Assembly: GCA_903825355.1 (NCBI GenBank)
Contig: CAIKAH010000002.1
Coordinates: 15,359-79,358 of the forward strand
Source: an uncultured bacterium
GTDB lineage: Bacteria > Babelota > Babeliae > Babelales > RVW-14
Reading direction: 5' to 3'
Length of the DNA stretch: 64,000 nt
In this document: positions 1 to 64,000 of the stretch, piece after piece
Numbering within the stretch: position 1 is the first letter of the stretch
How the letters are laid out: each line of letters begins with the position of its first letter
Notes under the pieces: generated by a model
Told to the model about the DNA's origin: nothing
Databases searched by the model: none
What the model saw: the letters and a program-made list of their open reading frames with translations, nothing else
Program-made: the position numbers and the translations under genes

Positions 1-440
1 AGTGTTAGTAAGGAGAATTCATTCTCGTCAAAGCAGCTTTTAAGCAAGGTTTGATCCATGGTGTGAAATGCTATCGAAGTTTCTTCAAAGTCAAATCCGT
101 CCCTAGGCGGATTGTAGTATTTCTGCGCATATGCAATAGCTTCAGGGCAGGGGTCTATGCCCTGCATATTGAATCCTTTATCTACAAAATATTTAACCGT
201 ACCACCAAGGCCACAGCCAATATCCAGGGCCGATTTTTTTTTGATGTTTTTGTCCAGCTTCAAGAGATCGTTTATGATTATGTTGAGACTGTTTGCATCG
301 CCTACATGATCATAATACCCCCCGCGTAGTACCTCATAGAGAGAATGTAATCCATCAGCGGCTTGTAAAGAAAAGGACAACAAACTGCTAAAAAATACAT
401 GCTTAGCAAGAGTGCTTATGTATGGGGGCTGTGTTGACAT
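1..440 (-). CDS. Class I SAM-dependent methyltransferase, runs off window edge (3' part missing); paralog of 758..1597
   Basis: Not in ORF track; manually translated from ATG at 440 with AAGGAG RBS at 445-450: MSTQPPYISTLAKHVFFSSLLSFSLQAADGLHSLYEVLRGGYYDHVGDANS...SALDIGCGLGGTVKYF, containing motif I DIGCGxG. Confidence 0.85.
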   Translation of the reverse strand, partial: MSTQPPYISTLAKHVFFSSLLSFSLQAADGLHSLYEVLRGGYYDHVGDANSLNIIINDLLKLDKNIKKKSALDIGCGLGGTVKYFVDKGFNMQGIDPCPEAIAYAQKYYNPPRDGFDFEETSIAFHTMDQTLLKSCFDENEFSLLT

Positions 441-717
441 ACGACTCCTTAATTAGGTAGAGAAACGTTATGCATCGCGCTATTGTAGCATTCTACTATG
501 CCCGAAGAATAAGGATACGTTATCTAGGCCATTTATTGTATCTGAGATGTCTTTTCCACTACAGTAGTGAAAAAGACATTAGAAAATCAAGCGTTTTTAG
601 GAGAAGGTAGCATGAGATTAAGTAATCACTGGTGGTGTGTGGCAACATGGGTAGTTTCAGTAGCGCTAGCGTGTGTGTTCACCATACTATGGATCCATGG
701 ATGGCAATAGCTGAGAG

Positions 718-748
718 ATGCAAGAGGCGGGACAACCGCCTCTTGCAT
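718..748. terminator. 13-bp stem hairpin just downstream of methyltransferase 758..1597
   Basis: ATGCAAGAGGCGG-gacaa-CCGCCTCTTGCAT; no clear U-tract. Confidence 0.5.
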
Positions 749-757
749 GAAGGTGTT

Positions 758-1597
758 TTATAATTTTGCACGAGGCGCCGCTATTTTTTTGACGCAATAA
801 AATACAGCCCCGCCTAGCACATCGCGCTGCAATAGGTGTAAGATCTGCGAAAATGTTTTTTCTACCGTTGCTACAACGGTGGGACTACTTACTGTTTCCC
901 AGTAACTGCGTTGTTCATCTATTTTTGCTAAAAGCGCTTGATAGGAAGTAATAAAATAGCTCGTTAAATCATCCTGCTCAACAAGCTGCCATCCTATCTC
1001 ATCTAAGGTGTGTGTAAAAACGGCAGGTACCAAGGGGTGCATAGGTTGTTTGGCAAAATCGACTAAACCATGAGGCTGTGTGGTGTCACGATGAGTATAA
1101 TCAAATACAACAAGCACGCTGCCTGGAGCGGCGATGGTGTGCAATGCTTTTAACAGAGCTTGCTTATCTTTGATGGCGTACGCAACATTAAATAGGGTGA
1201 TAAGGCCAAAAAAATCTGCTCTTAAGTATTTATCTACGGCACGTGCATCAATATCTGCAAATGAGCATGAAGGGTGATGTTTTTTTGCATAGGTAAGTGC
1301 GCTCCTATCATGGTCAATCCCTAATGTCTTAAAGCCTTTTTGTGTAAGTATTTCCGCAGTGCCACCAAAACCGCAGCCGATGTCCACAGCAGGTAATTTT
1401 TGTAGCTGATTATTAATGGCAAGAGCTTTTTTTATAACCATATGTACGCTCTCTGCATCCCCAACGTGCGCATGGTCGCCACCACGCAGATGACTTAGTA
1501 ACATGCGTTGCGGATTGGGAGCCTCAACAGGGATAGTGGCTGAGTTGATGACGAGAGGGAAGTAGAGCAGTTTTAAAAGGCTTACAGCCGGGTTCAT
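758..1597 (-). CDS. Class I SAM-dependent methyltransferase with N-terminal hydrophobic leader
   Basis: AVDIGCGFGG motif I, GIDHD motif II, LITLFNVAY, PGSVLVVFDY. Confidence 0.85.
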   Translation of the reverse strand: MNPAVSLLKLLYFPLVINSATIPVEAPNPQRMLLSHLRGGDHAHVGDAESVHMVIKKALAINNQLQKLPAVDIGCGFGGTAEILTQKGFKTLGIDHDRSALTYAKKHHPSCSFADIDARAVDKYLRADFFGLITLFNVAYAIKDKQALLKALHTIAAPGSVLVVFDYTHRDTTQPHGLVDFAKQPMHPLVPAVFTHTLDEIGWQLVEQDDLTSYFITSYQALLAKIDEQRSYWETVSSPTVVATVEKTFSQILHLLQRDVLGGAVFYCVKKIAAPRAKL

Positions 1598-1617
1598 GAT
1601 GCTCTCCGTAGATCTAT

Positions 1618-2160
1618 TTAACTGTTTTTACTACTGATTGGTTCTAATGCCTTGTGTAGGGCTTGCAAGACAGTATTGGTATGGGTAGTTACATCGACAT
1701 TGTTTAGTATCGATCGCACAACTCCTTTTTTATCGATGATTACTGTTTTGCGCTTTGGCATGGACCAAAACCAGTATGACCACCAAGGGTCGGCTTGGTA
1801 AAGATGAGCTACGCTTTTCTTACTGTCACTAAGCAAGGTGAAGGGGAGGTGGTATTTCTCTTTAAATGCTTGATGTGATTTAGTGTCATTGTAGTTGATG
1901 CCGACAACTCTTGCTCCTAATTGTGCAAATTCACTGTAACTATCACGCAAACTACATGCTTGTTTTGTGCATCCTGGCGTATCATCCGCTGGATAAAAAT
2001 AGAGTACTACTATCTGCCCTTGATGCTTGCTGAGTTGCCATGGCACTCCTGTGTCGTCGATCAATGTAAAATCGGGAGCTGCGCTCCCGACAGCGATTGC
2101 TTGTAGTGAGATGTTCATGGTGAGGATTCCTAGCGTTAGAGGCAAAAAGAATTTGAGCAC
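1618..2160 (-). CDS. bcp: Peroxiredoxin, BCP/PrxQ family
   Basis: VVLYFYPADDTPGCTKQACSLRD peroxidatic Cys motif with resolving Cys; APDFTL. Confidence 0.9.
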   Translation of the reverse strand: MLKFFLPLTLGILTMNISLQAIAVGSAAPDFTLIDDTGVPWQLSKHQGQIVVLYFYPADDTPGCTKQACSLRDSYSEFAQLGARVVGINYNDTKSHQAFKEKYHLPFTLLSDSKKSVAHLYQADPWWSYWFWSMPKRKTVIIDKKGVVRSILNNVDVTTHTNTVLQALHKALEPISSKNS

Positions 2161-2813
2161 GATATCCCCTGGCTGCTGAGGTGATAGAGTTTTTTGATTG
2201 TTTTTTGTTGAATGATGGAGGGCAATTCATTACCAATTAGTATATCAAGCTTGTCGCCACACATGGCAATAACATGTTGGTACGCAGCCATGATGGCTTG
2301 TTTGCTGCAAAGTAAGGACGGTTGTGTCATTACATCATCAAGTGCAGTGATAATCAAATCAGCCAGTTCTGCGTGTAGCATCGTAAGTTTTTTTGTACGA
2401 TATGGTTGGTACACGGGGTAACTGACCGTTTTACATCGAGGAAAGCGGGAGGCCATAAAATTCCAGTTCTCCCCTCCAAAATAAGCGCCGTTCCGAAAAT
2501 CGGTGCGTACAATGACAGAAGGAATATCAAGCATTTTAGCAATTATAAATTCAACTGCTGTGCCAGAGTCGATATCAGTGCCATCGAAATTGAAGAGCGC
2601 TATATCTGCTCGAATGATTGCTGCTAAGCACTGGTTTCTACCATCAGAAGCATTGTTGGCTGGTGGTAATTGTTGAGGGAGGTTACATTGGTATTTGTTA
2701 TGTGATTGTCGTTCGATTGCTTCAGCTAAAAGCTGATTGCCGGCTAGGTGTTTGTGGTCAAAGACATCGCCAGCAAAATAAATTGAAAGCATTCCCTTCA
2801 CTTTCGAATACAT
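2136..2813 (-). CDS. Nucleoside 2-deoxyribosyltransferase family protein
   Basis: IYFAG N-terminal motif, ADIALFNFDGTDIDSGTAVEF. Confidence 0.75.
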   Translation of the reverse strand: MYSKVKGMLSIYFAGDVFDHKHLAGNQLLAEAIERQSHNKYQCNLPQQLPPANNASDGRNQCLAAIIRADIALFNFDGTDIDSGTAVEFIIAKMLDIPSVIVRTDFRNGAYFGGENWNFMASRFPRCKTVSYPVYQPYRTKKLTMLHAELADLIITALDDVMTQPSLLCSKQAIMAAYQHVIAMCGDKLDILIGNELPSIIQQKTIKKLYHLSSQGISCSNSFCL

Positions 2814-2878
2814 GAGAGTAGATAAAGATACTGACTACTTGTACAATGAAAGATACTGTCTGTAAAGCGGTTTAGTAC

Positions 2879-3877
2879 ATGAAAAAAGGATGTATGGTGT
2901 TTCATAAAATTACGATGCTGGTGTTGGTTGTTGTTGCTTCAGCAAATATGCGCCTGCAAGCGTACAAAAAAGTTTATTTATCCCCAGGTACTTATGGGGA
3001 TGCCTCTAAAGGATGGCTTGGTAAGGCTGCTCAAGCATTATTGCAGATGGGGTATTCGTTGCATCCTCATAAAAAACTAAAGAATCTTAAAAAACCAACG
3101 GCTGTGCTTTCATTTGAAATATCACCACGTAATTGTGTTCGCCTTGCTCGTGAACATACAAAAGCGGTAGTAATGCTGTTTGAGCCGCCTTCAGTGATTC
3201 CAGAAAATTATGATCCGCGCTACCATGCAGCATTTGAGCGTGTGTACACGTGGCGAGATGATCTTGTTGATAATAAAAAATATTTTAAGCTTTTTTATTT
3301 TGCTATGCGGCCAATGATACGCAATAGGGTTCCCTTTACAGCAAAAAAATTGTGTGTATTGGTTAATGCGAATAAGTCTTCTGGCTATCCCAGCGAACTG
3401 TATTCAGAGCGTAGAAGAGTTATCGATTTTTATCAGCAGTATCATCCTGCTGAATTTGATTTGTATGGTGCTGGATGGGATAGGAGCCGGTACTCAGTGC
3501 ATAAAGGTGGCTTAGAGGATAAAGTTATCGCTTTGAATGGCTATAAATTTTGTATTTGCTATGAAAATATTGCCGATCAGCTAGGTTACATTACCGAAAA
3601 GATCTTTGACTGTTTTGCTGCAGGATGCGTGCCCATTTATTGGGGGGCCCCAAATGTGACTGATTATATTCCTAAAAACTGCTTCATAGACCGACGTGAT
3701 TTTGGCAGTGATGCAGCTGTGTATGAACATATCAAAAGCATGCCCGAGGCGGTGTTCAATGAGTATATTGCTAACATCAAGGCATTTTTGGCAAGTCCTC
3801 AAGCTCAGCTATTTGCAGAAGAAAATTACGTGCCCTTCTTTGTTTCAGTAGTGCGTGAGGCAGAAAAGTTATTCTAA
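2879..3877 (+). CDS. Glycosyltransferase family 10 (alpha-1,3-fucosyltransferase-like)
   Basis: YKFCICYENIADQLGYITEKIFDCFAAGCVPIYWG is the GT10 signature; hydrophobic N-terminus. Confidence 0.9.
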   Translation: MKKGCMVFHKITMLVLVVVASANMRLQAYKKVYLSPGTYGDASKGWLGKAAQALLQMGYSLHPHKKLKNLKKPTAVLSFEISPRNCVRLAREHTKAVVMLFEPPSVIPENYDPRYHAAFERVYTWRDDLVDNKKYFKLFYFAMRPMIRNRVPFTAKKLCVLVNANKSSGYPSELYSERRRVIDFYQQYHPAEFDLYGAGWDRSRYSVHKGGLEDKVIALNGYKFCICYENIADQLGYITEKIFDCFAAGCVPIYWGAPNVTDYIPKNCFIDRRDFGSDAAVYEHIKSMPEAVFNEYIANIKAFLASPQAQLFAEENYVPFFVSVVREAEKLF

Positions 3878-4530
3878 CGCGCTGGGGGCGTTGTTTCATC
3901 AAGCAATCTGATTTCGATGCGCTCAATGCCTTTGCCTGGTCGCTCGCGTTTGAGTTTTACATAACCAACTTCACCAGTGGTGTCGACGTGCGTGCCGCCG
4001 CAGGGCACTTTGGCAAAGCCTGCAATTTTCCAATAGCGACGTTGATTTTCAACATCATCCCACCCTTTTTCAATGGGATAGTTGTTTTTAATAATATCGT
4101 TGTAAATGGCTAAAATAGCATCAAAGTGCTGGCTGATGTTTTCATCACACTTAAAATCAATGCGTGATTTGTGCTGCGCAATATGAGCCCCCACTTTTTC
4201 GAGGTGGAAGTTTTGGTACACAATTTCCAAAATAATTTCTGCGGCAAAGTGCAGACGCATGAGTTTATTGCGTCGTGGCCAGTCTATGACCATAGTGACG
4301 GGGCTGTTTACCGTAAGCCCGTGATCTTCGGGAAGGGTGTAGTAGATGAGATTACCTTCGCGCCGTGAGTTAAGAATGGGGATATTGTTGACTGTTGCTT
4401 TATCACTTTCCTGCCCACCGGCAAATGAGTACGTAATAGTTTCGTTAAAAACAAGTTCCGGCCCGCTGACCGCTGCTACGGTGGTTTGCAGTGTGTGCTG
4501 ATAGGGGTTATCCCAAAATATTTTTTTCAT
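3874..4530 (-). CDS. Free-standing alanyl-tRNA editing protein (AlaX/AlaXp)
   Basis: GGQESD, RLHFAAEI (HxxxH variant with second His replaced) and CGGTHV zinc-site motifs of the tRNA_SAD domain. Confidence 0.8.
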   Translation of the reverse strand: MKKIFWDNPYQHTLQTTVAAVSGPELVFNETITYSFAGGQESDKATVNNIPILNSRREGNLIYYTLPEDHGLTVNSPVTMVIDWPRRNKLMRLHFAAEIILEIVYQNFHLEKVGAHIAQHKSRIDFKCDENISQHFDAILAIYNDIIKNNYPIEKGWDDVENQRRYWKIAGFAKVPCGGTHVDTTGEVGYVKLKRERPGKGIERIEIRLLDETTPPAR

Positions 4531-4556
4531 GGTGTTTCTCGTAGTTATGATAGGGC

Positions 4557-5702
4557 CTATCCATTGAGCGTTTTCATCACTGTACTAATCGCATGTAGCT
4601 CGCTACTGATCATCTCTTTGACCAATTCATTGAAGGTAGTCTTTGGTTGCCATCCAAGCAGTGTGCGTGCCTTAGTGGCATCACCAAGCAAAAGGTCAAC
4701 TTCGGTAGGTCTAAAATATTTTGGATCCACTTTGACCACTGCTTTACCGGTTGCTTGATCAATCGCTACTTCGTTAAGCCCTTCTCCTTGCCAGACAAGA
4801 GCAATACCAACTTCTTGGAAAGCTTGTGTCACAAATTCTTGTACGGTGTGTGTTTCTCCCGTGGCAATAACAAAGTCTTCGGGTTTTTCTTGTTGTAGCA
4901 TAAGCCACATAGCTTCGACATAATCACGAGCATGGCCCCAATCTCGTTTTGCATGGAGATTGCCAAGGTATAATACATCTTGAAGCCCGTACTTAATCCG
5001 TGCAACGGCGTGCGTGATTTTTTTGGTTACAAACGTTTCGCCGCGGATAGGTGATTCGTGGTTGAACAAGATGCCGTTGCAGGCAAAGATATTGTATGCT
5101 TCCCGGTAATTTTTGGTAATCCAATACCCATACAGTTTTGCTACGGCATAAGGCGAGCGGGGATAGAAGGGAGTTGTTTCTTTTTGTGGCGTTTCTTGGA
5201 CTTTACCAAAGAGTTCACTGGTAGATGCCTGGTAAAATTTTGTTTTATTTACTAATCCAAGTGACCGAATCCCTTCGATAATATTGAGCGTACCAATACC
5301 GTCGACTTGCGCTGTATATGAAGGTAATTCAAAAGAGACTTGAACGTGACTTTGTGCAGCAAGATTATATACTTCGTGAGGCTGTATTTTTTGCAGTAGA
5401 GCCATCATATTGCTTGCATCGGTTATATCTCCGTAGTGGAGTATAAAGCGAGAATTAGTTTTTGTGTGCAAATCTTTGTATAAATGATCAATCCGGCTTG
5501 TATTTAATGAAGAAGAGCGTCTTTTTATTCCATGTACCACATATCCTTTGTTCAGCAAAAATTCTGATAAGTAAGCGCCGTCTTGTCCGGTAACACCTAC
5601 AATAAGAGCAGTTTTTTGCTCATGATTAATGCTAAATGAATGTGGCGATAGCGTGCATCCGATAAAAAATAGTAAAAAAATAATCCTTTTACGACAGCTC
5701 AT
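4557..5702 (-). CDS. gmd: GDP-mannose 4,6-dehydratase with signal-peptide-like N-terminal extension
   Basis: [49 protein letters not shown]; start placed at ATG 5702 with GAGGAG RBS. Confidence 0.95.
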
Positions 5703-5835
5703 TCCTACTCCTCTTATGGTCAAAAAACAGTGATTTTCTATAATAGTCCTTCTGCTGCTCAAGAGCAATAGCATCTGCAGGGGGAATCAAAAAAATACAC
5801 AATACTACAAAAAAATGGTATCGTAGCAAGGTCTT

Positions 5836-8250
5836 TTGGACGAACAGATCAAACTTTTGCTTAAGGGTGCCACTACCGTGAATCACGAACTATATGAAAT
5901 GTTGCGTGGGCTTTCTGCCAGCACCATCAGTGCACTTACTACTACAGCCTCTTTTCAGCGTGGCCGCCGTTATCAGGAAGAAGGGCGCGTTGTCTCCATG
6001 ACCTGGGATACGGATGAGACAGCCGGCCGCCTTATTGCAAAAGTACGCGGCACCAAAACGTATCGGGTAATTATTTATTTGTACGATGGCGAGCTTATGG
6101 CACGTTGCAGTTGCCCTGCCTGGGAGCCAGACTTGAACTGTAAGCACGTAATCGCTGTTCTGCTTACTGCGCGAGAAACACTGGATGAACCAGTCGCTGT
6201 ACCAGTTCCTCCCCCTGTCTGCCATGGCACCATTATTAGAGAAGACGGCGAGTTAATGGTTGCGCTTGCCGATACGTTGTATTTGAATGCATTTAAGACA
6301 GTAATGGAAACCTTTAAAAGTCCATTTGTTGATGGTAGAACAGCAATGGTTCGTGTGCCGTATGCGGAATTTTATGAAAAATTACCTGAATTTACCAAGC
6401 GCTTACAGGCTGATGGAATAGAATTGCAAGTAAATGGTAAGCGACCAGAACCAATGAAGCTGGATGTTTCTATTGATACTGCTCAAGGATCTCGTTCTGA
6501 TTGGTTTGAGCTTGCTCCCCATATTGTTGCTGATGGCATTGAACTTACCGATGAACAGCGGGATGAGTTATTTTCTCGTGCCGATGTATTTGTTGAAACG
6601 AATGATACGATAAAACTACTGGATCCTCAAGCGCAGGCAATACTTGATCTGCTTGCTAAAATGTTTAGTGTAAGTGGCCGCGGAATGACGCTGATTCAAA
6701 AGCCCGGGATTGTAGAGATGCCACGCTTGCGGATGCTTGATCTGATTGGCTTGCGTCAGTGTGGTGGCAAGGTAACGCTTTCTGAAGAAGATGAACAGCT
6801 GATCAAAGGTCTTACTGATTTTAAGGCTATAGCAAAAGTACAAATGCCAGAGCATTTTGTTGGTAAGTTACGATCGTACCAGCATGAAGGGTACCAGTGG
6901 CTTGCCTTTTTGTATTCGCATCGCTTTGGGGCTTGCTTAGCAGATGATATGGGGCTTGGTAAAACAGTACAAGTAATTGCTTTTTTGGGTGGCATTGCAG
7001 AAGGTATTATTCCGAATCGCAGCAAAAAAAATGATCCGCATCTTATTGTGCTGCCGCCAACCTTAGTATTTAATTGGCAACGAGAGCTGCAGACATTTTA
7101 TCCCTCCCTCCGTGTGTTGGAGTATACCAGTGCAAAGAAAAATAAAAGCACCAACCTTGCTGATTATGATGTGATATTGACAACGTATGACCGTGTGCGA
7201 TTGGATATTGAATTTTTACAACAACAGCAGTTTCATGTGCTTATTTTAGATGAAGCACAGGCTATTAAAAATATGCAAACGGGTAGGACTGCCGCCATTC
7301 GCCAGCTCAATAGCTTATTTACTATTGCTGTTACAGGAACGCCGTTAGAAAACCATTTAGGTGAATATTATTCGATTATCGATGTTGCAGTGCCAGGACT
7401 TCTTCCTGACTATAAAGAATTTATGCGAGCGGTTCAGAGCCAAGATGTTGACGATCTTATTAAAAAAACGCGCCCCTTTGTGCTGCGGCGGACTAAAGAC
7501 AAAATATTAAAAGACTTACCGGCAAAAGTAGAATCAAATGTACTGTTGAACATGGCTCCTGATCAGCAAAAATTATATGCTACCACTGCTGCTCAGGTGA
7601 AACGTTTGATTGATGACGCCTATATACTTAAAACAAGTGCACAGGCAAATGTAATTGCGCTCACAGCCATTATGCGGTTGCGGCAGTTGTGTATTTCTCC
7701 GCAAATGATTGATCCGACCTTGCCGGCCTCATCCCCAAAAATTGAATATTTAACGAGTAATTTGCGTGATATCGTCCAAGAAGGAAATGCGGCGTTAGTC
7801 TTTTCGCAATTTACTTCTTGCCTCGACTTAATTGAGACGGCGCTAAAAAAAGAGCAGCTTGCATATTATCGTATTGACGGTAGTACCAAAATAGCTGAAC
7901 GAAAAAAAATAGTTGCAGCGTTTCAAGGCGAAGAGCCGGGGACTGCTATTTTATTGCTGAGTTTAAAAACAGGTGGGGTTGGTCTCAATTTAACACGCGC
8001 AAACTATGTCTTTCATGTAGACCCATGGTGGAACCCAGCTGTAGAGCATCAGGCTTCTGATCGATCACATCGTATTGGCCAAAAGCAAAAAGTGTTTGTA
8101 ACACGCTTAGTAATGCACCATACGATTGAAGAAAAAATGATGGCACTTAAGGCTACCAAGCAAAAGCTTTTTACTGAAGTAATGGAACAAGCAGGCACTA
8201 AGACAAAGAGCTTGATTACTAAGCACGATTTGGACATGCTTTTTAGCTGA
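5836..8250 (+). CDS. SNF2-family helicase with N-terminal SWIM zinc finger
   Basis: CSCP...CKHVIA (SWIM); LADDMGLGKT, DEAQ, TGTPLEN, LVFSQF, QASDRSHRIGQ. Confidence 0.95.
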   Translation: MDEQIKLLLKGATTVNHELYEMLRGLSASTISALTTTASFQRGRRYQEEGRVVSMTWDTDETAGRLIAKVRGTKTYRVIIYLYDGELMARCSCPAWEPDLNCKHVIAVLLTARETLDEPVAVPVPPPVCHGTIIREDGELMVALADTLYLNAFKTVMETFKSPFVDGRTAMVRVPYAEFYEKLPEFTKRLQADGIELQVNGKRPEPMKLDVSIDTAQGSRSDWFELAPHIVADGIELTDEQRDELFSRADVFVETNDTIKLLDPQAQAILDLLAKMFSVSGRGMTLIQKPGIVEMPRLRMLDLIGLRQCGGKVTLSEEDEQLIKGLTDFKAIAKVQMPEHFVGKLRSYQHEGYQWLAFLYSHRFGACLADDMGLGKTVQVIAFLGGIAEGIIPNRSKKNDPHLIVLPPTLVFNWQRELQTFYPSLRVLEYTSAKKNKSTNLADYDVILTTYDRVRLDIEFLQQQQFHVLILDEAQAIKNMQTGRTAAIRQLNSLFTIAVTGTPLENHLGEYYSIIDVAVPGLLPDYKEFMRAVQSQDVDDLIKKTRPFVLRRTKDKILKDLPAKVESNVLLNMAPDQQKLYATTAAQVKRLIDDAYILKTSAQANVIALTAIMRLRQLCISPQMIDPTLPASSPKIEYLTSNLRDIVQEGNAALVFSQFTSCLDLIETALKKEQLAYYRIDGSTKIAERKKIVAAFQGEEPGTAILLLSLKTGGVGLNLTRANYVFHVDPWWNPAVEHQASDRSHRIGQKQKVFVTRLVMHHTIEEKMMALKATKQKLFTEVMEQAGTKTKSLITKHDLDMLFS

Positions 8251-8277
8251 AATAGTAATCTAAAGCTTAGGATTTTT

Positions 8278-9621
8278 ATGTTGTGTGCTAAAAATAGGGT
8301 GGTGGTTGTTATAGGTATTTTAGTATTTCTGTTGCTATCTCTTTGGCTGTATTTGCATGTGGGAGGGGTGCGCCCACATTGTGACGTCGATTCTATGGCG
8401 TACGTGGAGCGAGCGGCTTTTCTAACAACGACGGGTACTTTTTGCAATCCTCTTGCCCCTGCATTGCCGTACTACGGGCTGGGATACCCTTTGTTTCTAG
8501 CAACCATCAATTATTTTTTTGGTACTTCTTTTGTGTGGATAGTGTTGGCTCAACTTTTACTGACGCTTTTAAACTTTTTTATTATTTGTCATATAGCAAC
8601 TATGCTTTTTGGAACTAATACTCGTTATATTGCCTTTATACTCGCAACCACCAGCTTCGGCTATCTTATTTTTGCACAGTTTATTTTAACCGAGTTGCTG
8701 CTAGCAACATTGCTTACAGCATCGTTTTATTTTTTGCTACAGCCGCAACGTCTTTCTAGTGCTTGTTATGCGGGTTTATTGCTTGGCTTGTCGGTGCTAG
8801 TTAAGCCAGTAGCTTTATACTTTACTATTCCGTTGGTAGTTTTCTGGGGGGCTCTTTTTTGGCGCCATGCACTTGTTTTTGTACTTTGTTTTTGGCTGAT
8901 CCTGGGGGGATTGTTGCTCCATAATTATTATGTATTTGGTGCGCCACGGCTTGGCTCACTTGCTTCAATCAATTTGTGCTATTGGTTTTACCCGTATCTG
9001 CTTGCGCATGAAAAAGGTACTTTGGTTGAATATGAGCGAGCTGAGCTCTGTAGGCGGCAGCCGTACGTTAACCAAGTAATGCCTGAGCTAGTTGCAGCAG
9101 TAAAAGATCGGCCCTTGGTTGCTGCTTGGTATTGGTTTTTTAATATGTTTAAGACTGCTGTTGGTCTGTATGTTACTAATTTGAAAGTACTGATGGGCGG
9201 GGTACGTGGTGGCGATGTCTCTTTTTTTAAACAAACAGGCTCGATATGGCAAAAGATGTGGGGATATATAACCATGGGCACGACAGAGGCCTGGGTAGTA
9301 GGTGCAGCTGTTAGCGAGGCTGTTTTATTGGCTGGCCGGTATATGTTTGTATTGCTAGGACTGTATCGATTAGTCTTTGTTTTTAAAAAAACAAACAATC
9401 GTATCGAAGCCTATAAAAATGAATACGCATGGCAACTCTATCTTTGTGTTGCTTTTTTAGGGTACTTTCTTATGGTAACGGGGCATGACGGCTGTGCACG
9501 CTTTCGTATGATGATCGAGTTTTTGCTTATTGTATTGGCGGCTGGTGGGCTGAATCACTGTGTTAACTCTTTAGGGAGGAAACAAGTATGTGCACGCTTA
9601 AGATATTGGGGATCACCGTAA
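8278..9621 (+). CDS. Membrane GT-C fold glycosyltransferase (ArnT/PMT family 39-like)
   Basis: Multiple TM segments; DSMAY, GYPLFL, ILTELL, LSVLVKP motifs. Confidence 0.7.
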   Translation: MLCAKNRVVVVIGILVFLLLSLWLYLHVGGVRPHCDVDSMAYVERAAFLTTTGTFCNPLAPALPYYGLGYPLFLATINYFFGTSFVWIVLAQLLLTLLNFFIICHIATMLFGTNTRYIAFILATTSFGYLIFAQFILTELLLATLLTASFYFLLQPQRLSSACYAGLLLGLSVLVKPVALYFTIPLVVFWGALFWRHALVFVLCFWLILGGLLLHNYYVFGAPRLGSLASINLCYWFYPYLLAHEKGTLVEYERAELCRRQPYVNQVMPELVAAVKDRPLVAAWYWFFNMFKTAVGLYVTNLKVLMGGVRGGDVSFFKQTGSIWQKMWGYITMGTTEAWVVGAAVSEAVLLAGRYMFVLLGLYRLVFVFKKTNNRIEAYKNEYAWQLYLCVAFLGYFLMVTGHDGCARFRMMIEFLLIVLAAGGLNHCVNSLGRKQVCARLRYWGSP

Positions 9622-10193
9622 TACTGATGATACTGGTTCAAGCTATTAGTGCTTCTGATATTCCTAAAGCAACTACAGAGATTGCTCGTGTCGGGAAAAA
9701 GCGACGTCAACGTAAAAAAGCTAAGCCAGTTGCAGTTGTTGCTCAGCTTTCACCGACGGCTGTGCTTGATAGTTATGCTTCGCTCAGTCCGTCATTGCGG
9801 GGATTTTTAGAGGCCCAGATTACTTCTTGCAACAGGTATACTAAGCAATTGGGAGCAGAGCTGATTTATGAATTGCTTTCGTATAATGATCAAATTAATT
9901 CTCTTCCGCTGCAGAGATTAGTTTCATTGATTACTGTAATAGAGCTATGGGAATCTGATTTATTTGCATTTGCGCAACTGGAGAGCAATAAGAAGCATTT
10001 TTCCAAGCTTGAAACGCTTAGATTGTTTTGTAGTGGGCTGACTGAAGAAACATTTCCCGATCTTTCTGCTTTACCACTTACTAAGCTTGAATTATGGTGG
10101 TGTGATATTGCTCCTCCCAATCATAAATTACCAAAAACGCTACGACAAATTTTTGTTAATCAAAAAATATATCTAACGGTTGGTGAAGATTAA
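9588..10193 (+). CDS. Hypothetical secreted protein with basic patch and short C-terminal LRR-like segment
   Basis: Signal peptide ILVQAISA; KKRRQRKK; LETLRLFC...FPDLSALPLTKLELWWC. Confidence 0.6.
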   Translation: MCTLKILGITVILMILVQAISASDIPKATTEIARVGKKRRQRKKAKPVAVVAQLSPTAVLDSYASLSPSLRGFLEAQITSCNRYTKQLGAELIYELLSYNDQINSLPLQRLVSLITVIELWESDLFAFAQLESNKKHFSKLETLRLFCSGLTEETFPDLSALPLTKLELWWCDIAPPNHKLPKTLRQIFVNQKIYLTVGED

Positions 10194-10235
10194 TGATGTG
10201 GTAATCTTGATTTCTACTTTGCTGTAAGTTTTTAT

Positions 10236-13200
10236 CTAAAGCTCTGATGGGGGAAGAAGGTCTTTTGCTGTCAAATTATATTTATCTTTAATTGAGGTAC
10301 TTGCACCTTTGTCGCGTAAGAGCTTATAGACAGTGGTTTTTTCTTGTTTCCCATAAAATTGCTTTCTAACCGCTACATGTAGTGCGGTTTGTCCATCGCT
10401 ATTCTGTGTATCTATGTTTGCGCCAAGAGTAAGAAGGCATTCGGCAGCCTGAAGGGCGCTGTAATCAACGGCTGTCATGAGTGGGGTTTTTTTAGTAGCT
10501 GGGTCTGGCGTATCAAGTATATTAAGTCCTTGAGTTTCATTTGCCCATGTATGAAGCTGTTCAATCATGTTGGCTGGGTTATTATTAGCAACAATACAGT
10601 TCATTGCCCCATGTATTGAGTAGGTACTACCAGGGGTTGTGATAAGAGCAATAAGCTGTTGAAAATTGCCCTCTCTTATAGGAGTTTCTAGAATTTTTGC
10701 TTTTTCACGTTCTTGTTGTTCTTTTTCTCGTTTGATCCGCTCCTGCTCAGCTTCTTTTTCGGCTTTGATTTCGTCAGAATGTTTAGCACCACGACGCTTG
10801 AGTTCTTCTCTGATAGTGGATAGCTGCTCTATATACAGCTTTTTACTCGCAGCACTTAGTGATGGGCATAGTGTTTTGGGAGCGCTTACTGCTACATCTA
10901 ATGGGGTTTGCAGCTCTATGTTAAGGCTGTTTATGTCAGCACCTTTGTGGTCTAAAAGATAGATGACTTGATCTAATGAACCATTTTGTACAGCGCTATG
11001 CAAAACGTCATTTGCTTGCAAAATGGCAGATTCTTCTTCTGTTTGGCGGATTCTATTGATTCTATGGTTGATAAACAATTGTGCTGTACGAAGGTTGTTG
11101 TTTCTAATAGCAAGGTTAATTGGACTGACTCCGTCAAGGTTTTTAGAATCTATATTGGCAATTCCATTTAAATTATCTAAGACATATTTTGGCGTGGCTA
11201 AAGCTTTGCATAATGCTGCATAATGGAGAAGAGTGTTCCTATTTAAAGAGTTTATATGTCTAGTTGCATTATGAGTCTCAATAAGATTTTTTATTGTTGG
11301 TAGGTGCCCTTGCTCAGTAGCATAACACAGCGCGGGTACTTGCATGGTATTGAGATCATCTACATTGAAGTGATAAAATTCAATAAGATGAGAAGTCAGT
11401 ACTTTGTTGCCATTTGCTGCTGCATAATGCAATAGTGAGTCGCCATTATTGTTTCGGACTGATTTATTAGCGCCTTGCGTGATAAGATAGTCAATAAATT
11501 TAGGTGATGCGTTACAGCAAGCCTCCTGTAATGGTGTTCTTGGGCAACTCAATACAGGTCTGTTTAGCGTATTAACGTGAATATGTTGTTTAAGCTCTTC
11601 TATTGCATAGCGGACAACAGCTAAAGAATTACTTTTTGCAGCAAAATGAAGGAGTGTATTGCCATTCGAGCAAGCTGCGTTTGCAATAGCTCCTCGCATA
11701 TGTAGGTTTTGAACCACAGGAAGGCTTCCACTTTCTAGTGCGCAGCAAAGTAAAGTGTCTCCAGATTTGTTGGGAGTGTTTAGGTTAATAATTTGTCCTA
11801 ATGTATCTAAAACATAGTTGAGTGTAGCTTCAGATCTACTTTGGGCGGCAAAATGTGCGAGGGTATCACCTGATGTTGTTTTAACAGAAGCATCTGCATG
11901 ATATTTACTAGAAAGAAGTTCTATTGTTGCCATGTGTCCATGATGGACGGCGTTGCAGAATGCTGTTTTATTAGATTTGTTACCAGTATTGGGTGAAAAT
12001 CCGTATTTTTCGATAAGAAAACAAACAAGCTGAATGTTGCCCCATCCTGTTGCGTAGAAAAGAGCATTGCTGTGTGTGTGCATATTTGTGTTCATTGCGT
12101 TTGCTCCAGCATTTACTAGGAGCTGGAAAATTTCTGGTGAGCATGATTTGGCTGCAAGGAGTAATGGTGTGTTACCGCTATTGTTAGGAACGTTTAGAGC
12201 AGGCTTTTGGCCTAAGCTTTCCAGCGTATAACGAATAATTTCCTCTGTGTTACTTTGAGCGGCAAAGTGTAGTAGTGTATTGCCTTCACTGTAGTAATCG
12301 ATTTTTGCACCACGATCAATAAGATTTTGTACTAATGATAATGGTCCGTGTTTTAGCGCTGAGCAGAGAATGGTTTTTTCGCTATCATTTGGGGTATTTA
12401 GGTATGCCGCAAATCCGAGTGAATCTAAAACATAATTTAGCGTTGCTTCAGATTTACTTTTTGCTGCGGCTTGTAGTAGCGTATTTCCTTTATCCGTTCG
12501 TATTTTTGTGTTCGCATGGTGGGTAGATATCAATAGTTTTGCTAGTGATAATTGATTATTTTGAATAGCCAAATATAGGGGCGTTCTTCCTTTGAAATCT
12601 CTTGCGTCTTGCGTTAGCCCATAATTTGTAATAAGCGTAGTGATGAGTTTTTGATTGCCCCAGCCTGCAGCGTAGTGAAGGGCAGAGCTGTTAGTCTTGA
12701 CAGTTAGTGCTAGCGGATCGGCTCCTTTTTCAACAAGAAAGTTGAATGCTGCTGGTGAGCAGCTTCGAGCGGCTAGGTGAATGGGCATTTCTCCGTAATT
12801 ATTAGCGTTGTTAATCACTCTACTTTGTCCTAGTGCCTCTAAGGTATAGGCTATAACGTTGAGTGAAGAGTTTTCTACTGCATAGTGAAGCAAAGAATTG
12901 CCGTTTAAGCAGTTAGTGTTTGTGCAAATTTCTCGTGCTATAAGATTTTTGATTACAGGTAGGCTGCCAGATTTTAGTGCAAGGCATAGCAATGTTTCAT
13001 TAGCATAATTTACCATCTGGAGGTTGCTTATTTCTCCGAGGTTGTCTAAGACGTAATTGAGGATCGCTTCAGATTTGCTTTCTGCAGCACAATGAGCAAG
13101 CGTATTACCTTGCTTGTTTTTTATCTTAGTTTCTGCTCCATATTTACTGCAGAGCAGTTCAATGATTGAAACTTCTCCTGATTTGATAGCGTAATGCAAC

Positions 13201-15353
13201 GGTGTTTGGTTGTTTGCATCAAGAGCATTAACTGGTACGTGATAATATTCAATAAGATGATTAACAAGGGTAATGTTATTACTTGATGAGGCGTTGTGAA
13301 GTACGTTAGATTGATTTTGTGTATTTAATTTCATAGGATCTGCGCCCCTATTAACAAGGAGATCAAAGACCTTGGGTGAACACGTATAAGCTGCTAGAAG
13401 TAGAGGGGTATTCCCTTTATTGTTAGATGTGTTTATGCCAGAAGCTTGGGACAAGTCTTCTAGGGCATACCTAATAATTTCTTCATTATTACTTTGGACG
13501 GCAAAGTGTAGTAGGCTCTCCCCGCTCATGCTTATTTTTGTATTCGCACCACGAGCAATAAGATTTTGTACTAATGATAATGGGCCGTATTGTAATGCTA
13601 TGCACAGAGCAGTTGTGCCATTGTTGTCAGGGGTGTTTATGTGTGCAGTAAGCCCTAGCGTGTCTAAAACATAGTTCAGTGTTGCTTCAGATTTGCTTTT
13701 AGCAGCTATATGAAGCAGTGTGCAGCCATTACTATCTGTGTAAGAGGGTTCTGCGTTAGCGTTATGGTCTGCAATTAAGTGTTTTGCTGTAGAGAGATGC
13801 CTTGCAGAAGTAGCAAACCATAAAGGTGTTTGTCCATGGCTGTTAAGGGCATTTACAGAAATATGGTAATGATCGATGAGATGAGAAATAAGCCCTACAT
13901 TACCATGTCCTGCTGCGTAGTGAAGAATTGTTTCTAGTTGGTATGTTTCGGCAAATGGGTTTGCGCCAGCTGTAACTAAGTAGGTTATTAGTTCAGGAGA
14001 ACCGGCTTTTGCAGCAAAATGTAAAGGGTACTCTCCTGCTTGATTAGTAGCGTGTAAGGACGCAGATTGTCCTAGTTTAAGTAGTGCGTATTCAATAATT
14101 TCGATGGATTTACTTTCTACTGCAAAGTGCAGCAGTGAGTTTTCTTGTGAGCATTTGCTTTCAATTTGTGCTCCTCTAGCTACTAAATTTTCTACAAGAG
14201 AAAGTGGCCCGTATTTGAGCGTGAAGCAGAGGGGGTTGATTCCTGCATGCGTAACAGCATCGATTTGCCCAGAAAAGCCTAGTGTGTCTAATACGTAATT
14301 AAGCATATCAGATGAAGTGCTTTGTGAGGCATAATGAAGTAGATTTTTGCCTGTTCTTGTAAGTATATCTTGTCTTGATCCGTAGCTGATGAGTTTCTGA
14401 GCTGTTTCTAGATGGCCATTTTTGATAGCAAAACAGAGAGGGGATTTTTGTTTTTTGTTTAGCTCATTTGGTGAAAAACCACGCATTTGGATAAGGTGGT
14501 CAATAAGTGTTTCATTTCCTCCTGCAGCTGCATAGTGTATGACCGATTTTTCGTTTTTTAAGTTTTTCATTCCTAATAAAGCTCCATAGGTATCTACCAT
14601 GAGTAGAAAGAGATCAATAGAGCCTTTCTGCGCAGCTACATGGAGAGGGGTTTCTCCTCTGCAGTTGGGGACATTTATCTCCGCTCGCAGATCAAGCTCA
14701 TCTAAAATGTATTGTATGACCGCGATAGAGTTGCTTTTGACAGCAAAGTGCAGGAGCGAATTTCCTGTATCGCTTTTTATACTTTTAGATGCTCCATGAT
14801 CGATTAGTAAGCGAATGGTCTCGAGGTTGCCGTATTGAGCCGCAAGTTGTAGGGCAGAGTAGTTGCCATCGTTCACTTTGCGTGCATTAGGATTTGCACC
14901 GTCAATAAGTGCTCGTTCTACGTCAGTTGGATTACGATCGATGATAGCTAAAAATAACTGACTATCAAGGAGTGCGAGTCGTCTGCTGCTTATTTTTATT
15001 GGAGGTTCAATTTGATTTCCTGCTTCATCTGTCAAACCCATAGAAGTGCTTCTGCATTGTGGGCATCGATGGTCCATTTCAGCTGCTCGATACCCCTTGA
15101 AGCATGAATGGCAAAATGGTTTTTTGCAACATGCTGTGAAAGTGATGTTGCCTTGCTCTGCTTCTATTTCATCTGATTCTGCAAGGCAGACAAGGCATTT
15201 ATCATTTGCTATGCGAGGTCTGGTGTTTCGTGTAGAGATTCTATCGTCTTCTTCTCTGTCACTGTCTCGGGCATGCTTGTGTGGTTGACTGGCAGCAAGA
15301 GTACTTAACAGTCCGCACACAATAAAAAAGTTGATAAAAGTGATAAATTTCAT
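10236..15353 (-). CDS. Large secreted RING-like zinc finger plus ankyrin repeat protein (roughly 35-40 ANK repeats)
   Basis: Probable start MKFITFINFFIVCGLLSTLAAS (ORF track starts at 15416); CLVC...CCKKPFCHSC...CPQC; many G-TPLH-AA ankyrin motifs. Confidence 0.9.
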   Translation of the reverse strand: MKFITFINFFIVCGLLSTLAASQPHKHARDSDREEDDRISTRNTRPRIANDKCLVCLAESDEIEAEQGNITFTACCKKPFCHSCFKGYRAAEMDHRCPQCRSTSMGLTDEAGNQIEPPIKISSRRLALLDSQLFLAIIDRNPTDVERALIDGANPNARKVNDGNYSALQLAAQYGNLETIRLLIDHGASKSIKSDTGNSLLHFAVKSNSIAVIQYILDELDLRAEINVPNCRGETPLHVAAQKGSIDLFLLMVDTYGALLGMKNLKNEKSVIHYAAAGGNETLIDHLIQMRGFSPNELNKKQKSPLCFAIKNGHLETAQKLISYGSRQDILTRTGKNLLHYASQSTSSDMLNYVLDTLGFSGQIDAVTHAGINPLCFTLKYGPLSLVENLVARGAQIESKCSQENSLLHFAVESKSIEIIEYALLKLGQSASLHATNQAGEYPLHFAAKAGSPELITYLVTAGANPFAETYQLETILHYAAGHGNVGLISHLIDHYHISVNALNSHGQTPLWFATSARHLSTAKHLIADHNANAEPSYTDSNGCTLLHIAAKSKSEATLNYVLDTLGLTAHINTPDNNGTTALCIALQYGPLSLVQNLIARGANTKISMSGESLLHFAVQSNNEEIIRYALEDLSQASGINTSNNKGNTPLLLAAYTCSPKVFDLLVNRGADPMKLNTQNQSNVLHNASSSNNITLVNHLIEYYHVPVNALDANNQTPLHYAIKSGEVSIIELLCSKYGAETKIKNKQGNTLAHCAAESKSEAILNYVLDNLGEISNLQMVNYANETLLCLALKSGSLPVIKNLIAREICTNTNCLNGNSLLHYAVENSSLNVIAYTLEALGQSRVINNANNYGEMPIHLAARSCSPAAFNFLVEKGADPLALTVKTNSSALHYAAGWGNQKLITTLITNYGLTQDARDFKGRTPLYLAIQNNQLSLAKLLISTHHANTKIRTDKGNTLLQAAAKSKSEATLNYVLDSLGFAAYLNTPNDSEKTILCSALKHGPLSLVQNLIDRGAKIDYYSEGNTLLHFAAQSNTEEIIRYTLESLGQKPALNVPNNSGNTPLLLAAKSCSPEIFQLLVNAGANAMNTNMHTHSNALFYATGWGNIQLVCFLIEKYGFSPNTGNKSNKTAFCNAVHHGHMATIELLSSKYHADASVKTTSGDTLAHFAAQSRSEATLNYVLDTLGQIINLNTPNKSGDTLLCCALESGSLPVVQNLHMRGAIANAACSNGNTLLHFAAKSNSLAVVRYAIEELKQHIHVNTLNRPVLSCPRTPLQEACCNASPKFIDYLITQGANKSVRNNNGDSLLHYAAANGNKVLTSHLIEFYHFNVDDLNTMQVPALCYATEQGHLPTIKNLIETHNATRHINSLNRNTLLHYAALCKALATPKYVLDNLNGIANIDSKNLDGVSPINLAIRNNNLRTAQLFINHRINRIRQTEEESAILQANDVLHSAVQNGSLDQVIYLLDHKGADINSLNIELQTPLDVAVSAPKTLCPSLSAASKKLYIEQLSTIREELKRRGAKHSDEIKAEKEAEQERIKREKEQQEREKAKILETPIREGNFQQLIALITTPGSTYSIHGAMNCIVANNNPANMIEQLHTWANETQGLNILDTPDPATKKTPLMTAVDYSALQAAECLLTLGANIDTQNSDGQTALHVAVRKQFYGKQEKTTVYKLLRDKGASTSIKDKYNLTAKDLLPPSEL

Positions 15354-15495
15354 CTTGCCCTCAAAAATACTCTCTACAAAAATACCATCTGCGACTGATT
15401 TGAGTCTAACAAACATATTTATGAAATTTCAATCTGAATTTTAATTGGGCAGAAAATGCCAGTTTTATTGCTGAATATAAAATTGGCAACATTGG

Positions 15496-16218
15496 CTAGG
15501 TTTTAGATGCTTCCCAGATTTCAATCAACTCAAAGTCTTCTTCTTCGGGGACTGGAGATATGCCAAGGAGGTGGGCGGGTTGAATATTTTCATATTCCTC
15601 ATCAGCATATGCTTCTCTACGTTCCCTAGCTATCTTTGCTTGATGAGAGAGGAGGAGTTCTTTAACAGCAGGACTATTGCTCATGTCCGTCATTGTTTGA
15701 TCAGCACGCAGACAGCACGTAAGAATAGGAAGGTGGTATTGCTCAAGTAATAATCTGATTACCGCCAGATTTGCTCCTTCGCAGGCATAATGCAACAACG
15801 ACTTCCAGTGCCCATCGTACTGTTTTTCAACCAGTGCGCCTTGTTTGATTAAAAAGTCAATTACCGCTGCCTCTACTCCCGCTTGGCAAGCAAGCATAAG
15901 AGGTGTTTGTCGTAAATGATTGCGCTGGTTAACCTCTGCGCCTTCAGTTAATAGGCCTTCAATTGTTTCAATAGTGCAAGATGGGTTGCAGCAAGCGATA
16001 TGTAGCGCTGAGTTGGTTGGATGACTTTTTAACACCTCAAAATCTTCGGCATCGTCTGCCCGGGGTGAATAGCATTGAGAGCTTGCGGTGGAAATGGTCC
16101 GTGTACGGCCAGAGCTGGTGCTCTCTGCTCGCATGCGTGAAGCTGCGGCTAGTGCAGAGTTAGTAAAATAGCTTAGCAGCACTAAAGCAGGGAGTATTTG
16201 CATAGAAAGGCGGAACAT
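15496..16218 (-). CDS. Secreted ankyrin repeat protein
   Basis: Signal peptide; SALHIAC, QTPLMLAC, SLLHYAC repeats. Confidence 0.85.
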   Translation of the reverse strand: MFRLSMQILPALVLLSYFTNSALAAASRMRAESTSSGRTRTISTASSQCYSPRADDAEDFEVLKSHPTNSALHIACCNPSCTIETIEGLLTEGAEVNQRNHLRQTPLMLACQAGVEAAVIDFLIKQGALVEKQYDGHWKSLLHYACEGANLAVIRLLLEQYHLPILTCCLRADQTMTDMSNSPAVKELLLSHQAKIARERREAYADEEYENIQPAHLLGISPVPEEEDFELIEIWEASKT

Positions 16219-16324
16219 AGCAAACCAATATTTTTCATGAATGAAAGACAGGAAGATTTATTATACCCGTAACGAACTACATTAAAAGAGTTAAGGGGCT
16301 GATTCTTAGGCCAGCCCCAGGTTT

Positions 16325-17116
16325 TTAGACGCAATCCAAACGCTTCATCATTCTTTTTATGCTTATCCAGGCAAATAGTAGAGTAAAGCAAGTAAGTGCA
16401 ACAAAGCAAATCCAGCATGGTAGGTTCTCGCTTTGCCCTAGAATTGCTGATCGCATACCCTCTTGTGCATACAAGCAGGGATTGAGCAAGACAAGGTAGG
16501 CAAGCCATTTGGATTTGGCAAATAATACCGCCCATGTGAATTGGAAGCCACCCAGCGTCCAGAGCGGAAAAATAATACGCATCCAGCATGAACCAAGCTG
16601 TTGAATATTTTGTACAAAGCTTGAAAGAAACAAGCTAAAAAAACCGAAGAACATATTTCCCATGATGAGTAAGGCAATAACCCATGGCAGAGAAAAATGT
16701 GACGGGTCAAACTGCTGGTACACAAACGGCAACCCTATTGGTAATGCAAATAGACTCATGAAAAGTGATTGTAAGGCGGTTGTTATCGCTATACGAGCAA
16801 TAGACAACCACGATGGCAATGGTAGGGTGAGGTCATAGGTAAGTACTTTATTGCCGGTCAAATCCATCACTACTCCTGCTGCTCGCGGGTAGATTTCAAA
16901 CATGGCGACTGACCCTACCAGCGTAGCTGCAGTAAAAATGCCGAAGTCATCCCGCACTCCAAAGCTGGTGAGTAGGTACCCCATGACAACAATGGTGATG
17001 CTGATGTAAATAAATATATCAATAAGCTTTGTTTTCATCATGGGTTTAAAGGTTAATAGGTCTGCATAGAGCATGTGCTTTAGCACTGACCAGTATGCGG
17101 GGATAGCATAAAACAT
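16325..17116 (-). CDS. ABC-2 type transporter permease
   Basis: Six TM segments; LLNPCLYAQEGMR motif; adjacent to ABC ATPase. Confidence 0.85.
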   Translation of the reverse strand: MFYAIPAYWSVLKHMLYADLLTFKPMMKTKLIDIFIYISITIVVMGYLLTSFGVRDDFGIFTAATLVGSVAMFEIYPRAAGVVMDLTGNKVLTYDLTLPLPSWLSIARIAITTALQSLFMSLFALPIGLPFVYQQFDPSHFSLPWVIALLIMGNMFFGFFSLFLSSFVQNIQQLGSCWMRIIFPLWTLGGFQFTWAVLFAKSKWLAYLVLLNPCLYAQEGMRSAILGQSENLPCWICFVALTCFTLLFAWISIKRMMKRLDCV

Positions 17117-17137
17117 TTCTAGTTCCTTCTCATGTGC

Positions 17138-17214
17138 CCGCTCTTTCTTGGCCCGTGGGGCCGGCGTCGTTCAGAACTTGCGTTCTGTATTTCGACTGAG
17201 CTCAGGATGAGCGG
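17138..17214 (+). repeat. Structured palindromic element, long variant with extra CAGAAC/GTTCTG hairpin
   Basis: CCGCTC...GGCCC-gtg-GGGCC...TTCGACTGAGCTCAGGATGAGCGG. Confidence 0.85.
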
Positions 17215-17269
17215 GTTGTATTGAATTTCTTAATTCATATTTTTTGTTAACATGCAAATTGTTTTATCT

Positions 17270-17323
17270 CCGCTCAGCCTGAGCTTGTCGAATGGCCGAA
17301 GTCTGAAAGGCGAGAAAGAGCGG
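17270..17323 (-). repeat. Structured palindromic element, inverted partner of 17138 copy
   Basis: CCGCTCAGCCTGAGCTTGTCGAA...GAAAGAGCGG on + strand. Confidence 0.85.
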
Positions 17324-17331
17324 ATTGTGTG

Positions 17332-18084
17332 TTACTCATTTTCTTTGCTTTCATTAATCAATTTAATAAACACATCCTCGAGCCGGTCTTTCTGGTGTGC
17401 CGATTTCAGATTTGCTGGTGTATCAATAAGTTTGATAACCCCTTCATCCAAAATACAAACGCGGTCAGCAAGTGCTTCGGCTTCATCCAAGTAGTGAGTT
17501 GTCAAAATAACCGTAACGCCTTCAGCTTTGAGCTCTTTAATAAGTTCCCAAACCTCGTGTCGCACATGTGGATCAAGCGCCACAGTTGGTTCGTCGAATA
17601 GCACTAATCGCGGTTTGTGAATCAGCGCGCGTGCAATTAAAAAACGCTGTTTGTACCCGCCAGAAAGTGCATCAATGGTGTTTTCTGCATAGGTGGTGAG
17701 CTCAAAGCGCTTCATGAGGACTATTACACGTGTTTTGGTTTCTTCAGCAGAGAGGCCATAAAACCGCCCAGCAAACAGGAGGTTTTGCTCGATGGTGAGC
17801 ATAGGATTTACGTTTGGCTTCTGCGGGCAAAAACCGATCATGCGGCGATAGGTGGGCACATCTTCGTAAATGCTTTTGCCTTCATGTAGAATAGTGCCTG
17901 CCGTTGGCGGATGAAGAGTCACAATAATCGATGCCAATGTTGTTTTGCCAGCCCCGTTGACGCCGAGCAGGCTTAAAATCTCGCCTTTATAAATATCAAG
18001 CGTTACGTCCTTGAGTGCCATACGAGCACGTGGGCCAACGCCATACTGCTTTGCTATCCCGCGCAGGGAAAGTAGCGTAGTCAT
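17332..18084 (-). CDS. ABC transporter ATP-binding protein
   Basis: GVNGAGKT Walker A, LSGGY signature, LVLFDEPT Walker B, TTH switch. Confidence 0.95.
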   Translation of the reverse strand: MTTLLSLRGIAKQYGVGPRARMALKDVTLDIYKGEILSLLGVNGAGKTTLASIIVTLHPPTAGTILHEGKSIYEDVPTYRRMIGFCPQKPNVNPMLTIEQNLLFAGRFYGLSAEETKTRVIVLMKRFELTTYAENTIDALSGGYKQRFLIARALIHKPRLVLFDEPTVALDPHVRHEVWELIKELKAEGVTVILTTHYLDEAEALADRVCILDEGVIKLIDTPANLKSAHQKDRLEDVFIKLINESKENE

Positions 18085-18408
18085 GGTAAACCCCTAGGGT
18101 TAAAAAATAGAAAAATAAACCAATAGCGCGCGTGTCGCCGCTATGGCGAAAATATTTTGTGGGAAAAGATAGCTCAGGAGCAATCCCGCTTTGAGAGCGC
18201 TGAGCTTATCGAGCGGTAATAATTACCGTTAAAAAGAGTTTCATGTTGGGCATCCTTCGCGCAACTGATGATTAATTAAGATTATTCAACTCTACCAGTA
18301 TTTTATTCTGCTGGCAACTGGTTGGATGAAAAATCTGGAAAAGCGCGCGTTTATGGGTGTTTTTGATGAAGTAGAAAGTTCTCGCAATGTCTGTATGGCT
18401 TTTATCCC

Positions 18409-18462
18409 CCGCTCATCCTGAGCTTGTCGAAGGACGCTGACCAAAGGGAGGTGGAAAAGCGG
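18409..18462 (-). repeat. Structured palindromic element
   Basis: CCGCTCATCCTGAGCTTGTCGAAGGACG...GTGGAAAAGCGG. Confidence 0.85.
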
Positions 18463-18480
18463 GGAAGAAATTTTTCTAGG

Positions 18481-18531
18481 TCGCTCTTCCACCCCTATCG
18501 GGGCGTGGTTCGACAGGCTCACCATGAGCGA
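18481..18531 (+). repeat. Structured palindromic element, TGGT/ACCA variant, inverted partner of 18409 copy
   Basis: TCGCTCTTCCACCCC-tatc-GGGGCGTGGTTCGACAGGCTCACCATGAGCGA. Confidence 0.85.
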
Positions 18532-18587
18532 CGATAAACCACTCATTAGGCGATAAATATTAAAAGTTCAACAGAGCCTTAGAAAAA

Positions 18588-19898
18588 TTATTTGCCGCTA
18601 ACACCGCTACTTGCAGCAGCTGCATCATCACTACTTGCGGCTACTGGTGGAGCTGCACGTCTATCACGAGCATCAAGTAGTAATTTCACCAGACCACTTC
18701 TATTGCCATCTCCATCAACGCCGCCCATACCAGCTTTACCGCGCACAATAATCTCTTCTGGTACATCGTGCAATTGGATCAATGGTGAATCAGTAACGGC
18801 TGGATCAAGACTTTCTGGCACGAATGGTGCTCGTGATTCTGTTGCTGAATACCTGCGGTAAAATCGCACTGCTTCGCTGCCACCAAGCGCGGGACGGCGA
18901 ATATTGGTGAAAGCTGCTCTCAGGTGATCTTCAGCATCTCGGTAGAGCGCAATGTTGACATGTTCAAGTGAACCAAGCTCCCAGATACCAGTATGGGTGA
19001 TGACTTGGGTTAGCTCCACGAGCAAGTCTTCAACTTCTTTAGCTGTGTACATCGAGCTAGCAATAACACCTGTTTCTTGCGAAGTTGCAAGATCAGCAAA
19101 AGTAGTAATTTCCATTTCAGGGTCATAGGTAATATTACGAGCAACAACAACATAATGGTGATCATCAAGTGGCATCTCTAGCGTGCCTGGCAAGTGATAG
19201 AGCCATTGGGGTGTTGCATCAATGTAGCGGAGGCCTTCTTTGGCAATAAACTCATTGATGGTTTGAGCGTACAGCGGTGCGGCAATGTCGTGCAAAAAGA
19301 AACGGTGCTCGCCATAAAATGGTCCTTGGATCCAAAGTGGCCAGTTGTAGAGTGATAGTTCTACTTTGTAGGCAGGAAATCTCTCGAAGGTGAGCGTGAT
19401 GATGCCATCATGATTAACGGGCGATGCTGTGACGCCAGGGTGACGTTGTAAAATCATAGCAAGCCAGTGAGTACGGTCATGTAGGTAGGCTACGCGGCGC
19501 TGTGCGTACCCTTGATAAGCGTTTCGAGGAGCTACTGTACTTGGCATCTCATTGTACATTGAACGCTCAGCGCCAGTACGCAATGAATGCCCAAACCGAT
19601 TGCCATCGCGAACCATTAATCGTTCATCGCGCATAAAATCTTGCATTTCGGGGTCGCCAAATAAATTATTCAGGCGCTCAGTAAAGGCTGTATCGTGAGT
19701 GGCAATGTTGGCTGAACCAACTAGTGCCACTGCCTGTGGTGAACTTGCCCATATTTGAAGTGCTTGTAGTTCCGCTTGTTCTCGGGGCAATATCATGCGG
19801 CTGTCTTTGACGGCTAATGATTCAGCAGCAAAGAGGGGTGCGCTTGCCAGTGCAAGGCTCAGCATGAGTGCGTTTAGCAAATATTGTTTCAATGTCAT
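18588..19898 (-). CDS. Hypothetical secreted protein
   Basis: 436-aa ORF, signal peptide ending PLFA, AGGA RBS upstream. Confidence 0.75.
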   Translation of the reverse strand: MTLKQYLLNALMLSLALASAPLFAAESLAVKDSRMILPREQAELQALQIWASSPQAVALVGSANIATHDTAFTERLNNLFGDPEMQDFMRDERLMVRDGNRFGHSLRTGAERSMYNEMPSTVAPRNAYQGYAQRRVAYLHDRTHWLAMILQRHPGVTASPVNHDGIITLTFERFPAYKVELSLYNWPLWIQGPFYGEHRFFLHDIAAPLYAQTINEFIAKEGLRYIDATPQWLYHLPGTLEMPLDDHHYVVVARNITYDPEMEITTFADLATSQETGVIASSMYTAKEVEDLLVELTQVITHTGIWELGSLEHVNIALYRDAEDHLRAAFTNIRRPALGGSEAVRFYRRYSATESRAPFVPESLDPAVTDSPLIQLHDVPEEIIVRGKAGMGGVDGDGNRSGLVKLLLDARDRRAAPPVAASSDDAAAASSGVSGK

Positions 19899-20132
19899 CT
19901 CGATATCCTTCTCTCATTTTTCAAATAAATTTACACAAAAATAGCGGGGAACGCATAAAAAGTCACCATCTATTCATGTGCTAATTATTTCTAATTGTAA
20001 TGAATATTTGCCAATGAGGTCAAGAATAGAGAATCATTGCAAATCAGCCATCAAGTGGTCGATTTACACAATCATCATCATTTTTAATTGAAAATGCCAC
20101 ATTTTTTAGCTTGTAGGGCCGAAGCTGCCTGA

Positions 20133-21287
20133 TTACCTAAACATGACTGGGGCACTAATAATGCCCTTTTTTTCGTAAGCAATTGCTCTGGTCTTGGCTT
20201 GGGCTAGTGCATCAAGAATGGTAGTTTTTTTGCTCGTCACGCCTTCGTCTTGTTCTCTAAATTCTAAGAAATAGACAGCTTTTTCTGCTAAGTCTCGTTC
20301 AATGCGTTCATAAAACGTCAATGGTAGAGATGCCCCGGCTAAATCAAGAAAGTAACAAAAGCGGTGGGTGAGAGACCACAGCAAATCGTCAAGATCATCC
20401 ATGTGTTTAATAATATTGTATTCTCCTAAGCGCTGCAGTCCTTGAGCAATAGTGGTAAACGATGACCAAACTCCCTCTGGATGCTGAGGGGGCCACATCA
20501 TTTTTCCTAGTGTTATATCATAAAAACGGATAACCATATGGCGGAGCCGTTCAATAAGTTCTTGTTTGGCTGCATCTTTTTTAACTTGCGAAATTTCGCT
20601 GTCGTAGTGTTGAGCTAGCTCTTGGGCTAAGTGTGAAACAAAGGTATCTGGTTCGCGCTTGAACAGGTCAACACTGCGCGTGAATTTGCCAAGGATCATG
20701 CTTTCGATCTGCTTTTTAATGAACTGCAGATCATTCTTTTCTGGCACATCACTGTATTCAGCAAAATACCGTTCTAAATGTTTTGGTGTAGCATCAAGCA
20801 GATTGAGTACTACATTGTCATCAACAATTTCAGCAGCTTTCATTTTGTTATAAAATAGACGCCATACAACGTACATTGCATCAGACCCAAGCTGCAGTTC
20901 GTTGCTAAAATCCATAAACTGAATAACATGCGTAGCATTTTGCGAAAGCTCCATGGCATACGATTTGTGATTATAGATCTTCGTGATAAAATTGACCAAT
21001 GAGGTATTGTATATTGCTGTTTTTGACATAGGCTCTGCAGGTTGTTCAGGTACTACCTTGTTGTTATCGTAGCTTTCCAGAAGGTTTTTAAGTGATGTTG
21101 CAGCAAAGGTTGCGGGAGACGCCTCACCAAGTACATCATTGGAATCTACAATACTTTGTAATGCACTGCTCGGGACTGTTTCCGCCGGGGTGGAAGCAGT
21201 GAGTATTGATACAAATGCAAAAACAGAAAGAGATGTAAGTACCCGTGAGGCGGGCATGATGGTTCTCATCGGTAGCGCCTTTCGCAT
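20133..21287 (-). CDS. Hypothetical secreted, mostly alpha-helical protein
   Basis: 384-aa ORF with hydrophobic leader. Confidence 0.7.
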   Translation of the reverse strand: MRKALPMRTIMPASRVLTSLSVFAFVSILTASTPAETVPSSALQSIVDSNDVLGEASPATFAATSLKNLLESYDNNKVVPEQPAEPMSKTAIYNTSLVNFITKIYNHKSYAMELSQNATHVIQFMDFSNELQLGSDAMYVVWRLFYNKMKAAEIVDDNVVLNLLDATPKHLERYFAEYSDVPEKNDLQFIKKQIESMILGKFTRSVDLFKREPDTFVSHLAQELAQHYDSEISQVKKDAAKQELIERLRHMVIRFYDITLGKMMWPPQHPEGVWSSFTTIAQGLQRLGEYNIIKHMDDLDDLLWSLTHRFCYFLDLAGASLPLTFYERIERDLAEKAVYFLEFREQDEGVTSKKTTILDALAQAKTRAIAYEKKGIISAPVMFR

Positions 21288-21420
21288 GAAAATTGGTTTA
21301 AAAAAATGATGGTTGTAAAGTAGTTGTTGAATGTGTCACAGTTCATAGCAAAGGTACAAAGGTTTTGGCAATACCTTGGTAAGATTAGCATACTTAGAGC
21401 CGTTATGGGAGTTAGATGTT

Positions 21421-22638
21421 ATGCCGCTGTATCAGTACGAATCATTAAATCGCCGAGGCGTTCGCGTTAAGGGTACGATAGACGCATCAACAATGCAAGT
21501 TGCAAAAGAGACGTTGCAGGGGCAAGGGCTTATGCCAATTTCATTGACTGAAGTTGGTGCAGAAGGGGGTGGCGGCTTTACCTTAGCACGCTTGTTTGAA
21601 AAGCCTATTGAGGCAAAAACGGTTATTCTTTTTACTAAACAGTTGGCTGTGCTCCTAAAATCTGGGGTGCCCCTCTTGCAGGCCATTGAGCTGCTTACCG
21701 AACAATTTGATGGCCGCTTTAGGCGCATGCTTATTGCTATTAAAGATGGCTTAAAGTCTGGTGAATCATTTGCCAAAGAGCTTGCGCGTTACCAAAAAGT
21801 ATTTCCTAATGTGTATATTCAGCTGGTTAAGGCTGGTGAAGCAAGTGGTAAGCTTGATTATATTTTGCTGCGATTAACTGATTATCTAGCGGGAACTGAA
21901 GAGACGAAAAAACAGATTAAAAAAGCCGTTCGCTACCCGATTGCCATGATGGGGGTTGCTCTAGCAGTTATTGTTGGCATGCTTACCAAGATGGTGCCAA
22001 GTATGCGCGGTATTTTTGATCAAGGTGGTAAGGCATTGCCGGGGCCAACGCAGTTCTTGGTCGATTGTTCTGATTTTATGTTAAATCACTATGTGGTACT
22101 TTCTGGAATCTTTTTTCTTTTAGCAGTTAGCTTTGTCTATTGGCGCTCAACGCCGCAGGGTAAGTATCAGCTTGATAGTTTATTTTTACGCTTTCCGCCG
22201 ACTGCCTATTTTTCACGCACCAAAGTGGTGGTACAGTTTAGCAAAACGCTTGGTATGCTGCTTGAGAGTGGCGTTAACTTGCCAGAGGCGCTTGATATTG
22301 TTTGTAATATTGTGGATAACAAAGTACTGACTGGCAAGCTGCGTGAAGCGCAAGACAAAATTATAAAAGAGGGTAAAATAGCTCGTTACTTAAAAGAGAC
22401 GGCCATTTTTCCTAACATTGCTAGCTACATGATTAGCACGGGTGAGCAGTCGGGGCAGCTAGCACAAATGCTTACTACCGTGGGCAATGATTATGATGTA
22501 GAACTGAAAGAATATACTGAGGCGCTCACGGGTGCGATTACCCCTGTGATGACCTTTATCTTAGTCGGTATTATCGGTTTTACCATGATGGCAATTATGT
22601 TGCCTATTATGAGTATGGGTGATTTAGCAGGATTATAG
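21421..22638 (+). CDS. gspF: Type II secretion / type IV pilus inner membrane platform protein (GspF/PilC)
   Basis: MPLYQY...G start, FTKQLAVLLKSGVPLLQA, GEASGKLD, GEQSGQL. Confidence 0.95.
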   Translation: MPLYQYESLNRRGVRVKGTIDASTMQVAKETLQGQGLMPISLTEVGAEGGGGFTLARLFEKPIEAKTVILFTKQLAVLLKSGVPLLQAIELLTEQFDGRFRRMLIAIKDGLKSGESFAKELARYQKVFPNVYIQLVKAGEASGKLDYILLRLTDYLAGTEETKKQIKKAVRYPIAMMGVALAVIVGMLTKMVPSMRGIFDQGGKALPGPTQFLVDCSDFMLNHYVVLSGIFFLLAVSFVYWRSTPQGKYQLDSLFLRFPPTAYFSRTKVVVQFSKTLGMLLESGVNLPEALDIVCNIVDNKVLTGKLREAQDKIIKEGKIARYLKETAIFPNIASYMISTGEQSGQLAQMLTTVGNDYDVELKEYTEALTGAITPVMTFILVGIIGFTMMAIMLPIMSMGDLAGL

Positions 22639-22662
22639 TTCATTTATTCAGAAGGGAATTAC

Positions 22663-23103
22663 ATGGAATTACGTGGTAAACAGGCATTTTCACTTATTGA
22701 AATGCTGCTTGTTGTTGGCTTGATTGTGCTGATCTTCAGCTTTATAGGTCCAAAGTTAGTGAAGATGTTTAGCAGGAGTGATAAAGCTGAAATTCAATTC
22801 AAAATGAGTAGTATCCAGTCAGCTTTGAATGACTATCGTATGGATTTTGGTACCTATCCATCCACGCGTGAAGGGTTGCAAGCACTGGTAGAAAATCCTC
22901 GTCCAAATGATGAAAAATATCAACGTGTGTACAGCAAAGGCGCGTATTTGAAAGAAAACGATATTGTAGATAAAGCAGGTAACGAAATTATTTACAACTG
23001 TCCGCCTGAAATAAACAAGGGTAAGTTTCATGCGTATGAGCTTGTTTACCTTGGCAAGACACAGTCTGAAGATGATCCAGATCGCTTAGATGTTGGTGCT
23101 TAG
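22663..23103 (+). CDS. gspG: Major pseudopilin GspG
   Basis: A|FSLIEMLLVV prepilin motif; ALNDYRMDFGTYPST..GLQALV T2SSG signature. Confidence 0.9.
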   Translation: MELRGKQAFSLIEMLLVVGLIVLIFSFIGPKLVKMFSRSDKAEIQFKMSSIQSALNDYRMDFGTYPSTREGLQALVENPRPNDEKYQRVYSKGAYLKENDIVDKAGNEIIYNCPPEINKGKFHAYELVYLGKTQSEDDPDRLDVGA

Positions 23104-23115
23104 TTAATAAAATCC

Positions 23116-23234
23116 CCGCTCTTCCTCCGCCTTGCAGGCTTCGTCCTTCGATCCAGCCGTCGCTCTTACGAGCTATGGCGGACAGGCAGGCTCCCTGGGC
23201 GCCGAAGCCTTGGCGTAGGAGGCAGGAGGAGCGG
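23116..23234. repeat. Composite palindromic element with CCGCTC/GAGCGG termini but a different interior
   Basis: CCGCTCTTCCT...GCCGTCGCTCTTACGAGCTATGGCGG...CGCCGAAGCCTTGGCG...AGGAGGAGCGG. Confidence 0.6.
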
Positions 23235-23263
23235 ACTTTGCTGGTTTTGTTAGTGTAATTTTT

Positions 23264-23920
23264 TTGGGTGTTATGAATCAAAAAATAGATGCGATTTGTT
23301 TCCCCTTCGCTCATCCTGAGCTTGTCGAAAAACAGAACGGTAGTTCTGAACGACGCCCCGTTAGGGGTGGAAGAGCGAAGCAAGCATTTACCTTAGTAGA
23401 AATGCTAGCCGTGATTTTTCTTGCTTCGTTGCTGTTGAGCATGATTTTGCCACTGCTTAATCGCCGGCAAAAGCCAGAAGAGTCATGGGAAACACTCCAT
23501 GAACAGCTAAACCAAATTGCTTCCTTTGCACGGCAAGAAGCGCTTATAAAGCGCAAGGTTTATCGCCTTGTATTTGAGCAGGTGCCAAACCGTGAAGGCA
23601 AAGTGTTTGTTGAGCAAGAGCAGCCCGATCCTGAGCACGCAGAGAAGAAAATGTATATTGCTACTAAGTCAGATTACCAGCTTACTTCTTTAACCCTGAC
23701 GCATGGCAGAACCATACGTGCTGTGTATGTTGGTCGGCAAAATGTGCTTGGGGACCAGGAAAAGCAAGCATACTGTTATGTCATACCCGATGGCATGATG
23801 CAACCAGTGGTGCTGCAGATTGCAAAAAAAGATAAATTTGGTGAAGAAGTTGTATCGTTTCAGTTAAACCCCTTTTTGGGAAGTTTTAATCGCCATGAAG
23901 GTAAGTTTAAACCTGAATAG
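23264..23920 (+). CDS. Minor pseudopilin (GspH-like) with palindromic element in its leader
   Basis: A|FTLVEMLAVI prepilin motif; position in operon after gspG. Confidence 0.8.
   Translation: MGVMNQKIDAICFPFAHPELVEKQNGSSERRPVRGGRAKQAFTLVEMLAVIFLASLLLSMILPLLNRRQKPEESWETLHEQLNQIASFARQEALIKRKVYRLVFEQVPNREGKVFVEQEQPDPEHAEKKMYIATKSDYQLTSLTLTHGRTIRAVYVGRQNVLGDQEKQAYCYVIPDGMMQPVVLQIAKKDKFGEEVVSFQLNPFLGSFNRHEGKFKPE
23305..23380 (-). repeat. Structured palindromic element, long variant, intragenic
   Basis: CTTCGCTC...CTGAGCTTGTCGAA...CAGAAC-ggta-GTTCTG...CCCC-gtta-GGGG...GAGCGAAG. Confidence 0.9.
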
Positions 23921-24320
23921 TCCGCATAGCGCGTTTACGCTTGTTGAAGTATTAATGATACTTGGTTTATTAACCCTTTGTATGGGCACTATTGCGCGCA
24001 TGCAAGTGCGCTCGCTTAATCGTCTTGAGCAGGATAAAGATGCTCTGCAAAAAATATACCTCGTGCGGCGTACTATGCTTGATGCGCTCAAAATACCAAA
24101 TGCCGACCGCCTGCGATTAGTAAAAAAAGAGTACCAAGATGGCGAGATAAAAGTAAAAACAACGCTGCATGATTTGAGTAAAAAATCAAAAATCAGTAGC
24201 TTTAGTAAAAACATGCGTATGCTTAGCACCCAAGCCTCTTGGCAATTACGCCCTGGGGATAAGCAGCAAGCACAGCTGGTTTATTTTATGTACTTACCAG
24301 CGGAAGAGAAGAAAAAATGA
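23895..24320 (+). CDS. Minor pseudopilin (GspI-like)
   Basis: A|FTLVEVLMIL prepilin motif; operon order. Confidence 0.75.
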   Translation: MKVSLNLNSPHSAFTLVEVLMILGLLTLCMGTIARMQVRSLNRLEQDKDALQKIYLVRRTMLDALKIPNADRLRLVKKEYQDGEIKVKTTLHDLSKKSKISSFSKNMRMLSTQASWQLRPGDKQQAQLVYFMYLPAEEKKK

Positions 24321-25315
24321 TGAAGCGGGTTGCTGGTTTTACCCTGATCGAAATGCTCCTTGCAGCTGCGCTTGCAAGTATTTTGCTCTACGGTCTTATG
24401 CGCGCATTTTCTTCCGTTACCAAATACGTTGATATACTGCGCCAAACCGCTACGTTGCAGCGCACCATCGGGCTTACCTTTTACCAACTGCGTACAGACC
24501 TAAGCGCTGCCTTTGTGCCTGCCGTACTGCACCACGATGAAACTAAAGAAGAAAAAGAAAAACGAAAAAAAGAAGAAGATCAGCTTTCGCCCGAGAAAAA
24601 AGAAGCCGCTGCAAAAGAGCAGTTTAAGTCCTTTTTTTTACTTTCTATAGATGAACACAGTGATGCAGTAAAAGTAGAGGGTGCACGGCGGTATCGGTTT
24701 AAACAACTGAGCTTTGTTACCACTAACCCTTTGCATGTGTATGCGCAAAAGCAGCCCTGTTTAGTCCGTATTGCTTACGAGTTACAGCTTAATAAAAAAA
24801 GTTCAACCAGGGAGCGAGAAGTATTTTCACTCATACGCAAAGAAGCTGCAGATATTATGAATGGAGAGCTAAAAGAGGCGCAACAAGATAAAGACACTAC
24901 TAGGGTAAAAGTGCAGCAGTATGTGGTTGCTGATAATCTGCGTGGAGCATACATGGAATGTGAACTATTTAAGCGCGATATTCCCCGCAAAAAAGAGGAT
25001 GAAGATAAAGAGTTTCCTGAGGGGGAAACATTGCAAAGCACAACCTGGGGCACCAAAGAAAACCTGCAAGGCATTGTACCCCGTACGGTAACGTGCTGGC
25101 TTGATTGTTGGCAGGGTGATAGTGCTAACTCTGTTGTTGTTTGTGAAGTGATTGAAATTAAATCCTATCCAACACAGCATCCTAAACCAGAAGAAAACAA
25201 ACAATCTGCTGCGCAGGCTCCGGTAGATGCCAATCAAACTGCACAGCCCGTCCCCGATGGGCAACAACCAGGGCTACAAGTTCAACAGCAACTAGCGCCT
25301 GTGGTGGGCCCATGA
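24317..25315 (+). CDS. Minor pseudopilin (GspJ-like)
   Basis: G|FTLIEMLLAA prepilin motif; operon order. Confidence 0.8.
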   Translation: MMKRVAGFTLIEMLLAAALASILLYGLMRAFSSVTKYVDILRQTATLQRTIGLTFYQLRTDLSAAFVPAVLHHDETKEEKEKRKKEEDQLSPEKKEAAAKEQFKSFFLLSIDEHSDAVKVEGARRYRFKQLSFVTTNPLHVYAQKQPCLVRIAYELQLNKKSSTREREVFSLIRKEAADIMNGELKEAQQDKDTTRVKVQQYVVADNLRGAYMECELFKRDIPRKKEDEDKEFPEGETLQSTTWGTKENLQGIVPRTVTCWLDCWQGDSANSVVVCEVIEIKSYPTQHPKPEENKQSAAQAPVDANQTAQPVPDGQQPGLQVQQQLAPVVGP

Positions 25316-26430
25316 TGATGAATAAACGTTCAGGATCAGTTGTATTATACGCATTGATGGTGCTTGCCGCCATGCTGTTTTTAGTGCAGGGCATTATCAA
25401 AGGGGTGTTTATCAATAACCGCTTTACCGCAAATATGTTGGCTCGCGAGCAGGCAGAATTATTGGCGTACAGTGGTATTGAGCTTGCACGAGCGCAATTG
25501 ATGCTTGCTGATGATGCCGAAGAAGGAGCATCAACTGAGAGTGCTGACGAGCAAAAAAAACCTGATGAAGCTAAAAAAGCAAAGGGGATGCTCAAACGTG
25601 TGCTGCCACATTTAAACCGGTGGCAGACCTGTAAACTGAACAACAAGACTGATCAAGTTGATGGAACCATAACTTTTTGCATTTCTTCTGAAAACGGCAA
25701 GCTTAACATTAATGAAGTGTTTAATTTTGAACAAATGGCTTTTAAGAAACCGTTTGATGACATCATTAAAAAACTTGAAATTAAACCAACGCTCAAACAA
25801 GGGGAGGTTCATGACCGGTTGGTAGAGTTTTTCAAGAAGCATAAAAAACGGTTGTATGATGTTTCAGAATTATTGTTGGTACCAGGGTTACAGTCACTGG
25901 ATATTTTTTACAGTCCACCACCAGCGCCAGCAAAGGGCAAGCCAAGCGTAGCAAATGTTAATGTGACCTTGCTGGATGTGTTTACGGTGTGGACCCCTGA
26001 CGACAAAATTAATCCGTTATGGTTTTCTGACAGCTGGTGTGGCATTCTTGGGTTACGTCGTCCGCATGCCGATGATGCTGAAAAACAAAAAGAGGTTTTT
26101 AAAAAAGTTATCGAGCAGTGCAAGCCAGAAGCGCAAACAGATTGGGATAATCAGTGGTCTATACTGGAGCCGATGTACGGTCAGAAACCTAAAATAATAA
26201 GCGCGATAAAAGAAAATTTTCCTAAAGAATTTGGGAGCACGGTTTATTCTGTGCTATCTTGTGGAAAAGTTGAAGAAGTGGAGTGTAAGCTCCTTGCCAT
26301 TTTGCAGTTGCAAACTGTCCCTGAGAAAAAGACAGAAAAGCCGAAAGATAAAGCACAAAATGAAGTCAAGTCAGAGCCAGGTGTGCAGCCGAAAAAAGAG
26401 CTCAAAATACTCAGAATATATTGGCTGTGA
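25312..26430 (+). CDS. Minor pseudopilin GspK-like
   Basis: G|SVVLYAL leader lacking Glu+5 as in GspK; ISSENGKLNINE motif; DVSELLLVPGL. Confidence 0.8.
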   Translation: MMMNKRSGSVVLYALMVLAAMLFLVQGIIKGVFINNRFTANMLAREQAELLAYSGIELARAQLMLADDAEEGASTESADEQKKPDEAKKAKGMLKRVLPHLNRWQTCKLNNKTDQVDGTITFCISSENGKLNINEVFNFEQMAFKKPFDDIIKKLEIKPTLKQGEVHDRLVEFFKKHKKRLYDVSELLLVPGLQSLDIFYSPPPAPAKGKPSVANVNVTLLDVFTVWTPDDKINPLWFSDSWCGILGLRRPHADDAEKQKEVFKKVIEQCKPEAQTDWDNQWSILEPMYGQKPKIISAIKENFPKEFGSTVYSVLSCGKVEEVECKLLAILQLQTVPEKKTEKPKDKAQNEVKSEPGVQPKKELKILRIYWL

Positions 26431-26451
26431 TAAGCAGCGCGAGGTGTTATT

Positions 26452-27990
26452 GTGAAGCTTGAGACTAAAGTTGGTTTTTTTATCCTCGCGGCTGTCGGGG
26501 TGTTTTTGTATTTAAGTATCAATATTCGTGCCTTGCGTCTTGATAAAGATCGCTACAATGAGTACAAGGCATATTTTGATGATACATCGGGCCTCAATAA
26601 AAAGGCTCCCGTCAAAATTGCTGGTGTCGATGTTGGCTGGGTAGAGCAAATCAGCTTGCTCAGCGATGGTAAAGCAGAAGTGATAATGCTTATTGATAAG
26701 CATATTCGGTTGGCAAAAAATGCTCATGCCATGATTCACCAAGATGGCTTGATTGGGGTCAAGACATTGGAAATTGACCCCGGCGACCCGTCAACGGGAG
26801 TGATGCTTGCTGGTAGTACTCTTGCTATGCCAGGCAAAAGCCCTGCAACGGTTGGAGAACTACTTGATAATGTGAGGGATATTACAGCAACTATTCAGGA
26901 TATCACAACGTCATTTAAAAGTGTCTTTGCCTCACGGCGTGGTGAAGAGCAGATGCGTACTACGCTTGATGCCGTTTCTAAAGCGTCTGCCCGTATTGCC
27001 GATTTTTCTGAAGTGCTAGAGCGAACCATTAAAATTAACGAATCGCGTATTAATCAAATTGTTACCAATTTAAATGCAACCATTGCTGATTTTCAAAAAG
27101 AGCAGGTGGCTGCAAAAGTTTCTAACACCCTCAGCAAAGCTTCTGATGCTATGGAAAACTTCTCAGACGCGTCTATCCAAGGGCGTGAAACGCTACGCAG
27201 CGCTGGTGAAGTGGTTGATAAGATTAATACCGGTAAAGGCGTGATAGGCAAGCTCATTAATGAAGATGAAACCTATACCGACTTGAAAAAGACGATCCGT
27301 GGCCTTAAAGATTATATCAACAAAACACAATCACTTATGCTCAGTGTTGATATGCATAGTGAATCGATGCTGCGCAACACCAATAGCAAAGGGTATTGTG
27401 AGCTGCGTCTGCGTCCAAGTGCTGACTACTTCTATCAAATCCAATTGGTTACCGATGAGCAAGGTAGTGTCAGCCGTGAGCGCGTACGGCAAACGTATTT
27501 TGATGCAAGTGGCGTGGAGCTTAAGCCTGCTACGCTTACCAATGTGCCAGCATGGGCACGGCTTGAATATGCGCAAGACAAAGAGCGTGTTATTCAGCGT
27601 AAAAATGACATCATGTTTGGCCTCCAGTTTGGTAAGCGCTTTGACCGTCTTGCTTTCCGTGTTGGTATGTTTGAAAATGCTTTTGGTGGCGCTGTTGATT
27701 GGTATGTTCCGCTGCAGACAGATTCGTTTCATTGGATTACTTCGCTTGAAGCGTTTGATTTTAGCGGTTATAAGCGCTTTGATACTACTGATCACCGTCC
27801 GCATGTGAAGTGGATTAATAAAGCGTTCTTCATGAAGAATATTTACACCTGCTTTGGCCTTGATGACATTTATGGCAAGCGTGGTGCTAACCCATTCTGG
27901 GGCGGCGGCCTACGCTTTAATGATGATGATTTGAAATACTTTTTGTCTTCATTAAGTGGCGCTGCTAAATCAAGTGCTGGAGGCCGGTAG
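26452..27990 (+). CDS. MCE/MlaD family protein, long form with helical middle and beta-rich C-terminus
   Basis: N-terminal TM; FDDTSGLNKKAPVKIAGVDVGWV; IHQDGLIGVKTLEIDPG. Confidence 0.9.
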   Translation: MKLETKVGFFILAAVGVFLYLSINIRALRLDKDRYNEYKAYFDDTSGLNKKAPVKIAGVDVGWVEQISLLSDGKAEVIMLIDKHIRLAKNAHAMIHQDGLIGVKTLEIDPGDPSTGVMLAGSTLAMPGKSPATVGELLDNVRDITATIQDITTSFKSVFASRRGEEQMRTTLDAVSKASARIADFSEVLERTIKINESRINQIVTNLNATIADFQKEQVAAKVSNTLSKASDAMENFSDASIQGRETLRSAGEVVDKINTGKGVIGKLINEDETYTDLKKTIRGLKDYINKTQSLMLSVDMHSESMLRNTNSKGYCELRLRPSADYFYQIQLVTDEQGSVSRERVRQTYFDASGVELKPATLTNVPAWARLEYAQDKERVIQRKNDIMFGLQFGKRFDRLAFRVGMFENAFGGAVDWYVPLQTDSFHWITSLEAFDFSGYKRFDTTDHRPHVKWINKAFFMKNIYTCFGLDDIYGKRGANPFWGGGLRFNDDDLKYFLSSLSGAAKSSAGGR

Positions 27991-29192
27991 TGATTTACCG
28001 CGAAGCAGAAAGACAAATACTGAAGCGGGCAAAATATAACCCCGTTATTTTTGTAACGGGGCCCCGACAGTGTGGCAAAACAACACTGGTTAAAAATGTT
28101 TTTCCTCATTATGCATACGTAAACTTAGAAGAAGATGAGGTGCGCCAGCGTATTGAATCAGATCCGTATGCATTTTTTGCAGAAGTAGAAAAAGGGTCGG
28201 GAGTGATTATTGATGAGTTTCAATATCTACCTGGCATTACTTCACGCATAAAAGTGATTCTTGACGAAATGATAGGCAAGCGAGATCACCCATTAGGCTT
28301 CTATATCTTAACTGGTTCGCAAAATTTTCTCATGATGGAACAGGTTACACAGACGTTGGTGGGAAGAGCCGCGTTGGTTGAGATGTTGCCATTATCGCTC
28401 AGTGAAGCCAAACCAACAGATGCTCTTGAAGAGGTATTGTTCAGGGGGCTATATCCTCGGCCCTTCGGCTATAAAACCGATTATGATGAAATTTTCCAAT
28501 GGGCCAACGCCTATGTTTCTTTTTATCTTGAGCGTGATGCCAGAGCATTAAGAAAAGAAATTAATATTTCTTTGTTTTATAAGTTTATTAAGCTCTTGGC
28601 TGGTCGTGTTGGCCAAGTACTTAATATCAACGCCCTGGCAACTGATTGTGGTATCGACACCAAGACGGCGCATGATTGGCTTGGCGTTTTAGAAGCATGC
28701 TTTGTCATAGTATTGATCCAACCATTTTATAATAATTTTAGTCGACGGCTTATTAAGTCGCCCAAAATCTATTTTGTCGACACGGCACTGGTCTGTTTTC
28801 TTTTAGGCATCACTACCCCAGCTGAGGTGCTTGCCAACAAGCTCTACGGAGCTCTGTTTGAAAACATGATCATCATGGAGCAAATCAAAGCAAGGACAAA
28901 TGTTGGCAGAGATAATAATGTCTATTTTTGGCGCGATGAAAAGCAGCATGAACTTGATATGCTCCTTCATTACGCGAACCATCTGCGAGCAGTAGAGGTC
29001 AAAGCAACCAAAACAATAAAAGCTTCACTGGCAGATAATATTTCGCAGTGGGCTGCATCAGTTAAAGAACATACCGAAACAGAGCGCTATGTTATTTATG
29101 GTGGCGAAGAGGATACGGTTGTCGATGGTGTTGCCTGGGCAAGCTGGCGTCGTTGTTGGTTAGTTAACCAAGACGCTTCTCCGCAGCACTAA
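27990..29192 (+). CDS. AAA_14 ATPase with DUF4143 domain
   Basis: GPRQCGKTT, IIDEFQ, LTGSQN, IKSPKIYFVDT, FWRD...ELD. Confidence 0.9.
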   Translation: MIYREAERQILKRAKYNPVIFVTGPRQCGKTTLVKNVFPHYAYVNLEEDEVRQRIESDPYAFFAEVEKGSGVIIDEFQYLPGITSRIKVILDEMIGKRDHPLGFYILTGSQNFLMMEQVTQTLVGRAALVEMLPLSLSEAKPTDALEEVLFRGLYPRPFGYKTDYDEIFQWANAYVSFYLERDARALRKEINISLFYKFIKLLAGRVGQVLNINALATDCGIDTKTAHDWLGVLEACFVIVLIQPFYNNFSRRLIKSPKIYFVDTALVCFLLGITTPAEVLANKLYGALFENMIIMEQIKARTNVGRDNNVYFWRDEKQHELDMLLHYANHLRAVEVKATKTIKASLADNISQWAASVKEHTETERYVIYGGEEDTVVDGVAWASWRRCWLVNQDASPQH

Positions 29193-29293
29193 CCATTTTT
29201 TCTTGTTTGTTCCTATCTTCTTGTAATGAGTAACTGCTTTTTGTTACGTCATGGTACAGATCTCATTTAAAAGTATAAGAAGTATTTACACAA

Positions 29294-29366
29294 CCGCTCC
29301 TCCTGAGCCTGTCGAAAAACAGAACGTAAGTTCTGAACGATGCCTCCGTAGGAGGTAGAAGAGCGG
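29294..29366 (-). repeat. Structured palindromic element, long variant
   Basis: CCGCTCCTCCTGAGCCTGTCGAA...CAGAAC-gtaa-GTTCTG...CCTCC-gta-GGAGG...GAGCGG. Confidence 0.9.
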
Positions 29367-29386
29367 CAACAACTATTAGGAATTTC

Positions 29387-30943
29387 ATGAAAACATGCAA
29401 AGCAATCCTTGCTGTACTGTTATTTTTTGCTGCCTGTCGGGCAGAACTTGCAACGGGCCGGTCATTCTTTTTACCGCGTCCTGCGTGGTCTGATCATGCA
29501 CAAATGCTTGATCGTGGCTTAGTGGCTATCAAGAACAATGGGCGTTTCAGTTTTGGCTCAGTGGTTTCTTACCAATCATCAACGCATGGTGATCGTTTTG
29601 CGAAGTACTTTCTTCCTGGAGGTAAAAATAACTTAGTGGTGAAGGGGGCTAATGCGGCGGGGCCTTGTGATATTTCTGGTACGTGGCTACAAATTGTTGG
29701 GTTGAACCCGACCTTGGGAGCAGGCGGTCATGATCTTGCCCAATTGTTCAATGAATATAGCAGTGAAATTAGTATTAAGCCTCAGCTAGAGCGTACCGAT
29801 GCAACAGTGCAATTGCGCTATCATAATCGCCTTGGCAAGATGCCGTGGTCATTTGCTGTTGGCCTGCCAGTTTCGTACATGCAGACCAAGATGAATTTGG
29901 TTGAATCTAATGTGCAGAATAATTATACAATGCGGAATGCTAATCGTGCAGATGGGGTGCCCAATTTTACTGATACAGCATTAATAATTCCCGTACAAAA
30001 AGCTGTCTCATTATCAGCAATAGAATCTTTTAGTAACCAAAATAAGCATTTTGGGAAAATTAGTAATCAAGCACTGGATGCTAAGGGGATGGGGGATGTA
30101 AGCCTTGATTTACGCATGGGCATATGTGATGAACTGACTATTGGTGTACGAGGAGAATTGCCAACATCACCAAGGGGAACAGCAGAATATATGTTTGAAC
30201 CACTAATTGGTAATAATGGCCATGCAACGTTTGCTGCATATGTTTTGGCTGGTAAGCAAATGATAGAATACAAAAAAATAGCAATTGGGCTGCATGTGAA
30301 TGCACAATGGCAGATGCAGTTTGCTGGTAGAGAGTTGAGAACATTTGATTTGTTAGAGGCTGGTTCATGGAGTAGGTACTTATTGCTTGATGATACTGTT
30401 AACAATGCAGGATATGCAGAGCCTGGTGTTAATTTTTTAACGCGAATAGCACGTATTAACATTGTAAATAAGGCAACTGGGGGGATGGTATTAGATTTGC
30501 GACATGAAAAGGGTTTTATAGTTTCAATTGGCTACCAGGCTTATGCACGTGAGCAAGAAAAACTTAGGTTGCAGTCACCCTTCCCCGCTAGTGTTTTTGT
30601 AATTCGTGCGGTAAGCCCCAATCCAGGTGATGCTATAACGGATATGGAAGTTGTTCTGCCTCAAGATATTCGACTTAAAAATCACTTACTTTATAATCAG
30701 GGCAATATATTTCTTGCGCCTAACCCAGCAATTAACCAAAGCATAAGTAATAATGATCTTGATTTAAGCTCAGGATGTATGCCGAGTTATTTTTCTCACC
30801 AATTAATGGCAAGCTTAGCCTACACAGGGATGATGCAAAAAAATCCTGTGCATTTTGAACTCGGTTCTCAATATGAAATTATTCGACAAAGCGCAGATAC
30901 AAATTTTTGGTCTTTATTTGCGGCCTTAACTATAAAAATGTGA
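29387..30943 (+). CDS. Hypothetical secreted protein, possibly an outer-membrane beta-barrel
   Basis: Signal peptide; many amphipathic beta-strand-like segments; terminal WSLFAALTIKM. Confidence 0.6.
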   Translation: MKTCKAILAVLLFFAACRAELATGRSFFLPRPAWSDHAQMLDRGLVAIKNNGRFSFGSVVSYQSSTHGDRFAKYFLPGGKNNLVVKGANAAGPCDISGTWLQIVGLNPTLGAGGHDLAQLFNEYSSEISIKPQLERTDATVQLRYHNRLGKMPWSFAVGLPVSYMQTKMNLVESNVQNNYTMRNANRADGVPNFTDTALIIPVQKAVSLSAIESFSNQNKHFGKISNQALDAKGMGDVSLDLRMGICDELTIGVRGELPTSPRGTAEYMFEPLIGNNGHATFAAYVLAGKQMIEYKKIAIGLHVNAQWQMQFAGRELRTFDLLEAGSWSRYLLLDDTVNNAGYAEPGVNFLTRIARINIVNKATGGMVLDLRHEKGFIVSIGYQAYAREQEKLRLQSPFPASVFVIRAVSPNPGDAITDMEVVLPQDIRLKNHLLYNQGNIFLAPNPAINQSISNNDLDLSSGCMPSYFSHQLMASLAYTGMMQKNPVHFELGSQYEIIRQSADTNFWSLFAALTIKM

Positions 30944-30950
30944 GATAGCT

Positions 30951-33900
30951 ATGTTGATGAATATTGCATGTTTAATTTTTTCTATATTTCTAATGCCTCA
31001 TGCTATGTACGGAGCAGGTAGTTACAGGCAGTACGATGTCCTTGCATTTGAGAATGCCATTAAATCGGCAAATCTTACTACATTAGACCAACTACTGAGT
31101 GCGGTTAATACATCAAGCATGGTAGAAAGTTCTCTAAAGCCAGCTTTACGCACAAAAATTGCTCAACAAAAAGATGCACTTAAGGCTGCAGCAGCGAAAG
31201 CCTCTTCAACTGCCACAGCCGCAGCGACCCGTGGTGCAGATACCGAAAAAAGTGCCAAGGAGCTAAAAGCTAAAATTGAAAAGTCAAAAATGGCTCTTTC
31301 TGGAAAAAGTACCAGCGCAGATGCTATGCGGACAAAAGCATATGATCAGGCTATTAGCGACCTTGAAGGTATTGCAACTCAAGCAGCTAGTACAACGGAT
31401 GAGACTACTTTTCAAAAGCTCCAGGAAGGTATTTTAGCAGCGCAAAGGGCGGTGGCTGAAGCTGAAAAAGATGCTGAAAAGCAAGAAAAGGAAGAAGAAG
31501 CGGCCACTCAAAATGCTGCTGCGGTTCAGGCATTTCTTAATCAGAAAAAAGTTGGGGTTGATGCAGAAGAACGGGAAGTAGCGCAAACATTTACAGCAGC
31601 AAAAGATCAGTTCGATACAGTTAAAGAGCGGTTTGAGAAAGAGGTTGAAAAATCAAAAGCAAAAAAAGCTCAAGAAGAGGCTGTTAAAAAGCAAGCAGAG
31701 GCAGCAGCAGCTGCTAAAAAAGCAGCAGCAGAAGCGAAAGCCGAAGAGGCCCGTCGCGTAGCAGCAGAAGCTCTCGCAGCAGCACAGAAAATAGCTGCAG
31801 AAAAAGCAGCGCAAGAGGCGGTTGCTGCCAAGCAAAAGGAAGCGCAAGCTAAAGAGGAAGCTGCTCGTTATAACGACCAGCTTGGAAAACAAGCTGAAGC
31901 AATGGGTAAGCTACAAGAAGAATGGTTGAAAGCAGGGGAGGATGGAGCAGTAGAAAAAGTGCTAGCCGATGCTTTGGTAGGTGCTGTTGTAGAAAAGGCT
32001 TATGAGGGCGGAGCCTTGGATGAAGCTCGAGCTGTGCAAGTAAAGTTAGCTGATCTTGAGCGAGAAGGATTTATGGTTGCAGATGAAGCAGTTCAAGTCG
32101 AATTAAAGCGACAGTTTGTTGCAAACTTAATCGATGCTGATTCAGTCTCTCTCAATGATTTGGCTACTTTTATTTTAGGATCAGCAGATGAGCAGGACCG
32201 AGCATTAGTGCAAAAAGCTCAAGCCTTAGCGCGTCTAGCAGCCGGGGGTAAGCCTGATAGCACAGAGCTGGTGCCTGATGAAAAAGAGGTTAGGAAAAAC
32301 GTTTTGGATATTTTGCCAGAGGCATATAAGCTAAAAAAGAAGCGTGAGATACTCAAGGCACGGTTTGAAGACCAAGATCTATCAGAACAAGAGATCAATA
32401 AAGTAAAGCTTCGTTTGGCTCTCAAAGCACAAGCTATGACTAATGAAGTTGCTAGAGGAGGTGTGTATGAGGAGCTTGCTAGCCGTATTAGAGGCTTTGA
32501 AGGTGTTGATAAAAAGAAACAAGATCTACTAATTATCAAAACGCTTTTAGGCGGTGATGATCGAGTAGCTGCAGCGTTAAAAGAGGCAAAGGCCGCTTTG
32601 CTTACTGATAAACAAAAACAAGTCTTCGAAGATTCTGAATTATTAAAATTAAAAAATGCGATAGATAAAAAATACAGTGATCTGAAAAAAAAGATAGAAG
32701 ACCAACACGCTGCAGAAGAGGCAAAAAAAGCACTTTATGAGCAACATAAGCTCTTGACGGAAGAATTAAATCAGCTGGTTGCTGCTTATCCAGAGCAAAC
32801 AAAAAAATTAGACGCAGTTTTTAAGGAGCGTACTGAGTACATAATGCCAGCAGATGAGCTTGAGGCTCTACTGAAAGCGTATGTGGAGGGGATGTGGAAG
32901 CTTAATGCAGGAAGTACTGCTACAGCACCTGAGCTATCAAATAAAGATTTACTCGCTATTGAGATGAGCTCGGAGTACAAAAGTCTAAACAACAAAGACA
33001 CTGGTCTTTTATCGCAGTGGAAGGCTCAGGCAGGAACGGGAGAAGAGGGCATTATTCAGGCTAGGGCAGCAGCAAAACAAGCTTTGCAATCAGCTGGAGA
33101 AGCGGAAAAAAAGGCTTATCAACTCGCTTTACTAAAATTGGAGCAGCACATTGAACAGTTGGAGTTTGCAGCAGAGCATGCAGAGGGTGCATCGCATACA
33201 AAGAAACGAACATTTGATTCAAATCAAATGTTCGTTGAAAAACAGGATTTATTTGACCAAAGATTATATGTTGCTGCATTGTTGAGGCTGTGGTTAGAAC
33301 AACAGGGAAGGAACAATGCAAATTTTTTACCATGGGTAGAAAAATTGGATGCAGGGGATCTTTCTTTAGACCAGTTAGAAGATCCATATGGTGCTAAGAT
33401 CAAAAATGTTTGTAGCGGCGAGGCAGCGTCGGTTGCTAGCGAGGTCGATACAGCTCTATTCTTTATTAGAAAATTGATTGCTACAACGCATGATATTTTG
33501 CGTTTATATGGCACTGGTGGGGCAGAATCAGTTGAAGAATTTCTTATGCATTATCAGGGTACTTATGGGGCTTTACGCCAAAATGATGAGGAAAAATATA
33601 GCAAACTTCTAGTCGATTTAAAAAGAGGGATTCAGCAAAAAATTGATCTAGTTAACGCGCATCAAGCAAGTCTAGCAGGCTCTGCCGTAGCAGGTAGGGA
33701 TCTGAAAGAAGAGAATGCAAGAAAAAATAAACTTGCAAAAATGGCAGAACAGTTGGCTGCCTATAAAAAAGGAATTGACGATATTAATGCCCATTTAGCA
33801 GGGATTAGCAAGAACATACCAAGTACTCATCTTGTAGCTCAGCAAGAAGAATATAGAGGCTTGTTGCTGAACTATTTGCAGGCGTCTCAAGAAGTATTTT

Positions 33901-36900
33901 TGCTAGCATATGAATGTGGCAAGCGTAATGAAATGCTTAAATTAAAGGCGGCTATTGGGTTAAAGGAAAAAGAATTAGCGAAAGTAACGAGTGCGTTGCC
34001 TGAAGAGGGAGAAGCCGTAGAAGAAGCTAATGAACCGAGTGCTGAGGTCTTGGAGCAAAAAGCAAAAGCAGCGGCCCTAGCAGCGGCTAATCAGCAGCAA
34101 GCTCAGCTCTGGCAGAATGAATTAGTAGATACTATTGAGAGCATGCGCATGGAAGGCGCTGTAAAAGCAGCGATTCAACAAGCTTCTGGCAACCAGATGA
34201 AGCAAATCTCTAACGTGACCTCAGCATTCAATTTTACTCTGGGTGATTTTGACGCCTTTCTACAGGTGGTGACTAATGCTCAGCTCAGTGACGGCAGAAT
34301 GTCGAGATTTAAAGACTGCGATGATGAGTTGTTTGCATTAAATATTGATAGGAATGAGCGCGATAGTGCTTATATGAATTCGTTCCCATTACTGCGAGAT
34401 GCGGAGAATATATTAACGGTGCCCTATGTAGACCGCCATGGCCTTCCCTTGGCTGTGATGGTTAAAAAATCGCTTACCTCTGTCTTAGGATACAAACAAA
34501 GTCAACTGCAAGAAAGTACCATCACTCTGCTATCTCAATTTGCATACACCATTTTCTTGCCAACCATAAAAAAATTGTATGATACAGTGTATTTAGAAAA
34601 AGCGAGTGGGAGTCCTATTCGAGCTTCATTGGTAACGATTGCACGTTTTATTAAAGATGTAGTTTCGATTGATCGAGTTAGAAAATATGTACCAATAGAC
34701 TACCTTAATTATTTGCGTGATATGGCATTCCACCCATGGATTTGTTGCTCAGCAGCAATGATTGAGGGTGCGAGTTTAGATTCTGCTGGCATTATCCCCT
34801 ATTTAAGTAACTTTGAGCAAGAACAAGACGTAACTAATGCAGCAAAAAAAATTGAAGCTAAATTTGAAAAAATGCTTGCAGCGCTAGAAGGACAAGCAGC
34901 GAAATTTAGGGTAGATACAAAATTGCAATCATTGCCTGGAAGCTATTGCAAGATGTTAGCGGCACATCTTGCACCCGTATTTACTCTAAAAGTACAGGGG
35001 GCGGCAGATCTATTAGAACAATTTAAGCAAAAAATGCACGATGTATTTGATAAGGTTAATAAAGCAAACAATTATACAAATGCTCAAGCCGAATATACAC
35101 AAGGTTTAAAAGATTTGCATAAATTCTACAATAACTTGACGCCTGCAGACGCAAAGCGTGCGTTTGTTATTGGCCGTAATAGGCAGAGATATTCATACCA
35201 TCAAATTATAGATGCGCTCGAAGGAGCATGGGAATTGCTGAATTCTTCTATGCATCTGAGTGAAAAACAACAAATTTTTAGCCAAAATGAGGTCCTTTCT
35301 AATTTAGGCTTTAATTTATTTGATGACAGAGCAGAAGAGTTTATAAGAAGTAATATTTCTGATGATGGTCGCTATAGAACATATGAGCTCTTTGATGTAG
35401 CAGTAAGAGAATTTTTTGCTCATTTATTAGAAAAATTTTCCTGGAATCGTAGTGCCCTATCAGAAAAGAAAAAGCAAGCCGAGTTTGAAAGAGAAAATAA
35501 AGAAAAAGCGGCAACATTTATTGCACTGAAGCTGCATGAATATTGTCAAGCCGCTGAAAGCTCTATTGTTGATTTGCTTAATATCCTGGCCGCTAAAAAA
35601 GTAGATATGAGTGAAGAGGCTGGAATCACGGCAGACGAAGAAAAAGCATTTTGGGATAAGTTATGCTATGACATCTTAACTCAAATCGTTTTAGCCGCCT
35701 TTCCTCCTGTTGGTAAAGCTCCACAAAAAGAAGAGCCTGTTGTTGCATCGCTTTTTGATCCCTTGCGCAAAATTGGCACTATTGCAGAAAATAATTTTAA
35801 TCCTGCTTTGAATGCACTGTATCCGCAGCTTGAAGGGGCTTGGAAAGAAGCGAGCAGCCTTGCGAATATAGAAGCGACCAATAAATTATTAATGCATCTT
35901 GCCGTTGCGCAACATCCGCTATATGGATTCGAGAATTTTGTTGATGAATTTAAGCCTCTGGGCGGTGCTACAGATGCAGTCGTTGTGCAGAGTTATAAAT
36001 GGAAAAATGCACCTGATGATTTTTCTCAAGTTGAATGGGCCCCGAAGACAGAAAACGCGGGTCTGAAATTATCTGATCTTGCGAGAAATTGGGCCAATAG
36101 TCCGTGGAACACTACTGCATCTTTTAAAGCATTGTTTGCTCAACAGTCTACTACAACAGGGAAAAATGGACCTAATAGTGTAAAAGATTTTTTGGTTGAA
36201 ATGGGACAGATGGTAGCATTCTTTCCTCATGAGCTAGCGGTTCTTATGGCGGGTGGTTCGGTCGATGAGCTGCATCAACAGTCACTTTTTGTAGATAATA
36301 AGTTGAATATTGAACTGATGCGAAAATATGCTGATGTCCGAGAGCGTTTGCTAAATGCAGTAGATCAATTTATTGATCAAGTACTGTTTAAGAGTGGGCA
36401 GCTGCTCCAGAAGCGTCTGGGGTTTACAATGGACAATGCCACTGCGAGCCTTCTTTGCCAAAAAGGAAGCGGTGATGTTTTATATAAATGTTTTGCTGCT
36501 AATGATCTTAATCAACCGTTGATCGGAGCTTTAGGTAATATTTTGTATTGTAAAGATGAAGAGGCGTGGAAAACACCATTTGCAGCTGATCGTAAAAATT
36601 TGGGTATGTTGTTGTTGTACTTTATCTTAAATATTCATATTGATAAATATGAATACAAGCAGCCATTGGATAATGAGATTAAAAATGTAATTAAAGAAAT
36701 CATAGATTTAGAGCATTTTCCTGCTAAAGCAACAGAAACAGAAAAGGACATTAAGGAGCTAGACAAGGACTTGTATGCATCCCAGAATCGCCCATTTATT
36801 TTGTTTAGTTTCACAAAGTACTTTTTAGCAAGTTGTATTGATGATAGATTAATTGAGCGGTCAGTAAACCCTGATAATGTAGTAACTATTTCGGATGAGC

Positions 36901-39900
36901 AACGGGCTATTCCCGCCAATGGTAAGTATGTTTTGCTTCGTAAAAATGTTTTTGGTTCCGGCAATGATAAAAAGGGTCGTGTTACCTATGACGCACTTGC
37001 TGGCTGTTCTGACGAGCAAAAAGCACTATTTGATACAGATCAAAATCTGAATAAATACAAGCCCTTATTTGAAATTTGTAGTAAGCAAGAATATGCCTAC
37101 GATGCTCTTATTATGGCGACAGATGATCAAAAAAAAGCGGCAATAAAAGCATTGATTCCTGAACTTGAAAAATGTTTGCCAGAGCTCAGAAAAGAGCTTC
37201 AACAGATATTAGTGCAAAAAATAAATGCTAAGAAGGAGGCTGTGCGCATCGGTGCTCCGGGAGCAAAGCCGCTTGTAAAGTTGCTTGACCAGGAGACTGG
37301 ATTGCAAAACGTACTTGCTAAGTATACGGAAGTACTTACGGCTCTTAGTAATGCAGTACAAGAAGAAACTAGAGCCGAGTTTGCAAAAGAAATTCGTGCT
37401 AAAAATAAGAATTTTGTTGAGCTTATAACTAATAATACAAAAAAATTAGGTGACGCATTTCTGTTTAATCTGAGAGAATTTACAGAAGCAAATAACTTTA
37501 AAGTCTTTTTTGGTAATCTGACAGAAAATAATCAAGCATTTATGGAGATAAGAAAAATCGCTGAGTGGTTGCGTCCTCACGTGGCAGGTCTAGTTTTTGA
37601 CCAAAAATCAATATATCAATCTACATTAGCACTATACCGTCGAGTTAGTAGCGCTGATAAAACTCCCCCAACCCCGCTTGCAAGCCTTTCTCATGACCGA
37701 AAAACTGTTGAGTATCCGCCGTTTATGCAGCACCTAGAGGCTTCTAAACAAAGCTTTTCGATAGAGCATGGTGTTGGTAGACGTGCGCGTACAACCGTTA
37801 TTACTGATCACGCAATACTTGAAATAATGAGTGAAAAAATAACCAAGCCATTGCTGTATTTAATGCGCTATCACCTACTACCATGGTCTGCCCATTACAA
37901 CTCACCGTGTATGACGGAAGAACAGGTTGCTCAGATTTGCCGTGTTGACCGTGCAGCATATGAACATTTTCTTTCAAGGAAAGCAGCGTCTGGAAAAGAT
38001 GATAGTGAAGCGTCTGCCGAGGATGCACTAGCTTCTTCCGCAAGAGGCTCTAGTCGCAGAGGAGGCAATACGAGTGCTCAAAAAGGTGCAGACGCTTTTC
38101 AAGCAGCTTTAATGAATCTGGTTGATAAAAAGGCCACTAGTGCACTTCATAAAAATCCTGAAAAAGCAGGAGCAACCGGTGGGGCTTTAGCTCTGCCTGG
38201 TGCTACTGGTAGCGAAAGGCTCATCGTGCTCCAGAAACCTAATGGTGCTGCCGTTGCTACTCGCGTAGCAGTTGCACCTTCTACGAAAGTAACCATTGAT
38301 AAAGGCAAGGGCAGCAATCTTGAGGTTGCAGTACCTGCATTTGCATCTGTTGAATTAAGAAAGGCAGCCGAGAAAGACCAGCAGGCTGTAGCTGCGGTGC
38401 AAAAATCAGAGCTTGAAAAAATATTCGCTGCTAGAAAAAAAGAAGCAGAAGATAGTCTAGCAGTTGCAGTGCAGGGTGGTACTGAAGAAGAGGAACCGCA
38501 AGCGGCAGCGCATGGAGCAGCAATGATTACCGGTAAGCTAGCGGGTGAGATACGCAGAGCGCGTAGCTCTGCAGAAAAAGCTAAGTTATTGCAGGAGGCT
38601 TCATACGGAGAGATTGAGCCTATTTATGCTTATGAATTGATTAAAGATGCTCTAGAAATGCCTGGTGTGGAGCATGCTTCTGTTGAATCGTTATTGTCTG
38701 TGCTGGCAGTGAAGGGGGTGCCAATTTCGACGGTCTTAAGCCATACACATGAAGACATGCATGGGCGTACAGCATTAGCTAGAATTGCCATGAAGAGTGC
38801 GTATGTTCTACCTGAGGTTGTTGCCTGTTTAGTGGGATGGGGCTTGAACGTAAATACTGCCATTATATCAGAGGGTACTGAGCCTAATTTTGGTGAACTA
38901 GTTGCCACATCATCAGTGAGTGATTTGTACGATTACAATAAGGTATATGCATTGTTTAATTGCGATGCTAATGATTTTATACGAGGCAGTCTAACTCAAG
39001 ACGCATTGCAAACCTGGGGTGCCAATTTGCTTAAGAATGCACAGAAGGTGTTTGTCGATTGTCTAGAGATGTTAAGTGCTTATGATAAAGATCCTGAGAA
39101 ACACCCTTCGATGAACAGTGGGGCCCTCGAGGCATTGCTGGTGCGCATGCAAGAATTCGTAGTGAAAGCGCAACTAGTTGAATGGTTGAATAAGAAAGCG
39201 CCAATAGGAGACAAAAACATTAGCCCTGCTTCGGTTATTGAGAGCTTGTCAGCCGAAAGGTTTGACATGTTTAAACAGCAGGTAAAAGCATTTATTGCAG
39301 CAGGCGAAGAAGAGCCATTTGTATCGCAGTTTGTGGATAACGCGCATGTTAGCGACGATGAAGTGAGTGCTGCCTTGGCGGTGCTTGGGGTTGGGCAAGA
39401 TGCTGATTGGGATGCAATACGGGCTAGATATAGAGCGTTAGCTCTAAGCGAGCATCCAGATAAAGTATCTGGGAGTGAGGCAGCTAAAGCAGCAGCTACG
39501 GAGGAGTTTCAGAAAATAGCAGCAGCGTATGAAGTGTTGAAGCTGAAACATAACCCAAGAGAGGTTGCTCCTAGTGATGAGGTGGATGAAGATGAAGATG
39601 GCGCCGATGTAGAAAGAAAGCGAGCAGAGTCTCCTACCAGGGGGGGCGATGGTCGTCCTGTGCAGACTTTTGTCGATTATTTTGATCCAGAAGCAGCAGC
39701 AACGCCAAAGGAAGCTTCACCTGGGCTGGCAAATACCTCTGGTAATGATTGTTTTATCAATACCATGTTGCAATGTGTGTTCTCAAGCCCTGAGCTGGTT
39801 AATTACATTCATAGCGTGGTGAATGATTCAGAGATAAAGGAACGAGTTGATGAACGCAAAAGAAACTTAATTCATGCTAATCGCGATTTTACTGAGGCAG

Positions 39901-40787
39901 AACCAAGAGTGCATAAAGAGCATCTGAGGATGCTAGTTGATTTTGAGCGGCTACTGCCATCATTCAAGGCAGTGTTTAACCAGTATTTCTGTTCTAATTA
40001 TGTTAGCCGCGATGCTTTGAGAGAATTTCACCGAACCATCAGATCTTTCTCCACTGATCGTGACACACAAGGTACGGGCCAAGGTGACCCGGCTGAAATG
40101 TTTGATATATTATTTGCTCGATTGGGAAGTATCAAAGAATATCCTGATCCTGTAGTAGTTCGTGGTGAATCTAGAGCAACCTGTAACAATGATAGATGTA
40201 GTCTCAGAAATCTGGAAATGATCGGAAGGCCAGAAGATCAGCCCCAGCCTTCGGTGCATTTATCCATCGAGGACGGAACAACAGCAGTACCTGTCTCTCA
40301 ATTGATTGAAAATTATGAACAAGAAGAAAAAGCACTTGATTATTATTGCCAAGAAAAAACTTGCCGTCCTAATGAAGAAAAAAGATTCGCTGGCTTTATT
40401 AGCCAGACGCAATCCAAGAAACTAACGATTATTTCAGAATGTTCTGTGATGCCTTTTTACATAAAGCGAACGCATTACGAGGCTCCTAAAATTGAGACCC
40501 CAATTGTGCTTGAAGGTGAAATTATAATTAATCATCAACGCTATCGACTTGCTGCTATTGGTGACCATGGAGGGGGCGCCAATGGAGGACACTGGCAAGC
40601 ACGTAAAAAGAACTTGCTGCAATGGGATATAGCCTCTGATAGGTTCGTACTACACAAAGAACAATGGGAAAATTGCAGTGATGCCGTTGTTCAGAATATT
40701 CATTCACCGCAGGGAAGCAACAGCTCAAGTGCAACATTGCTGATGTACGAGTTGGTACCTGGTACCGATAGAAGGGATCGCAAATAG
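30951..40787 (+). CDS. Giant 3278-aa secreted protein: coiled-coil N-terminus, J-domain, C-terminal USP (peptidase C19) deubiquitinase domain
   Basis: Signal peptide; A/E/K-rich coiled coil; HPDK J-domain at about 39372-39545; Cys box GLANTSGNDCFINTMLQC, QGDPAEMF, His box HGGGANGGHW. Confidence 0.9.
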   Translation: MLMNIACLIFSIFLMPHAMYGAGSYRQYDVLAFENAIKSANLTTLDQLLSAVNTSSMVESSLKPALRTKIAQQKDALKAAAAKASSTATAAATRGADTEKSAKELKAKIEKSKMALSGKSTSADAMRTKAYDQAISDLEGIATQAASTTDETTFQKLQEGILAAQRAVAEAEKDAEKQEKEEEAATQNAAAVQAFLNQKKVGVDAEEREVAQTFTAAKDQFDTVKERFEKEVEKSKAKKAQEEAVKKQAEAAAAAKKAAAEAKAEEARRVAAEALAAAQKIAAEKAAQEAVAAKQKEAQAKEEAARYNDQLGKQAEAMGKLQEEWLKAGEDGAVEKVLADALVGAVVEKAYEGGALDEARAVQVKLADLEREGFMVADEAVQVELKRQFVANLIDADSVSLNDLATFILGSADEQDRALVQKAQALARLAAGGKPDSTELVPDEKEVRKNVLDILPEAYKLKKKREILKARFEDQDLSEQEINKVKLRLALKAQAMTNEVARGGVYEELASRIRGFEGVDKKKQDLLIIKTLLGGDDRVAAALKEAKAALLTDKQKQVFEDSELLKLKNAIDKKYSDLKKKIEDQHAAEEAKKALYEQHKLLTEELNQLVAAYPEQTKKLDAVFKERTEYIMPADELEALLKAYVEGMWKLNAGSTATAPELSNKDLLAIEMSSEYKSLNNKDTGLLSQWKAQAGTGEEGIIQARAAAKQALQSAGEAEKKAYQLALLKLEQHIEQLEFAAEHAEGASHTKKRTFDSNQMFVEKQDLFDQRLYVAALLRLWLEQQGRNNANFLPWVEKLDAGDLSLDQLEDPYGAKIKNVCSGEAASVASEVDTALFFIRKLIATTHDILRLYGTGGAESVEEFLMHYQGTYGALRQNDEEKYSKLLVDLKRGIQQKIDLVNAHQASLAGSAVAGRDLKEENARKNKLAKMAEQLAAYKKGIDDINAHLAGISKNIPSTHLVAQQEEYRGLLLNYLQASQEVFLLAYECGKRNEMLKLKAAIGLKEKELAKVTSALPEEGEAVEEANEPSAEVLEQKAKAAALAAANQQQAQLWQNELVDTIESMRMEGAVKAAIQQASGNQMKQISNVTSAFNFTLGDFDAFLQVVTNAQLSDGRMSRFKDCDDELFALNIDRNERDSAYMNSFPLLRDAENILTVPYVDRHGLPLAVMVKKSLTSVLGYKQSQLQESTITLLSQFAYTIFLPTIKKLYDTVYLEKASGSPIRASLVTIARFIKDVVSIDRVRKYVPIDYLNYLRDMAFHPWICCSAAMIEGASLDSAGIIPYLSNFEQEQDVTNAAKKIEAKFEKMLAALEGQAAKFRVDTKLQSLPGSYCKMLAAHLAPVFTLKVQGAADLLEQFKQKMHDVFDKVNKANNYTNAQAEYTQGLKDLHKFYNNLTPADAKRAFVIGRNRQRYSYHQIIDALEGAWELLNSSMHLSEKQQIFSQNEVLSNLGFNLFDDRAEEFIRSNISDDGRYRTYELFDVAVREFFAHLLEKFSWNRSALSEKKKQAEFERENKEKAATFIALKLHEYCQAAESSIVDLLNILAAKKVDMSEEAGITADEEKAFWDKLCYDILTQIVLAAFPPVGKAPQKEEPVVASLFDPLRKIGTIAENNFNPALNALYPQLEGAWKEASSLANIEATNKLLMHLAVAQHPLYGFENFVDEFKPLGGATDAVVVQSYKWKNAPDDFSQVEWAPKTENAGLKLSDLARNWANSPWNTTASFKALFAQQSTTTGKNGPNSVKDFLVEMGQMVAFFPHELAVLMAGGSVDELHQQSLFVDNKLNIELMRKYADVRERLLNAVDQFIDQVLFKSGQLLQKRLGFTMDNATASLLCQKGSGDVLYKCFAANDLNQPLIGALGNILYCKDEEAWKTPFAADRKNLGMLLLYFILNIHIDKYEYKQPLDNEIKNVIKEIIDLEHFPAKATETEKDIKELDKDLYASQNRPFILFSFTKYFLASCIDDRLIERSVNPDNVVTISDEQRAIPANGKYVLLRKNVFGSGNDKKGRVTYDALAGCSDEQKALFDTDQNLNKYKPLFEICSKQEYAYDALIMATDDQKKAAIKALIPELEKCLPELRKELQQILVQKINAKKEAVRIGAPGAKPLVKLLDQETGLQNVLAKYTEVLTALSNAVQEETRAEFAKEIRAKNKNFVELITNNTKKLGDAFLFNLREFTEANNFKVFFGNLTENNQAFMEIRKIAEWLRPHVAGLVFDQKSIYQSTLALYRRVSSADKTPPTPLASLSHDRKTVEYPPFMQHLEASKQSFSIEHGVGRRARTTVITDHAILEIMSEKITKPLLYLMRYHLLPWSAHYNSPCMTEEQVAQICRVDRAAYEHFLSRKAASGKDDSEASAEDALASSARGSSRRGGNTSAQKGADAFQAALMNLVDKKATSALHKNPEKAGATGGALALPGATGSERLIVLQKPNGAAVATRVAVAPSTKVTIDKGKGSNLEVAVPAFASVELRKAAEKDQQAVAAVQKSELEKIFAARKKEAEDSLAVAVQGGTEEEEPQAAAHGAAMITGKLAGEIRRARSSAEKAKLLQEASYGEIEPIYAYELIKDALEMPGVEHASVESLLSVLAVKGVPISTVLSHTHEDMHGRTALARIAMKSAYVLPEVVACLVGWGLNVNTAIISEGTEPNFGELVATSSVSDLYDYNKVYALFNCDANDFIRGSLTQDALQTWGANLLKNAQKVFVDCLEMLSAYDKDPEKHPSMNSGALEALLVRMQEFVVKAQLVEWLNKKAPIGDKNISPASVIESLSAERFDMFKQQVKAFIAAGEEEPFVSQFVDNAHVSDDEVSAALAVLGVGQDADWDAIRARYRALALSEHPDKVSGSEAAKAAATEEFQKIAAAYEVLKLKHNPREVAPSDEVDEDEDGADVERKRAESPTRGGDGRPVQTFVDYFDPEAAATPKEASPGLANTSGNDCFINTMLQCVFSSPELVNYIHSVVNDSEIKERVDERKRNLIHANRDFTEAEPRVHKEHLRMLVDFERLLPSFKAVFNQYFCSNYVSRDALREFHRTIRSFSTDRDTQGTGQGDPAEMFDILFARLGSIKEYPDPVVVRGESRATCNNDRCSLRNLEMIGRPEDQPQPSVHLSIEDGTTAVPVSQLIENYEQEEKALDYYCQEKTCRPNEEKRFAGFISQTQSKKLTIISECSVMPFYIKRTHYEAPKIETPIVLEGEIIINHQRYRLAAIGDHGGGANGGHWQARKKNLLQWDIASDRFVLHKEQWENCSDAVVQNIHSPQGSNSSSATLLMYELVPGTDRRDRK

Positions 40788-40804
40788 TTAGCGCTTAACA
40801 AATT

Positions 40805-40847
40805 AAAAAGGCCGCGTAAGAGATTAAACTCCACGCGGCCTTTTTTT
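40805..40847 (+). terminator. Rho-independent terminator
   Basis: AAAAAGGCCGCGT...ACGCGGCCTTTTTTT directly after the giant gene. Confidence 0.85.
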
Positions 40848-40990
40848 CTGTAGCAAAAAATTATCCCCGTCCGATTCCTGATTCTTCAGGCAAGGGGAAA
40901 AGGCATCCCAGCCAGGGCTTGTTGTATTTGCCGCATATTCCATGGTAAGCTTGCCGGGGTATGGTGAGGTAAGAAAATTGAGGGGCTGCG

Positions 40991-42595
40991 ATGCAAAAAA
41001 TTTGTTTAGATCTGAAAGAGTTCAAAACAATCCGCCAGCAAGGAGGGTTGTACGTTGACAAGACAAAGTATATCTATGAAATTTTTGGTAACGGCTCGTA
41101 TTTTTTTCTTGCTCGTCCCCGTCGTTTTGGTAAATCATTGCTCTGTGCCACGTTAGCAGAATTGTTTGCAGGTAACCGCCATCTTTTTAAAGGCTTGTGG
41201 ATTGATGGCAGTGATTGGGCGTGGAAAAAGCATCCGGTTATTCGCTTGGATATGAGCAAGGCGGCTTCGCCTGTAGCAACACCAGAAGAAGTTCGCGGCT
41301 ATATGGTAGATTTGCTCAACAGCAGCGCAAAGCATCTTGGACTACCTGCAAACACCCTCAGGCAGGGTACACCAATGGCAATGCTGAGTGATTTAATTGC
41401 GCAGGCTAAAGAAGCTTTTGGTGAGCAGGTGGTGGTTATCATCGATGAATACGATAAACCACTGCTTGATGTGATTCAAGATCGCTCTCGCTATACGGCA
41501 ATTCAAGAGGAGTTGAGCGCTTTTTATAGTCAGCTCAAGCCGGCCGAAGAAGATATCAGGTGTGTGTTGATTACGGGCGTATTTAAGTTTACTAAAACCT
41601 CAATATTTTCTGGCCTTAATAATTTGAATGATATCACCTTTAAGCCGAGGGCTGCAGCATTATTGGGGTACACAGAGCAAGAGATTAGAGCGGTTTTTGC
41701 AGACCATCTAGCTGCGGTGGCTGCTGCGTATAAAAAAACGGTCGACGAAATGATGCTTGTCCTTCGTGACAGGTATAACGGGTATTTTTTTGGCGTGAAT
41801 TTGGCAAGTAATGAACTTTCTGCTGGGGTGTATAATCCATATGCTATGAATTATGTTTTTGCAGAGCAGCAGCAGCTAGACCGGTGGTTTAGTTCAGGCT
41901 CGCCGTCAGCCTTAATTAAAAAATTAACCAGCGAACAATTTGAAGCGCTAGAGCCAGCGCGTTTGACAATGTCTTTTTCAGCATTAGAAACATCATGCAG
42001 CCCAGATGATATGACTGCATTGAGTATGTTGTACTATGCTGGGTATCTGACGCTTAAGCACTGCTTTAATAAAAAAGTGACGCTTGGCTTTCCTAATGCA
42101 GAGGTGGCAGGTGCATTTTCAGATGCCTTACTGCCTGCGTTACTGCAAAAAAGTGTTTTTTTTGTTGCGGGGCTTATTGATGAAATACACGACCTGTTTT
42201 GCCAAGAGCGCTTAGATGATTTGAAACAGCTCCTCAATGACGCCCTGGCGCCTGTAGCTTATCCAGTACTAGCACAGCCAGCTGCAAGCGCAGAGCTGCT
42301 GCCAGAGCGCGTGTACCAAATAGCATTTTATTACTTATTTATTGCGAGCAAAATGCCTACAACGTTAGAGGATATGACTAATCGTGGCCGCATTGATATT
42401 GTCGTAGAAGGGCCTCGGTCATTTTATATTTTTGAGCTTAAAATCAATGAGCCAGCGTCAGTAGCGATTGCCCAAATTAAAGAAAAAGAGTACACGGCAA
42501 AGTTTCGGCACAAGGGTAAACAGCTTTATGCCGTTGGCATCTCGATAGACACAGCAAAGCGCTCAGTGGCAGAGCTGATGTGGGAACGTTTTTAG
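40991..42595 (+). CDS. AAA-ATPase-like domain plus PD-(D/E)XK nuclease (PDDEXK_9) protein
   Basis: YVDKT, RPRRFGKSL, IIDEYDKP, NGY.F, YNP; C-terminal GRIDIVV...IFELK. Confidence 0.9.
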   Translation: MQKICLDLKEFKTIRQQGGLYVDKTKYIYEIFGNGSYFFLARPRRFGKSLLCATLAELFAGNRHLFKGLWIDGSDWAWKKHPVIRLDMSKAASPVATPEEVRGYMVDLLNSSAKHLGLPANTLRQGTPMAMLSDLIAQAKEAFGEQVVVIIDEYDKPLLDVIQDRSRYTAIQEELSAFYSQLKPAEEDIRCVLITGVFKFTKTSIFSGLNNLNDITFKPRAAALLGYTEQEIRAVFADHLAAVAAAYKKTVDEMMLVLRDRYNGYFFGVNLASNELSAGVYNPYAMNYVFAEQQQLDRWFSSGSPSALIKKLTSEQFEALEPARLTMSFSALETSCSPDDMTALSMLYYAGYLTLKHCFNKKVTLGFPNAEVAGAFSDALLPALLQKSVFFVAGLIDEIHDLFCQERLDDLKQLLNDALAPVAYPVLAQPAASAELLPERVYQIAFYYLFIASKMPTTLEDMTNRGRIDIVVEGPRSFYIFELKINEPASVAIAQIKEKEYTAKFRHKGKQLYAVGISIDTAKRSVAELMWERF

Positions 42596-42624
42596 CTGTT
42601 CAAAAAATAGAACATAATCGAATG

Positions 42625-42882
42625 TTAGGCGTGTCCAATGCCTGAAGAATCTGGGAGGCGGAAAAAGTCATCCCATACCTCTTCGTAATACTCTTCATAC
42701 TCATCTTCTTCTGCGTAGAAAAAGACTGGGTCATAGCTAGGCTCGTAGATGGCTTCGTACTCGGTGGAATAGGTACAGAGGAGGGGTCCGCTCTTCCACC
42801 CCTGCGGGGCGTGGTTCGACTGGCTCACCAGGAGCGGGAGGGTGCAAATGATCGGATTTTGTAGGTCAGATGGTGTGTTCAT
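42625..42882 (-). CDS. Possible small acidic Tyr/Glu-rich protein containing a palindromic element
   Basis: 85-aa ORF; biased C-terminus YAEEDEYEEYYEEVWDDFF; N-terminal third is the repeat read in-frame. Confidence 0.3.
   Translation of the reverse strand: MNTPSDLQNPIICTLPLLVSQSNHAPQGWKSGPLLCTYSTEYEAIYEPSYDPVFFYAEEDEYEEYYEEVWDDFFRLPDSSGIGHA
42788..42837 (+). repeat. Structured palindromic element, TGGT/ACCA variant
   Basis: CCGCTCTTCCACCCC-tgc-GGGGCGTGGTTCGACTGGCTCACCAGGAGCGG. Confidence 0.9.
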
Positions 42883-42992
42883 AAAGTGCCTAAATCGAGC
42901 GTGCTAATCAGTTCGTGTAAGAGAAATATACCGCCCAATTTGGTTTTATCAATCAAAAAATACAAAATAATTAAATTCATTCAAGTAGAATT

Positions 42993-43048
42993 TATTTTAT
43001 CTGTTCAACCCGGTTTAAAAATACTTTTAGTCGACGATAATCGTTGCC
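42993..43048. repeat. 56-bp direct repeat, copy 1 (duplicate of 3' end of gene 44286..45041)
   Basis: TATTTTATCTGTTCAACCCGGTTTAAAAATACTTTTAGTCGACGATAATCGTTGCC; 2 mismatches to 44287..44342. Confidence 0.9.
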
Positions 43049-43055
43049 CGAGAAC

Positions 43056-44192
43056 CTATAGCGGCTGGGCGCCTTCTTGCAGCAAATCTAGATATTTTTT
43101 ATATACAAATTGTCGGTTGCGCTTGCTTCCTGTTTGTTCAGTTAATATGCCTGCCGCAACAAGCTCTTTAAGTACACTGTTAGCGGTAGGGAATGAGATT
43201 GCTAAGCGCTGAGCGAGTGCCGTAGCTGAAGTGAGGGGGTATTGTGGTAATGTTTCAAATGCATGCAATACGGTTGCGCGGACGTTTTGGGCAAAAAGCT
43301 CTTTCTTGTCCTGCTCAATGCATTGGACTAAGCTTGTAATACGCTGGCTAGCATCTTGTGCTGCTTGCAGCGTCGCATTAAGAAAAAAAGTAATCCACTG
43401 CTCATAATCGCCTTGTTCACGTACCATCATAAGTCGATCGTAATACTCCTGCCGTGCGCGTTTAAAATGGTAGCTGATATAGAGCACTGGGTCAGTAATA
43501 ACCTGTTTCCACTGTAAATAAAAGATAATGAGCAGCCTGCCAATACGGCCATTGCCATCGAGGAATGGGTGGATAGTTTCGAATTGGTAGTGCATAAGGG
43601 CGGCCGCAATTAGTGGATGCTCCGTTGCTTGATGCATATACATTTCAAGATTGCCCATTAATGGCAGAAGCTCTTCTGGAGGGGGCGGTACATAAGCTGC
43701 TTGCTCTAGGCTGCAGCCAGCAAAACCAATCCAATTTTGTGAGCGACGAAATTCGCCAGGCGTTTTATCGCCGCCTCGCACTCCCTGCATTAAAATACTA
43801 TGGAGTTCTTTAATAAGTCTAATCGAAAGTGGAATGGTAGCCAGGCGGCTATTGCCATAGTTAAGGGCGTGAATGTAATTTACTACTTGTTGTACATCGT
43901 TTACATGTGCCGGGACTATACCTTGTTCAAACGAGAGTAAACTTTCTAGCGACGCCTGTGTTCCTTCAATTTGGGAACTAAGTAGAGCTTCCCGTTTGAC
44001 GTACATTGCCAAATACAAGTCTTTATTAGGTAAAACATGCGCTTTTGTATTTAGCTCGTGTAGAATTTTTACGGTTTTATCCAGGAGTTCTTGTAACGAG
44101 GGTGTAATGAAAAGTGATGGAGGAAGGGGCGTTGGGATAAACGCCTTATACCCTTTGAGTTGTGATCGGTAGTGGCCTGAACGGGGAATCAT
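43056..44192 (-). CDS. Fic family protein (N-terminal Fic/DOC, C-terminal HTH)
   Basis: EALLSSQIEGT; HYQFETIHPFLDGNGRIGR canonical Fic motif. Confidence 0.95.
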   Translation of the reverse strand: MIPRSGHYRSQLKGYKAFIPTPLPPSLFITPSLQELLDKTVKILHELNTKAHVLPNKDLYLAMYVKREALLSSQIEGTQASLESLLSFEQGIVPAHVNDVQQVVNYIHALNYGNSRLATIPLSIRLIKELHSILMQGVRGGDKTPGEFRRSQNWIGFAGCSLEQAAYVPPPPEELLPLMGNLEMYMHQATEHPLIAAALMHYQFETIHPFLDGNGRIGRLLIIFYLQWKQVITDPVLYISYHFKRARQEYYDRLMMVREQGDYEQWITFFLNATLQAAQDASQRITSLVQCIEQDKKELFAQNVRATVLHAFETLPQYPLTSATALAQRLAISFPTANSVLKELVAAGILTEQTGSKRNRQFVYKKYLDLLQEGAQPL

Positions 44193-44285
44193 AGTCTGCT
44201 CCTTCGATTTTTAATAAGACTAGCAAAAACTAGTTCTTATTAAAAATATTTTAAATAAAGAGCGGTTTTTATTAAAAATGCTGCC

Positions 44286-45041
44286 CTATTTGATCTGTTC
44301 AACCCGGTTTAAAAATACTTTTAGTCGGCGATAATCGTTGCCAGAGAGCAGGGCAAATCCATGGCTGACTTCTTCCAAAAAGCTGGGTGAGAGGAGATTT
44401 TTGGCCTTAACCGTCCGAATGACGGCGAGGAGCAATTCATCTAGGTTCTGGATCGCGTTAGAAAAGCCGTAGAGTACTTCTAGAAATTGAGCATCAGCAA
44501 AGAATTGTGTAGCGATATCAGTTGATGCTTCGCTAATGAATGCATGAATTTTTGGTGGGTTTGGGGGCACGGCAAAAATGATTTGTTTATTCGCTCTTCT
44601 ACCTCCTTCGGAGGCATCCTTCGACAGGCTCAGGAGGAGCGAATCAGCTGCATCCATATCACCCAGCTCACCAGGAGCGGAGAGTTGCATCGCTCTTCCT
44701 GAGCTTGTCGAAGGACGCGGCTGTAAGCCGTGGAAAAGCGATGCGGGTATATATCCACACGCTTGTACCGTAAACGTTGTTTTTAAAAAAGCAAAAATCT
44801 GTGGCTGCTCGCGTTCAAGTTCTTCTTCCGTTTTCTGGTAAGCGAACGGCGTGCGCGATGGATCCATGGAGCCGGTTTGAATACCGGTAACAAGACCAAG
44901 CACTTGTAGCTCTTTGTCTTGGATGCTAACCAATGAGCCAAAGGTAGGAAATTGTTTCCATTCCCAGCATTGAGCAGTGTAGTGGTCAAGCGAAGATTCG
45001 ATTACTTCAGCAAAAAAGGGATGTTTGTTTTGGCTGGTCAT
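44286..45041 (-). CDS. HAS-barrel-like conserved protein with in-frame palindromic insertion
   Basis: AEVIESS, PTFGSLV, EEELEREQPQIFAFLKT, PPNPPKIH resemble bacterial HAS-barrel proteins (recalled, not searched); about 50 aa internal segment is repeat-derived. Confidence 0.7.
   Translation of the reverse strand: MTSQNKHPFFAEVIESSLDHYTAQCWEWKQFPTFGSLVSIQDKELQVLGLVTGIQTGSMDPSRTPFAYQKTEEELEREQPQIFAFLKTTFTVQACGYIPASLFHGLQPRPSTSSGRAMQLSAPGELGDMDAADSLLLSLSKDASEGGRRANKQIIFAVPPNPPKIHAFISEASTDIATQFFADAQFLEVLYGFSNAIQNLDELLLAVIRTVKAKNLLSPSFLEEVSHGFALLSGNDYRRLKVFLNRVEQIK
44287..44342. repeat. 56-bp direct repeat, copy 2 (the 3' end of the HAS-barrel-like gene)
   Basis: TATTTGATCTGTTCAACCCGGTTTAAAAATACTTTTAGTCGGCGATAATCGTTGCC. 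Confidence 0.9.
44590..44643 (+). repeat. Structured palindromic element, intragenic
   Basis: TTCGCTCTTCTACCTCC-ttc-GGAGGCATCCTTCGACAGGCTCAGGAGGAGCGAA. Confidence 0.9.
44687..44744 (-). repeat. Structured palindromic element, intragenic, inverted partner of 44590 copy; partial third copy at 44664-44680
   Basis: GCATCGCTCTTCCTGAGCTTGTCGAAGGACGCGGCT-gta-AGCCGTGGAAAAGCGATGC. Confidence 0.9.
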
Positions 45042-45702
45042 GGGGCTCTACAAAGTTTTTAATAAAGGTTGTTCGATGAATGGCACAGGGTCCGTGCTCT
45101 TTGAGCGCTGCAATATGTTCGGCAGTACCGTACCCTTTGTTTTGCATAAAGTTATAGGCTGGAAATTGTGCTGAAAGCTCTTCCATCAATCGGTCGCGTG
45201 TTACTTTTGCAACAATTGAGGCCGCTGCAATAGAAGGGGAGAGCGATTCGCCATAGTTAAAATAATGGCATTCTAGGCCTGTAGGCTTTTCTTCAGCAGC
45301 AATTTTGAGCGGCATGGCATCTACCAGGACATATTTAAGCAGTGCGGGGTCGCATGGTAATGTTTGCATCAGATTCAGGTAGGCATGCTTCATGGTGAGT
45401 AGCGTTGCTTGGTAAATATTTATCGTATCAATGGTCTTGTGATCAGCAACTGCAGTTGTCCATGCGCAGTGCTCAGTAATCCAGGAAAATGCTTTTTCGC
45501 GCTGTGCTTTGGTCATTATTTTTGAGTCTTTGAGCATTGGCTGGTTGGTGTATAACGGCAGTATGACTGCACCTACGACTACCGGGCCGGCAAGGCACCC
45601 ACGGCCAGCTTCATCAATACCCATAGCACGTTTTTGCGTGGCCCAGGCTTGCGTTTCAAAGTATAATTTTTTTGGCGATTCTACGCTTCTATTCATATTC
45701 AT
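45007..45702 (-). CDS. rnhB: Ribonuclease HII
   Basis: GIDEAGRGCLAGPVV, LKDSK, VLVDA, SIAAASIVAKVTRD, NKGYGT; start reset to ATG 45702 because the ORF-track extension to 45795 is repeat and GIY-YIG sequence. Confidence 0.95.
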   Translation of the reverse strand: MNMNRSVESPKKLYFETQAWATQKRAMGIDEAGRGCLAGPVVVGAVILPLYTNQPMLKDSKIMTKAQREKAFSWITEHCAWTTAVADHKTIDTINIYQATLLTMKHAYLNLMQTLPCDPALLKYVLVDAMPLKIAAEEKPTGLECHYFNYGESLSPSIAAASIVAKVTRDRLMEELSAQFPAYNFMQNKGYGTAEHIAALKEHGPCAIHRTTFIKNFVEPHDQPKQTSLFC

Positions 45703-45726
45703 GTAAGCAACTAGTTTGTTAAGTCC

Positions 45727-45776
45727 CCGCTCACCCTGAGCTTGTCGAAGGGCGCCCCGTAGGGGTGGAAGAGCGG
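45727..45776 (-). repeat. Structured palindromic element overlapping GIY-YIG 3' end and providing its TGA
   Basis: CCGCTCACCCTGAGCTTGTCGAAGGGCGCCCC-gta-GGGGTGGAAGAGCGG. Confidence 0.95.
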
Positions 45777-46060
45777 GTATTATAAGTTTTTGCAAATGTA
45801 CTAATATCTTGCCATTTACCTTCTATAAGAGCACGTTTTTTGCTTCTACTCCATCCCTTTATTTGTCTTTCTGCTTGAAAAGCTTCATTGCGTGAAGGCA
45901 TAAGTTGCTGAAAAACTAATTGAACAGGCCGTCTACTTGCAGTCCAACAGTACTGAAAAGCCACGACATTATGCTCAGCAATTCTTTTACGCATATCATC
46001 AGTGTGCCCTACATAAAAAGAGCCATCGCTGCACTCAAGAATATAAACTGAAAATTTCAT
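45731..46060 (-). CDS. Stand-alone GIY-YIG nuclease (UPF0213-like)
   Basis: VYILECSDGSFYVGHT..MRKRIAEHN, RRPVQLV, EAFQAERQIKGWSRSKKRAL. Confidence 0.95.
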   Translation of the reverse strand: MKFSVYILECSDGSFYVGHTDDMRKRIAEHNVVAFQYCWTASRRPVQLVFQQLMPSRNEAFQAERQIKGWSRSKKRALIEGKWQDISTFAKTYNTRSSTPTGRPSTSSG

Positions 46061-46082
46061 TATAATTCATCGATAACAGGAG

Positions 46083-46132
46083 CCGCTCTTCCACCGCTTC
46101 GCGGCGCCCTTCGACAGGCTCAGGGTGAGCGG
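46083..46132 (+). repeat. Structured palindromic element upstream of GIY-YIG gene
   Basis: CCGCTCTTCCACCGC-ttc-GCGGCGCCCTTCGACAGGCTCAGGGTGAGCGG. Confidence 0.95.
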
Positions 46133-46394
46133 GGATGCTAATAACAAGAGGGTTATAATCTTCTAATTGAGCAGTAAGTAAAATTAATATTTAATCAAAG
46201 TTAGTCCTTTGTGCATGTTATCACACAATGATTTTTTTCTCATCTAAAAGGATTAAGACATTTTTTTGCCTCCATGTCACAAAAAATTTTATGATACATG
46301 TAGTAATTTTTTCTGGCTTTTGAAATGACGTTTGATTATATTATGAAAAAGTTATGGCAATGTTTGAATTTTTGGCAAAGCAGGAAGGGATTTC

Positions 46395-47066
46395 ATGTCC
46401 TCAACAGAACTTCGCGTAAAAGAGTTGCTTCGTGAAAGAGGCTGGACTACAAAAGTCTTAGCAGAAAAGACTGGCCTGTCTGAGAGCTACCTGACACACA
46501 TCAAAAATGGTACACGCCGGTGGAACGAGGATGCGCTTAAAAAATTGGCAACAGCTTTTGGGTCACATCCGGTTGATTTGTTTGCACAACGCAAAACACG
46601 TACTGATAATGTAGAAGCAAGCGTTAAAATGCCTGATAACATTAACGTTGATCTACAGCTTAAAATTGTGCCAGTAATGGGTGATATTACAACAAATCCA
46701 TCTCCGTACAACAACCAGTTAATGCAAGTAACCACTGGCCATAAAGATGTATTTGTTCCGGTTGCAAATAGCACCGATGATTCTATGTTTTGTTTACATG
46801 TAGAAAACAATTTGATGGCGCCGGCATTTGTAAAAGGTGATTACCTCATTATTTCTCCTGCCACCTGGGCACGTTCGGGCGATATTGCTGCGGTTGAATA
46901 TGGCAATGAGAATCCAATCAAAGCCATTATGCAAGTAACCTATATGGAAGAGTTTGTGGTACTTGAAGCACCAAACCATAAAAATCCACCTGTTGCATTG
47001 GTTCGTGGTAAAGACCACTTCCGTGTTATTGGCAAGGTAATTTATCGCTATCAACGCATGTTATAA
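46395..47066 (+). CDS. XRE-family HTH transcriptional regulator with S24-like C-terminal domain
   Basis: LLRERGWTTKVLAEKTGLSESYLTHIKNG HTH; FCLHVENNLMAP..VKGDYLII; VVLEAPN; VIGKVI. Confidence 0.85.
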   Translation: MSSTELRVKELLRERGWTTKVLAEKTGLSESYLTHIKNGTRRWNEDALKKLATAFGSHPVDLFAQRKTRTDNVEASVKMPDNINVDLQLKIVPVMGDITTNPSPYNNQLMQVTTGHKDVFVPVANSTDDSMFCLHVENNLMAPAFVKGDYLIISPATWARSGDIAAVEYGNENPIKAIMQVTYMEEFVVLEAPNHKNPPVALVRGKDHFRVIGKVIYRYQRML

Positions 47067-47082
47067 AAGCTTGTTTTGATAC

Positions 47083-47132
47083 GTGAGAAAAAACCCCTGC
47101 TATCAAAATTGGTAGCAGGGGTTTTTTCTCAC
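47083..47132. terminator. Bidirectional Rho-independent terminator between convergent genes
   Basis: GTGAGAAAAAACCCCTGCTA...TAGCAGGGGTTTTTTCTCAC. Confidence 0.9.
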
Positions 47133-47210
47133 TGGTTAAAGTAACGATTGTTTGTATAAAGAAACAAGCCATTGTGTGCCACGGAGAGAGCCGCTCCTTT
47201 TTTCAGAGCA

Positions 47211-48140
47211 CTAAAATTTTTTTCTTTCTGGTGCTTTCTCAACAGCATCGATAACTAGCTCTTTCATTGCGGGAGAATTTTTTTCCGAAATCATCTTTAG
47301 AGACGCAGTAGCTCCATGTGCAAGTAGCAAGCGAGCTATTTCGAGATGAGCTCCAGGGTAACGGCGCAGTGTGTGTATCTCGTTAATGCAATTTTTGTGC
47401 AAAATGCTCGTACCACTGGTGCATGTATTCGGGTTAGCTCCTGCTTCAAGTAATAACTTTACAACCGGAACATTTCTGCATGTAACGGCGTTGTGTAGAG
47501 GTGTAAAGCCAGGAACCCATACTGCAAAGGGACGGTCTACTGGTGCTCCTAATGATAATAAGAACTGAGTTATTTTAACGCCTTTTTTTTCACCAAAGGA
47601 TGCGGCATAAAAGAATAAATTGCTATATTTATCAGCAGTAAGATCTAGCTTCCAATATTTATCAGCTTTGATTAACACAAAAATATTTGAGCATATATCG
47701 CTATATGCTGAAGAGCTACCTGTAAATGTTTCAAGCTTAAGCCAATCATAAACAAAATGTTTGCCTGTTGTTGGCGAGGGGTTAATCATTGCTGCTTGTA
47801 AAGCATCATGCAGCATGTCAAAATCGTAACGTTGTTCAGGTCTGATGAGATTTTTTTTTAGTGCTTCTTCAATCAGGTCAACTGCTTGTGCTAGATCGAT
47901 ATAATTATTTACCTGAATCTTGTTATGGCTAAATGCGTTAGCATAGGTGTAAAGGCTAGGTTCAGGCGTGTATAGCACTAAAGAGCCATCGGCTAGCACA
48001 AGAGGTGCAGGTTCTTCTGTACTGATAGTAGCGATTGCTGTGCTTGATGCTCCGCCTGTTCTTCGCTCGCTGGCGATCATAAGACAGGGGTTTGTAAGTA
48101 CAATGACGGTAGTGATTAAGATTGCTAAAACATTCACCAT
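47211..48140 (-). CDS. Secreted ankyrin repeat protein
   Basis: Probable start MVNVLAILITT (ORF track extends to 48245, overlapping LysE); GFTPLHNAV..NVPVVKLLLEAGANPN. Confidence 0.85.
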   Translation of the reverse strand: MVNVLAILITTVIVLTNPCLMIASERRTGGASSTAIATISTEEPAPLVLADGSLVLYTPEPSLYTYANAFSHNKIQVNNYIDLAQAVDLIEEALKKNLIRPEQRYDFDMLHDALQAAMINPSPTTGKHFVYDWLKLETFTGSSSAYSDICSNIFVLIKADKYWKLDLTADKYSNLFFYAASFGEKKGVKITQFLLSLGAPVDRPFAVWVPGFTPLHNAVTCRNVPVVKLLLEAGANPNTCTSGTSILHKNCINEIHTLRRYPGAHLEIARLLLAHGATASLKMISEKNSPAMKELVIDAVEKAPERKKF

Positions 48141-48222
48141 TGTACAGCTCCGTAAGGCAGTGTGATGCGGTAGAGCATTACCCCTGCGCGTAATAAAAAG
48201 ATAAACAGCATAGGATGCATAG

Positions 48223-48876
48223 TTAGCCTCTAATAACTTGGACAATAACTTTTAAGGCGTCAAAAAAGAAGTAACTGCCTACGGTGAGCATGATGCAGGC
48301 GGTAACAGTGCCAACAAGCTTTAATTTTTCAGGTTTCATAACTTTGCCGATTGAGCTGGCGATGTAGGCTACTATGGTCAAAATCATAAGTGATCCAAGG
48401 ATAGTTACAATGCTTCCGCAAATTAAATCAAAGGTGCTTAACGCTTGTTTGCCTGTCGCAAGTACTTGCGCGCCAGCGAACATAAAAAACAGGATAGTAA
48501 GTGGATTAATGACTGTGGACAAAAACGATTTAGTGGCGCTAAGGATTAAGGAATTTGCTGAATTTGGTGTTAGGTGATTGTGTGGCCCAGGGTTTTGATA
48601 AAATAATAGTTTAAGGCCGTAGAGTAATAAGAGGCTTCCTCCAACCAGGTCAATAAGTACTTGATAGGTTGCTGATTTTTGTAACACAGCCAACGTGCCT
48701 ACTAGCCCTAAAAAAATGAGCAAACCATCCCCAAGAGCAGCGCCCAGGGCAGTAAAAAATCCTTTTAAAAAACCTTTTACTGCGCTGTTGTTGAATGTCA
48801 TGATAAAAATGGGACCCATGGTAGATGATGCAGAAACACCAACAAAGAAGCAAGCTGCTAAAAACCAATAATTCAT
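48223..48876 (-). CDS. LysE family translocator
   Basis: MGPIFIM..KGFLKGFFTALGAALGD; FLSTVINP; six TM segments. Confidence 0.85.
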   Translation of the reverse strand: MNYWFLAACFFVGVSASSTMGPIFIMTFNNSAVKGFLKGFFTALGAALGDGLLIFLGLVGTLAVLQKSATYQVLIDLVGGSLLLLYGLKLLFYQNPGPHNHLTPNSANSLILSATKSFLSTVINPLTILFFMFAGAQVLATGKQALSTFDLICGSIVTILGSLMILTIVAYIASSIGKVMKPEKLKLVGTVTACIMLTVGSYFFFDALKVIVQVIRG

Positions 48877-48958
48877 ATAAAACCCCTAGCTCGAAAATTT
48901 TTGAGTTATTTTACCATAAGTAGTAACATTAGGGAAAATTATTAGTCGCAAGGAACAC

Positions 48959-50326
48959 ATGAAGCAGACAACAACTACAGATCGCACTATTTTATTTGGT
49001 ACCGATGGTATTCGTGGACATGCGGATCATTTCCCTTTTGATGATTATAGCGTGATGCGCATTGGATATGCTATAGCTTTATGGGCCCGAGAAAAATATG
49101 CCGTTCAGCAACCCAAGTTATTAATCGGTATGGACACCCGTATCTCTGGTCAGCGCATTAAACAAGCATTGACAAACGGTCTACTGAGAGCTGGGGCCAT
49201 GATAGTTGATGGCGGGGTGATTCCTACGCCTGCTGTTTGTAACTTGATTACTGCTGACAAATCATTTCATGCTGGTGTAGTAATCTCAGCATCGCATAAC
49301 CCTTATTTTGATAATGGCATAAAAGTTTTTGATGCACAGCGGTGTAAATTAAGCAAGGAAGATGAAGCACGTCTTGTAGCGTTGGTGAATGACCCGCTCT
49401 CTTGCCGCGAAGAGCAAATAAAGATGGGCATGGACATTATCCACTGGCCCGAAGCTCTCAATCAATACGTTCAGAACATGCTCTCCTATTTCCCTTCACC
49501 ATTTTTGCATGGTAAAAAAATTATAATTGATGCGGCTAATGGGGCAACCAGTATCTGTGCTGAAATGATATTTAAGTCTCTTGGGGCGACCGTCGTGATG
49601 TTGAGTAACCACCCAGATGGTATGAATATTAATGCCGGTTGTGGAGCATTGCATCCAGAGGCCCTCCAAGGCACGGTGTGTGCGCAAAAAGCAGATGCAG
49701 GTTTTGCTTTTGATGGCGATGGCGATCGGATTGTTGCTGTCAGTCGTGATGGTAAGATTAAAGACGGTGATGATATTCTATTTTTGTTGCTTTCTTTACC
49801 TGCGTATAAGGCTATGGATACCATTGTAGGAACAGTTGTTTCAAATCAAGGGCTTGAGGTTGCGGTAGAGCAGCAAGGCAAGCGCTTTGTTAGGACAGCT
49901 GTGGGCGATAAATATATTGCTGCTGCTATGGAGGAAGCTAATGTGCTGCTTGGTGGAGAGAATTCTGGACATGTGATTTTACGTGATTATTTGCTAACAG
50001 GGGACGGTATTTTTGTTGCCATTACCTTGCTGCAGGCCTTGACTGTTTCTGGTAACTGGGAAATGCACACATTTCCTAAATTTCCGCAAACATTGGTAAA
50101 TATTCCTGTAGCCCAGAAAAAAGATTTAGCACAAGAGCCTTTTGCAGGAATTATTGCAGCTTATCAAGAGCGACTTGGTAATGGCCGATTGCTGGTGCGT
50201 TATTCTGGTACTGAATCATTATTGCGGGTGATGGCAGAGGCGACTACTGCTGATTCTGCACAAGCAGTGGCTAAAGAGGTGGCTCTGGCATTACAAGAGG
50301 CGTTGGGTAGTCATTCATCAAACTAG
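48959..50326 (+). CDS. glmM: Phosphoglucosamine mutase
   Basis: FGTDGIRG, VISASHNPYFDNGIK, AFDGDGDR, GGENSGH, VRYSGTE. Confidence 0.95.
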   Translation: MKQTTTTDRTILFGTDGIRGHADHFPFDDYSVMRIGYAIALWAREKYAVQQPKLLIGMDTRISGQRIKQALTNGLLRAGAMIVDGGVIPTPAVCNLITADKSFHAGVVISASHNPYFDNGIKVFDAQRCKLSKEDEARLVALVNDPLSCREEQIKMGMDIIHWPEALNQYVQNMLSYFPSPFLHGKKIIIDAANGATSICAEMIFKSLGATVVMLSNHPDGMNINAGCGALHPEALQGTVCAQKADAGFAFDGDGDRIVAVSRDGKIKDGDDILFLLLSLPAYKAMDTIVGTVVSNQGLEVAVEQQGKRFVRTAVGDKYIAAAMEEANVLLGGENSGHVILRDYLLTGDGIFVAITLLQALTVSGNWEMHTFPKFPQTLVNIPVAQKKDLAQEPFAGIIAAYQERLGNGRLLVRYSGTESLLRVMAEATTADSAQAVAKEVALALQEALGSHSSN

Positions 50327-50345
50327 CTAGTGGGAGATTACACGT

Positions 50346-51005
50346 ATGTTTGAGCGTTTAAGAGCAGGGCTTGCAGCATTACGGTCTGTATTTCTGAGTG
50401 GGTTGTTTACTATTATTCCAATAGCTGCAACCATTTTTTTCATTAACTTTTTGTATAACATGGTAAGCAGAATGCTTATTCCCCTAGAGCGCATTGAGCC
50501 GAATTGGCTCTATGAAATCCCTGGGTCAGAATTTGTGATTGTCATGTTAGTTATTTTGATTACGGGCATCATTTTAAAGACCTTTTTGATGAGCAAGATT
50601 GTTCATTATTTTGAGGGCTTGGTGAATCGTATTCCGCTTGTACGTATTGTCTATTCTGCCGCTAAGATTTTGGTCGATTTTTTTAAAGTATCAGATGTTA
50701 CTATCGCTATGCAGCGTCGGGTGGTTTTAATTCCCTATCCCAAAAAAGGGCAGTACCATTTGGCCTTCTTGCTTGAGTCGGCTGAAGATAATTATCAGCC
50801 TATTATCCCCGATTCATTTAAACACTATCCGGAAGAGCGTTACGTGAAAGTGTTTATGCCCAATTCGCCAAACCCAACGTCGGGTTATTTTTTTATAATG
50901 CCTGAGGACGAAGTTATTTTAACTAATATTAGTTTTGAAGAGGCGGTTAAAAGTCTTGTTTCATGTGGGTTGATTACCCCTGAATCATTATTAAAAAAAC
51001 CGTAA
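50346..51005 (+). CDS. DUF502 family membrane protein
   Basis: RIPLVRIVY, VLIPYP, VFMPNSPNPTSGYF. Confidence 0.9.
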   Translation: MFERLRAGLAALRSVFLSGLFTIIPIAATIFFINFLYNMVSRMLIPLERIEPNWLYEIPGSEFVIVMLVILITGIILKTFLMSKIVHYFEGLVNRIPLVRIVYSAAKILVDFFKVSDVTIAMQRRVVLIPYPKKGQYHLAFLLESAEDNYQPIIPDSFKHYPEERYVKVFMPNSPNPTSGYFFIMPEDEVILTNISFEEAVKSLVSCGLITPESLLKKP

Positions 51006-51012
51006 TAATTGC

Positions 51013-52080
51013 ATGACATTTGCTTGGTATGTCTCACGGCTGTTTTTAGGTGCGTGGGCATCAATTACGCTGTTACTAGCGTTTTTATTTAATTTCATCG
51101 AGTTTTTTGAAAAGCTAGCGCGTGTAAAGCAAGTTTCTGTTGTGCATATTATGCATTTTTTAGGGCTTAATTTTTTACCATCAGTATTCGATGTAATGCC
51201 GATTGGTGCATGGTTGGCAACACTTTTTGTGCTCCGTGAATTAACGACACACCAGTCATGGGATTTTTTACAATTTATTGGATTTATCCCTCGCCGGTTG
51301 GCGCTTCTTTTAACTAAGCTTGCTTTATGCATAGCTCTGATAACAGGAGTAATTAAAGAGGCCTATGTGCTACACATAGCGCAGCAAGCAGAGCGGTTTA
51401 AATATGCTTATTTTAAAAAACAGCAGCATGATCTTATTTTTAATACCTGGTTTGAACTAGAGAACAGTCGATTTTGTTATATCGATGAGCTTGATTGTGT
51501 AAAGTTGTTAGGTAAGGGTATTATGCTTGTAACGCTAACACCACAACATACGGTGAAAACAGTAATGTACAGCAAGCAGGCAAGCCTTGATGAAAAAGCA
51601 CAGGCTATTCATGCACAGCAGGTAATTACTGTACATCTGCCTGAGCAGTGTGTGGTGCGAGAGGATCACTCTATAATAGAAACACGGTATTTTTTTAGTG
51701 CTATGAGTATGAGGCAGCGCGTTTATCATATACCGTATTTATACAAAGTGCTTCTTTTCAGCGCCTATTTACCAAAGCATACCGTACGGGCCTTACAGCA
51801 GCGCTTAATTGATAGTCTTTGGTATTATGGTACTCTGATTGGTTATCCTCTGCTGACCATTTATGCGTTTAATCTTCCTCTGGGGTTTTTGTGGCGGTGG
51901 GGGTTTGCATTACTTCCTTACCCGACCCTATTAGCTGGAGGGTTGTTACTACGCCGTATGTTGATAGATGATATTAGACTGGTAGTATTAATAATGATTG
52001 TTTTTTTTCTAATTGTAAGCCTTTTCAGAAAAAGACGATTGCTGTTTGCTTCTTTGTCTGGTGGTATATTCAATTCTTGA
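51013..52080 (+). CDS. LptF/LptG family permease
   Basis: YVSRLFL N-terminus, 3 TM segments, periplasmic beta-domain, 3 TM segments. Confidence 0.7.
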   Translation: MTFAWYVSRLFLGAWASITLLLAFLFNFIEFFEKLARVKQVSVVHIMHFLGLNFLPSVFDVMPIGAWLATLFVLRELTTHQSWDFLQFIGFIPRRLALLLTKLALCIALITGVIKEAYVLHIAQQAERFKYAYFKKQQHDLIFNTWFELENSRFCYIDELDCVKLLGKGIMLVTLTPQHTVKTVMYSKQASLDEKAQAIHAQQVITVHLPEQCVVREDHSIIETRYFFSAMSMRQRVYHIPYLYKVLLFSAYLPKHTVRALQQRLIDSLWYYGTLIGYPLLTIYAFNLPLGFLWRWGFALLPYPTLLAGGLLLRRMLIDDIRLVVLIMIVFFLIVSLFRKRRLLFASLSGGIFNS

Positions 52081-52150
52081 AAAAGCTGCGTATTAGCTTA
52101 GAATAATTTGATCAGAAATCTCTATCAAACACATTTTATAAGGGTTCTAA

Positions 52151-53311
52151 ATGAAATTTCTACATCTAGGAATGCTAGCGTTGATTGCTATGCTGATTGC
52201 GCAACCCGCGATGGCTCATGCGAGCACTACTCAGCGGCCAGAGCATTTTACTAACTTAATACGATCATCTGACGATGCATCTGTGGTATCTGGTATTGAT
52301 AACTTACCCGCAAAAGAGTTGATACACGCAGCAGACCAGCCATTACTTCGTTTTGTAGCTTTTGAAAAGGGCAAGCCGGTTGCAATGATAACTGATCCTC
52401 GTATTGGTGCATTTTATATCCTTGATTTTGGGGTACATAACGTAGTACTTGATAAAATTTTGCCTATTAAACGACCTGCTGATCTAAAAAACATGGTGCC
52501 AATTCGCCATCAAGGTAAGTTTGATTGTGCAAAACAAATGGACAAAAAATTTAAAGGTTTTAGGAAACTGGAAGCGCCATTAGGCGCTGTGGTAGAAGAT
52601 GCCATGAGCATGCTGGGATTTTTGAATATGAAAGATTATCCAGGTACGTTTTTTAAAGATGAGTATAACAGTGGTATGCCAATGGTTATTACGCTGGAGT
52701 CGGTAAAGTTATTGCGCTACTTGCAAGAGTACTTTATTAAAAATCAAATCGAGCCTCGTGCTCATAAACCATGGTTGGTGCTTGAAATTATGAAAAATCC
52801 TGAAGCAGTTACTGATGCTGATAAAGCGTTTTGGGGTAATTATTTTGAGCTGGTAAAACGTTCTGATCCAGGAATGGAAAAATGTTTGCGTTATGAACGT
52901 GATTTGCGCTACAAAATTTACCCAATTGGTTGTAAGGGTAAGTTTATTTTTCACAGCGTTCCTGAGGTGATGTTGTTGAAGTTTGAGCGTTTCTTTGAAG
53001 ATCTTAAGACGCCAGAAGTTGCATTTTTGATGGCAAGTTTGATTGGTGCATTTATATGGAAGATGGTTGATGCTAATGCTGTTCAGCCGGCTATTAAAGG
53101 ATTAACGCACGAAAAAGACGAAAAAGGAAATCTGGTTATGAAGCCAGGTCTTAAGTCAGGTCTTGATACGGCACTTACAGCAGGTAAGTGGACAGCTGCT
53201 GTTGTTGCTGTCTTCGCACTCTATCGGTTGTGGGTTAATACTATAGATACTATTACTTCAGACGAAGAGCTTGAAGAAGAAGCGCACAGCGTAGAAGCGT
53301 TGTCGGCGTAA
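52151..53311 (+). CDS. Hypothetical secreted or membrane-anchored protein
   Basis: Signal peptide ending PAMAHA; two C-terminal hydrophobic segments. Confidence 0.7.
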   Translation: MKFLHLGMLALIAMLIAQPAMAHASTTQRPEHFTNLIRSSDDASVVSGIDNLPAKELIHAADQPLLRFVAFEKGKPVAMITDPRIGAFYILDFGVHNVVLDKILPIKRPADLKNMVPIRHQGKFDCAKQMDKKFKGFRKLEAPLGAVVEDAMSMLGFLNMKDYPGTFFKDEYNSGMPMVITLESVKLLRYLQEYFIKNQIEPRAHKPWLVLEIMKNPEAVTDADKAFWGNYFELVKRSDPGMEKCLRYERDLRYKIYPIGCKGKFIFHSVPEVMLLKFERFFEDLKTPEVAFLMASLIGAFIWKMVDANAVQPAIKGLTHEKDEKGNLVMKPGLKSGLDTALTAGKWTAAVVAVFALYRLWVNTIDTITSDEELEEEAHSVEALSA

Positions 53312-53333
53312 GTAGTAAGCTAAATTCAGATTC

Positions 53334-53372
53334 AAAAAAAGGGCCTTCAGTTATTTTGGGGGCCTTTTTTTA
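53334..53372. terminator. Probable bidirectional terminator
   Basis: AAAAAAAGGGCC...GGCCTTTTTTT between convergent genes. Confidence 0.7.
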
Positions 53373-53781
53373 TAGCCGGGCTCGAGGTCGATAGCGCTAT
53401 TCCGGTCAAAAAGCTAGCTGCTAGTATGACAGAACGGGGAAGCCCCATTTTTATCAAGCAAAGATATTCTTGCAAGCTGCAAGCCGCGTTGTTTGCAAGC
53501 AACAGTGAAATGCTCTCTTTATTTTCATACGCAATCGCGTATGAAAGTGCTGTGTGGCCAGAGCGGTTTTTGTAGTTGATGTCTGCATTCATGAGTAGCC
53601 CCTGCCAAATAACTTCTGGCCGGTTCATGCGGGCGCCATGCAATAATAAACCTTGGCGTACGGTATTGAAATCGGCAGGATTTTCGTGTAGGTGTGGGCT
53701 GCTGATAATATTGCCAATAGCGCGAAGATTATTGGCTTCAATATAAGATACTAACCGGTTACCCAATTGCACGCGGTCCAT
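53347..53781 (-). CDS. Small ankyrin repeat protein
   Basis: ADINYKNRSGHTALSYAI..ENKESISLLLANNA. Confidence 0.75.
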   Translation of the reverse strand: MDRVQLGNRLVSYIEANNLRAIGNIISSPHLHENPADFNTVRQGLLLHGARMNRPEVIWQGLLMNADINYKNRSGHTALSYAIAYENKESISLLLANNAACSLQEYLCLIKMGLPRSVILAASFLTGIALSTSSPAIKKGPQNN

Positions 53782-53969
53782 TATTTCTAATAGCTCATCA
53801 TCACAACCTCCACGGTAGTTAGAAAGCTCTATTCATCGCTTCTCCACCTTTTCGATCTCTTGATCTGACCAAGTATTAATGTTTTCTTTTTGCGATAAAC
53901 CAATCTAGCATGGGTATTTTTTTAGGTGTTGCCTGGATGGCTAGTTGAAGTTATGTTTAGCTGATTTGC

Positions 53970-54707
53970 CTAGAAGCGTTTAAATAATGCCAAAAACTCT
54001 TTATTTCCTGATGCAGCTCCTAGGATTGGTGATTCAATCACCCCTTCAAGCTGAAAACCAAAAGCTTCAAAACCCTCTTTAATTTTGGCAATTACCGCTT
54101 CATGTACTGCAGGGTCAGAAACAAGCCCTCCCCTGCCAATATCTTGGCGATTAGCCTCAAACTGAGGTTTGATTAACGCAATAATCATACCATTTGGTTT
54201 AATAAATGAATCTACTCGTTCAATAACTTTCAGCAGTGAAATAAAGGAAAGATCCAGTGTTGCAAGGTCAATGGGCTCCGGGAGTTTTTCCAGGAGCCGC
54301 AAATTAGTTTTTTCAAGTAATGTTATGCGCGGGTCGGTGCTTACTTTTTCGTGCACCTGATTGTGTCCTACATCAATGCCATAAATTTTCTGTGCCCCTC
54401 GTTGCAACAGGCAGTCGCTAAAACCGCCGGTTGAAATACCTGCATCCATGCACACAAGATTGGTAACATCTATTTTGAACTCTTCAAGTGCAGCTTCAAG
54501 CTTGAAGCCAGCACGGCTTACAAATTTTGGCTGTTCTTGATCGAGTACAATATGTACCTCATCATTAAATTGTGCCCCTGCTTTGGTTACCACTACTCCA
54601 TCAACACTGACTTTACCTTGCATGATAAAGCTTTGCATTTGATTGCGTGTGAGGTGCGGATACTGAGCCAAAGCCAGTGTATCGAGTCTTTTTTTTTCTT
54701 GTTTCAT
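53970..54707 (-). CDS. tlyA: TlyA family rRNA 2'-O-methyltransferase / hemolysin A
   Basis: S4 domain RLD; FVSRAGFKL, DAGISTGGF, DLSFISL, LIKPQFE, GNKEFL. Confidence 0.95.
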   Translation of the reverse strand: MKQEKKRLDTLALAQYPHLTRNQMQSFIMQGKVSVDGVVVTKAGAQFNDEVHIVLDQEQPKFVSRAGFKLEAALEEFKIDVTNLVCMDAGISTGGFSDCLLQRGAQKIYGIDVGHNQVHEKVSTDPRITLLEKTNLRLLEKLPEPIDLATLDLSFISLLKVIERVDSFIKPNGMIIALIKPQFEANRQDIGRGGLVSDPAVHEAVIAKIKEGFEAFGFQLEGVIESPILGAASGNKEFLALFKRF

Positions 54708-54722
54708 AGGAGCACGTAAGAA

Positions 54723-56372
54723 TTATTTCCGTATTTTGTTAGGGTTTGAGGTAGTTGAAGTAGGGCGGTTATCAAGTATGGCTATTAATGATGACTTTTT
54801 AAAAAAGTAACGTGAAGCAAGCATTTCTTCTTCTCTTACAATTTTATCAACAGAAAGTACCGCATAAAAATTATCATCAGTGCGAAGAGTAATATAGCCA
54901 GTCTTGGCGCTTTCTTTTACTGCATTGCGAAAATCAGTTAATGTTTTTACTTTAACGCCATTTACTTGTTCAATAATTTCACCAGGGCTTAAAATACGTG
55001 CCTTAAATGCTTGAGAATTAGGTAAAATATTGGTCACAATCAGCGCTGGTTCATGTTGCTGCTCAATTTTGCCAAATCGTACTAAATCGGGAGCAGCATT
55101 TTTGAGCATTAGCACATGGTTGATGGTGAGAGGCATAATGACCATGCCACCAATTACTTCATAATCAATTGCTTCAGCTTCAAATTCTGGGTAAATCATA
55201 CGGATAGGCGGTAAAAATTTAGGTTCAAATTTGAGGTGAAATTCTTTTCGTTCACCTTTGCGGTAAATAGTAAAAGTAAGAGGGTCGCCTACGTTAAGCC
55301 GGTTCAAGAATTCAAATAATGACGCTTTGTCTTCACTCCATGGGACGTCTAGATCACCATACATATCAATACGGTGTCCATTAATTTCGTATAGCATATC
55401 ATCTTCTTTGATGCCAACGCTTTCAAAGAGGGTGCCTTTAAATACTTTGGCAATATACCAGCCACCATCGCCGGGGTTTTTGAGATACTGTACCATTTCT
55501 GGGGTTGCTGCAGTGAAGAGGCAACCAAGGGTTGGCTTGCGGAGGAGTTTAACGTTAGGTAGATCTTTGAGCGCACTTTTTACTTCATTGATTGGGATAA
55601 TGTATCCAACGTTTTGTGCGCCCGGTACGCCTGCTGAGTTAATTCCTACAACTTCTCCAGCAGTGTTTAGAGCAGGGCCGCCAGAGTTGCCAGGGTTAAG
55701 CGGCGCCGTGATTTGAATAAAGCCAGCATTTCCTAAGCGCTCACGACCACTGACAATACCTAATGTGCTTTTTAGTCGGCTTTGTCCTAGTGGATATCCA
55801 ATTGCTAAGACTTCTTGGGATCGTAAAATATTGTCAGAATCGCCCAAGGCAAGAAAAGGAATTTTAGTTATTTTTGCTTTTATTTTTTCTCTTGCTTCTG
55901 GAGTGACGCGTAATAATGCAATATCACGTTCTGGTGCGACTCCAATAATTTCTACATCAAAACGCTCTAGCCCAAATGACGGAATTTGAATTTCGACACT
56001 ACTTGCTTGTGCAACCACATGGTAGTTTGAAATAATATCTCCATTATCGTTTACAAAAAAACCACTACCAGCACCTTCTCGTTGCTCAGGTGTTTTATAT
56101 GGCTCAAGTAAGTTAAATTCTGAAACGTGTGCAAACACTTGTACAACAGTATCTTTTACTTTTTTTTGAACATCTAGCCAGGTGTTGCGTAGCTCAGTGG
56201 GAGCTATAGGCGTGTGTACAGTAGATTTGAGGTGGTGATTAGTTTTATGAAAAGCATCAAATTGTGCTGCTAAGCGTGATTGATTTTTAATAAGCAGAAG
56301 CCCTGTTCCAAGCGCGCAAATAGAGAATATCAGTGACCCACTGATAAATATTTTCTTAGTCAAGTCATTCAT
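54723..56372 (-). CDS. HtrA/DegP-like serine protease with PDZ domains and N-terminal anchor
   Basis: Triad motifs SNYHVV, RDIALL, PLNPGNSGGP; two PDZ-like regions. Confidence 0.9.
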   Translation of the reverse strand: MNDLTKKIFISGSLIFSICALGTGLLLIKNQSRLAAQFDAFHKTNHHLKSTVHTPIAPTELRNTWLDVQKKVKDTVVQVFAHVSEFNLLEPYKTPEQREGAGSGFFVNDNGDIISNYHVVAQASSVEIQIPSFGLERFDVEIIGVAPERDIALLRVTPEAREKIKAKITKIPFLALGDSDNILRSQEVLAIGYPLGQSRLKSTLGIVSGRERLGNAGFIQITAPLNPGNSGGPALNTAGEVVGINSAGVPGAQNVGYIIPINEVKSALKDLPNVKLLRKPTLGCLFTAATPEMVQYLKNPGDGGWYIAKVFKGTLFESVGIKEDDMLYEINGHRIDMYGDLDVPWSEDKASLFEFLNRLNVGDPLTFTIYRKGERKEFHLKFEPKFLPPIRMIYPEFEAEAIDYEVIGGMVIMPLTINHVLMLKNAAPDLVRFGKIEQQHEPALIVTNILPNSQAFKARILSPGEIIEQVNGVKVKTLTDFRNAVKESAKTGYITLRTDDNFYAVLSVDKIVREEEMLASRYFFKKSSLIAILDNRPTSTTSNPNKIRK

Positions 56373-56417
56373 ACATACATCCTTTTTTAGCGATTATAAA
56401 TTTCAGTGTACCAAAAA

Positions 56418-57185
56418 TTAATTTTTTGGGGTATGAAATTTAACCCAAAAAAAACGTAAAAAGGTATAAGCAAAATAACTAAGAAATCCCCACAATAAAA
56501 CATTGATCAATCCCATGGTAACAATAAACGCAAAAACAATACCAGCAATAATGCTATACGTATTGCCTGAAACCTGCTTGAAAGTAGGGAACGGAATTGT
56601 GCTTACCATTAGCCATGCAAGCAGCAAGGTGGCTATCAGTAAATATAAGCGCATGCTATTACTAAAATAATAATGCTGGCAAGCAATACTAATGGTTGCT
56701 AAGAAACAGCCAGCAATAGTAGTTGTAACCCCACTTGAGTAAATAGTTTGTTGGTTTGCTGTAATATTAAAACGTGCTAACCGCATAATGCCAGCAAGGG
56801 CAAAAGTAGCACATCCCATAAATCCAATTGATTCTATTGCAGAAAGTTGCCAAAAATAAATCAGAATGCTTGGTGCTAAGCAAAATGATACAGCATCGCA
56901 GAGTGAATCAAGCTGTGTTCCTAATTCACTTGTTATTTTCATGTATCGTGCAATGCGACCATCAAGGCCATCCATCAGCGCCCCAAGCAAGATAAAATAA
57001 GAAGCAGCAAGAATATGATCTTGGGCAGCCAATACAATCGCTGTAAATCCAAAAAATCCATTGCCCAAGGTAAAAAGGTTAGGGATAATGCGTAGTCCGC
57101 GTTCTATGCCGCGGCGCTTAAAATGTATACGCAGACGTCTTTTTTGACGAGCAAATGTACCATCAACTTTAGTTACAAATCCCAT
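56418..57185 (-). CDS. pssA: CDP-diacylglycerol--serine O-phosphatidyltransferase
   Basis: IPNLFTLGN; DGLDGRIAR...G.QLDSLCDAVSF CDP-alcohol phosphotransferase motif; RLARFN. Confidence 0.9.
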   Translation of the reverse strand: MGFVTKVDGTFARQKRRLRIHFKRRGIERGLRIIPNLFTLGNGFFGFTAIVLAAQDHILAASYFILLGALMDGLDGRIARYMKITSELGTQLDSLCDAVSFCLAPSILIYFWQLSAIESIGFMGCATFALAGIMRLARFNITANQQTIYSSGVTTTIAGCFLATISIACQHYYFSNSMRLYLLIATLLLAWLMVSTIPFPTFKQVSGNTYSIIAGIVFAFIVTMGLINVLLWGFLSYFAYTFLRFFWVKFHTPKN

Positions 57186-57240
57186 TAAGTAATCCTTAGG
57201 ACAAGCTAATTGCAGCGAAAAAAATAAGTTACAGCTCCAC

Positions 57241-57771
57241 TTATTTTGCTACACTCACTCGTGCATACTTAATCACTTTACCTTTAAGGGTATATCCTGG
57301 CTCAAGTACTTGTACAATGTCTCCATTTTTGTGTTCTGGGCTCTCAACATGCATCAGAGCTTCGTGCAACATGGGGTCAAATGTAGTGGTGTTGCTAATT
57401 TCTTCAACGCCAATTTCAGTAAGCTTTTTTTTGGCATTCTTTAAAATAAGCACAAAGCCATCAAGCCATGCTTCCTGGTTTCCGGTTTGTTTTGCCGCAT
57501 TAATTGCTCGGTCAAGATCATCAATAATAGGCAGCAACCGTTCTACAGCATCTGCTTGTAAGCTTTGGGCAAGGTCCATGCGTTCACGTTCGGTGCGCTT
57601 TTTAAAATTTTGAAAATCAGCATTAGTACGGAGGTAAAGCTCTTTGTAGTTAGGTTCGGCTGTTGCAGTAGGAGCTTCTGACTCTACCAATGTTTGCTGA
57701 GCAGGGTCTTGATTTGCTGGTGGCGGGGTTGTTTCATCAATAATCATACGTATCTTACAAGTTTGTAGCAA
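57241..57771 (-). CDS. grpE: Nucleotide exchange factor GrpE
   Basis: YLRTNADFQNFKKR, LLPIIDDLDRA, FDPMLHEA, PGYTLKGKVIKYARVSV. Confidence 0.95.
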   Translation of the reverse strand: MLQTCKIRMIIDETTPPPANQDPAQQTLVESEAPTATAEPNYKELYLRTNADFQNFKKRTERERMDLAQSLQADAVERLLPIIDDLDRAINAAKQTGNQEAWLDGFVLILKNAKKKLTEIGVEEISNTTTFDPMLHEALMHVESPEHKNGDIVQVLEPGYTLKGKVIKYARVSVAK

Positions 57772-57865
57772 AATGATTGAACTATAAGCACTATTCAGGA
57801 GGTGATTATAGCATAAAAACCTATTTTTTCAAAAAAGCCTCTAGTCCCATCTTTTTGCTTCACGG

Positions 57866-59057
57866 CTATGCCTTCAGTGCGTCATATTCGGCACCGCCAT
57901 AGATGCTAGCATCAACAGGTGGAAGGCCTAAGCGAGCACGGTTTTCTGCTACCATCGCATTTATGTCAGTAATGGCAGCGGCAGGTACTTGTGCTGATGG
58001 TGCAATGCTAAAATCAGTAAGTCCTAAGTTCCTGAGGATTAAGAGCTCAGTGAGAGTAGGATTGTTGCTGAGGTCAAGAGTAGTCAGTTTTGGGATATCT
58101 GTTGCCCAAAGGCGAGTTAGAGAAGGGCAGTTGCTCAAGTCAAGGAAAACAAGGTCTTGGTTGGTTGAGGCACAAAGCTGAATGAGTGTAGGAGAAGTGA
58201 TAGTAAGTCTACAATCTGCGGGAACATTTCTTATTTTTGGCAGCCCATGAGGAAGATTGCACAGCACTAAATCAATGATTAGTTGAGTTAATTCATTAGC
58301 GTTTGGTAGTTGTTGCAGGGTTGTGAAGTCTATAATTTCGTTGCGAAGCCCCAAAAAATCTGTTGTTAAAAAATTTGCAAAGATCGCTTTTACATTTACA
58401 TAAGGATCAAGGTTTTCATCTGTAAGATTATGATTTTGCTGCCACCATACAAAACGGTAAGCCATTTTGGTGAGTTCTTCTCCATCTGTAAGCTCAACAA
58501 AAGCAGCGCGAGCCTCGGCTAGTGTTTTGCCAGTAAGGGCGCGTTTTGCTGCATACAAGGCATCTCTAGTGGGTTGTTGCATAGAAATAATTTAGACGAT
58601 TAATCTGACATTTAAGCTCATCCTTAATTTCTTGATCAGCACCTGCTGCGATAGCGTTTCCTAGCCGCTTGCAGCGGTAAGCAAGGAGTTTTTTTTGACT
58701 GTCAAATGGAGTAGTGATGCGACCAGTTGTTTCTCGTGCGCGGAGCATAGAAGCGATATTTTTGCTGGTAGTAGGGCGAGAGAAAGATGCTGTTGCAGGA
58801 GCACTAATTGACGCTACTTCATCGTTACTTTCATCATCATTAATCGTGGGGACAACAGAAGCCATTTGAGATGCTGCAGCGCTGGAAGAAGCAGCCTCGG
58901 GTTCAACACGAGGTCGTTGCATAGGGCATGCTGGCTGTGCGTCGTAATCAGTATCTGATTCATGTTTTTCTTCTGCACACTCGCGTTTAGCAGCCTGGCA
59001 TAGGGGAGAGAGCGCAAGGCCAGCGGCCAGGGAAAAAAACATTAGTTTTAGTTTCAT
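57866..59057 (-). pseudogene. Secreted LRR paralog split by a +1 frameshift (ORFs 58566..59057 and 57866..58582)
   Basis: One extra base at about 58591-58593 relative to paralog 59842..60795; removing it restores QINRLIISMQQPTRDAL. Confidence 0.8.
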
Positions 59058-59110
59058 AATAATATCGCTTTGTGTTTCTAGGATATTTTTTGGTTATGTT
59101 ATTTGTGCTG

Positions 59111-59821
59111 TTAGCTAATGCAGCAGTGGCAATTAGCAGGAGCTATTTCTCTCACAGCTTCCTCATCTTCTGCGTCATCAGCACCGGCCCCGGCATGTCC
59201 TGCATCATCAACAGAAGTAAGGCCTGGGTTTTGGAAGGCAAAAAGCCTTGTGAGCGCAGGGCAGTTGCTCAGGTTAAGGGAAGTCAATCCTGGTTCGTCA
59301 ATGACAACAAAATCTGTGAGACTATTAGAAGAAATAATAAGATTACAATGTTGGGGTAGATTTGTTATCTCTAACGTCGTTTGACTAGAGTTGCATAGTA
59401 CTAAATCAATCAGCAGCTGAATTAATTCATGCGCATTTTGTAGCATTCGCACATGGTAAAAATTCAATGTGCAGCTATTTCTATAACTTAATACTTTACT
59501 AAATCCTGCACATGTTTCTTGTAAATTTACAGTGGGGTCAAGATTTTTTTCTCTTGGATGTTGGAGCCACCAAGCATAACGGTAGGCCATTTTGGTTAAT
59601 TCGTCTTCATTTGTGAGCTTAATGAAAGCATCTTGTGCATCATTAAGAAGCATTGCTTTAGGTAGCGCAAGAATTGCTCTATTTAAAGTGTTTTTAGTAG
59701 CTAATAAGCGGCTGGAAATGCTTGCAGCACTAGAAGCAGCAGCCGTATGGCACAGCGGGGAGAGAGCAAGGCCAGCGGCGAGGGTAAGAATCGTTAATTG
59801 TAGTTTCATAATAATCGCCAT
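59111..59821 (-). CDS. Secreted LRR paralog, shortened form, C-terminal CCIS
   Basis: Shared leader MKLQL.ILTLAAGLALSPLC; ELTKMAYRYAWW; LTSLNLSNCPALTRL. Confidence 0.85.
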   Translation of the reverse strand: MAIIMKLQLTILTLAAGLALSPLCHTAAASSAASISSRLLATKNTLNRAILALPKAMLLNDAQDAFIKLTNEDELTKMAYRYAWWLQHPREKNLDPTVNLQETCAGFSKVLSYRNSCTLNFYHVRMLQNAHELIQLLIDLVLCNSSQTTLEITNLPQHCNLIISSNSLTDFVVIDEPGLTSLNLSNCPALTRLFAFQNPGLTSVDDAGHAGAGADDAEDEEAVREIAPANCHCCIS

Positions 59822-59841
59822 TTGATTTTCTAGTTCACTTT

Positions 59842-60795
59842 TTATTCATCATCTTCTGCGTCGTCATCAGCACCGGCAGCAGCATGTCCTGCATCAGTAA
59901 GCGGAAGGGCTAAGCGAGCACGGTTTGCTTCTACTATCGCGTTTATATGAGCAATCTCGGCGGTATATATTCTTGTTCTTGGTGCAATCCTAAAATCAGT
60001 AAGAGCTGGGTTGTTGTCGACATTAAGAAAAGTGAGCGCATGATTGTTGCTGAGGTCAAGGGCAGTAAGGCTTTGGTTGTTAAAGGCAGAAAGATAAGTG
60101 AGGGCAGGGCAGTTGCTGAGATCAAGGGTAGTAAGGCCTGGGTTTTGGTTGGCCAAAAGAATAGTGAGGTGGGCAGAAGTAATAGTAATTTGATGAGAAT
60201 CTACTGGTATGCTTGCCAATCTTAGGAGCTTCTGGTCAGCCTTGCATAGGACTAAATCAATGAGCAGCTGAGTTAATTGATTAGCCTCTGATAGCCCATG
60301 AAAGGGAGCGAAGTTGAGTTTGTTCCTCTCGGTAAATTCTGTAAACACTTCGCTTAAATTTACAACAGGATCAAGATTTTCTTCTGCTGGGTTTTGGAGC
60401 CACCAAGCATAACGGTAAGCCATTTTGATCAATTCACCTGCATCTGAAAGCTCCACAAAGATGCCTTTGGCTGCATCGAGCGTTTGTCCAGAGAGAGCGT
60501 CTTGTGCTGCATCCAATGCATCTCTAGTGGGTTGTTGTATAGCAAATATTAGACGATTAATCTGCGCTTTGAGCCCATCAATAAATTTTTGGTCAACACC
60601 TGCTGTTCTTATAGCGTCTCCTAGCTCTTTGCAGTATCTGGCAAGTAGGCTTTGGTTGCTATCAGATGAAGAAGCTGCATATGCATCTTCGGATACATCA
60701 CTTGAAAAGGTTGCAGCGCTAGAAGCAGCAGCCTGGCACAGCGGAGAGAGAGCAAGGCCAGCGGCCAAGCTAAGAATCATTAATTGTAATTTCAT
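59842..60795 (-). CDS. Secreted LRR paralog, intact full architecture
   Basis: Signal peptide; CKELGDAI..QINRL; ELIKMAYRYAWW..ENLDP; 21-aa LRRs; ENRARL.LP tail. Confidence 0.9.
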   Translation of the reverse strand: MKLQLMILSLAAGLALSPLCQAAASSAATFSSDVSEDAYAASSSDSNQSLLARYCKELGDAIRTAGVDQKFIDGLKAQINRLIFAIQQPTRDALDAAQDALSGQTLDAAKGIFVELSDAGELIKMAYRYAWWLQNPAEENLDPVVNLSEVFTEFTERNKLNFAPFHGLSEANQLTQLLIDLVLCKADQKLLRLASIPVDSHQITITSAHLTILLANQNPGLTTLDLSNCPALTYLSAFNNQSLTALDLSNNHALTFLNVDNNPALTDFRIAPRTRIYTAEIAHINAIVEANRARLALPLTDAGHAAAGADDDAEDDE

Positions 60796-60827
60796 AATAA
60801 TCTCGATGTGTGTTGTTAGTTCACTTT

Positions 60828-62066
60828 TTATTCAATATGTTCTGCGGCATCAGCAGTCGGCAGTCCAAGGCGAGCACGGTTTTCGGCAACCATGTCGTTA
60901 ATTAAGGCAATAAGTCCTGCAGATACTTGCGTTGCGCCAATCTTGAAATTAGTAAGCAATGGGTTGTAAAAGGCATAAAGGTATTTGAGGGCAGGATTGT
61001 TGCTCAGGTTAAGTGCAGCAAGCTCTGAGTTGTTGCCGACCCGAAGCTCCCTTAGTCTAGCATTGTTAGTCACATCAAGTGCCATAAGCCCTGGGTTGTC
61101 GTATGCACGAAGGACAGTAAGGGCAGGATTATGGCTTAGGTCAAGAGCAGAAAGCCTTGGGTTTTTGCAAACATTAAGAAAAATGAGAGCAGGGCAGTTG
61201 CTGAGATCAAGGTCAGTAAGGACAGGGTTGCAGGAGGCGAGGAGGTGAGTGAGAGCAGGGCAGTTGCTTAGGTCAAGGGTAGTAAGGCCTGGGCTACTGG
61301 AGGCTTTAAGGTAAGTGAGGCTGCTGGATGTAATTTTAATGTTACTTTCCGGGGGTAAATTAATTAACGTTAATCTTTGTTGTACTGGGTTGCAGAGTAC
61401 TAAGTCAATCAGAAGTTGTGCGAGTTTGTGTGCATTTTCTAATCCATGAAGCGGGGTGAAGTTTATGGTAAAATCATTGAATTCATTGAATTTCTCAAGC
61501 ATGTCTTGCATGTCTATGGCAGGATCAAGATTTTCTGCTCCAGGATTGCGCTGGTACCAGGCAAAGCGGTAGGCCATTTTGGTGAGTTCGTCATCATCTG
61601 GCAGCCTTTCAAAGTCATAACGCGCAGCAGCAACTGTTGTGCCAGCAAGCACAGTATTTGCATCGTTCAAGGCAGTTTTGAATGGTGCTTGTTTACCGTC
61701 GATCAGTACAGCAATCTGCCGTTTGATCTCATCAATAGTTTTTTGATCAGCGTCTGATCTTAAAGCATCACCAAGCTGCTTGCAGCGGTGAGCAAAAAGG
61801 TTTGTTGTGGAACTATAGTGGCAGCGAGCAGGGAGAGTACCGGTTTGGTTTCTGAGAGCTAAGTGCCGAAAGAGATTGTGGGGTGGTTTGAGAAATGTTC
61901 TGAATGCGGCAGAGGCGGTATTGTTACTATAAGCTGCTGCTTGTGTGGTATCTGTTCGTTGGCGCGTAGCTCCTTTGCAGGCCGATGCAATAGCAGGACT
62001 GACTGTTCGGATAAGCTCTAAGTACTTCTGTGTATTTCTAATAGAATATTTCGCCGTGGTATTCTG
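60828..62066 (-). CDS. LRR paralog with the longest LRR tract; start codon unresolved
   Basis: Frame open from 62066 to stop at 60828; first ATG/GTG/TTG only at 61670, but family motif HRCKQLGDAL..EIKRQI lies upstream at about 61700-61800. Confidence 0.7.
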   Translation of the reverse strand, partial: QNTTAKYSIRNTQKYLELIRTVSPAIASACKGATRQRTDTTQAAAYSNNTASAAFRTFLKPPHNLFRHLALRNQTGTLPARCHYSSTTNLFAHRCKQLGDALRSDADQKTIDEIKRQIAVLIDGKQAPFKTALNDANTVLAGTTVAAARYDFERLPDDDELTKMAYRFAWYQRNPGAENLDPAIDMQDMLEKFNEFNDFTINFTPLHGLENAHKLAQLLIDLVLCNPVQQRLTLINLPPESNIKITSSSLTYLKASSSPGLTTLDLSNCPALTHLLASCNPVLTDLDLSNCPALIFLNVCKNPRLSALDLSHNPALTVLRAYDNPGLMALDVTNNARLRELRVGNNSELAALNLSNNPALKYLYAFYNPLLTNFKIGATQVSAGLIALINDMVAENRARLGLPTADAAEHIE

Positions 62067-62212
62067 TCAAATAATGAGCTACAGGCAGTTAGAATGGCCA
62101 AAAAGTGCTTAATTTTTGCCTCCCTTACCCCCCCCCGTTCGTATTTTTTTGGTTGCTGGGGTATATTATTTACAAATATGTATTGTTTGTTGTGATAATA
62201 GTGAGGTGTATT

Positions 62213-63799
62213 ATGTTTAGTAGATTGATACTTTATGGGCTATTTGCCTTTCTTCCTCTAGTCTCGTTGCGTAGTATGGGAGACCCTACTGGTGGCGATG
62301 AAGGTGAAGTTGAACAGCTTACGTGGTATGGCTACTCGACCGCGCATTTTTTGTCAAATTATTGCTGTGGAGAAGTAGCTGGGTATTGTAACCTATCCAA
62401 GACAGATCCAGACTATAAGTTTGCTTATGCTCATGAGGAAAGCTGTTACCCGTGTCAGTATGCGATTACGCCCCAAGCGCTTGAAGAGGCCAAGGCAGGA
62501 TACAAACAAAAAATTGAGGCGATGAGGCGGGAGCAAGAAAGAGATATGCTTAGTCGTGCTCGTGGTAAAGAGTATGCGAAATTAATGGCATCAGTGCAGC
62601 CTCCTGCTGTTGCTGCTAAAGCAAGGCTTGAAAGACTACCCAGGGGCGTTTATGGAGTTGTTGCTAACTATCTGCCGCTAACAGATGTTGTAAGACTTGG
62701 GTGTTCTTCAAAAGAAATGCTGAAAAAGTTGAGGGGCTCGGAACAAGATCTTGAAACTACAGCTGCTGCAAAAAAACTTCTAGCAAGAAGCTTATATGCT
62801 TATGATGTAGCAGCCATAAGCCCTGTTGAATTGGAGCGACGTGGACTTGTAGCTGATGTTCTTGATCGCTTCGGTTTTCATCGTCAGATTTGTAATGAAA
62901 AAGGTCAGTATATCAATTTTATGAATGAAGACCTTTCAGGTTTAACAGCGGCTGCGTTTCAAGAATGGTTGAATGGCTTGAAAAGCTTGTGCGTTAGAGG
63001 CATTAATATATTTGAGTTGACTCCGCGTCTTAGTATTGGTGATATGACAGTTTCTCCTGATGCAATTGTAGATGTTGTTTTGCAATATCGCCCAGCTGGA
63101 GAGGGTATAAATTTCCAAGATATTGTTTCATGGGAAGTAGTATTTAACAGATCTTATGGAATTAGGAATCTGCGTAAATTTTGTACTGATTTTTTGCGTG
63201 TGAGCCCTCATCAACTAGAAGCCTTTTTGGAGGTTTTTTTAGGCAATAAAAAAAATCATTTTTGTGCCAATAGCGGAAAAAGTGCAACGGGTAAAAGCAT
63301 GCTAGCAATGATTGCAAAATCTCGTGACATACCAGCAGATCTTGCAATCAGGTTGATGGCTTTTTTGATACACAAGGGTGCTCAGATCAATGCTGTTGAT
63401 CAATATGGGAATACAGCATTAATGGATGCAATCTCTAGCCGTGATCCAGCGATTGTTACTTGGCTGTTGGAGCAGCCAGGTATTAATGTACATAATGACC
63501 AGGCTGGAAGTCGCAGAGGAATTACTGGTACGGGTGGCGATTCTGCACTTATACTTGCTATGGTCAAGAAAGCACCACTGGCTATTGTTGAAAAGCTACT
63601 GGCGTTAGGTGCTGACGTGCATGCACCAAACCATCATGGACAAAGTGCCTTGACTCTTGCCCAAGGGGGTGCTTATGGATTCCCGCCTGGTTCAAAGCCT
63701 AGAATACAACAAGAGGTCAAGGATGCAGTGTTAGCGTATGCAAATATTCCTGTAGCAGCACCAGCTCCTTCATCAGCTAAAAAACCACGGATAGGTTAA
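62213..63799 (+). CDS. Secreted F-box-like plus ankyrin repeat protein
   Basis: Probable start MFSRLILYG (ORF track 62105); LERLPRGVYGVVANYLPLTDVVRLGCSSK; GNTALMDAI, GQSALTLA. Confidence 0.8.
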   Translation: MFSRLILYGLFAFLPLVSLRSMGDPTGGDEGEVEQLTWYGYSTAHFLSNYCCGEVAGYCNLSKTDPDYKFAYAHEESCYPCQYAITPQALEEAKAGYKQKIEAMRREQERDMLSRARGKEYAKLMASVQPPAVAAKARLERLPRGVYGVVANYLPLTDVVRLGCSSKEMLKKLRGSEQDLETTAAAKKLLARSLYAYDVAAISPVELERRGLVADVLDRFGFHRQICNEKGQYINFMNEDLSGLTAAAFQEWLNGLKSLCVRGINIFELTPRLSIGDMTVSPDAIVDVVLQYRPAGEGINFQDIVSWEVVFNRSYGIRNLRKFCTDFLRVSPHQLEAFLEVFLGNKKNHFCANSGKSATGKSMLAMIAKSRDIPADLAIRLMAFLIHKGAQINAVDQYGNTALMDAISSRDPAIVTWLLEQPGINVHNDQAGSRRGITGTGGDSALILAMVKKAPLAIVEKLLALGADVHAPNHHGQSALTLAQGGAYGFPPGSKPRIQQEVKDAVLAYANIPVAAPAPSSAKKPRIG

Positions 63800-63806
63800 G
63801 TTGAAT

Positions 63807-63848
63807 AATGAAAGAGGGGGAGGCTTGCAAGCCTCCCCCTCTTTCATT
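63807..63848. terminator. 42-bp perfect palindrome between convergent genes, probable bidirectional terminator
   Basis: AATGAAAGAGGGGGAGGCTTGCAAGCCTCCCCCTCTTTCATT. Confidence 0.8.
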
Positions 63849-64000
63849 TATAGTTTTTTTCTAGCTCAATCATCATGAACCAGCCGCAGCGGTGCCATCC
63901 TACAATACAAGCTACCGCATACGCAAACCATTGGAACGGCTTTGCTTTGTAGTACAGGAGATCGTGCTTAGTTGCTGGGGCGGTAAGCTGCTTAATGGTA
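63844..64000 (-). CDS. 3' end of an unidentified gene entering from the window edge
   Basis: Open frame ...KPFQWFAYAVACIVGWHRCGWFMMIELEKNYK-TGA with a hydrophobic segment. Confidence 0.45.
   Translation of the reverse strand, partial: TIKQLTAPATKHDLLYYKAKPFQWFAYAVACIVGWHRCGWFMMIELEKNYK

Follow-up and report, generated by a model that had tools for sequence, protein, structure and literature searches.

Dispersed hairpin repeats of a Dependentiae genome as probable cognate repeats of a small, Ssn-like GIY-YIG nuclease

The 64,000-nt stretch of DNA analysed here (hereafter, the window) comes from a tiny intracellular bacterium and carries short palindromic elements, which the initial annotation read as a dispersed family of three-stem folds that a protein would recognise as single-stranded DNA or RNA, much as happens with REP elements. 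Is this family genuine, what is it that folds, and which protein is its likely partner? Matches to the core TCGACWRGCTC with at most one mismatch number 11 in the window, as against 1.9 expected, a count reached in none of 100 shuffles. The match at 18202 is a chance occurrence, and the copy at 17193 has the core with two mismatches. A covariance model trained on 54 copies, all from elsewhere in the genome, recovers all 11 full copies previously reported for the window, each in its place (Table 1). The partial copy is likewise present, as a 3' half, and the extra CAGAAC/GTTCTG hairpin ascribed to three copies occurs in exactly those beginning at 17135, 23304 and 29291. The earlier listing had overlooked the elaborated copy at 23114-23236. 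A covariance-model scan of the whole 1.39-Mb genome gives 129 copies at E<=0.01; these approximately 130 small hairpin repeats are a genuine family.

Table 1. Element copies and the GIY-YIG locus in the window
Feature	Position	Strand	Basis or remark
Element copy, long form with extra CAGAAC/GTTCTG hairpin	17135-17217 (17159-17217 with the model trained elsewhere in the genome)	+	C2:32493-32575
Element copy, right half of tail-to-tail pair	17267-17326	-	covariance model
Element copy, left half of head-to-head doublet with 12-nt AT-rich spacer	18406-18465	-	covariance model
Element copy, right half of head-to-head doublet	18478-18534	+	covariance model
Elaborated 123-nt copy, two further hairpins within the loop region	23114-23236	+	related copy at the equivalent place in G002
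Element copy, long form, in frame within the leader-peptide codons of a pseudopilin gene	23304-23381 (23307-23378 with the model trained elsewhere in the genome)	-	pseudopilin gene 23264-23920 (+)
Element copy, long form, intergenic between 27990-29192 and 29387-30943	29291-29369 (29294-29366 with the model trained elsewhere in the genome)	-	covariance model
Element copy, intergenic between AAA-ATPase/PD-(D/E)XK gene and Fic gene	42785-42840	+	covariance model
Element copy behind truncated HerA-like (HAS-barrel) ORF	44588-44645	+	covariance model
Partial copy, 3' half only: CCCAGCTCACCAGGAGCGG	44662-44680	+	sequence
Element copy	44687-44744	-	covariance model
Element copy, 3' side of GIY-YIG gene	45724-45779	-	encodes the gene's last 15 codons and stop
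GIY-YIG nuclease gene, 109 residues, single domain, candidate partner of the elements	45731-46060	-	PF01541, E = 8e-15
Element copy, 5' side of GIY-YIG gene	46080-46135	+	ends 19 nt before the ATG (gap 46061-46079)
Hairpin, GIY-YIG gene and hairpin block, ~510 bp, flanks of 22 and ~80 nt	45703-46215		between rnhB and a LexA-like gene

The elements have a conserved closing stem, CGCTC/GAGCG, and a nearly invariant 13-nt loop, TTCGACARGCTCA, while the inner stem covaries; the consensus reads nnnCCGCTCTTCC...GAGCGGnnn. Among 54 distinct copies and 18 pairs, 91.8% of cells are paired versus 78.1% in shuffles (0/500 reach the observed value), and pairing falls to 47-56% when the partners are slid. 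Cells with double changes number 150 against 56 expected. All three helices covary, each with at least three pairs that change on both sides. For instance, pairs 31-47 and 32-46 are CG in 29 copies and GC in 24, pair 4-55 is CG in 39 and UA in 14, and pair 17-25 is divided between CG (35), UA (14) and GC (3). In copies from this Dependentiae lineage the 5' arm has gained a further covarying hairpin, to which the long form adds one more, and the fold is a three-way junction. Folding with DNA parameters returns this junction on either strand and, together with the covariation, supports selection on such a fold. Other phyla contribute 155 copies; in 95-99% of them the 3-bp stem adjoining the loop is paired, versus 52-77% in shuffles, and it uses six different triplets. 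Mismatch counts do not decide between the strands: G.T against A.C (35 vs 8) favours the loop-sense strand, but on the opposite strand the conserved A14.C28 mismatch turns into a wobble pair.

The two orientations are used almost equally (65 vs 64), and adjacent copies alternate in orientation nearly always across the genome. Neighbours in the '-+' order are separated by gaps of two classes, 8-20 nt or 300-331 nt. Head-to-head doublets without a gene are frequent; 24 doublets are tight, with spacers of 8-20 nt, and six of the doublets share one spacer and form a subfamily. As single-stranded DNA, the doublet at 18406-18534 folds into one long hairpin (z = -5.25). A tail-to-tail pair at 17135-17326, present in G002 and absent from G003, has its left half 19 nt upstream of an ABC-2 permease start and its right half 6 nt past an ABC ATPase stop codon.

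A candidate for the partner protein is encoded in the window itself. The PF01541 domain covers residues 3-75 of this small GIY-YIG protein with no further domain, and the repeat supplies the codons for the last 15 residues. An NCBIfam search with the protein gave no match. The nearest solved structures are the UPF0213 proteins 1ZG2 and 1YWL (E = 6e-13 and 2e-11). UPF0213/YhbQ proteins equal the window protein in size, although UPF0213-like sequences fall outside its clade in the tree, and the literature consulted records no repeat association for them. Three of the four small GIY-YIG genes in this genome, the one in the window included, lie between two inverted element copies, each within 110 bp, and the fourth is a pseudogene with an element at one side only. 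A random 218-bp interval would be flanked at both sides with a probability of 2.9e-4 per gene.

The association extends well beyond this genome. In related Dependentiae, 14 of 40 genomes (15 counting G000) have nuclease homologues at 44-68% identity, nearly all placed between inverted hairpins built to the same plan, each lineage having its own version. Element and nuclease clade go together across 41 genomes (9/13 against 6/28, Fisher p = 0.005). Elements occur without a clade-A nuclease gene in G002 (38 copies; genome ~94% complete) and in G040 (13 copies). Six genomes have the nuclease gene and no covariance-model matches; among these, a variant hairpin or inverted repeat is found on both sides of the gene in G004, G019 and G037, on the 3' side only in G029 and on the 5' side only in G036, where the locus is cut, while G016 offers only a weak resemblance. 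Homologues from Propionivibrio, Binatia, Dehalococcoidia and Sphingomonadales, at 46-55% identity, are bracketed by a shared core. This core, CGCTC-N-xyz-TGAGCYTGTCGAA-x'y'z', surrounds the genes in other Dependentiae, Sphingomonadales, Betaproteobacteria, Binatia and Dehalococcoidia; 23 flanked homologues in other genomes and phyla have the same core and six a loop-insert version. In 57 of the 150 best representatives drawn from 1.84 billion proteins, the predicted protein end is a translation of the motif (PELVE, STSSG, LRQAQ, FDKLR, LSLSK). The type of motif tracks the protein tree, with none of 500 label shuffles equally clustered.

A system of this kind was published in 2025, namely the Ssn nucleases and their NTS/SRM hairpins (Chenal et al. 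2025, Nat Commun, PMC11893778), in which target hairpins bracket the gene of a single-strand nuclease. Cleavage by Ssn is site-specific, restricted to single-stranded DNA and to one strand, and falls near the hairpin, as seen with NTS hairpins in vitro; the enzymes show no RNA binding, and their clade has been equated with CDD cd10448 (PMC11893778). Both systems pair a GIY-YIG protein of one domain, about 94-110 residues long, with inverted hairpin repeats of 20-50 nt at the 5' and 3' sides of its gene. In both, tens to hundreds of copies of the repeat are scattered through the genome (129 here), and the system is enriched in symbionts and intracellular bacteria. The orientation of the gene relative to its flanking hairpins is identical in L150 and the window unit, and the motifs bear a loose likeness at their 5' part (CGTCATTCC in NTS, CGCTCATCC here). 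In related Dependentiae genomes, more distant paralogues of the window protein (34-37% identity, E about 1e-10) are bracketed by canonical NTS-type hairpins, such as CGTCGTTCCCGCGAAGGCGGGAATCCAG, which ties the protein group to the published Ssn. There are also differences. In the tree, the nuclease found here falls into a clade of its own, joined in an unresolved polytomy with the paralogues that canonical NTS-type hairpins flank, to which it is 34-37% identical. The 13-nt loop and closing stem are conserved here, as against the stem in NTS, and the Dependentiae copies carry one or two added hairpins that make the three-way junction. Whereas 2% of NTS copies lie inside ORFs (PMC11893778), 26% of the present copies do so, housekeeping genes included. 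None of the 129 elements fits the published SRM pattern, HGTCWYN(0-2)YYVSBRHN(0-5)WNVSBRGN(0-2)RNCYNB (PMC11893778), and its four matches in the genome all lie outside elements. The possibility, raised at the outset, that the family is already characterised and has a known mobiliser thus holds for the kind of system but not for the motif, which lies outside the published consensus. From the inverted bracketing of a GIY-YIG gene, as in Ssn, the system is most likely a variant of the Ssn kind and not a new kind of element. We put at roughly 70% the probability that a small Ssn-like GIY-YIG nuclease, of predicted activity, has these elements as its cognate hairpin repeats.

How far, then, does the likeness to REP elements go? 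As in the REPs, BIMEs and REPINs of Enterobacteria and Pseudomonas, the repeats are short, GC-rich, imperfect palindromes, chiefly intergenic and alternating in orientation, and inverted doublets form the spreading unit; the repeats flank a partner gene, and the presumed substrate is a hairpin of single-stranded DNA. These features, taken alone, could suggest classical REPs or REPINs copied by a RAYT of the IS200/IS605 Y1 family, with the GIY-YIG genes as bystanders in repeat-rich spots, and the genome does have one match to Y1_Tnp (PF01797). That sole match, however, is an IS200-like pseudogene interrupted by a TAG stop, covering 73 of 121 profile positions with no adjoining element copies, and no RAYT gene was found in the genome. 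Neither GTAG nor CTAC occurs in the element consensus, whereas REPs carry GTAG at the 5' end of the palindrome, and the loop is conserved here, unlike in REPs. Such a copying system is also at odds with the bracketing of GIY-YIG genes in at least six lineages and with the tracking of the GIY-YIG tree by motif type, and we regard it as very improbable. The REP-like manner proposed earlier survives in the alternating orientation, doublets, variable copy number and empty sites, but probably not in a REP-associated tyrosine transposase as partner. Similarly, a protein that recognises the folded strand is supported, the proposed partner being the predicted GIY-YIG nuclease, of GIY-YIG and not HUH fold, since its genes are bracketed both here and in five other lineages.

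The fold could instead act in RNA, as a 3'-end stabiliser, terminator or regulatory structure to which the nuclease association is secondary. Many copies do sit right after stop codons or within operons (those at 17135-17326 and 18406-18534, for example), copies inside genes are certainly transcribed, and the wobbles enriched on one strand (35 vs 8, above) are G.U-compatible. Yet, with orientations that are equal and alternate between neighbours, any transcript has both senses, and no run of T follows the elements. Rfam has no match to the window at gathering score and none to the elements even at E<=10. The conservation of motif and nuclease gene across phyla would be unexpected for a host RNA signal, and the published Ssn enzymes lack RNA binding (PMC11893778), all of which makes an RNA-level role quite unlikely. 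DNA is favoured over RNA as the substrate of the presumed nuclease, given the Ssn analogy and the equal use of both orientations.

Comparison with related genomes, as the initial annotation had suggested, finds orthologous sites empty. The block at 45703-46215 is present only in this genome; in its place, the intergenic region of G001, G002 and G003 runs on unbroken for ~30-50 nt. CATGT stands at both junctions of the block, and 24-nt direct repeats enclose a second unit, on contig C9. The duplications at these two insertion sites, 5 nt and 24 nt, are unequal and do not look like those of a classical transposase. Copy number within one genus ranges from 0 to 117, and the related genomes, at 70-80% identity, are too diverged to define the ends of single copies. 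GIY-YIG homing endonucleases are a well-established class, and the GIY-YIG genes here occupy the exact position of the 8-20-nt spacer of a doublet, which could mean that a free-standing homing endonuclease has invaded existing hairpin doublets, the repeats being its target and not its product and multiplying by other means. Repeats without the gene, as in G002 and G040, would fit. The rnhB site in three genomes of the same genus, however, is without any doublet, which argues that the whole block arrived together. Moreover, the protein is a lone domain of ~95 residues and lacks the extension with which known GIY-YIG homing enzymes bind DNA, and the hairpins next to the gene change along with the protein clade. 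Invasion of this sort is thus unlikely, and a nuclease with its own cognate repeats is the reading retained below.

Most copies are intergenic, and others lie in frame inside MutL, HisRS, PGK and the pseudopilin leader. At the pseudopilin locus, the stretch from the element to the A|FTLVE site has no in-frame start codon; G002 too carries an element there, and G001 has no element and a short leader of 10 residues. Rickettsia palindromic elements (RPEs), about 100-150 bp long and reportedly described from Alphaproteobacteria by Ogata et al. in 2000, are comparable by description only: they too are palindromic, belong to an obligate intracellular host and lie in frame inside protein genes without destroying them. 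RPEs are not known to be tied to a nuclease gene that they bracket. MITEs, such as the Correia elements of Neisseria and the QMITEs of Coxiella, can also contribute peptide segments to proteins (PMC5896051). The present elements resemble MITEs as non-autonomous short repeats with inverted ends that are kin to a gene-bearing parent unit. They differ in that a DDE transposase parent is absent, the two duplications noted above do not show a fixed target-site length, and the 'terminal repeats' are the structured hairpins themselves.

These comparisons suggest the following model. Each ~50-nt copy would fold on either strand once single-stranded, and the closing stem and the short covarying stem would present the 13-nt loop; hairpins added to the 5' arm in the Dependentiae lineage would create the three-way junction. 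The nuclease, ~95 residues long and encoded between two inverted copies, would bind the elements, recognising in single-stranded DNA both their loop and their closing stem, and nick nearby, as Ssn does at NTS in vitro. The hairpin-gene-hairpin block would be the mobile unit, with head-to-head doublets (8-20-nt spacer) and single copies as its gene-less kin, which may have spread into intergenic regions and, with the reading frame kept, into genes. The route by which copies arise and any benefit to the host, perhaps the control of incoming single-stranded DNA as for the Neisseria NTS, are inferred as well.

More tentatively, the block may be an autonomous mobile element of an unrecognised class, in which a minimal, single-strand-specific GIY-YIG nuclease fills the role of an HUH or DDE enzyme, doublets and single copies are non-autonomous offspring, and the element crosses phyla and settles in frame in essential genes. 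Its crossing of phyla would be seen in the ~50% protein identity and the near-identical 13-nt loop that link Dependentiae, Sphingomonadales, Betaproteobacteria, Binatia and Dehalococcoidia.

The source genome (G000; 1.39 Mb, 42% G+C, 57 contigs, 95.5% complete) encodes a PGK matching that of a named Dependentiae genome at E = 1e-51 versus about 1e-30 for four other phyla, a similarity that agrees with the Dependentiae assignment without proving it; tblastn with a named Dependentiae locus found no match in G000. From the whole genome, 54 distinct short-form copies of the element were aligned and a three-helix structure was imposed on the alignment. Paired cells make up 91.8%, versus 47-56% with the 3' partners slid and 78.1% in shuffles, a control that overstates significance because the copies are paralogues (0 of 500 shuffles reach the observed value). 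Cells changed on both sides number 150 versus 56 expected, and each helix has compensatory changes in at least three pairs. Judged by the slid control and by how many kinds of pair occur, the three-helix fold is convincing, and the covariation of all three stems proposed in the initial annotation is thereby borne out. Searching G000 with a covariance model made from this alignment yields 129 copies. Folding with DNA parameters gives the same three-way junction whichever strand of a copy is used (z about -2.1 to -2.4); relative to shuffles, folding is much stronger for the long form and for a doublet (z about -5.2).

Rfam has no match to the elements, either at the gathering score or at E<=10. 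A full-text literature search with core DNA words and derived peptides (GAGCTTGTCGAA, LSLSKG, FDKLR and others) returned unrelated primer matches only; the Coxiella QMITE was set aside as a counterpart, being from a different organism and having a different motif. The repeat family is real and well supported. Three copies, on contigs C2, C14 and C52, are identical along with their flanks, which probably reflects either a larger duplication of recent date or the collapse of a repeat at contig ends.

All 11 copies previously listed are present in the window and are recovered by the covariance model. With up to one mismatch allowed, the window contains 11 occurrences of the core TCGACWRGCTC versus 1.9 expected, with no shuffle reaching 11; the match at 18202 is a chance one, and the copy at 17193 carries two core mismatches. 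When copies are oriented side by side, the layout described in the initial annotation is seen: the closing stem CGCTC/GAGCG is prolonged into complementary flanks particular to each copy, the inner hairpin varies in sequence among copies, and the loop TTCGACARGCTCA is closed by a short stem (TGG/CCA, TCC/GGA, CCC/GGG or GCC/GGC). The extra hairpin reported for three copies and the single partial copy were also found, together with an elaborated copy absent from the earlier list (see table).

Positions of the element copies, genes and loci discussed (window coordinates unless a contig or locus is named)
Feature	Position (strand)	Description
Copies with extra hairpin	17135, 23304, 29291	CAGAAC..GTTCTG
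Elaborated copy	23114-23236	123 nt
Partial copy	44662-44680	3' half
GIY-YIG ORF	45731-46060 (-)	Pfam GIY-YIG, E = 8e-15; no second domain
Pseudopilin gene	23264-23920	long-form copy in frame in leader
HAS-barrel ORF	44286-45041 (-)	sole domain an N-terminal HAS-barrel (HerA-type); rest crosses two element copies and the partial copy
Fic/DOC protein	43056-44192 (-)	between element copies
Predicted AAA-ATPase with PD-(D/E)XK nuclease domain	40991-42595 (+)	between element copies
AAA_14/DUF4143 ATPase	27990-29192 (+)	between element copies
Repeat ORF	10236-15416 (-)	1726 residues; repeats of about 207/618 nt
Leucine-rich-type cluster	58000-61800	at least four paralogous genes with 66-nt repeats
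Identical copies	C2:7662-7718, C14:1444-1500, C52:24698-24754	identity includes about 15 nt of flank per side
Zinc-finger ORFs	C7:1-2600	outside the window; several in tandem, eukaryote-style C2H2 proteins with HTGEKPF-type linkers
Canonical NTS/SRM-type hairpins (e.g. CGTCGTTCCCGCGAAGGCGGGAATCCAG) around second GIY-YIG clade	L150-L153 (G010, G013, G023, G033), L163, L164, L169, L170	loci in compared genomes

Genome-wide, orientation is balanced (65 versus 64 copies), and neighbours less than 600 bp apart comprise 29 head-to-head pairs, 21 tail-to-tail pairs and one same-strand pair. An AT-rich spacer of 8-20 nt separates the copies in 24 head-to-head pairs; six of these tight pairs have the same spacer, TAAAGAGCTTTCTG, and the doublet itself has therefore multiplied. 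Three further head-to-head pairs are 300-331 nt apart, with a small GIY-YIG gene in each gap. G000 has four such genes, one being the window ORF, and a fifth match within a 517-aa open frame. Inverted copies lie on both sides of three of the four, while the remaining one, a pseudogene, is flanked on one side alone; for a random interval of the same size, the probability of flanking on both sides is 2.9e-4. NCBIfam has no family for the nuclease. A RAYT or other Y1 transposase was rejected as the partner, because the sole Y1 match in the genome is an IS200-type pseudogene without adjoining repeats. The zinc-finger ORFs of contig C7 adjoin an IS200-like tnpA pseudogene that is interrupted by a TAG stop.

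This arrangement has a published parallel in Ssn: these single-domain GIY-YIG proteins, about 94 residues long, cleave single-stranded DNA beside a hairpin repeat, the NTS (generalised as SRM), and do not act on double-stranded DNA, RNA or the opposite strand (PMC11893778, Chenal et al. 2025). The ssn genes typically have the repeat on both sides, and elsewhere it is dispersed in hundreds of copies; the authors noted a resemblance to insertion sequences and left mobility open (PMC11893778). Our element and GIY-YIG gene share this repeat-gene-repeat architecture, whereas the published SRM pattern fits none of the 129 copies. By analogy, we infer that the element would be bound and cut by the putative GIY-YIG nuclease, and the pair is best read as a further variety of Ssn/SRM-type system.

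The element model and nuclease homologues were searched in 40 related Dependentiae genomes. Within the genus, the model found 38 and 48 copies of the element in two genomes, compared with 129 in G000, and none in a third; copies are patchy across the taxonomic family and nearly missing in the remaining order. Of the 40 genomes, 14 encode homologues of the window nuclease (44-68% identity), and the DNA flanking these homologues carries inverted hairpins of the same design in versions that differ by lineage, some with an additional hairpin inside the loop, between TTCGATAC and ACTCA, and others with other loop words. Presence of the element is associated with presence of a gene of clade A, the GIY-YIG clade holding the window protein (9 of 13 versus 6 of 28, p = 0.005), with exceptions in both directions. 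Distant paralogues in the same phylum (34-37% identity) are bracketed by canonical NTS-type hairpins, and second-clade loci of this kind occur in other Dependentiae, Dehalococcoidia and Elusimicrobia, so that each of these groups harbours two nuclease-hairpin specificities.

More than 120 loci carry a 22-nt core, TTCGACARGCTCASSNNGAGCG, mostly as a two-stem hairpin and often as inverted pairs; the taxa represented are Dehalococcoidia/SAR202, Sphingomonadales, Acidobacteriota, Binatia, Burkholderiales, Elusimicrobia and Dependentiae. The loop-adjoining stem is paired in 95-99% of 155 copies from other phyla, with six different triplets. In a search of 15 genomes carrying this core, it brackets nuclease homologues (46-55% identity) in Propionivibrio, Binatia, Dehalococcoidia, Sphingomonas, Chakrabartia and two small Dependentiae-like genomes. 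In a maximum-likelihood tree, flanking motif type tracks protein clades (none of 500 label shuffles reaches the observed clustering), and NTS-flanked proteins form their own clade with support of 100/99. An exhaustive HMMER search returned 1,161 representative clusters at E<=1e-10, and the translated motif stands at the predicted ends of 57 among the best 150 proteins. Gene calls of nuclease homologues often extend into the flanking repeats (P0002-P0060, L154, L159, L029), giving tails such as PELVEG, STSSG, LRQAQGER and FDKLR, which probably reflect an annotation artefact that is widespread across many phyla.

Comparison of orthologous sites bears on mobility. In G000, a block of about 510 bp, comprising hairpin, nuclease gene, hairpin and short flanks, lies between rnhB and a LexA-like gene, with CATGT at both junctions. 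The empty-site comparison proposed in the initial annotation proved informative here, as G001, G002 and G003 of the same genus lack the block and have an unbroken spacer of about 30-50 nt. This is clean empty-site evidence that the whole hairpin-gene-hairpin unit arrived in one species of the genus. A second unit, on contig C9, has 24-nt direct repeats on its two sides, so that the duplications at the two units are of unequal length. Around single copies and doublets, spacers of same-genus genomes are only 70-80% identical. In an ABC-transporter spacer, a tail-to-tail pair is common to G000 and G002 and missing in G003; whole helices and the extra hairpin differ between the orthologous copies. 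Between window positions 17135-17217 and G002 locus L179, presence of the CAGAAC/GTTCTG hairpin differs and inner-stem sequences are wholly replaced, which suggests conversion between copies, not point mutation.

Of the 129 copies, 33 are located 30 nt or deeper within ORFs of at least 120 codons; as such ORFs cover 88% of the genome, coding sequence is avoided, though not excluded. Pfam domains span copies in MutL (a pair, in the linker), HisRS (a pair), iPGM, PGK, DapF and an acyl-CoA synthetase. The PGK copy was rejected as a clean net insertion, a surface segment of similar length having been replaced instead. The in-frame copy in the pseudopilin leader recurs in the G002 orthologue, while the G001 leader is a normal 10 residues. 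The reduced genome thus tolerates repeat-encoded peptides in MutL, HisRS, PGK and a prepilin leader, much as with RPEs (Rickettsia palindromic elements).

Other genes of the window deserve mention. The HAS-barrel ORF looks like the remnant of a truncated herA-like gene, and the Fic/DOC, AAA-ATPase/PD-(D/E)XK and AAA_14/DUF4143 genes may form a small defence or accessory gene island. The 1726-residue repeat ORF and the leucine-rich-type cluster look like candidate host-interaction proteins.

The Ssn paper leaves open both the diversity of nuclease-hairpin pairs and the possible mobility of the hairpin-gene-hairpin unit (PMC11893778), two questions on which this locus bears. Spurious peptide ends that are common in predicted proteins of many phyla (PELVEG, LSLSKG, FDKLR, STSSG) may also find their explanation here. 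The element represents a second recognition design, clearly distinct from NTS, in which a conserved 13-nt loop is carried on a covarying stem, optionally within a three-way junction. A large protein clade spanning several phyla is linked to this loop-type design, and for tool building the pair would supply a new specificity in the cutting of single-stranded DNA by sequence.

Follow-up and report, generated by a model that had tools for sequence, protein, structure and literature searches.

Eukaryotic cells are known to link Hsp70 triage to ubiquitin removal only through separate proteins, CHIP and ataxin-3 being an example. In the window (the whole 64,000-nt stretch of DNA analysed here), one very large open reading frame (ORF) encodes both a J domain and a USP-type domain, the latter a predicted deubiquitinase (DUB). 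This raises the question of whether the fusion is a real gene and, if so, what the two modules may do together. We hold with moderate confidence that the ORF is a real, single, lineage-specific gene of the Dependentiae (Babeliales) for a very large host-directed effector, a reading that includes a proposed export from the cell and a proposed joint action of Hsp70 and the USP. One polypeptide that tethers a DUB to a J-domain effector module would be a natural experiment linking Hsp70 triage to ubiquitin removal.

A J domain and a USP-type domain are encoded in one frame

The giant ORF encodes a protein of 360 kDa, and no rival frame of at least 100 aa competes with it on the + strand. The sequence-only reading of this DNA had described a J domain with an intact HPD motif, followed by an acidic linker and a USP. 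This fusion was borne out by Pfam, in which DnaJ and UCH/USP, both lying within the one 3278-aa frame, were the only domains of the giant protein to score above curated cut-offs. An exact-sequence look-up of the protein returned no record, and a scan for promoters and terminators stayed at chance level. The features of the locus are listed in Table 1.

Table 1. Positions of the giant ORF, its domains and residues, and its neighbouring genes within the window
Feature	Position	Strand	Basis or remark
T2SS protein F and pseudopilin genes	21376..25315	+	Upstream, same strand; export context
Outer-membrane beta-barrel gene, 518 aa, signal peptide	29387..30943	+	7 nt before the giant ORF; modelled fold closest to FapF/COG4313 channels
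Giant ORF, 3278 aa	30951..40787	+	Single unbroken frame without N and without internal stop
Signal-peptide-like segment MLMNIACLIFSIFLMPHAMYGAGS	30951..31022	+	Hydropathy; resembles the uncharged leader of a paralogous USP protein on C1
Ala/Glu/Lys/Gln-rich region, probably coiled-coil (about aa 101-1000)	31251..33950	+	Composition
Orphan middle region (about aa 1001-2810)	33951..39380	+	Composition globular, about aa 1100-2300
J domain (aa 2811-2865), helices I-III, helix IV absent	39381..39545	+	PF00226; alignment; AF2
HPD motif (H2835-P2836-D2837)	39453..39461	+	Alignment
Acidic linker (aa 2866-2924), predicted disordered	39546..39722	+	pLDDT <50
USP-type domain (aa 2925-3266), predicted deubiquitinase	39723..40748	+	PF00443; family alignment; AF2; Foldseek
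Catalytic Cys2934	39750-39752	+	Invariant column
His3214	40590-40592	+	Invariant column
Asp3244	40680-40682	+	Invariant column
AAA-ATPase_like and PDDEXK_9 gene	40991..42595	+	Downstream; belongs to a recurring cassette

The C-terminal domain resembles USP deubiquitinases in sequence and predicted fold

Pfam UCH (PF00443) matched aa 2925-3266 with 48.1 bits (cut-off 23.9; E 1.5e-12) and was covered from position 2 to 254 of 254. N2928 (the oxyanion Asn), C2934 (in GNDCFINTMLQC), H3214 (in GGHW) and D3244 (in NCSDAVV) all fall in columns that are invariant across 19 relatives. The family profile A2 matched USP15, USP2 and USP8 at E 1e-59 to 1e-55, the range reaching 1e-52 with USP21 and USP4 included. 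The AF2 model of the domain, with pLDDT mostly >90, supports the USP fold, which is made up of thumb, palm and fingers. Foldseek ranked USP2, USP8, USP46 and USP30 highest against this model, with E about 1e-14 and a TM on target of 0.6-0.7, and giant-virus USPs matched it similarly. The alignment used for folding was A2, which contains USP relatives only; a mixed J and USP MAFFT alignment (A1) was discarded, J and USP sequences having fallen in the same columns.

Active bacterial USP DUBs have been described in Simkania, namely SnUSP1-3 (PMC10643670). Like these, the giant protein has a eukaryote-type USP with the Cys, the His and an aromatic gatekeeper (here His3214-Trp3215); in both cases the protein is large and has hydrophobic segments, and the bacterium is obligately intracellular (PMC10643670). 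In contrast, SnUSP1-3 have no J domain, come from Chlamydiae, which have type III secretion, and range in length from a few hundred to about 1000 aa, compared to 3278 aa here (PMC10643670). The activity of the SnUSPs was shown experimentally, whereas that of the giant protein is predicted from sequence and model.

The J domain keeps its HPD motif and lacks helix IV

In the frame of the giant ORF, positions 39372-39545 translate to ALAVLGVGQDADWDAIRARYRALALSEHPDKVSGSEAAKAAATEEFQKIAAAYEVLKL. Pfam DnaJ (PF00226) matched aa 2811-2865 with 46.2 bits (cut-off 27.8; E 5e-12), and phmmer against solved J domains gave weak but consistent matches to DNAJB2 (2lgw) and E. coli DnaJ (1bqz/5nro). The HPD motif aligns with those of E. 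coli DnaJ, human DNAJB1 and the genome's own DnaJ. Helix II (IRARYRALAL) keeps the Tyr corresponding to E. coli Tyr25 together with three Arg, and helix III (EEFQKIAAAYEVL) keeps the Phe corresponding to E. coli Phe47 and the AYEVL of the AAYEVL motif. The AF2 model contains three helices (model residues 243-253, 261-275 and 284-308), with the HPD loop placed after helix II. The pLDDT of this region is 55-68, because the modelling alignment held USP relatives only and the J domain was in effect folded from a single sequence.

Helix IV and the QKRxxYD motif are missing: the PF00226 match ends at profile position 55 of 63 and the sequence runs on as KLKHNPREVAPSDE. The loop between helices II and III is 4 residues above the usual length. 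These departures, and the pLDDT of 55-68, count against our preferred reading of the protein. The truncation of helix IV is common to the genome's other exported J proteins, and the three-helix form was also observed in five further proteins encoded there and in a second, distantly related genome of the phylum, G064.

The J-like module could have decayed into a helical spacer unable to drive Hsp70; the giant protein would then be just another USP effector, distinguished by its long orphan body. The missing helix, the long loop and the modest model confidence are consistent with such decay, and there is no orthologue to show conservation. We nevertheless consider it quite unlikely, since the HPD, the Tyr and three Arg of helix II, the Phe of helix III and AAYEVL are all kept, the Pfam DnaJ score lies 18 bits over the cut-off, and the three-helix form recurs in the five other proteins and in G064.

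No second combination of J domain and USP turned up in the searches

The sequence-only reading knew of no protein with this architecture, and the searches agree with it. Among the best matches listed from 1.84 billion representative proteins, none had both domains; a word-based search of 5.8 billion proteins gave no J and USP protein, and no second one was present in 90 USP-bearing Dependentiae genomes. A word-based homologue search returned nothing at E<=0.001, either for aa 2700-3278 within the full protein or for the 495-aa C-terminal piece alone, and a search of genome contigs with the J-USP piece gave no relative. The main text of a survey of J-domain proteins mentions neither UCH nor ubiquitin (PMC10410713).

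As far as these searches reach, the combination is new, and each of its modules is a known kind of effector, as in the Simkania SnUSPs and HopI1. HopI1 is a type III effector of Pseudomonas syringae with a C-terminal J domain that is described, by citation of Jelenska 2007/2010, as binding host Hsp70 (PMC8982422). Both are bacterial proteins with an HPD-bearing J domain, that of HopI1 being an effector module that binds and redirects host Hsp70 (PMC8982422). As far as it is described in this citing source, HopI1 differs in having no enzymatic partner domain, in its type III delivery and in acting in plant chloroplasts (PMC8982422). The resemblance would be one of function, not of family membership.

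The closest relative of the giant protein, P0003, is 34% identical to it from TRGGDGRP through the USP end and has no J domain. TRGGDGRP (39636-39659) lies within the 59-residue acidic linker (DEVDEDEDGADVE) and is where BLASTP homology with P0003 starts. Since this homology is confined to TRGGDGRP onward, just past the J domain, the fusion looks like recent domain shuffling. The AAA-ATPase_like gene downstream of P0003 is 90% identical to the gene downstream of the giant ORF. No orthologue of the giant gene was found within the genus, so purifying selection on the fusion cannot be demonstrated.

In G064 (locus L090), a signal-peptide J gene and a signal-peptide USP gene share an overlap of 8 nt, the two proteins being 346 and 314 aa long, and a homologue of the giant ORF's upstream outer-membrane protein (OMP) gene follows (25% identity, E 3e-20). 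The two loci share their phylum, the order of J then USP, signal-like starts and the adjoining OMP gene, and the G064 J domain has the same three-helix form and long helix II-III loop, with 39% identity. In contrast, G064 has two proteins instead of one and no giant body, and its USP is weakly similar. The adjacency of J and USP genes in G064 is a single case, and by our estimate roughly one would be expected by chance over 90 genomes. At five loci in four genomes of the same genus as G064, the USP genes were present with no J or OMP gene nearby. The fusion probably arose by shuffling of two effector modules that are otherwise separate in the phylum.

A chimeric assembly or a sequencing error that joined the genes of a large orphan protein, a J protein and a USP protein in one frame would also produce such an ORF. 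The source is a 57-contig metagenome-assembled genome (MAG), the fusion was seen once only, and the J and USP genes are separate in G064. An artefact is still extremely improbable, in our judgement: GC3 is 0.27-0.43 along the whole ORF, repeats within the ORF do not recur elsewhere in the genome, no other + strand frame is open, and the USP of P0003 is likewise internal to a long ORF that reads straight through the TRGGDGRP linker.

A hydrophobic leader precedes a long orphan body

The N-terminal segment is the sole 19-aa stretch of the giant protein with a mean Kyte-Doolittle hydropathy >1.6. Its h-region, IACLIFSIFLM, falls in the range of ~10-15 hydrophobic residues of a Sec signal, and a cleavage site is possible between G-A-G and S. 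The n-region, MLMN, has no Lys or Arg. The protein had been called secreted, a claim that the hydrophobic, signal-peptide-like N-terminus favours and the n-region without positive charge does not. The leader without a basic n-region also counts against our preferred reading, as does the fact that a 360-kDa protein would have to cross the outer membrane and any host membrane.

In about aa 101-1000, A, E, K, Q, L and R account for 46-80% of the residues in every 100-aa window and aromatics are scarce; the region gave no Pfam or PDB sequence match. For the orphan middle region, 40 related genomes yielded no homologue, Pfam had nothing at E<=0.01 and PDB sequences gave no match. Across the N-terminal 2800 aa as a whole, neither Pfam nor PDB sequences nor the genome itself provided a homologue; internal repeats are absent, and the other proteins that adjoin OMP paralogues are not similar. 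About 2700 aa upstream of the J domain had been taken as helical or coiled-coil, which fits the Ala/Glu/Lys/Gln-rich, coiled-coil-like N-terminal ~1000 aa and fails for aa ~1100-2300, where the composition is that of an ordinary globular protein. An ankyrin-like unit proposed at about aa 2601-2635 was rejected because profile support is absent, with no Pfam ankyrin match even at E<=10; pLDDT there is <50.

The genome context supports a host-directed function

Compared with the DnaJ proteins of TM6/Babeliales MAGs, the housekeeping DnaJ shows identities of 82%, 65% and 64%. The source genome belongs to the Dependentiae/Babeliales, and members of this phylum are obligate intracellular parasites of protists. 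PF00443 was detected in 90 of 261 Dependentiae genomes compared to 0 of 14 control genomes. The source genome has one DnaK and seven J-domain ORFs, six of them non-housekeeping. A hydrophobic signal-like leader is present in all five non-housekeeping J proteins with a complete N-terminus (the sixth is cut by a contig end), and in four of the six the J domain is at the extreme C-terminus. Chromulinavorax, a relative in culture, has signal peptides on 44% of its proteins, and its effectors are proposed to leave by Sec (PMC6561590). USP relatives of the same genus end in CaaX boxes (CVIC in G003, CTIS in P0010), which are usable solely in the eukaryotic cytosol and so count for a host-directed function. 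Such a function is well supported, because the phylum is intracellular, signal-led paralogues are many and same-genus USP relatives carry CaaX boxes.

The J domain might instead act inside the bacterium, where it would recruit the cell's own DnaK so that the 3278-aa pre-protein stays unfolded and can be exported post-translationally by Sec, or where the protein would serve as a membrane-anchored, cytoplasm-facing co-chaperone like DjlA. DjlA-type proteins have an N-terminal membrane segment and a C-terminal cytoplasmic J domain. This layout offers a precedent, DnaK is present in the genome, and the leader lacks the usual basic n-region. However, a USP protease has no known substrate in the bacterial cytoplasm, the CaaX boxes on USP relatives in the genus point elsewhere, the genome already has a full DnaJ, and six accessory J domains per one DnaK would be unusual. 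A role on the bacterial side is very unlikely on this balance.

Neighbouring genes suggest routes of export

The AF2 model of the upstream barrel has strands with pLDDT of about 80-88, a mean pLDDT of only 62 and more strands than the 12 of FapF. For this model, its mean pLDDT being 62, the top Foldseek matches were FapF (5o67/5o65; E 2.6e-9, TM on target about 0.6) and COG4313 (4rl8). The barrel had no Pfam match at E<=0.1, Phenol_MetA_deg included, and no PDB sequence match at E<=10 with a family profile; by sequence it could thus not be assigned to FapF/COG4313. The AAA-ATPase_like family found downstream of the giant ORF also follows OMP paralogues on C37 and C18. The secretion genes seen near the giant ORF were T2SS-F and the pseudopilin only.

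The barrel bears on a further explanation, in which the J domain acts in cis: host Hsp70 would refold or ratchet the giant effector after its unfolded passage through the membrane, and the USP would work independently of Hsp70 clients. The barrel's best fold matches (FapF) are channels that pass unfolded polypeptides, a protein of this size would need folding help, and in the genome's other exported J proteins unrelated bodies end in a C-terminal J domain, which suits a generic accessory module. The likeness to FapF is, however, at the fold level only, in a model of mean pLDDT 62, and exported J proteins of only 178-240 aa would hardly need help. In addition, a J domain near the C-terminus emerges last and so could not ratchet N-to-C translocation. 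The cis role fits the data about as well as a coupling of host Hsp70 to deubiquitination; taken by itself we consider it somewhat unlikely.

A possible mechanism and its relation to known systems

In our preferred reading, the giant protein would leave the cytoplasm via Sec and cross the outer membrane through the FapF-like barrel, whose gene ends 7 nt before the giant ORF, by way of the type II machinery encoded nearby, or in vesicles, and would then reach the host cytosol or a host-facing surface, where the USP would strip ubiquitin. The J domain would dock on ATP-bound host Hsp70/Hsc70 and trigger hydrolysis, so that Hsp70 clamps onto a client that the tethered protease can reach. Most probably, the net outcome would be deubiquitination of Hsp70-bound clients, of Hsp70 itself or of triaged bacterial surface or effector proteins, which would escape proteasomal or autophagic disposal. 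We infer that the J domain may recruit host Hsp70 in functional coupling to deubiquitination, and we regard such coupling as plausible. If it is real, Hsp70-bound, ubiquitin-marked clients would be a target of intracellular parasites, and the protein would offer a compact tool for Hsp70-directed deubiquitination.

A more speculative proposal, of low probability, is that Dependentiae use "barrel plus cargo" cassettes, with a FapF-like channel gene followed by a signal-peptide effector gene, through which the cargo is threaded out unfolded. The J domain of the present cargo would engage host Hsp70 to refold it and would then hold Hsp70 by the USP, rescuing chaperone-bound clients or parasite proteins from CHIP-type ubiquitin triage. 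Both the logic of secretion and the means by which host proteostasis is subverted would then be new. The Dependentiae, a barely studied phylum, encode large repertoires of USP and J proteins with export signals, whose modules are reshuffled quickly.

The SV40 large T antigen is likewise a pathogen protein that combines a J domain in cis with a second functional module, and it aims host Hsc70 at chosen complexes. It differs in being viral and nuclear and in having a partner module that binds Rb-family proteins rather than a protease. USP19 works with the J protein DNAJC5 and with Hsc70 in misfolding-associated protein secretion, and thus pairs a USP with a J protein on misfolded Hsp70 clients (PMC5838229). 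In contrast to the giant protein, these are two separate eukaryotic proteins that serve the host's own proteostasis (PMC5838229). Fungal Ubp2-type USPs likewise carry small helical modules, the four-helix Pfam RPT repeat (PF13446, 'repeated domain in UCH-protein'), which is thought to serve formation of the Rsp5/Rup1 complex (PMC8078820). The giant protein, unlike these, has no PF13446 match at E<=1. PF13446 did match the N-terminal portion of a genuine J domain in another protein, P0021, suggesting a kinship between RPT and J domains.

The fusion lies in one intact frame

The giant ORF formed a single frame in the plus strand, with GC3 of 0.27-0.43 along its whole length and no rival plus-strand frame of at least 100 aa found within it. 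A Pfam search of the product returned exactly two domains, DnaJ and UCH/USP, both well above their curated cut-offs, and no significant match elsewhere. The coordinates are collected below. These results confirm the fusion that the sequence-only reading had described, with both domains intact in sequence: positions 39372-39545 translated to the J-domain sequence it quoted, upstream of the USP and followed by the acidic linker it reported. A hydropathy scan of all 3278 aa revealed only one strongly hydrophobic segment, at the extreme N-terminus (MLMNIACLIFSIFLMPHAMYGAGS).

Features of the giant locus and of related loci (G000, genome under study; G003 and G019, other Dependentiae genomes)
Feature	Position	Strand	Detail
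T2SS protein F and two or three pseudopilin genes	21376-26430	+	5-9 kb upstream of the giant ORF
MlaD-domain protein	26452-27990		follows the T2SS-F/pseudopilin genes
AAA_14/DUF4143 ATPase	27990-29192		follows the MlaD-domain gene
Barrel protein (OMP), 518 aa	29387-30943	+	ends 7 nt before the giant ORF; signal peptide
Giant ORF	30951-40787	+	single 3278-aa frame, no N
Palindrome	33205-33236		32 nt, perfect stem, 14 pairs
DnaJ (PF00226)	aa 2811-2865		46.2 bits, cut-off 27.8
J-USP linker			59 residues; acidic, DEVDEDEDGADVE; disordered in AlphaFold model
UCH/USP (PF00443)	aa 2925-3266		48.1 bits, cut-off 23.9; entire profile covered
AAA-ATPase_like/PDDEXK_9 gene	40991-42595		downstream of the giant ORF
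Further OMP copies	G000:C37:8187-9896; C1:1474-3087; C18:41478-43001; C36:272-1750
USP protein with zinc fingers	G000:C8:15623-17392
Tandem J paralogues	G000:C48:16608-20236	-	716 and 489 aa
Multi-USP ORF, 3751 aa	G019:C17:15571-23664
CaaX-bearing USP protein, L002	G003:C51:1180-2874	-

The roughly 2700 aa upstream had been read as helical or coiled-coil. By composition this holds for the N-terminal ~1000 aa, which are Ala/Glu/Lys/Gln-rich and coiled-coil-like, but not for aa ~1100-2300, which have an ordinary globular composition. A PDB sequence search with this body gave no match, no internal repeats were found in the protein, and no homologue of the body was found in 40 related genomes, three of them of the same genus. 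An ankyrin-like unit proposed upstream of the J domain was rejected, as a Pfam profile search gave nothing even at E<=10.

A false fusion made during assembly is very improbable. In a genome-wide comparison the ORF had no segment repeated elsewhere; its sole self-match was the palindrome, and the frame is clean. The USP also lies internally in a long ORF in P0003, a 1164-aa, 5'-truncated metagenomic protein and the nearest relative of the giant protein.

Both domains retain their signature residues

Alignment with the J domains of E. coli DnaJ, human DNAJB1 and the DnaJ of this genome showed that the module keeps the LGV turn of helix I, the Tyr and three Arg of helix II (IRARYRALAL), HPD (aa 2835-2837), and the Phe and AAYEVL of helix III. 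Helix IV (QKRxxYD) is lacking, and the helix II-III loop is four residues longer than usual. The module therefore has the defining sequence features of a J domain, helix IV excepted. The AlphaFold model had three helices with HPD directly behind the second, at a pLDDT of only 55-68 because its alignment contained USP relatives only. A degenerate J module is a lesser alternative to a working one.

In an alignment of 19 USP family sequences, N2928, C2934, H3214 and D3244 were invariant, and the profile of this alignment matched solved USP15, USP2, USP8, USP21 and USP4 (E 1e-59 to 1e-52). The modelled domain had a pLDDT mostly >90, and its best fold matches were USP2, USP8, USP46 and USP30 (E ~1e-14, TM on target 0.6-0.7), with giant-virus USPs matching equally well. 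Trp serves as the aromatic gatekeeper after the catalytic His, and there is no sign that the predicted enzyme is inactive. The locus thus holds one gene encoding a signal-like leader, an intact J signature, a flexible tether and an intact USP.

The J-USP architecture is new within the searches made

The sequence-only reading knew of no such architecture. We searched 1.84 billion representative proteins by phmmer with the 495-aa J-USP piece. A two-domain protein should rank at the top of the 392 matches; the top ones were USP-only or J-only, and hence no second fusion was found. Among the matches listed in 90 USP-bearing Dependentiae genomes, cross-matching of coordinates placed PF00443 and PF00226 in a shared ORF only in the giant protein. 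The main text of a large survey of J-domain architectures likewise contains no mention of UCH or ubiquitin (PMC10410713). The fungal Ubp2-type RPT repeat (PF13446), a four-helix module within USP proteins (PMC8078820), is a loose precedent; its profile gave a score over part of a genuine J domain, and the giant protein had no PF13446 match in the Pfam search. As far as these searches reached, the architecture is new and the protein is an orphan known from a single genome. Taken singly, both modules are of kinds already known among effectors.

P0003 was 34% identical to the giant protein from TRGGDGRP (giant aa 2896, within the linker) to the USP end. N-terminal to this point it has a coiled coil and IQ-like motifs in place of the J domain, and it runs 550 aa beyond its USP. 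The downstream AAA-ATPase_like/PDDEXK_9 genes of the two loci were 90% identical. Homology beginning only at the linker, together with this neighbour, indicates that the USP module probably behaves as a cassette recombined into differing bodies at a rapidly changing locus. The gap between 90% and 34% identity suggests a fast-evolving effector slot beside a conserved, possibly mobile AAA-ATPase_like gene. In P0003 (L099, a 4265-bp contig of JGI metagenome 3300020578), IQ-like motifs flank the USP and a WH2-like stretch was seen by eye.

In G064, which belongs to the same order but a different family, the gene for a 346-aa J protein runs 8 nt into that for a 314-aa USP protein. Signal-like segments open both products. 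The J domain shares 39% identity with that of the giant protein, as well as its long helix II-III loop, and an OMP homologue (25% identity, E 3e-20) comes directly after the pair. By a rough estimate, about one J/USP adjacency is expected by chance over the 90 genomes, and the OMP family has ~5 copies per genome; because strand and gene order agree as well and an OMP gene adjoins the pair, chance is less likely. The arrangement was not conserved at five loci in four genomes of its genus. This second, independent J-USP association is suggestive only.

J and USP modules are expanded in a parasitic lineage

The housekeeping DnaJ was 82% identical to that of 'candidate division TM6 bacterium UASB124', 65% to a Babeliales MAG, 64% to a TM6 MAG and 50-57% to other Dependentiae. 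By this comparison, the source bacterium is therefore assigned to Dependentiae/Babeliales. Members of this phylum live as obligate intracellular parasites of protists. The genome (1.39 Mb, 57 contigs, ~95% complete) has one DnaK versus seven J-domain ORFs: the true DnaJ, the giant protein, four proteins that begin with a hydrophobic leader and finish in a three-helix J domain at the very C-terminus, and one more of this kind whose N-terminus is lost at a contig end. The tandem paralogues have signal-like leaders, C-terminal J domains, a common N-terminal domain and Trp/Tyr-rich repeats; the longer has RanBP2-like fingers.

Of 261 Dependentiae genomes, 90 contained PF00443, often more than once; the 14 control genomes had none. 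Besides the giant protein, two more USP proteins of this genome have a signal-like N-terminal segment. The one on C8 carries two RanBP2/NZF-type zinc fingers and then a coiled coil after its leader; in the first finger there is a CTF motif, as is typical for NZF fingers that bind ubiquitin. In a related genus, the 3751-aa ORF has at least four USP domains and the adjoining 1884-aa ORF another. This parasitic lineage is rich in both modules, each of which is expanded. The window also encodes a 1726-aa ankyrin protein, further ankyrin proteins and one Fic protein.

Two same-genus USP proteins end in CaaX boxes, CVIC (…GGWCVIC) in L002 and CTIS (…RWCTIS) in the phmmer relative P0010; each has a signal-like leader and a Pro/Ala/Thr-rich spacer before the box. 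These endings suggest host prenylation. Since a CaaX motif is meaningful only in the eukaryotic cytosol, they argue that the USP clade of the giant protein reaches the host.

Predicted export and action on the host

In Chromulinavorax, a cultured member of the Dependentiae, 44% of proteins have signal peptides and the proposed effector route is Sec (PMC6561590). The giant protein would leave the cytoplasm by Sec, cross the outer membrane through the barrel, with type II machinery or in vesicles, and then act on host proteins. Its USP would strip ubiquitin from these, while the J domain would engage ATP-bound host Hsp70, clamping it onto a client that the protease can reach. We infer host-directed, Hsp70-coupled deubiquitination. 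Precedents are HopI1 for a J-domain effector (cited in PMC8982422), SnUSP1-3 for bacterial USPs (PMC10643670), and the USP19-DNAJC5 pair, in which a USP acts with a J protein (PMC5838229). The main rival is a role in cis, with Hsp70 refolding the giant effector itself; a pre-export role of the J domain with bacterial DnaK is a lesser one.

Pfam and PDB sequence searches with the OMP gave no match. It was modelled as a β-barrel (strand pLDDT ~80-88), and its best fold matches were FapF and a COG4313 channel (E 2.6e-9, TM on target ~0.6). FapF is a Pseudomonas channel that exports unfolded amyloid subunits, and the likeness is at fold level. This model, of moderate confidence, hints that the OMP may be a dedicated export partner of the giant protein. 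On C37 an OMP copy is followed by a signal-peptide protein and an AAA-ATPase_like gene, the order of the giant locus, and on C18 directly by an AAA-ATPase_like gene. The OMP and its neighbour may form a recurring 'barrel plus cargo' cassette. The family, with five copies in this genome, tends to adjoin genes for large signal-peptide proteins, with AAA-ATPase_like/PDDEXK_9 genes often next.

Follow-up and report, generated by a model that had tools for sequence, protein, structure and literature searches.

A single-gene Fic insertion between duplicated 3′ ends of a HAS-barrel gene in a member of the Dependentiae

How a single gene comes to lie between two copies of the 3′ end of its neighbour, with no integrase beside it, is the question raised by a locus in an uncultured, protist-dwelling bacterium of the Dependentiae (Babeliales, genus UASB124; its genome is labelled G000 here). 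The window, that is, the whole stretch of DNA analysed, comprises 64,000 nucleotides of this genome. The original prediction described a 1.3-kb cassette carrying only a Fic gene and bracketed by a 56-bp duplication of the host gene's 3′ end, and regarded it as either mobilised in trans or a relic. Mobile elements have barely been described in this phylum, and a literature search for scars of this kind in Dependentiae found nothing relevant.

Structure of the locus

The features of the locus, in the order in which the minus strand is read, are as follows.

44286 to 45041, minus strand: host gene, encoding a HAS-barrel-domain protein of 251 aa (Pfam HAS-barrel, ORF list)
44287 to 44347, minus strand: proximal repeat copy A, made up of the host gene's 19 terminal, functional codons and the TA of the stop codon
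43054 to 44286, minus strand: inserted DNA proper, 1,233 nt, consisting of a 93-nt regulatory leader, the Fic coding sequence and 2 further nt (junction alignment, ORF maps)
44193 to 44285, minus strand: cassette leader, with a promoter-like TTAATA-16-TAAAAT (44275 to 44248) and the ribosome-binding site GAAGGAG
43056 to 44192, minus strand: Fic, a SoFic-type class II AMPylase of 378 aa (Pfam Fic_N and Fic)
42993 to 43053, minus strand: distal repeat copy B, the host gene's own former 3′ end, now displaced and untranslated, with the stop TAA at 42992-42994
42883 to 42992, minus strand: ancestral intergenic DNA that includes a promoter-like TTGATA-16-TATATT (42952 to 42925) for the small acidic ORF
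42625 to 42882, minus strand: small acidic ORF of 85 aa, the ancestral downstream neighbour, found in filled and empty genomes

The repeat finder showed that 42993-43053 and 44287-44347 form a direct repeat of 61 nt, identical at 58 of 61 positions and with a spacing of 1294. The repeat is 5 nt longer than originally drawn and, as predicted, brackets Fic alone. Read on the minus strand, both copies give (S)GNDYRRLKVFLNRVEQIK-stop. The synonymous differences CGT/CGC and ATA/ATC and the stops TAA/TAG were found as described, and the longer repeat adds TCG/TCT, likewise synonymous. In a BLAST search of the whole 1.39-Mb assembly, the repeat core was recovered only in the two flanking copies (E about 1e-20 to 1e-29; next best matches 12-17 nt), and it is therefore neither a chance match nor a dispersed element. 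The genome is also rich in 50-nt palindromic repeats, to which the repeat core is unrelated. Within the host gene, palindromic repeat elements make up an in-frame stretch of about 50 aa, which is lacking in the congeneric genomes G003 and G001, and the small acidic ORF carries a 51-nt palindromic element at 42788-42838, which is lacking in strain L065.

The host gene overlaps rnhB, which lies upstream, and has orthologues in 40 of 41 relatives within the Babeliales. The cargo begins at the G of its TAG (44286), directly after copy A. This places the junction within the stop codon, since TAA terminates every other copy and orthologue. On the far side, copy B runs directly into the ancestral intergenic DNA. 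The reading of the locus as a relic in which the 3′ end has been replaced thus holds: the host gene still ends intact, and its original end has been moved distally, where it remains joined to the ancestral downstream DNA.

Fic is the only credible ORF between the two copies (ORF list). Its stop codon, placed 7 nt from the distal copy in the original prediction, is 2 nt from the 61-nt repeat. The predicted AMPylase motif is intact: HPFLDGNGRIGR at aa 208-219 (43536-43571) agrees with the pattern HxFx(D/E)GNGRxxR, and the Pfam Fic match has an E-value of 1.3e-25. The class II inhibitory helix (S/T)xxxE(G/N) is represented by SSQIEG at aa 72-77 (43962-43979), within the Fic_N match at residues 41-113, and this motif aligns with the inhibitory helix of SoFic in the alignment to the PDB SoFic structure. 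The PADLOC SoFic model matched the protein over its full length (6.9e-115, positions 5-359 of 361), the PDB SoFic chains matched residues 15-373 (2.8e-37), and the C-terminal domain is a winged helix, with weak Pfam matches to MarR_2/HTH_24 at residues 306-352. The score against the NCBIfam SoFic equivalog model NF046030 was 166.9 bits, below the cut-off of 550 bits. The protein thus belongs to the SoFic family and is not an equivalog or orthologue of the Shewanella oneidensis protein. Strong purifying selection (dN/dS 0.048 at dS 0.74), together with the intact motifs and the full-length SoFic match, suggests that Fic is functional, and its most likely role is that of an autoregulated AMPylating toxin or an abortive-infection defence. 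The possibility that the Fic C-terminus derives from a longer decayed relic (LLQEG versus LLEEV) was rejected, since the ending ...EG(A/T)xPL is native to the family.

The leader contains two AT-rich palindromes (about 44210-44244 and 44250-44276) and differs at only 1 of 93 nt between lineages whose Fic genes show a synonymous divergence of 0.74. Analogous repeated palindromes lie upstream of the Fic homologues L105, L107 and L109. Between G000 and L065, conservation lies far above the expectation from dS 0.74 in three stretches, the final 34 nt of copy A, the whole 93-nt leader and the final 42 nt of copy B, and these could have an att-like or other sequence function. An Rfam scan of 42500-45100 gave no match.

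Empty sites, strains and age of the insertion

Empty-site orthologues, which the original prediction had proposed as a check, were found in two congeners, G003 (L022) and G001 (L023). In both, the inserted DNA is missing, the DNA directly after the host-gene stop is homologous to 42883-42992, and the stop is followed by the same promoter and acidic ORF as follow copy B here. Fic homologues were found in 18 of the 41 Babeliales genomes, none of them beside the host gene, and the closest non-syntenic homologues share 52-54% identity; by these comparisons, Fic is foreign to the locus. The arrangement of host gene then Fic with no duplication, which would have been the donor arrangement and would also have spoken against the predicted insertion, was not found in the 41 relatives. 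The cassette is a true insertion, placed where the host gene ends. Flanking direct repeats were sought at nine other Babeliales Fic loci and were absent from all of them, except for a duplicated terminator after the L106 Fic gene.

The same filled structure was present in independent assemblies of other samples, namely L068 (100% identical), L070, L065/L066 and L067. Could the repeat nevertheless be an artefact or a coincidence, such as a mis-assembly of two strains or a copy from a dispersed repeat family? Some contigs do break in copy B or next to it (L067 runs out at the Fic stop codon, and L126 and L129 start inside the core), and palindromic repeats are abundant in the genome. These breaks fall, however, in the exact stretch shared by the copies, and none of them revealed an empty conspecific site. 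Four independent assemblies (L068, L070, L065 and the window itself) read through both copies, copy B of L065 has diverged and carries a deletion of its own, and the core is found only twice in the genome and is unrelated to the palindromic element. Because independent assemblies from other samples share the structure, an assembly artefact, which the original prediction had named as a possible refutation, was rejected, and the probability left to an artefact or chance origin is negligible.

The comparison of strains also changed how the differences between the copies are to be read. Both copies of L070 have CGC and both copies of L065 have ATC, so copies A and B were originally identical over 56 nt. 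The weight that had been placed on the synonymous differences is therefore not supported: the few differences arose after the duplication, as mutations of the distal copy. In L065 that copy has also lost 10 nt, and its stop now reads TAT. An original identity reconstructed from three lineages in this way matches what is expected of a duplicated target segment that was identical when formed.

All conspecific contigs found to span the site are filled, and the cassette is old and fixed. Movement of the cassette was seen between strains, in the following tract.

42600 to 44384, no strand assigned: recombination tract of about 1.8 kb, in which G000 and L070 differ by 13 mismatches, with flanks diverged by 6-11% (mismatch map, distance matrices)

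Besides the cassette and copy B, this tract takes in the acidic ORF and the terminal ~97 nt of the host gene. A diverged strain acquired the cassette by homologous recombination through the flanks, and this is the only movement actually seen. A RecA gene is present in G000 (C49:20862-21650).

Routes of insertion

The prediction that no integrase is present was borne out. The 1.23-kb insert contains no integrase, excisionase or relaxase remnant (ORF list), and the contig of the window contains no tyrosine or serine recombinase. A PF00589 search of the G000 assembly found just two Xer-like tyrosine recombinases, one of them interrupted by TGA; the assembly is 95.5% complete, and the remainder of the genome could encode an integrase. 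Two Xer-like tyrosine recombinases are also all that most of the 41 relatives have, and no serine recombinase (PF00239) was found in the genus. No tyrosine recombinase adjoined the host gene in the 41 genomes, and a phmmer search with the Xer protein against all ORFs of about 95 host-gene loci found none either. With no integrase-bearing element targeting this gene in that sample, and with every conspecific contig filled, the suggestion that the cassette was mobilised in trans by an integrase was not upheld.

The preferred reading is an old, fixed insertion-duplication of a self-contained foreign Fic unit at the stop codon of the HAS-barrel gene, by a route that did not involve an integrase. 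Taken as a whole, route included, we hold this reading at about even confidence; the insertion and the relic, taken by themselves, are near certain. In the ancestor of the G000/L070/L065 lineage, a unit consisting of its own promoter/operator leader and a self-inhibited SoFic-type Fic AMPylase inserted exactly at the host-gene stop codon through recombination within the last 56-61 nt of the gene. Copy A is the complete gene end that was kept, and copy B an untranslated relic still attached to the old downstream promoter region. The favoured route would be a single RecA-type crossover of circularised DNA in which a gene end lay next to Fic; alternatively, one side may have been joined by homology and the other through microhomology (TCTC at the junction of cargo and copy B). 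The toxicity of Fic would also help to keep the cassette.

The recurrence of such scars bears on this route. At least six similar 3′-end duplications around one or two genes were found in G000 and other Babeliales, none of them with an integrase. The scars, with their repeat lengths, are as follows.

G000: contigs C24 (62 nt), C31 (146 nt) and C18 (125 nt)
Other Babeliales: L054/L082 (146 nt, with HigB/HigA-like cargo), L036 (132 nt) and L047/L076 (48 nt)

Their cores are mutually unrelated, and their repeat lengths range from 48 to 146 nt. The relics and cargos of C24 and C31 are absent from the sister genome G002, which gives them partial empty-site support, as the downstream synteny of G002 differs. 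An att-specific system need not be invoked, since similar duplications, unrelated in core and of other lengths, surround further inserts of one or two genes. Because scars of this type appear again and again at unrelated sequences, with varying lengths, in an order almost without integrases, we infer that the joining was most likely integrase-independent. The presence of RecA, the recombination seen at this locus and the lack of sequence specificity among the scars are what a single crossover predicts.

The third congener, G002 (L021), shows that the same site has been used by another cargo. It has an unrelated 437-aa gene at this point, with a duplication of its own (about 70-93 nt, 79% identity). 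The proximal insert boundaries of the G000 clade and G002 lie within 1 nt of the same stop codon, and the left repeat boundaries differ, at -61 in G000 and about -93 in G002. A single ancestral duplication in both genomes followed by a swap of cargo is disfavoured, because G000 copy B was once identical to its own copy A and differs from G002 copy B at 13 of 60 positions, and because the left boundaries differ.

Several observations count against the preferred reading. A circle carrying the gene end and Fic presupposes that the two had become adjacent earlier, and no such donor was found. The use of the same stop codon in the G000 clade and G002 looks site-directed, although the neutral space before the downstream promoter is only about 20 nt. 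Only 2 nt separate the end of the cargo from copy B, a closer fit than would be expected of a random join, and the ends of copies A and B and the leader are conserved in excess.

A distinctly less probable alternative is descent from a site-specific integrative element that has since decayed, which would make the cassette the equivalent of a CIME (cis-mobilizable element). An element with a tyrosine integrase, whose attP held the last ~56-97 nt of the host gene would have inserted and then lost everything to deletions except Fic and the attL and attR sites; it could move again only with an integrase supplied by a related element. Such an origin would fit the perfect original identity of the copies, their ending at the stop codon so that the ORF was restored, the different cargo at the same point in G002, and the finding that the core and adjacent leader are the most conserved DNA of the element. 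Its size of 1.29 kb is within the classical CIME range of 1.2-13 kb (PMC7563491), and a few Babeliales MAGs have additional tyrosine recombinases, of which three lie on small circular contigs. However, neither this locus nor any of at least seven comparable scars retains an integrase, integrase pseudogene, excisionase or relaxase remnant, the 41 genomes and about 95 loci have no integrase beside the host gene, and the genus has only recombinases of the Xer type. The left boundaries of G000 and G002 are unequal, and the unrelated cores and lengths of the other scars would require many different lost integrases in an integrase-poor order. The one circular integrase contig tested (8.4 kb, from G037) had no att match in the chromosome.

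A one-step replication or repair event was also considered, in which a fork or break at the gene end switched to foreign DNA, copied Fic and returned 56-61 nt upstream of the point of departure, by microhomology-mediated template switching or staggered-break fill-in. Both copies would then come from the same chromosome and be identical at birth, the length of the duplication could vary by locus as it does (48 to 146 nt), no recombinase would be needed, and the TCTC at the cargo/B junction may be the microhomology used. The junction of copy A and cargo has no microhomology, though, the model does not explain why departure fell at the stop codon in both G000 and G002, and capture of foreign DNA in this manner is poorly documented in bacteria. 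The final structure alone cannot separate it from a single crossover, and on balance it appears quite improbable.

Extending the preferred reading of an integrase-independent insertion beyond this locus is more speculative. Dependentiae may gain single genes repeatedly by an integrase-free route at the ends of conserved genes, with 50-150 nt duplicated and with cargo that is often of the addiction or defence type (SoFic, HigBA-like). The copies would then serve as portable homology for excision, re-insertion and exchange by RecA between co-infecting strains, and the relic would be kept for a function in recombination or downstream expression. A function of copy B would account for its conservation well above that of neutral DNA. 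We put this proposal forward tentatively and regard it as rather unlikely in its full form. With its empty sites and several strains, the present case shows a reduced-genome intracellular bacterium acquiring and keeping a toxin/defence gene, and gene-end duplications around single genes recur in the order without integrases. Should the pattern prove general, it would provide a simple recombination route of gene gain in streamlined genomes and make the 3′-end relic a practical marker of recent acquisitions in MAGs. The locus also adds to Fic biology a SoFic-type gene from an obligate protist symbiont, with a strongly conserved operator-like leader and no AS1-like partner.

Comparison with known systems

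The insertion scar is of a familiar kind, and SoFic is known as a single-gene toxin/anti-phage system. The class II Fic AMPylase SoFic of S. oneidensis, listed in PADLOC/DefenseFinder as a single-gene anti-phage system, has the same full-length architecture as the protein described here, with the Fic_N inhibitory S-x-x-x-E-G helix, the HPFLDGNGRIGR core and the C-terminal winged helix, and is described as a toxic protein conferring abortive-infection defence (PMC12249575). The hosts differ, the present one being an obligate intracellular member of the Dependentiae. The cassette is also too tightly packed to encode a small antitoxin downstream of Fic, such as the 47-aa AS1 of E. coli.

Classical CIMEs occupy the 3′ ends of rpmG, rpsI and fda in streptococci (PMC7563491). 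The cassette resembles them as a short, cargo-only element of 1.3 kb with direct repeats derived from the 3′ end of a conserved protein gene that stays intact, with empty sites in relatives and no recombination or transfer genes. By definition, however, a CIME descends from an ICE or IME whose integrase is known and has the matching specificity, and it is usually found in tandem with such an element, whereas no cognate integrase or intact element was found in the genome, the genus or the sampled order, and repeat lengths at the same site differ between species here. Genomic islands at the 3′ ends of tRNA and tmRNA genes follow the same logic of a replacement end, with the intact gene proximal and the displaced fragment distal. 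In contrast to these islands, the target here is protein-coding, the insert is a single gene and no integrase lies next to the target.

In experiments with E. coli, circular DNA that integrated by one crossover left duplications of 109-950 bp of the homologous locus, and this outcome outnumbered true homology-facilitated illegitimate recombination (PMC3240628). The present locus resembles such Campbell-type insertion-duplications in that the insert lies within a direct duplication of a homologous locus, the lengths are variable and only host recombination is needed, RecA being present. Compared with the E. coli single-crossover products, the repeats here are shorter (48-146 nt), and the insertion is a natural, fixed event in an uncultured lineage and not a laboratory construct.

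Structure of the duplication and the insertion site

Repeat finding and alignment showed a direct repeat of 61 nt, 58 of them identical, with a spacing of 1294. The features of the locus are as follows:

42993-43053, minus strand: copy B of the repeat, the distal relic
43056-44192, minus strand: Fic gene, 378 aa (Fic_N + Fic), the sole credible ORF between the copies
44287-44347, minus strand: copy A of the repeat, the proximal one
44286-45041, minus strand: host gene, a 251-aa ORF whose real end is copy A

Both copies read (S)GNDYRRLKVFLNRVEQIK-stop on the minus strand, with codon differences TCG/TCT, CGT/CGC and ATA/ATC and stop codons TAA/TAG. Repeat finding, alignment and the ORF list thus bore out the original prediction of a gene's 3′ end duplicated around Fic alone, and the CGT/CGC, ATA/ATC and TAA/TAG differences that it had noted were the same in the alignment. 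The duplication is real but 5 nt longer than first noted, and the Fic stop does lie close to the distal copy, at a distance of 2 nt from the 61-nt repeat. The proposed check for further copies of the core, made by BLAST against the whole 1.39-Mb, 57-contig assembly, returned copies A and B only. The host gene product has a HAS-barrel domain by profile match, and the gene was found in 40 of the 41 related genomes, adjoining rnhB.

Empty-site orthologues, as had been proposed for checking, were found in the congeners G003 and G001. In both, the host stop is followed by approximately 130-150 nt and then a small acidic ORF, and both the Fic gene and the duplication are absent. Junction alignment showed that the DNA 3′ of copy B is homologous to the post-stop DNA of these empty sites, including a promoter-like TTGATA-16-TATATT and the acidic ORF; the DNA 3′ of copy A is unrelated to empty-site DNA and is therefore cargo. 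The stop codon of copy A is TAG, and TAA is found in every other copy and orthologue, indicating that the junction lies inside the stop codon, between AAATA and G. In G002, a third congener and the closest relative by flanking genes and a shared in-frame repeat-element insert, the same insertion point is occupied by a different 437-aa ORF, which has no family match and is followed by its own terminator. A host-gene-end relic of about 70-93 nt, 79% identical and with non-synonymous changes, lies 3′ of this terminator. The Fic locus is a true insertion.

Other variation was seen nearby. A palindromic element of ~50 nt (42788-42838, 44590-44744, 45724-45776 and 46083-46135) is translated in frame in the acidic ORF, the host gene and the rnhB start; its copy is missing from the acidic ORF of L065, a conspecific contig from another metagenome, and from the host gene of G003 and G001. 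Further, they bracket a GIY-YIG gene (45731-46060), which G002 and G003 lack. Downstream of the acidic ORF, the position of an AAA-ATPase_like/PDDEXK_9 gene (40991-42595) is variable, being taken by an MlaD-like gene in G002 and G003 and by a different AAA (AAA_35/DUF8371) gene in L065; this site is a small gene-turnover hot spot.

Age and spread of the cassette

In other metagenomes, the same site (L065-L070, L125-L130) carries an identical Fic protein, a 99% variant or a 94% variant, and all site-spanning contigs are filled. Copy B has CGC in the conspecific contig L070 and ATC in L065, in each case as in copy A, showing that A and B were originally identical over 56 nt (GGCAAC...AAATA); the 'synonymous differences' are later hits in B. 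In L065, copy B is shortened by a 10-nt deletion and no longer has a stop codon, implying decay of at least its 5′ third. Between the source genome and L065, the dS of Fic is 0.74 and dN/dS is 0.048. By these comparisons, the cassette is old and the Fic gene appears functional.

The mismatch map of the source genome versus L070 showed a host gene ~11% diverged down to 44385, 13 mismatches only from 44384 to ~42600, and ~6% divergence in the next gene. Within the host gene itself, L070 is nearer to L065 than to the source genome. Homologous recombination with a strain like the source genome therefore gave L070 this segment, which runs from the final ~97 nt of the host gene through the cassette and copy B to the acidic ORF. 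Homologous recombination is the sole mode of cassette movement actually observed.

The Fic cargo

The AMPylase motif is intact, as predicted, with HPFLDGNGRIGR at aa 208-219; a class II inhibitory motif, SSQIEG, is at aa 72-77. Its match to the PADLOC SoFic model is full-length (6.9e-115); it also matches solved structures of SoFic (2.8e-37), and its score is below the NCBIfam equivalog cut-off. SoFic is described as a toxic single-protein abortive-infection defence, with a 47-aa antitoxin, AS1, downstream of it in E. coli (PMC12249575); the cassette here has no space for an AS1-like gene. The C-terminal ending ...EGAQPL is the family's own, which places the end of the cassette 2 nt past the natural stop.

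A promoter-like site lies in the 93-nt leader together with two AT-rich palindromes, and related Babeliales Fic genes have upstream palindrome arrays with 41-nt spacing, which suggests that Fic is autoregulated through its own winged-helix domain, the palindromes probably being its operators. The palindromes in the window (44210-44276) are spaced by 32 nt versus 41 nt in other Babeliales, where two or three lie directly upstream of SoFic-type genes (L105 1665-1775, L107 2895-3027, L109 4223-4304). Across the order, Fic homologues have a patchy distribution, occurring in 18 of 41 genomes with identities of at most 52%, and none lies beside the host gene among the 41 related genomes. The composition is not anomalous. 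A terminator hairpin of 38 nt that immediately follows a SoFic homologue in G007 is repeated 1.9 kb downstream with 97% identity (L106 4171-4208 / 6076-6113) and may mark another duplication-flanked insert.

Similar scars, recombinases and the mode of joining

Genome-wide self-comparison of the source genome (G000) and a search of 0.83 Mb of other Babeliales loci revealed similar scars.

Gene-end duplications (gene; copies; length; cargo)
Transketolase-like, G000; C24:12746-12807 / 13655-13716; 62-nt relic; 223-aa secreted ORF
DEAD-box helicase, G000; C31:5654-5799 / 6705-6850; 146 nt + terminator; HAD hydrolase
Outer-membrane-protein-like, G000; C18:41513-41637 / 37409-37533; 125 nt; 4 kb with AAA/PDDEXK_9, HigBA-like pair and Rpn-like genes
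PrmC; L054 10426-10571 / 11356-11501 (also L082); 146 nt; Gp49(HigB)-like/HTH toxin-antitoxin pair
HAD; L036 8097-8228 / 9172-9302; 132 nt; 258-aa secreted ORF
Na+/H+ antiporter; L047 1156-1203 / 1742-1789 (also L076); 48 nt; 65-aa ORF

In the three G000 scars the gene-end copy lies 0.9-4.1 kb downstream, around the inserted gene(s), and G002 lacks both relic and cargo of C24 and of C31. The scar cores are mutually unrelated and vary in length, and no recombinase or integrase was found in any of the six. The L036 scar directly adjoins the HAS-barrel gene orthologue of G040, and the C18 insert holds a paralogue of the window's AAA-ATPase_like/PDDEXK_9 gene.

The absence of an integrase from the insert was confirmed, and none of ~95 host-gene neighbourhoods has a tyrosine recombinase ORF; none lies near the host gene in the 41 relatives, nearly all of which have just two Xer-like tyrosine recombinase genes, and no serine recombinase was found in the genus. 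The source genome has RecA, one intact Xer-like gene and one interrupted by TGA. The latter (C19:1028-1494), split by an in-frame TGA or a frameshift, is a pseudogene unless the split reflects a sequencing error. The suggestion of a trans-mobilised cassette is without support, and that of a relic holds.

In E. coli experiments, most integration of DNA with homology on one side took place as a circle by single crossover, duplicating 109-950 bp of the target (PMC3240628), and the product has the same structure as the cassette scar. Given this precedent and the recurrence of recombinase-less scars, integrase-independent recombination is favoured as the way in which the cassette would have been joined. 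The cargo/B junction shows a possible TCTC microhomology.

A decayed integrative element, equivalent to the CIMEs of 1.2-13 kb in the 3′ ends of fda, rpmG or rpsI (PMC7563491), remains viable because the same insertion point was used twice (in G000 and G002) and the core and leader are unusually conserved. Versus L065, the final 34 nt of copy A show 0 differences, the 93-nt leader 1 and the final 42 nt of copy B 3, compared to 12-26% in neighbouring sequence and 47% at synonymous sites (Fic pS 0.47). Gene conversion between the two copies could contribute, as could regulatory constraint and an att-like function. The well-conserved stretches are 44193-44330 (Fic leader and host-gene end) and 42993-43034 (relic copy). 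The one integrase-bearing circle tested, from G037, had no chromosomal att match and no match elsewhere in its genome. Extra integrases occur in some Babeliales MAGs, three on small circular contigs: L131 (G037:C7, 8.4 kb), L133 (G029:C4, 11.8 kb) and L134 (G019:C23, 11.1 kb) carry extra tyrosine recombinases, overlap exactly at their ends by 141, 55 and 125 nt, respectively, and are probably circular plasmids or episomes.

The locus is a genuine insertion scar, old and fixed, whose single gene is a Fic of the SoFic type. Both the structure type and the cargo are already known; what is new is the Dependentiae setting and the recurrence there of integrase-less 3′-end duplications.

Follow-up and report, generated by a model that had tools for sequence, protein, structure and literature searches.

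Background

In-frame palindromic elements have been a textbook oddity of Rickettsia for 25 years, since 2000. They are designated RPE-1 to RPE-10 (Ogata et al. 2000 Science 290:347, here after the summary in PMC10969869). Short imperfect palindromes in alternating orientation are also described as REP, BIME and REPIN sequences, with RAYT transposases as their partners (Nunvar 2010; Ton-Hoang 2012; as cited in PMC11893778). A further system is that of SsnA, a GIY-YIG enzyme of 94 aa which cuts single-stranded DNA beside a hairpin repeat that frames its own gene (Chenal et al. 2025, Nat Commun 16:2388, PMC11893778); in-frame genic copies of the repeat are not described in that paper.

Here we report a repeat insert in a conserved gene of an uncultured bacterium of the Dependentiae (TM6), and compare it with these systems. 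The analysis starts from a contig stretch of 64,000 nt, hereafter the window, and extends to the whole genome from which it comes (G000) and to related genomes. Like the RPEs, the repeats studied here are dispersed palindromic sequences of 100-150 bp that occur again and again in frame in unrelated housekeeping genes of an obligate intracellular bacterium; they are absent from the orthologues, sit at positions compatible with the protein fold and, judging from the sequence, would be read as extra peptide. Unlike the RPEs, they occur in another phylum, are built from modular units of 52 nt with a covarying three-stem fold, enter genes also as single units of about 50 nt, are linked to small GIY-YIG genes, have a core that is spread over many phyla, and lie in a loop that is repeatedly occupied in different lineages. 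Given the different unit architecture, sequence homology to the RPE families is unlikely. The parallel with Rickettsia that an earlier note on this DNA had drawn is borne out by 15 conserved genes with in-frame units genome-wide, as a likeness in behaviour and not as membership of one family, because the element is unrelated in sequence as far as the unit architecture tells. RPE-like behaviour is thus met in an unrelated phylum of protist parasites and with a different repeat family, which seems to be linked with small GIY-YIG nucleases of an uncharacterised branch. In the literature searched, we found no description of this repeat family or of its apparent GIY-YIG partner, and neither in-frame palindromic inserts in Dependentiae nor the repeated occupation of one loop.

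Results

A composite repeat insert in the HAS-barrel gene

The features of the locus are collected in Table 1. By reading the sequence directly at 44591-44741, we find two full units in inverted orientation together with a partial one, just as the earlier note had claimed, and the open reading frame of 251 aa runs through the whole block without stop and without frameshift. The frame includes the peptide ASLFHGLQPRPSTSSGRAMQLSAPGELGDMDAADSLLLSLSKDASEGGRRAN between the conserved blocks ACGY and IIFAVPPNPPKIH, where the note had placed about 50 additional residues; the comparison with the closest orthologues gives a net 50 codons. These residues sit between the strand ending ACGYIPAS and the strand QIIFAVPP, and the sequences on either side of the 150-nt insert are ...CCCGCA and ...CAAATCATT.

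Table 1. Coordinates of the HAS-barrel gene, its insert and related repeat features, as positions in the window
Feature	Position	Strand	Description
Host gene	44286..45041	-	251-aa HAS-barrel protein; Pfam PF09378, E 3.8e-7
Composite repeat insert	44591..44741		151 nt; net gain 150 nt = 50 codons; about residues 102-151
Unit 1, A type	44591..44642	- (reverse, R)	52 nt; nhmmer 5e-13; encodes DSLLLSLSKDASEGGRRAN
Spacer	44643-44689		47 nt between units 1 and 2; contains the truncated third unit
Truncated third unit	~44664-44680		terminal 16-17 nt of a B-type unit; AGCTCACCAGGAGCGG; GCTCACCAGGAGCGG
Unit 2, A type	44690..44741	+ (forward, F)	52 nt; nhmmer 7e-13; read antisense by the gene; encodes SLFHGLQPRPSTSSGRA
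Canonical tight F-R doublet (example)	18408..18530		A unit, 19-nt spacer, B unit; intergenic
Single B-type unit	42788..42837	-	intergenic, downstream of the fic cassette
Neighbouring GIY-YIG cassette	45724..46135	-	F unit 45724-45776; GIY-YIG gene 45731-46060 (-); R unit 46083-46135

Both full units have close relatives elsewhere in the genome, unit 1 being 92% identical to the unit at C45:8779 and unit 2 being 87% identical to that at C18:34274, and the truncated third unit is recognised by comparison with a full B unit at C10:42468. For unit 1, the folding (F) strand is the sense strand of the HAS-barrel gene. A search for inverted repeats returns arms at 44591-44649 and 44683-44741 with 75% complementarity, and a 26-nt core matches four times in the window, while 0.00 matches are expected from shuffles. 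The G+C content is 58% in the insert and 44% in the rest of the gene. At the level of the mRNA, the predicted fold of the insert reaches -82 kcal/mol compared with -50 ± 4 kcal/mol for shuffles, and a hairpin of such predicted stability could be an obstacle to translation or a target for RNase III. Digestion of the predicted product with trypsin would yield peptides specific to the insert, AMQLSAPGELGDMDAADSLLLSLSK among them.

The host gene, its orthologues and the predicted structure

The HAS-barrel gene has 1259 homologues, nearly all of them in Dependentiae/Babeliales and nearly all of about 200 aa, and is present in 40 of 41 related genomes. The best Foldseek matches of the protein are the N-terminal parts of HerA translocases. 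At every locus examined in Babeliales, rnhB directly precedes and overlaps the gene. When the window genome is compared with its sister lineage L004, amino-acid identity in the flanks of the insert is 0.90 and identity at third codon positions only 0.57, which shows that the gene is under purifying selection.

A gap at the insert position was expected in an alignment with orthologues, and this is what the comparison gives: in 54 of 59 orthologues, a loop of 4-16 residues separates Y97 from the IIF strand, compared with 56 in the window protein, the overall range being 4-59. The closest orthologues, P0003 and P0004 (201-202 aa), are 91-94% identical to the window protein outside the gap and have no insert; the empty site at the DNA level, compared by means of L004 (the locus of P0004), reads GGATATGTTTTACCGGCGAGTTCTGAAATCATC. 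None of the orthologues lacking the DNA repeat has the peptide of the insert, in agreement with the claim that the peptide derives from the repeat. The insert-bearing gene is found in four independently assembled strains with 96-100% amino-acid identity, one of which corresponds to a GenBank protein. Since it is seen in four separate assemblies, the insert is not an assembly artefact, and it is fixed in the species as far as these four strains represent it.

The structure predicted by AlphaFold2 from the alignment of 59 sequences has a mean pLDDT of 84, with values above 90 on either side of the insert and of 46-61 for residues 101-150, and shows no secondary structure in the insert. The insert is accordingly predicted to be a disordered surface loop, as had been anticipated from the sequence.

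The repeat family

The nhmmer census over the whole 1.39-Mb genome detects about 145 units at 91 loci. The unit is a GC-rich module of 50-55 nt with the form CCGCTC-NYY-TGAGCYTGTCGAA-RRN-(variable hairpin)-GGAAGAGCGG, which folds into three stems: an outer stem, a 3-bp stem closing an invariant 13-nt loop, and the variable hairpin. The 3-bp stem covaries, with UA 65, CG 26 and GC 8 at one pair and CG about 68 and GC 27 at the other two, its pairs being paired in 91-98%, and the outermost pairs of the terminal (outer) stem covary too. Two stem types are distinguished, namely A (NCC...GGN) and B (NGG...CCN). Among the tight F-R doublets, which have spacers of 14-27 nt, 15 of 18 combine an A with a B unit where 37% would be expected (p = 8e-5), while the R-F pairs, to which the insert in the HAS-barrel gene belongs, show random combinations of A and B. 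The two arrangements also differ in location, in that genes contain none of the 22 tight F-R doublets, which are all intergenic, but 7 of the 20 R-F pairs (Fisher p = 0.003). Peptides diagnostic for the units include FDKLR and PELVEG.

Outside this genome, the exact core is found in Chloroflexota, Sphingomonadales, Burkholderiales, Acidobacteriota, Elusimicrobia and others; Novosphingobium and Sphingomonas strains are among its carriers. Its distribution over 40 relatives is uneven, the core being abundant in some genera of the family, absent from the congener G001, and nearly absent from the other families of the order. The Rfam scan of 42000-47000 (E <= 1) gives no family for the unit and no ribozyme or intron family. 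As a minor observation, in some units an additional hairpin module, CAGAACGNNAGTTCTGAAC, separates the stem of the 13-nt loop from the variable hairpin (17163-17196, 23324-23357 and 29311-29344); the same module is present in the UppP and kinase inserts of the congener G002, and the window genome is without it at those sites.

In-frame copies in other genes

Inside open reading frames of at least 150 codons, which cover 88% of the genome, we find 15 of the 91 repeat loci, a strong depletion (p about 1e-54). All 15 genic loci keep the frame and avoid stops, and single units of 36-57 nt are found in frame in genes as well. The hosts, confirmed by Pfam or by congener homologues, are the HAS-barrel protein, a NagZ-NamZ fusion, iPGM, PGK, UppP, HisRS, MutL, a TrxB-thioredoxin fusion, DapF, a sensor histidine kinase, TrmD, a glycosyltransferase, an acyl-CoA ligase, and others. 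Congener alignments show clean gaps at the positions of the genic inserts, with empty sites in L004, G003 and G001, and several inserts lie between domains when placed against the Pfam domain boundaries. In MutL (G000:C45:7040-7223) and in the TrxB-thioredoxin fusion (C48:10755-10923), the 'spacer' of the R-F pair may be a native linker, with the units flanking a segment of the host protein, as seen by eye in the congener alignment.

We considered whether the units are pre-adapted to be translatable and reject this, the fraction of stop-free frames being 0.67 in the units and 0.62 in shuffles. With no noticeable excess of stop-free frames in the units, selection after insertion, and not design, is the likely filter. 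The 15 genes with filled and empty alleles among congeners offer a way to ask how repeats enter and leave coding sequence, whether they are kept at the DNA level and how much protein sequence they add.

Association with small GIY-YIG genes

About 700 bp away in the window lies a cassette in which a GIY-YIG gene is flanked by arms of 92% complementarity. Its product is a single-domain protein of 109 aa (PF01541 at residues 3-75, E 8e-15), whose nearest solved relatives are the UPF0213 structures 1zg2 and 1ywl (BH0048 and EF2693; E 7e-13 and 2.5e-11) and which is matched by no model of NCBIfam. All four small GIY-YIG genes in the genome adjoin units, three of them framed in the order F-gene-R and the remaining one with a detected unit on one side. 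By analogy, the small GIY-YIG protein is a candidate for the enzyme partner of the repeat family.

The Ssn/SRM system resembles the present one in having a single-domain GIY-YIG gene of about 100 aa framed by inverted copies of a hairpin repeat that is multicopy over the genome, and both systems are enriched in symbionts. They differ in that Ssn is defined by the cd10448 clade, whereas the nearest solved relatives here are UPF0213 proteins. The cassettes may thus be called Ssn-like in architecture, membership in Ssn being not established. Identity of the repeat itself with NTS/SRM (NTS/dRS3) is rejected, as the core ATTCCCGCG-N3-GCGGGAAT has 0 matches in the window at <=3 mismatches and the unit consensus differs.

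With REP sequences and REPINs, the family shares doublets in alternating orientation (here A+B) and a putative enzyme gene framed by inverted units. However, REPs are extragenic by definition, while 16% of the loci here are read in frame inside genes. A RAYT partner is also rejected, the only Y1_Tnp match in the genome being a broken fragment on a contig without units; this sole match to PF01797, at G000:C7:992-1210, covers only model positions 2-74 of 121 and is interrupted by an internal stop. In terms of MITEs, terminal inverted repeats are present, and the only gene-bearing relative is the GIY-YIG cassette, which does not encode a known transposase. No target-site duplication or clear target motif is recognised at five pairs of filled and empty alleles. 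At several of the empty sites, GC-rich CCNGC-like strings are seen by eye at the position of the unit end, five sites being too few for a test.

Repeat inserts inflate and confuse the gene annotation of Dependentiae, for example by a spurious N-terminal extension of rnhB. Here the rnhB reading frame (45007-45795) has such an extension, read from a repeat unit (ALPPLRGALRQAQGERG), and the GIY-YIG frame 45731-46060 ends within the very unit that extends rnhB (...TPTGRPSTSSG and stop).

The loop in other lineages

In the congener G002 (locus L001, protein P0002), this loop of the HAS-barrel protein is likewise occupied by an R-F doublet. The arms of that doublet match those of the insert in the window at only 69-74% identity, and other units of the window genome at up to 93%; the spacers of the two inserts resemble each other no more than expected by chance (p = 0.26), G002 lacks the truncated third unit, and the two inserts have no peptide in common beyond what the unit consensus imposes. 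Orthology of the two inserts is thus unsupported by the similarity of arms or spacers, and the six co-occupied sites described below weigh the other way. A codon tree built from lexA, rnhB and the HAS-barrel gene has the topology ((G000,L004)94,G002)79, that is, L004 with its empty site is sister to the window genome with 94% bootstrap and G002 is placed outside; a protein tree of the four closest orthologues gives no resolution.

More distant Dependentiae also have GC-rich repeat-like inserts in this loop (P0018 and P0075), and P0037 has probably a decayed one. The G+C content of the inserts is 0.50-0.51 at L188 (301-996) and L189 (301-948) and 0.40 at L190 (301-1038), compared with 0.29-0.31 for the genes. 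On the sequences, the loop appears to carry unrelated-looking repeat inserts in the congener and in at least two, probably three, other lineages of Dependentiae. The insert at L189 (CCCTGAGGAGCCCAACCGGCGTCTCGAAGGG) resembles a further instance of the CCTGAG...TCGAAGG frame, a hairpin being placed in the loop.

Over the genic sites of the window genome, G002 has units at the same place in 6 of the 14 sites examined, namely in NagZ-NamZ, UppP, the glycosyltransferase, the histidine kinase, TrmD and the HAS-barrel protein, while G001 and G003 have none at the sites occupied in G000. In UppP, one arm of the two inserts is about 93% identical by eye, and from the sequences the inserts are clearly orthologous. 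At some of the shared sites, conservation of the units far exceeds that of neutral sites: the third codon positions of UppP are identical at 0.79 in the insert and at 0.41 in the flanks. An inert passenger alone fails to explain this. At the kinase and TrmD sites, the units of G000 and G002 are in opposite orientation.

Discussion

On the whole, the explanation we hold to be quite probable is that selfish repeat DNA landed in a permissive surface loop of a conserved gene and, to judge from the open frame, is now read through as protein. Two full inverted units and a truncated third one would have been inserted between the ACGYIPAS strand and the IIFAVPP strand of the HAS-barrel protein, and with a block that is a multiple of three and free of stops in the frame used, the gene would have stayed intact, its product carrying about 50 extra, presumably disordered, residues. 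Insertion would not be directed at genes; copies that break genes would be lost, and only those in frame in loops and inter-domain linkers would survive. The family is probably propagated or maintained by way of a single-stranded hairpin form by GIY-YIG nucleases of the UPF0213 type, as the analogy with Ssn/SRM suggests.

This explanation is compatible with more than one history of the loop. The tree, the arms and the occurrence in several lineages favour independent arrivals in a permissive loop. It is also a serious possibility, which we would put somewhat short of an even chance, that the ancestor shared by G000 and G002 had an insert in the loop already, that L004 and P0003 lost the palindrome precisely, and that the arms were overwritten by gene conversion from other units or flipped by hairpin-mediated inversion, so that the insert would be old and self-renewing and not a recent arrival. 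The co-occupation of 6 of 14 sites by G002, with none in G001 and G003, is far above the overlap of random insertions and speaks for such an ancestral insert, as do the orthologous UppP inserts, recognisable although synonymous sites are near saturation, and the kinase and TrmD units, whose opposite orientation at one site is what in-place inversion would give. Against it stand the 94% bootstrap for an empty-site sister of G000, the arms from different subfamilies and the unrelated spacers of the two inserts, their junctions, which appear to be offset by about two codons, and the other repeat families in the same loop of distant lineages, which show that independent hits occur. Weighing all of this, we rate the two histories, independent arrival and ancestral insert with remodelling, as roughly equal, and either of them implies that loops are revisited or remodelled.

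Other alternatives concern what the insert does in the gene. That it has been co-opted, the peptide loop or the mRNA or DNA hairpin being functional (for instance in regulation, as a site bound by a nuclease or another protein, or as a loop for protein interactions) and kept by selection, would agree with the fixation in four strains, with the very stable predicted hairpin and with genic units that stay recognisable and foldable over a divergence that has brought synonymous sites close to saturation; we nevertheless consider co-option distinctly improbable, as no insert is present in the sister lineage or in 54 of 59 orthologues, disorder is predicted for the peptide, the peptides of the G000 and G002 inserts are alike only as far as the unit consensus dictates, and amino-acid changes within the species are about twice as fast in the insert (3 in 51 residues) as in the flanks (6 in 200). 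The insert is also a near-perfect long hairpin whose ends are adjacent in the fold, as might be expected if the 150 nt were removed after transcription or translation in the manner of an intron or an intein, leaving a mature protein without the peptide; removal at the RNA level had been raised in the earlier note. Such removal is very hard to reconcile with the lack of any ribozyme or intron family in the Rfam scan and of intein motifs in the sequence, nor would splicing explain why the frame is kept and stops are avoided in all 15 genic copies, or why single units as short as 36-57 nt are in frame. Equally remote in our view is the idea that in this lineage the gene is silent or decaying, a pseudogene whose open frame is a coincidence, for which nothing specific can be named beyond the host being an uncultured parasite with a reduced genome, where gene decay is common; strong purifying selection acts on the flanks, four strains and the independently occupied allele of G002 have kept the frame intact, and the gene is kept in 40 of 41 relatives, overlapping rnhB in an operon-like arrangement.

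Starting again from selfish repeat DNA in a permissive loop, a bolder form of the explanation can be formulated, unlikely in our estimate, in which the genic units would be a live, self-renewing system, a GIY-YIG nuclease of the UPF0213 type acting on the single-stranded hairpin and driving repeated insertion, precise excision, inversion and overwriting at permissive loops. It would explain the different units and orientations at identical sites in related species, the clean empty site of the sister lineage and the units that remain intact while synonymous sites saturate. If true, it would mean that a reduced genome has its protein loops continually remodelled by a mechanism linked to a nuclease.

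Other features of the window

Next to the insert-bearing gene, the final ~60 nt of the HAS-barrel gene are present twice in direct orientation, at 42992-43051 and 44286-44345, with fic (43056-44192) between the two copies, and the downstream copy translates to SGNDYRRLKVFLNRVEQIK followed by a stop. At the position of fic, G002 has a different cargo gene (437 aa) with a diverged copy of the same C-terminus. The 3' end of the HAS-barrel gene looks like an integration hot spot.

Diverged arrays of tandem protein repeats are typical of effector-like proteins in amoeba-associated bacteria. In the window, diverged tandem protein repeats are found at 11197-14768 with a period of about 207/618 nt, and a period of 66 nt (22 aa, leucine-rich-repeat-like) is found at 58007-61340 in several paralogous genes.
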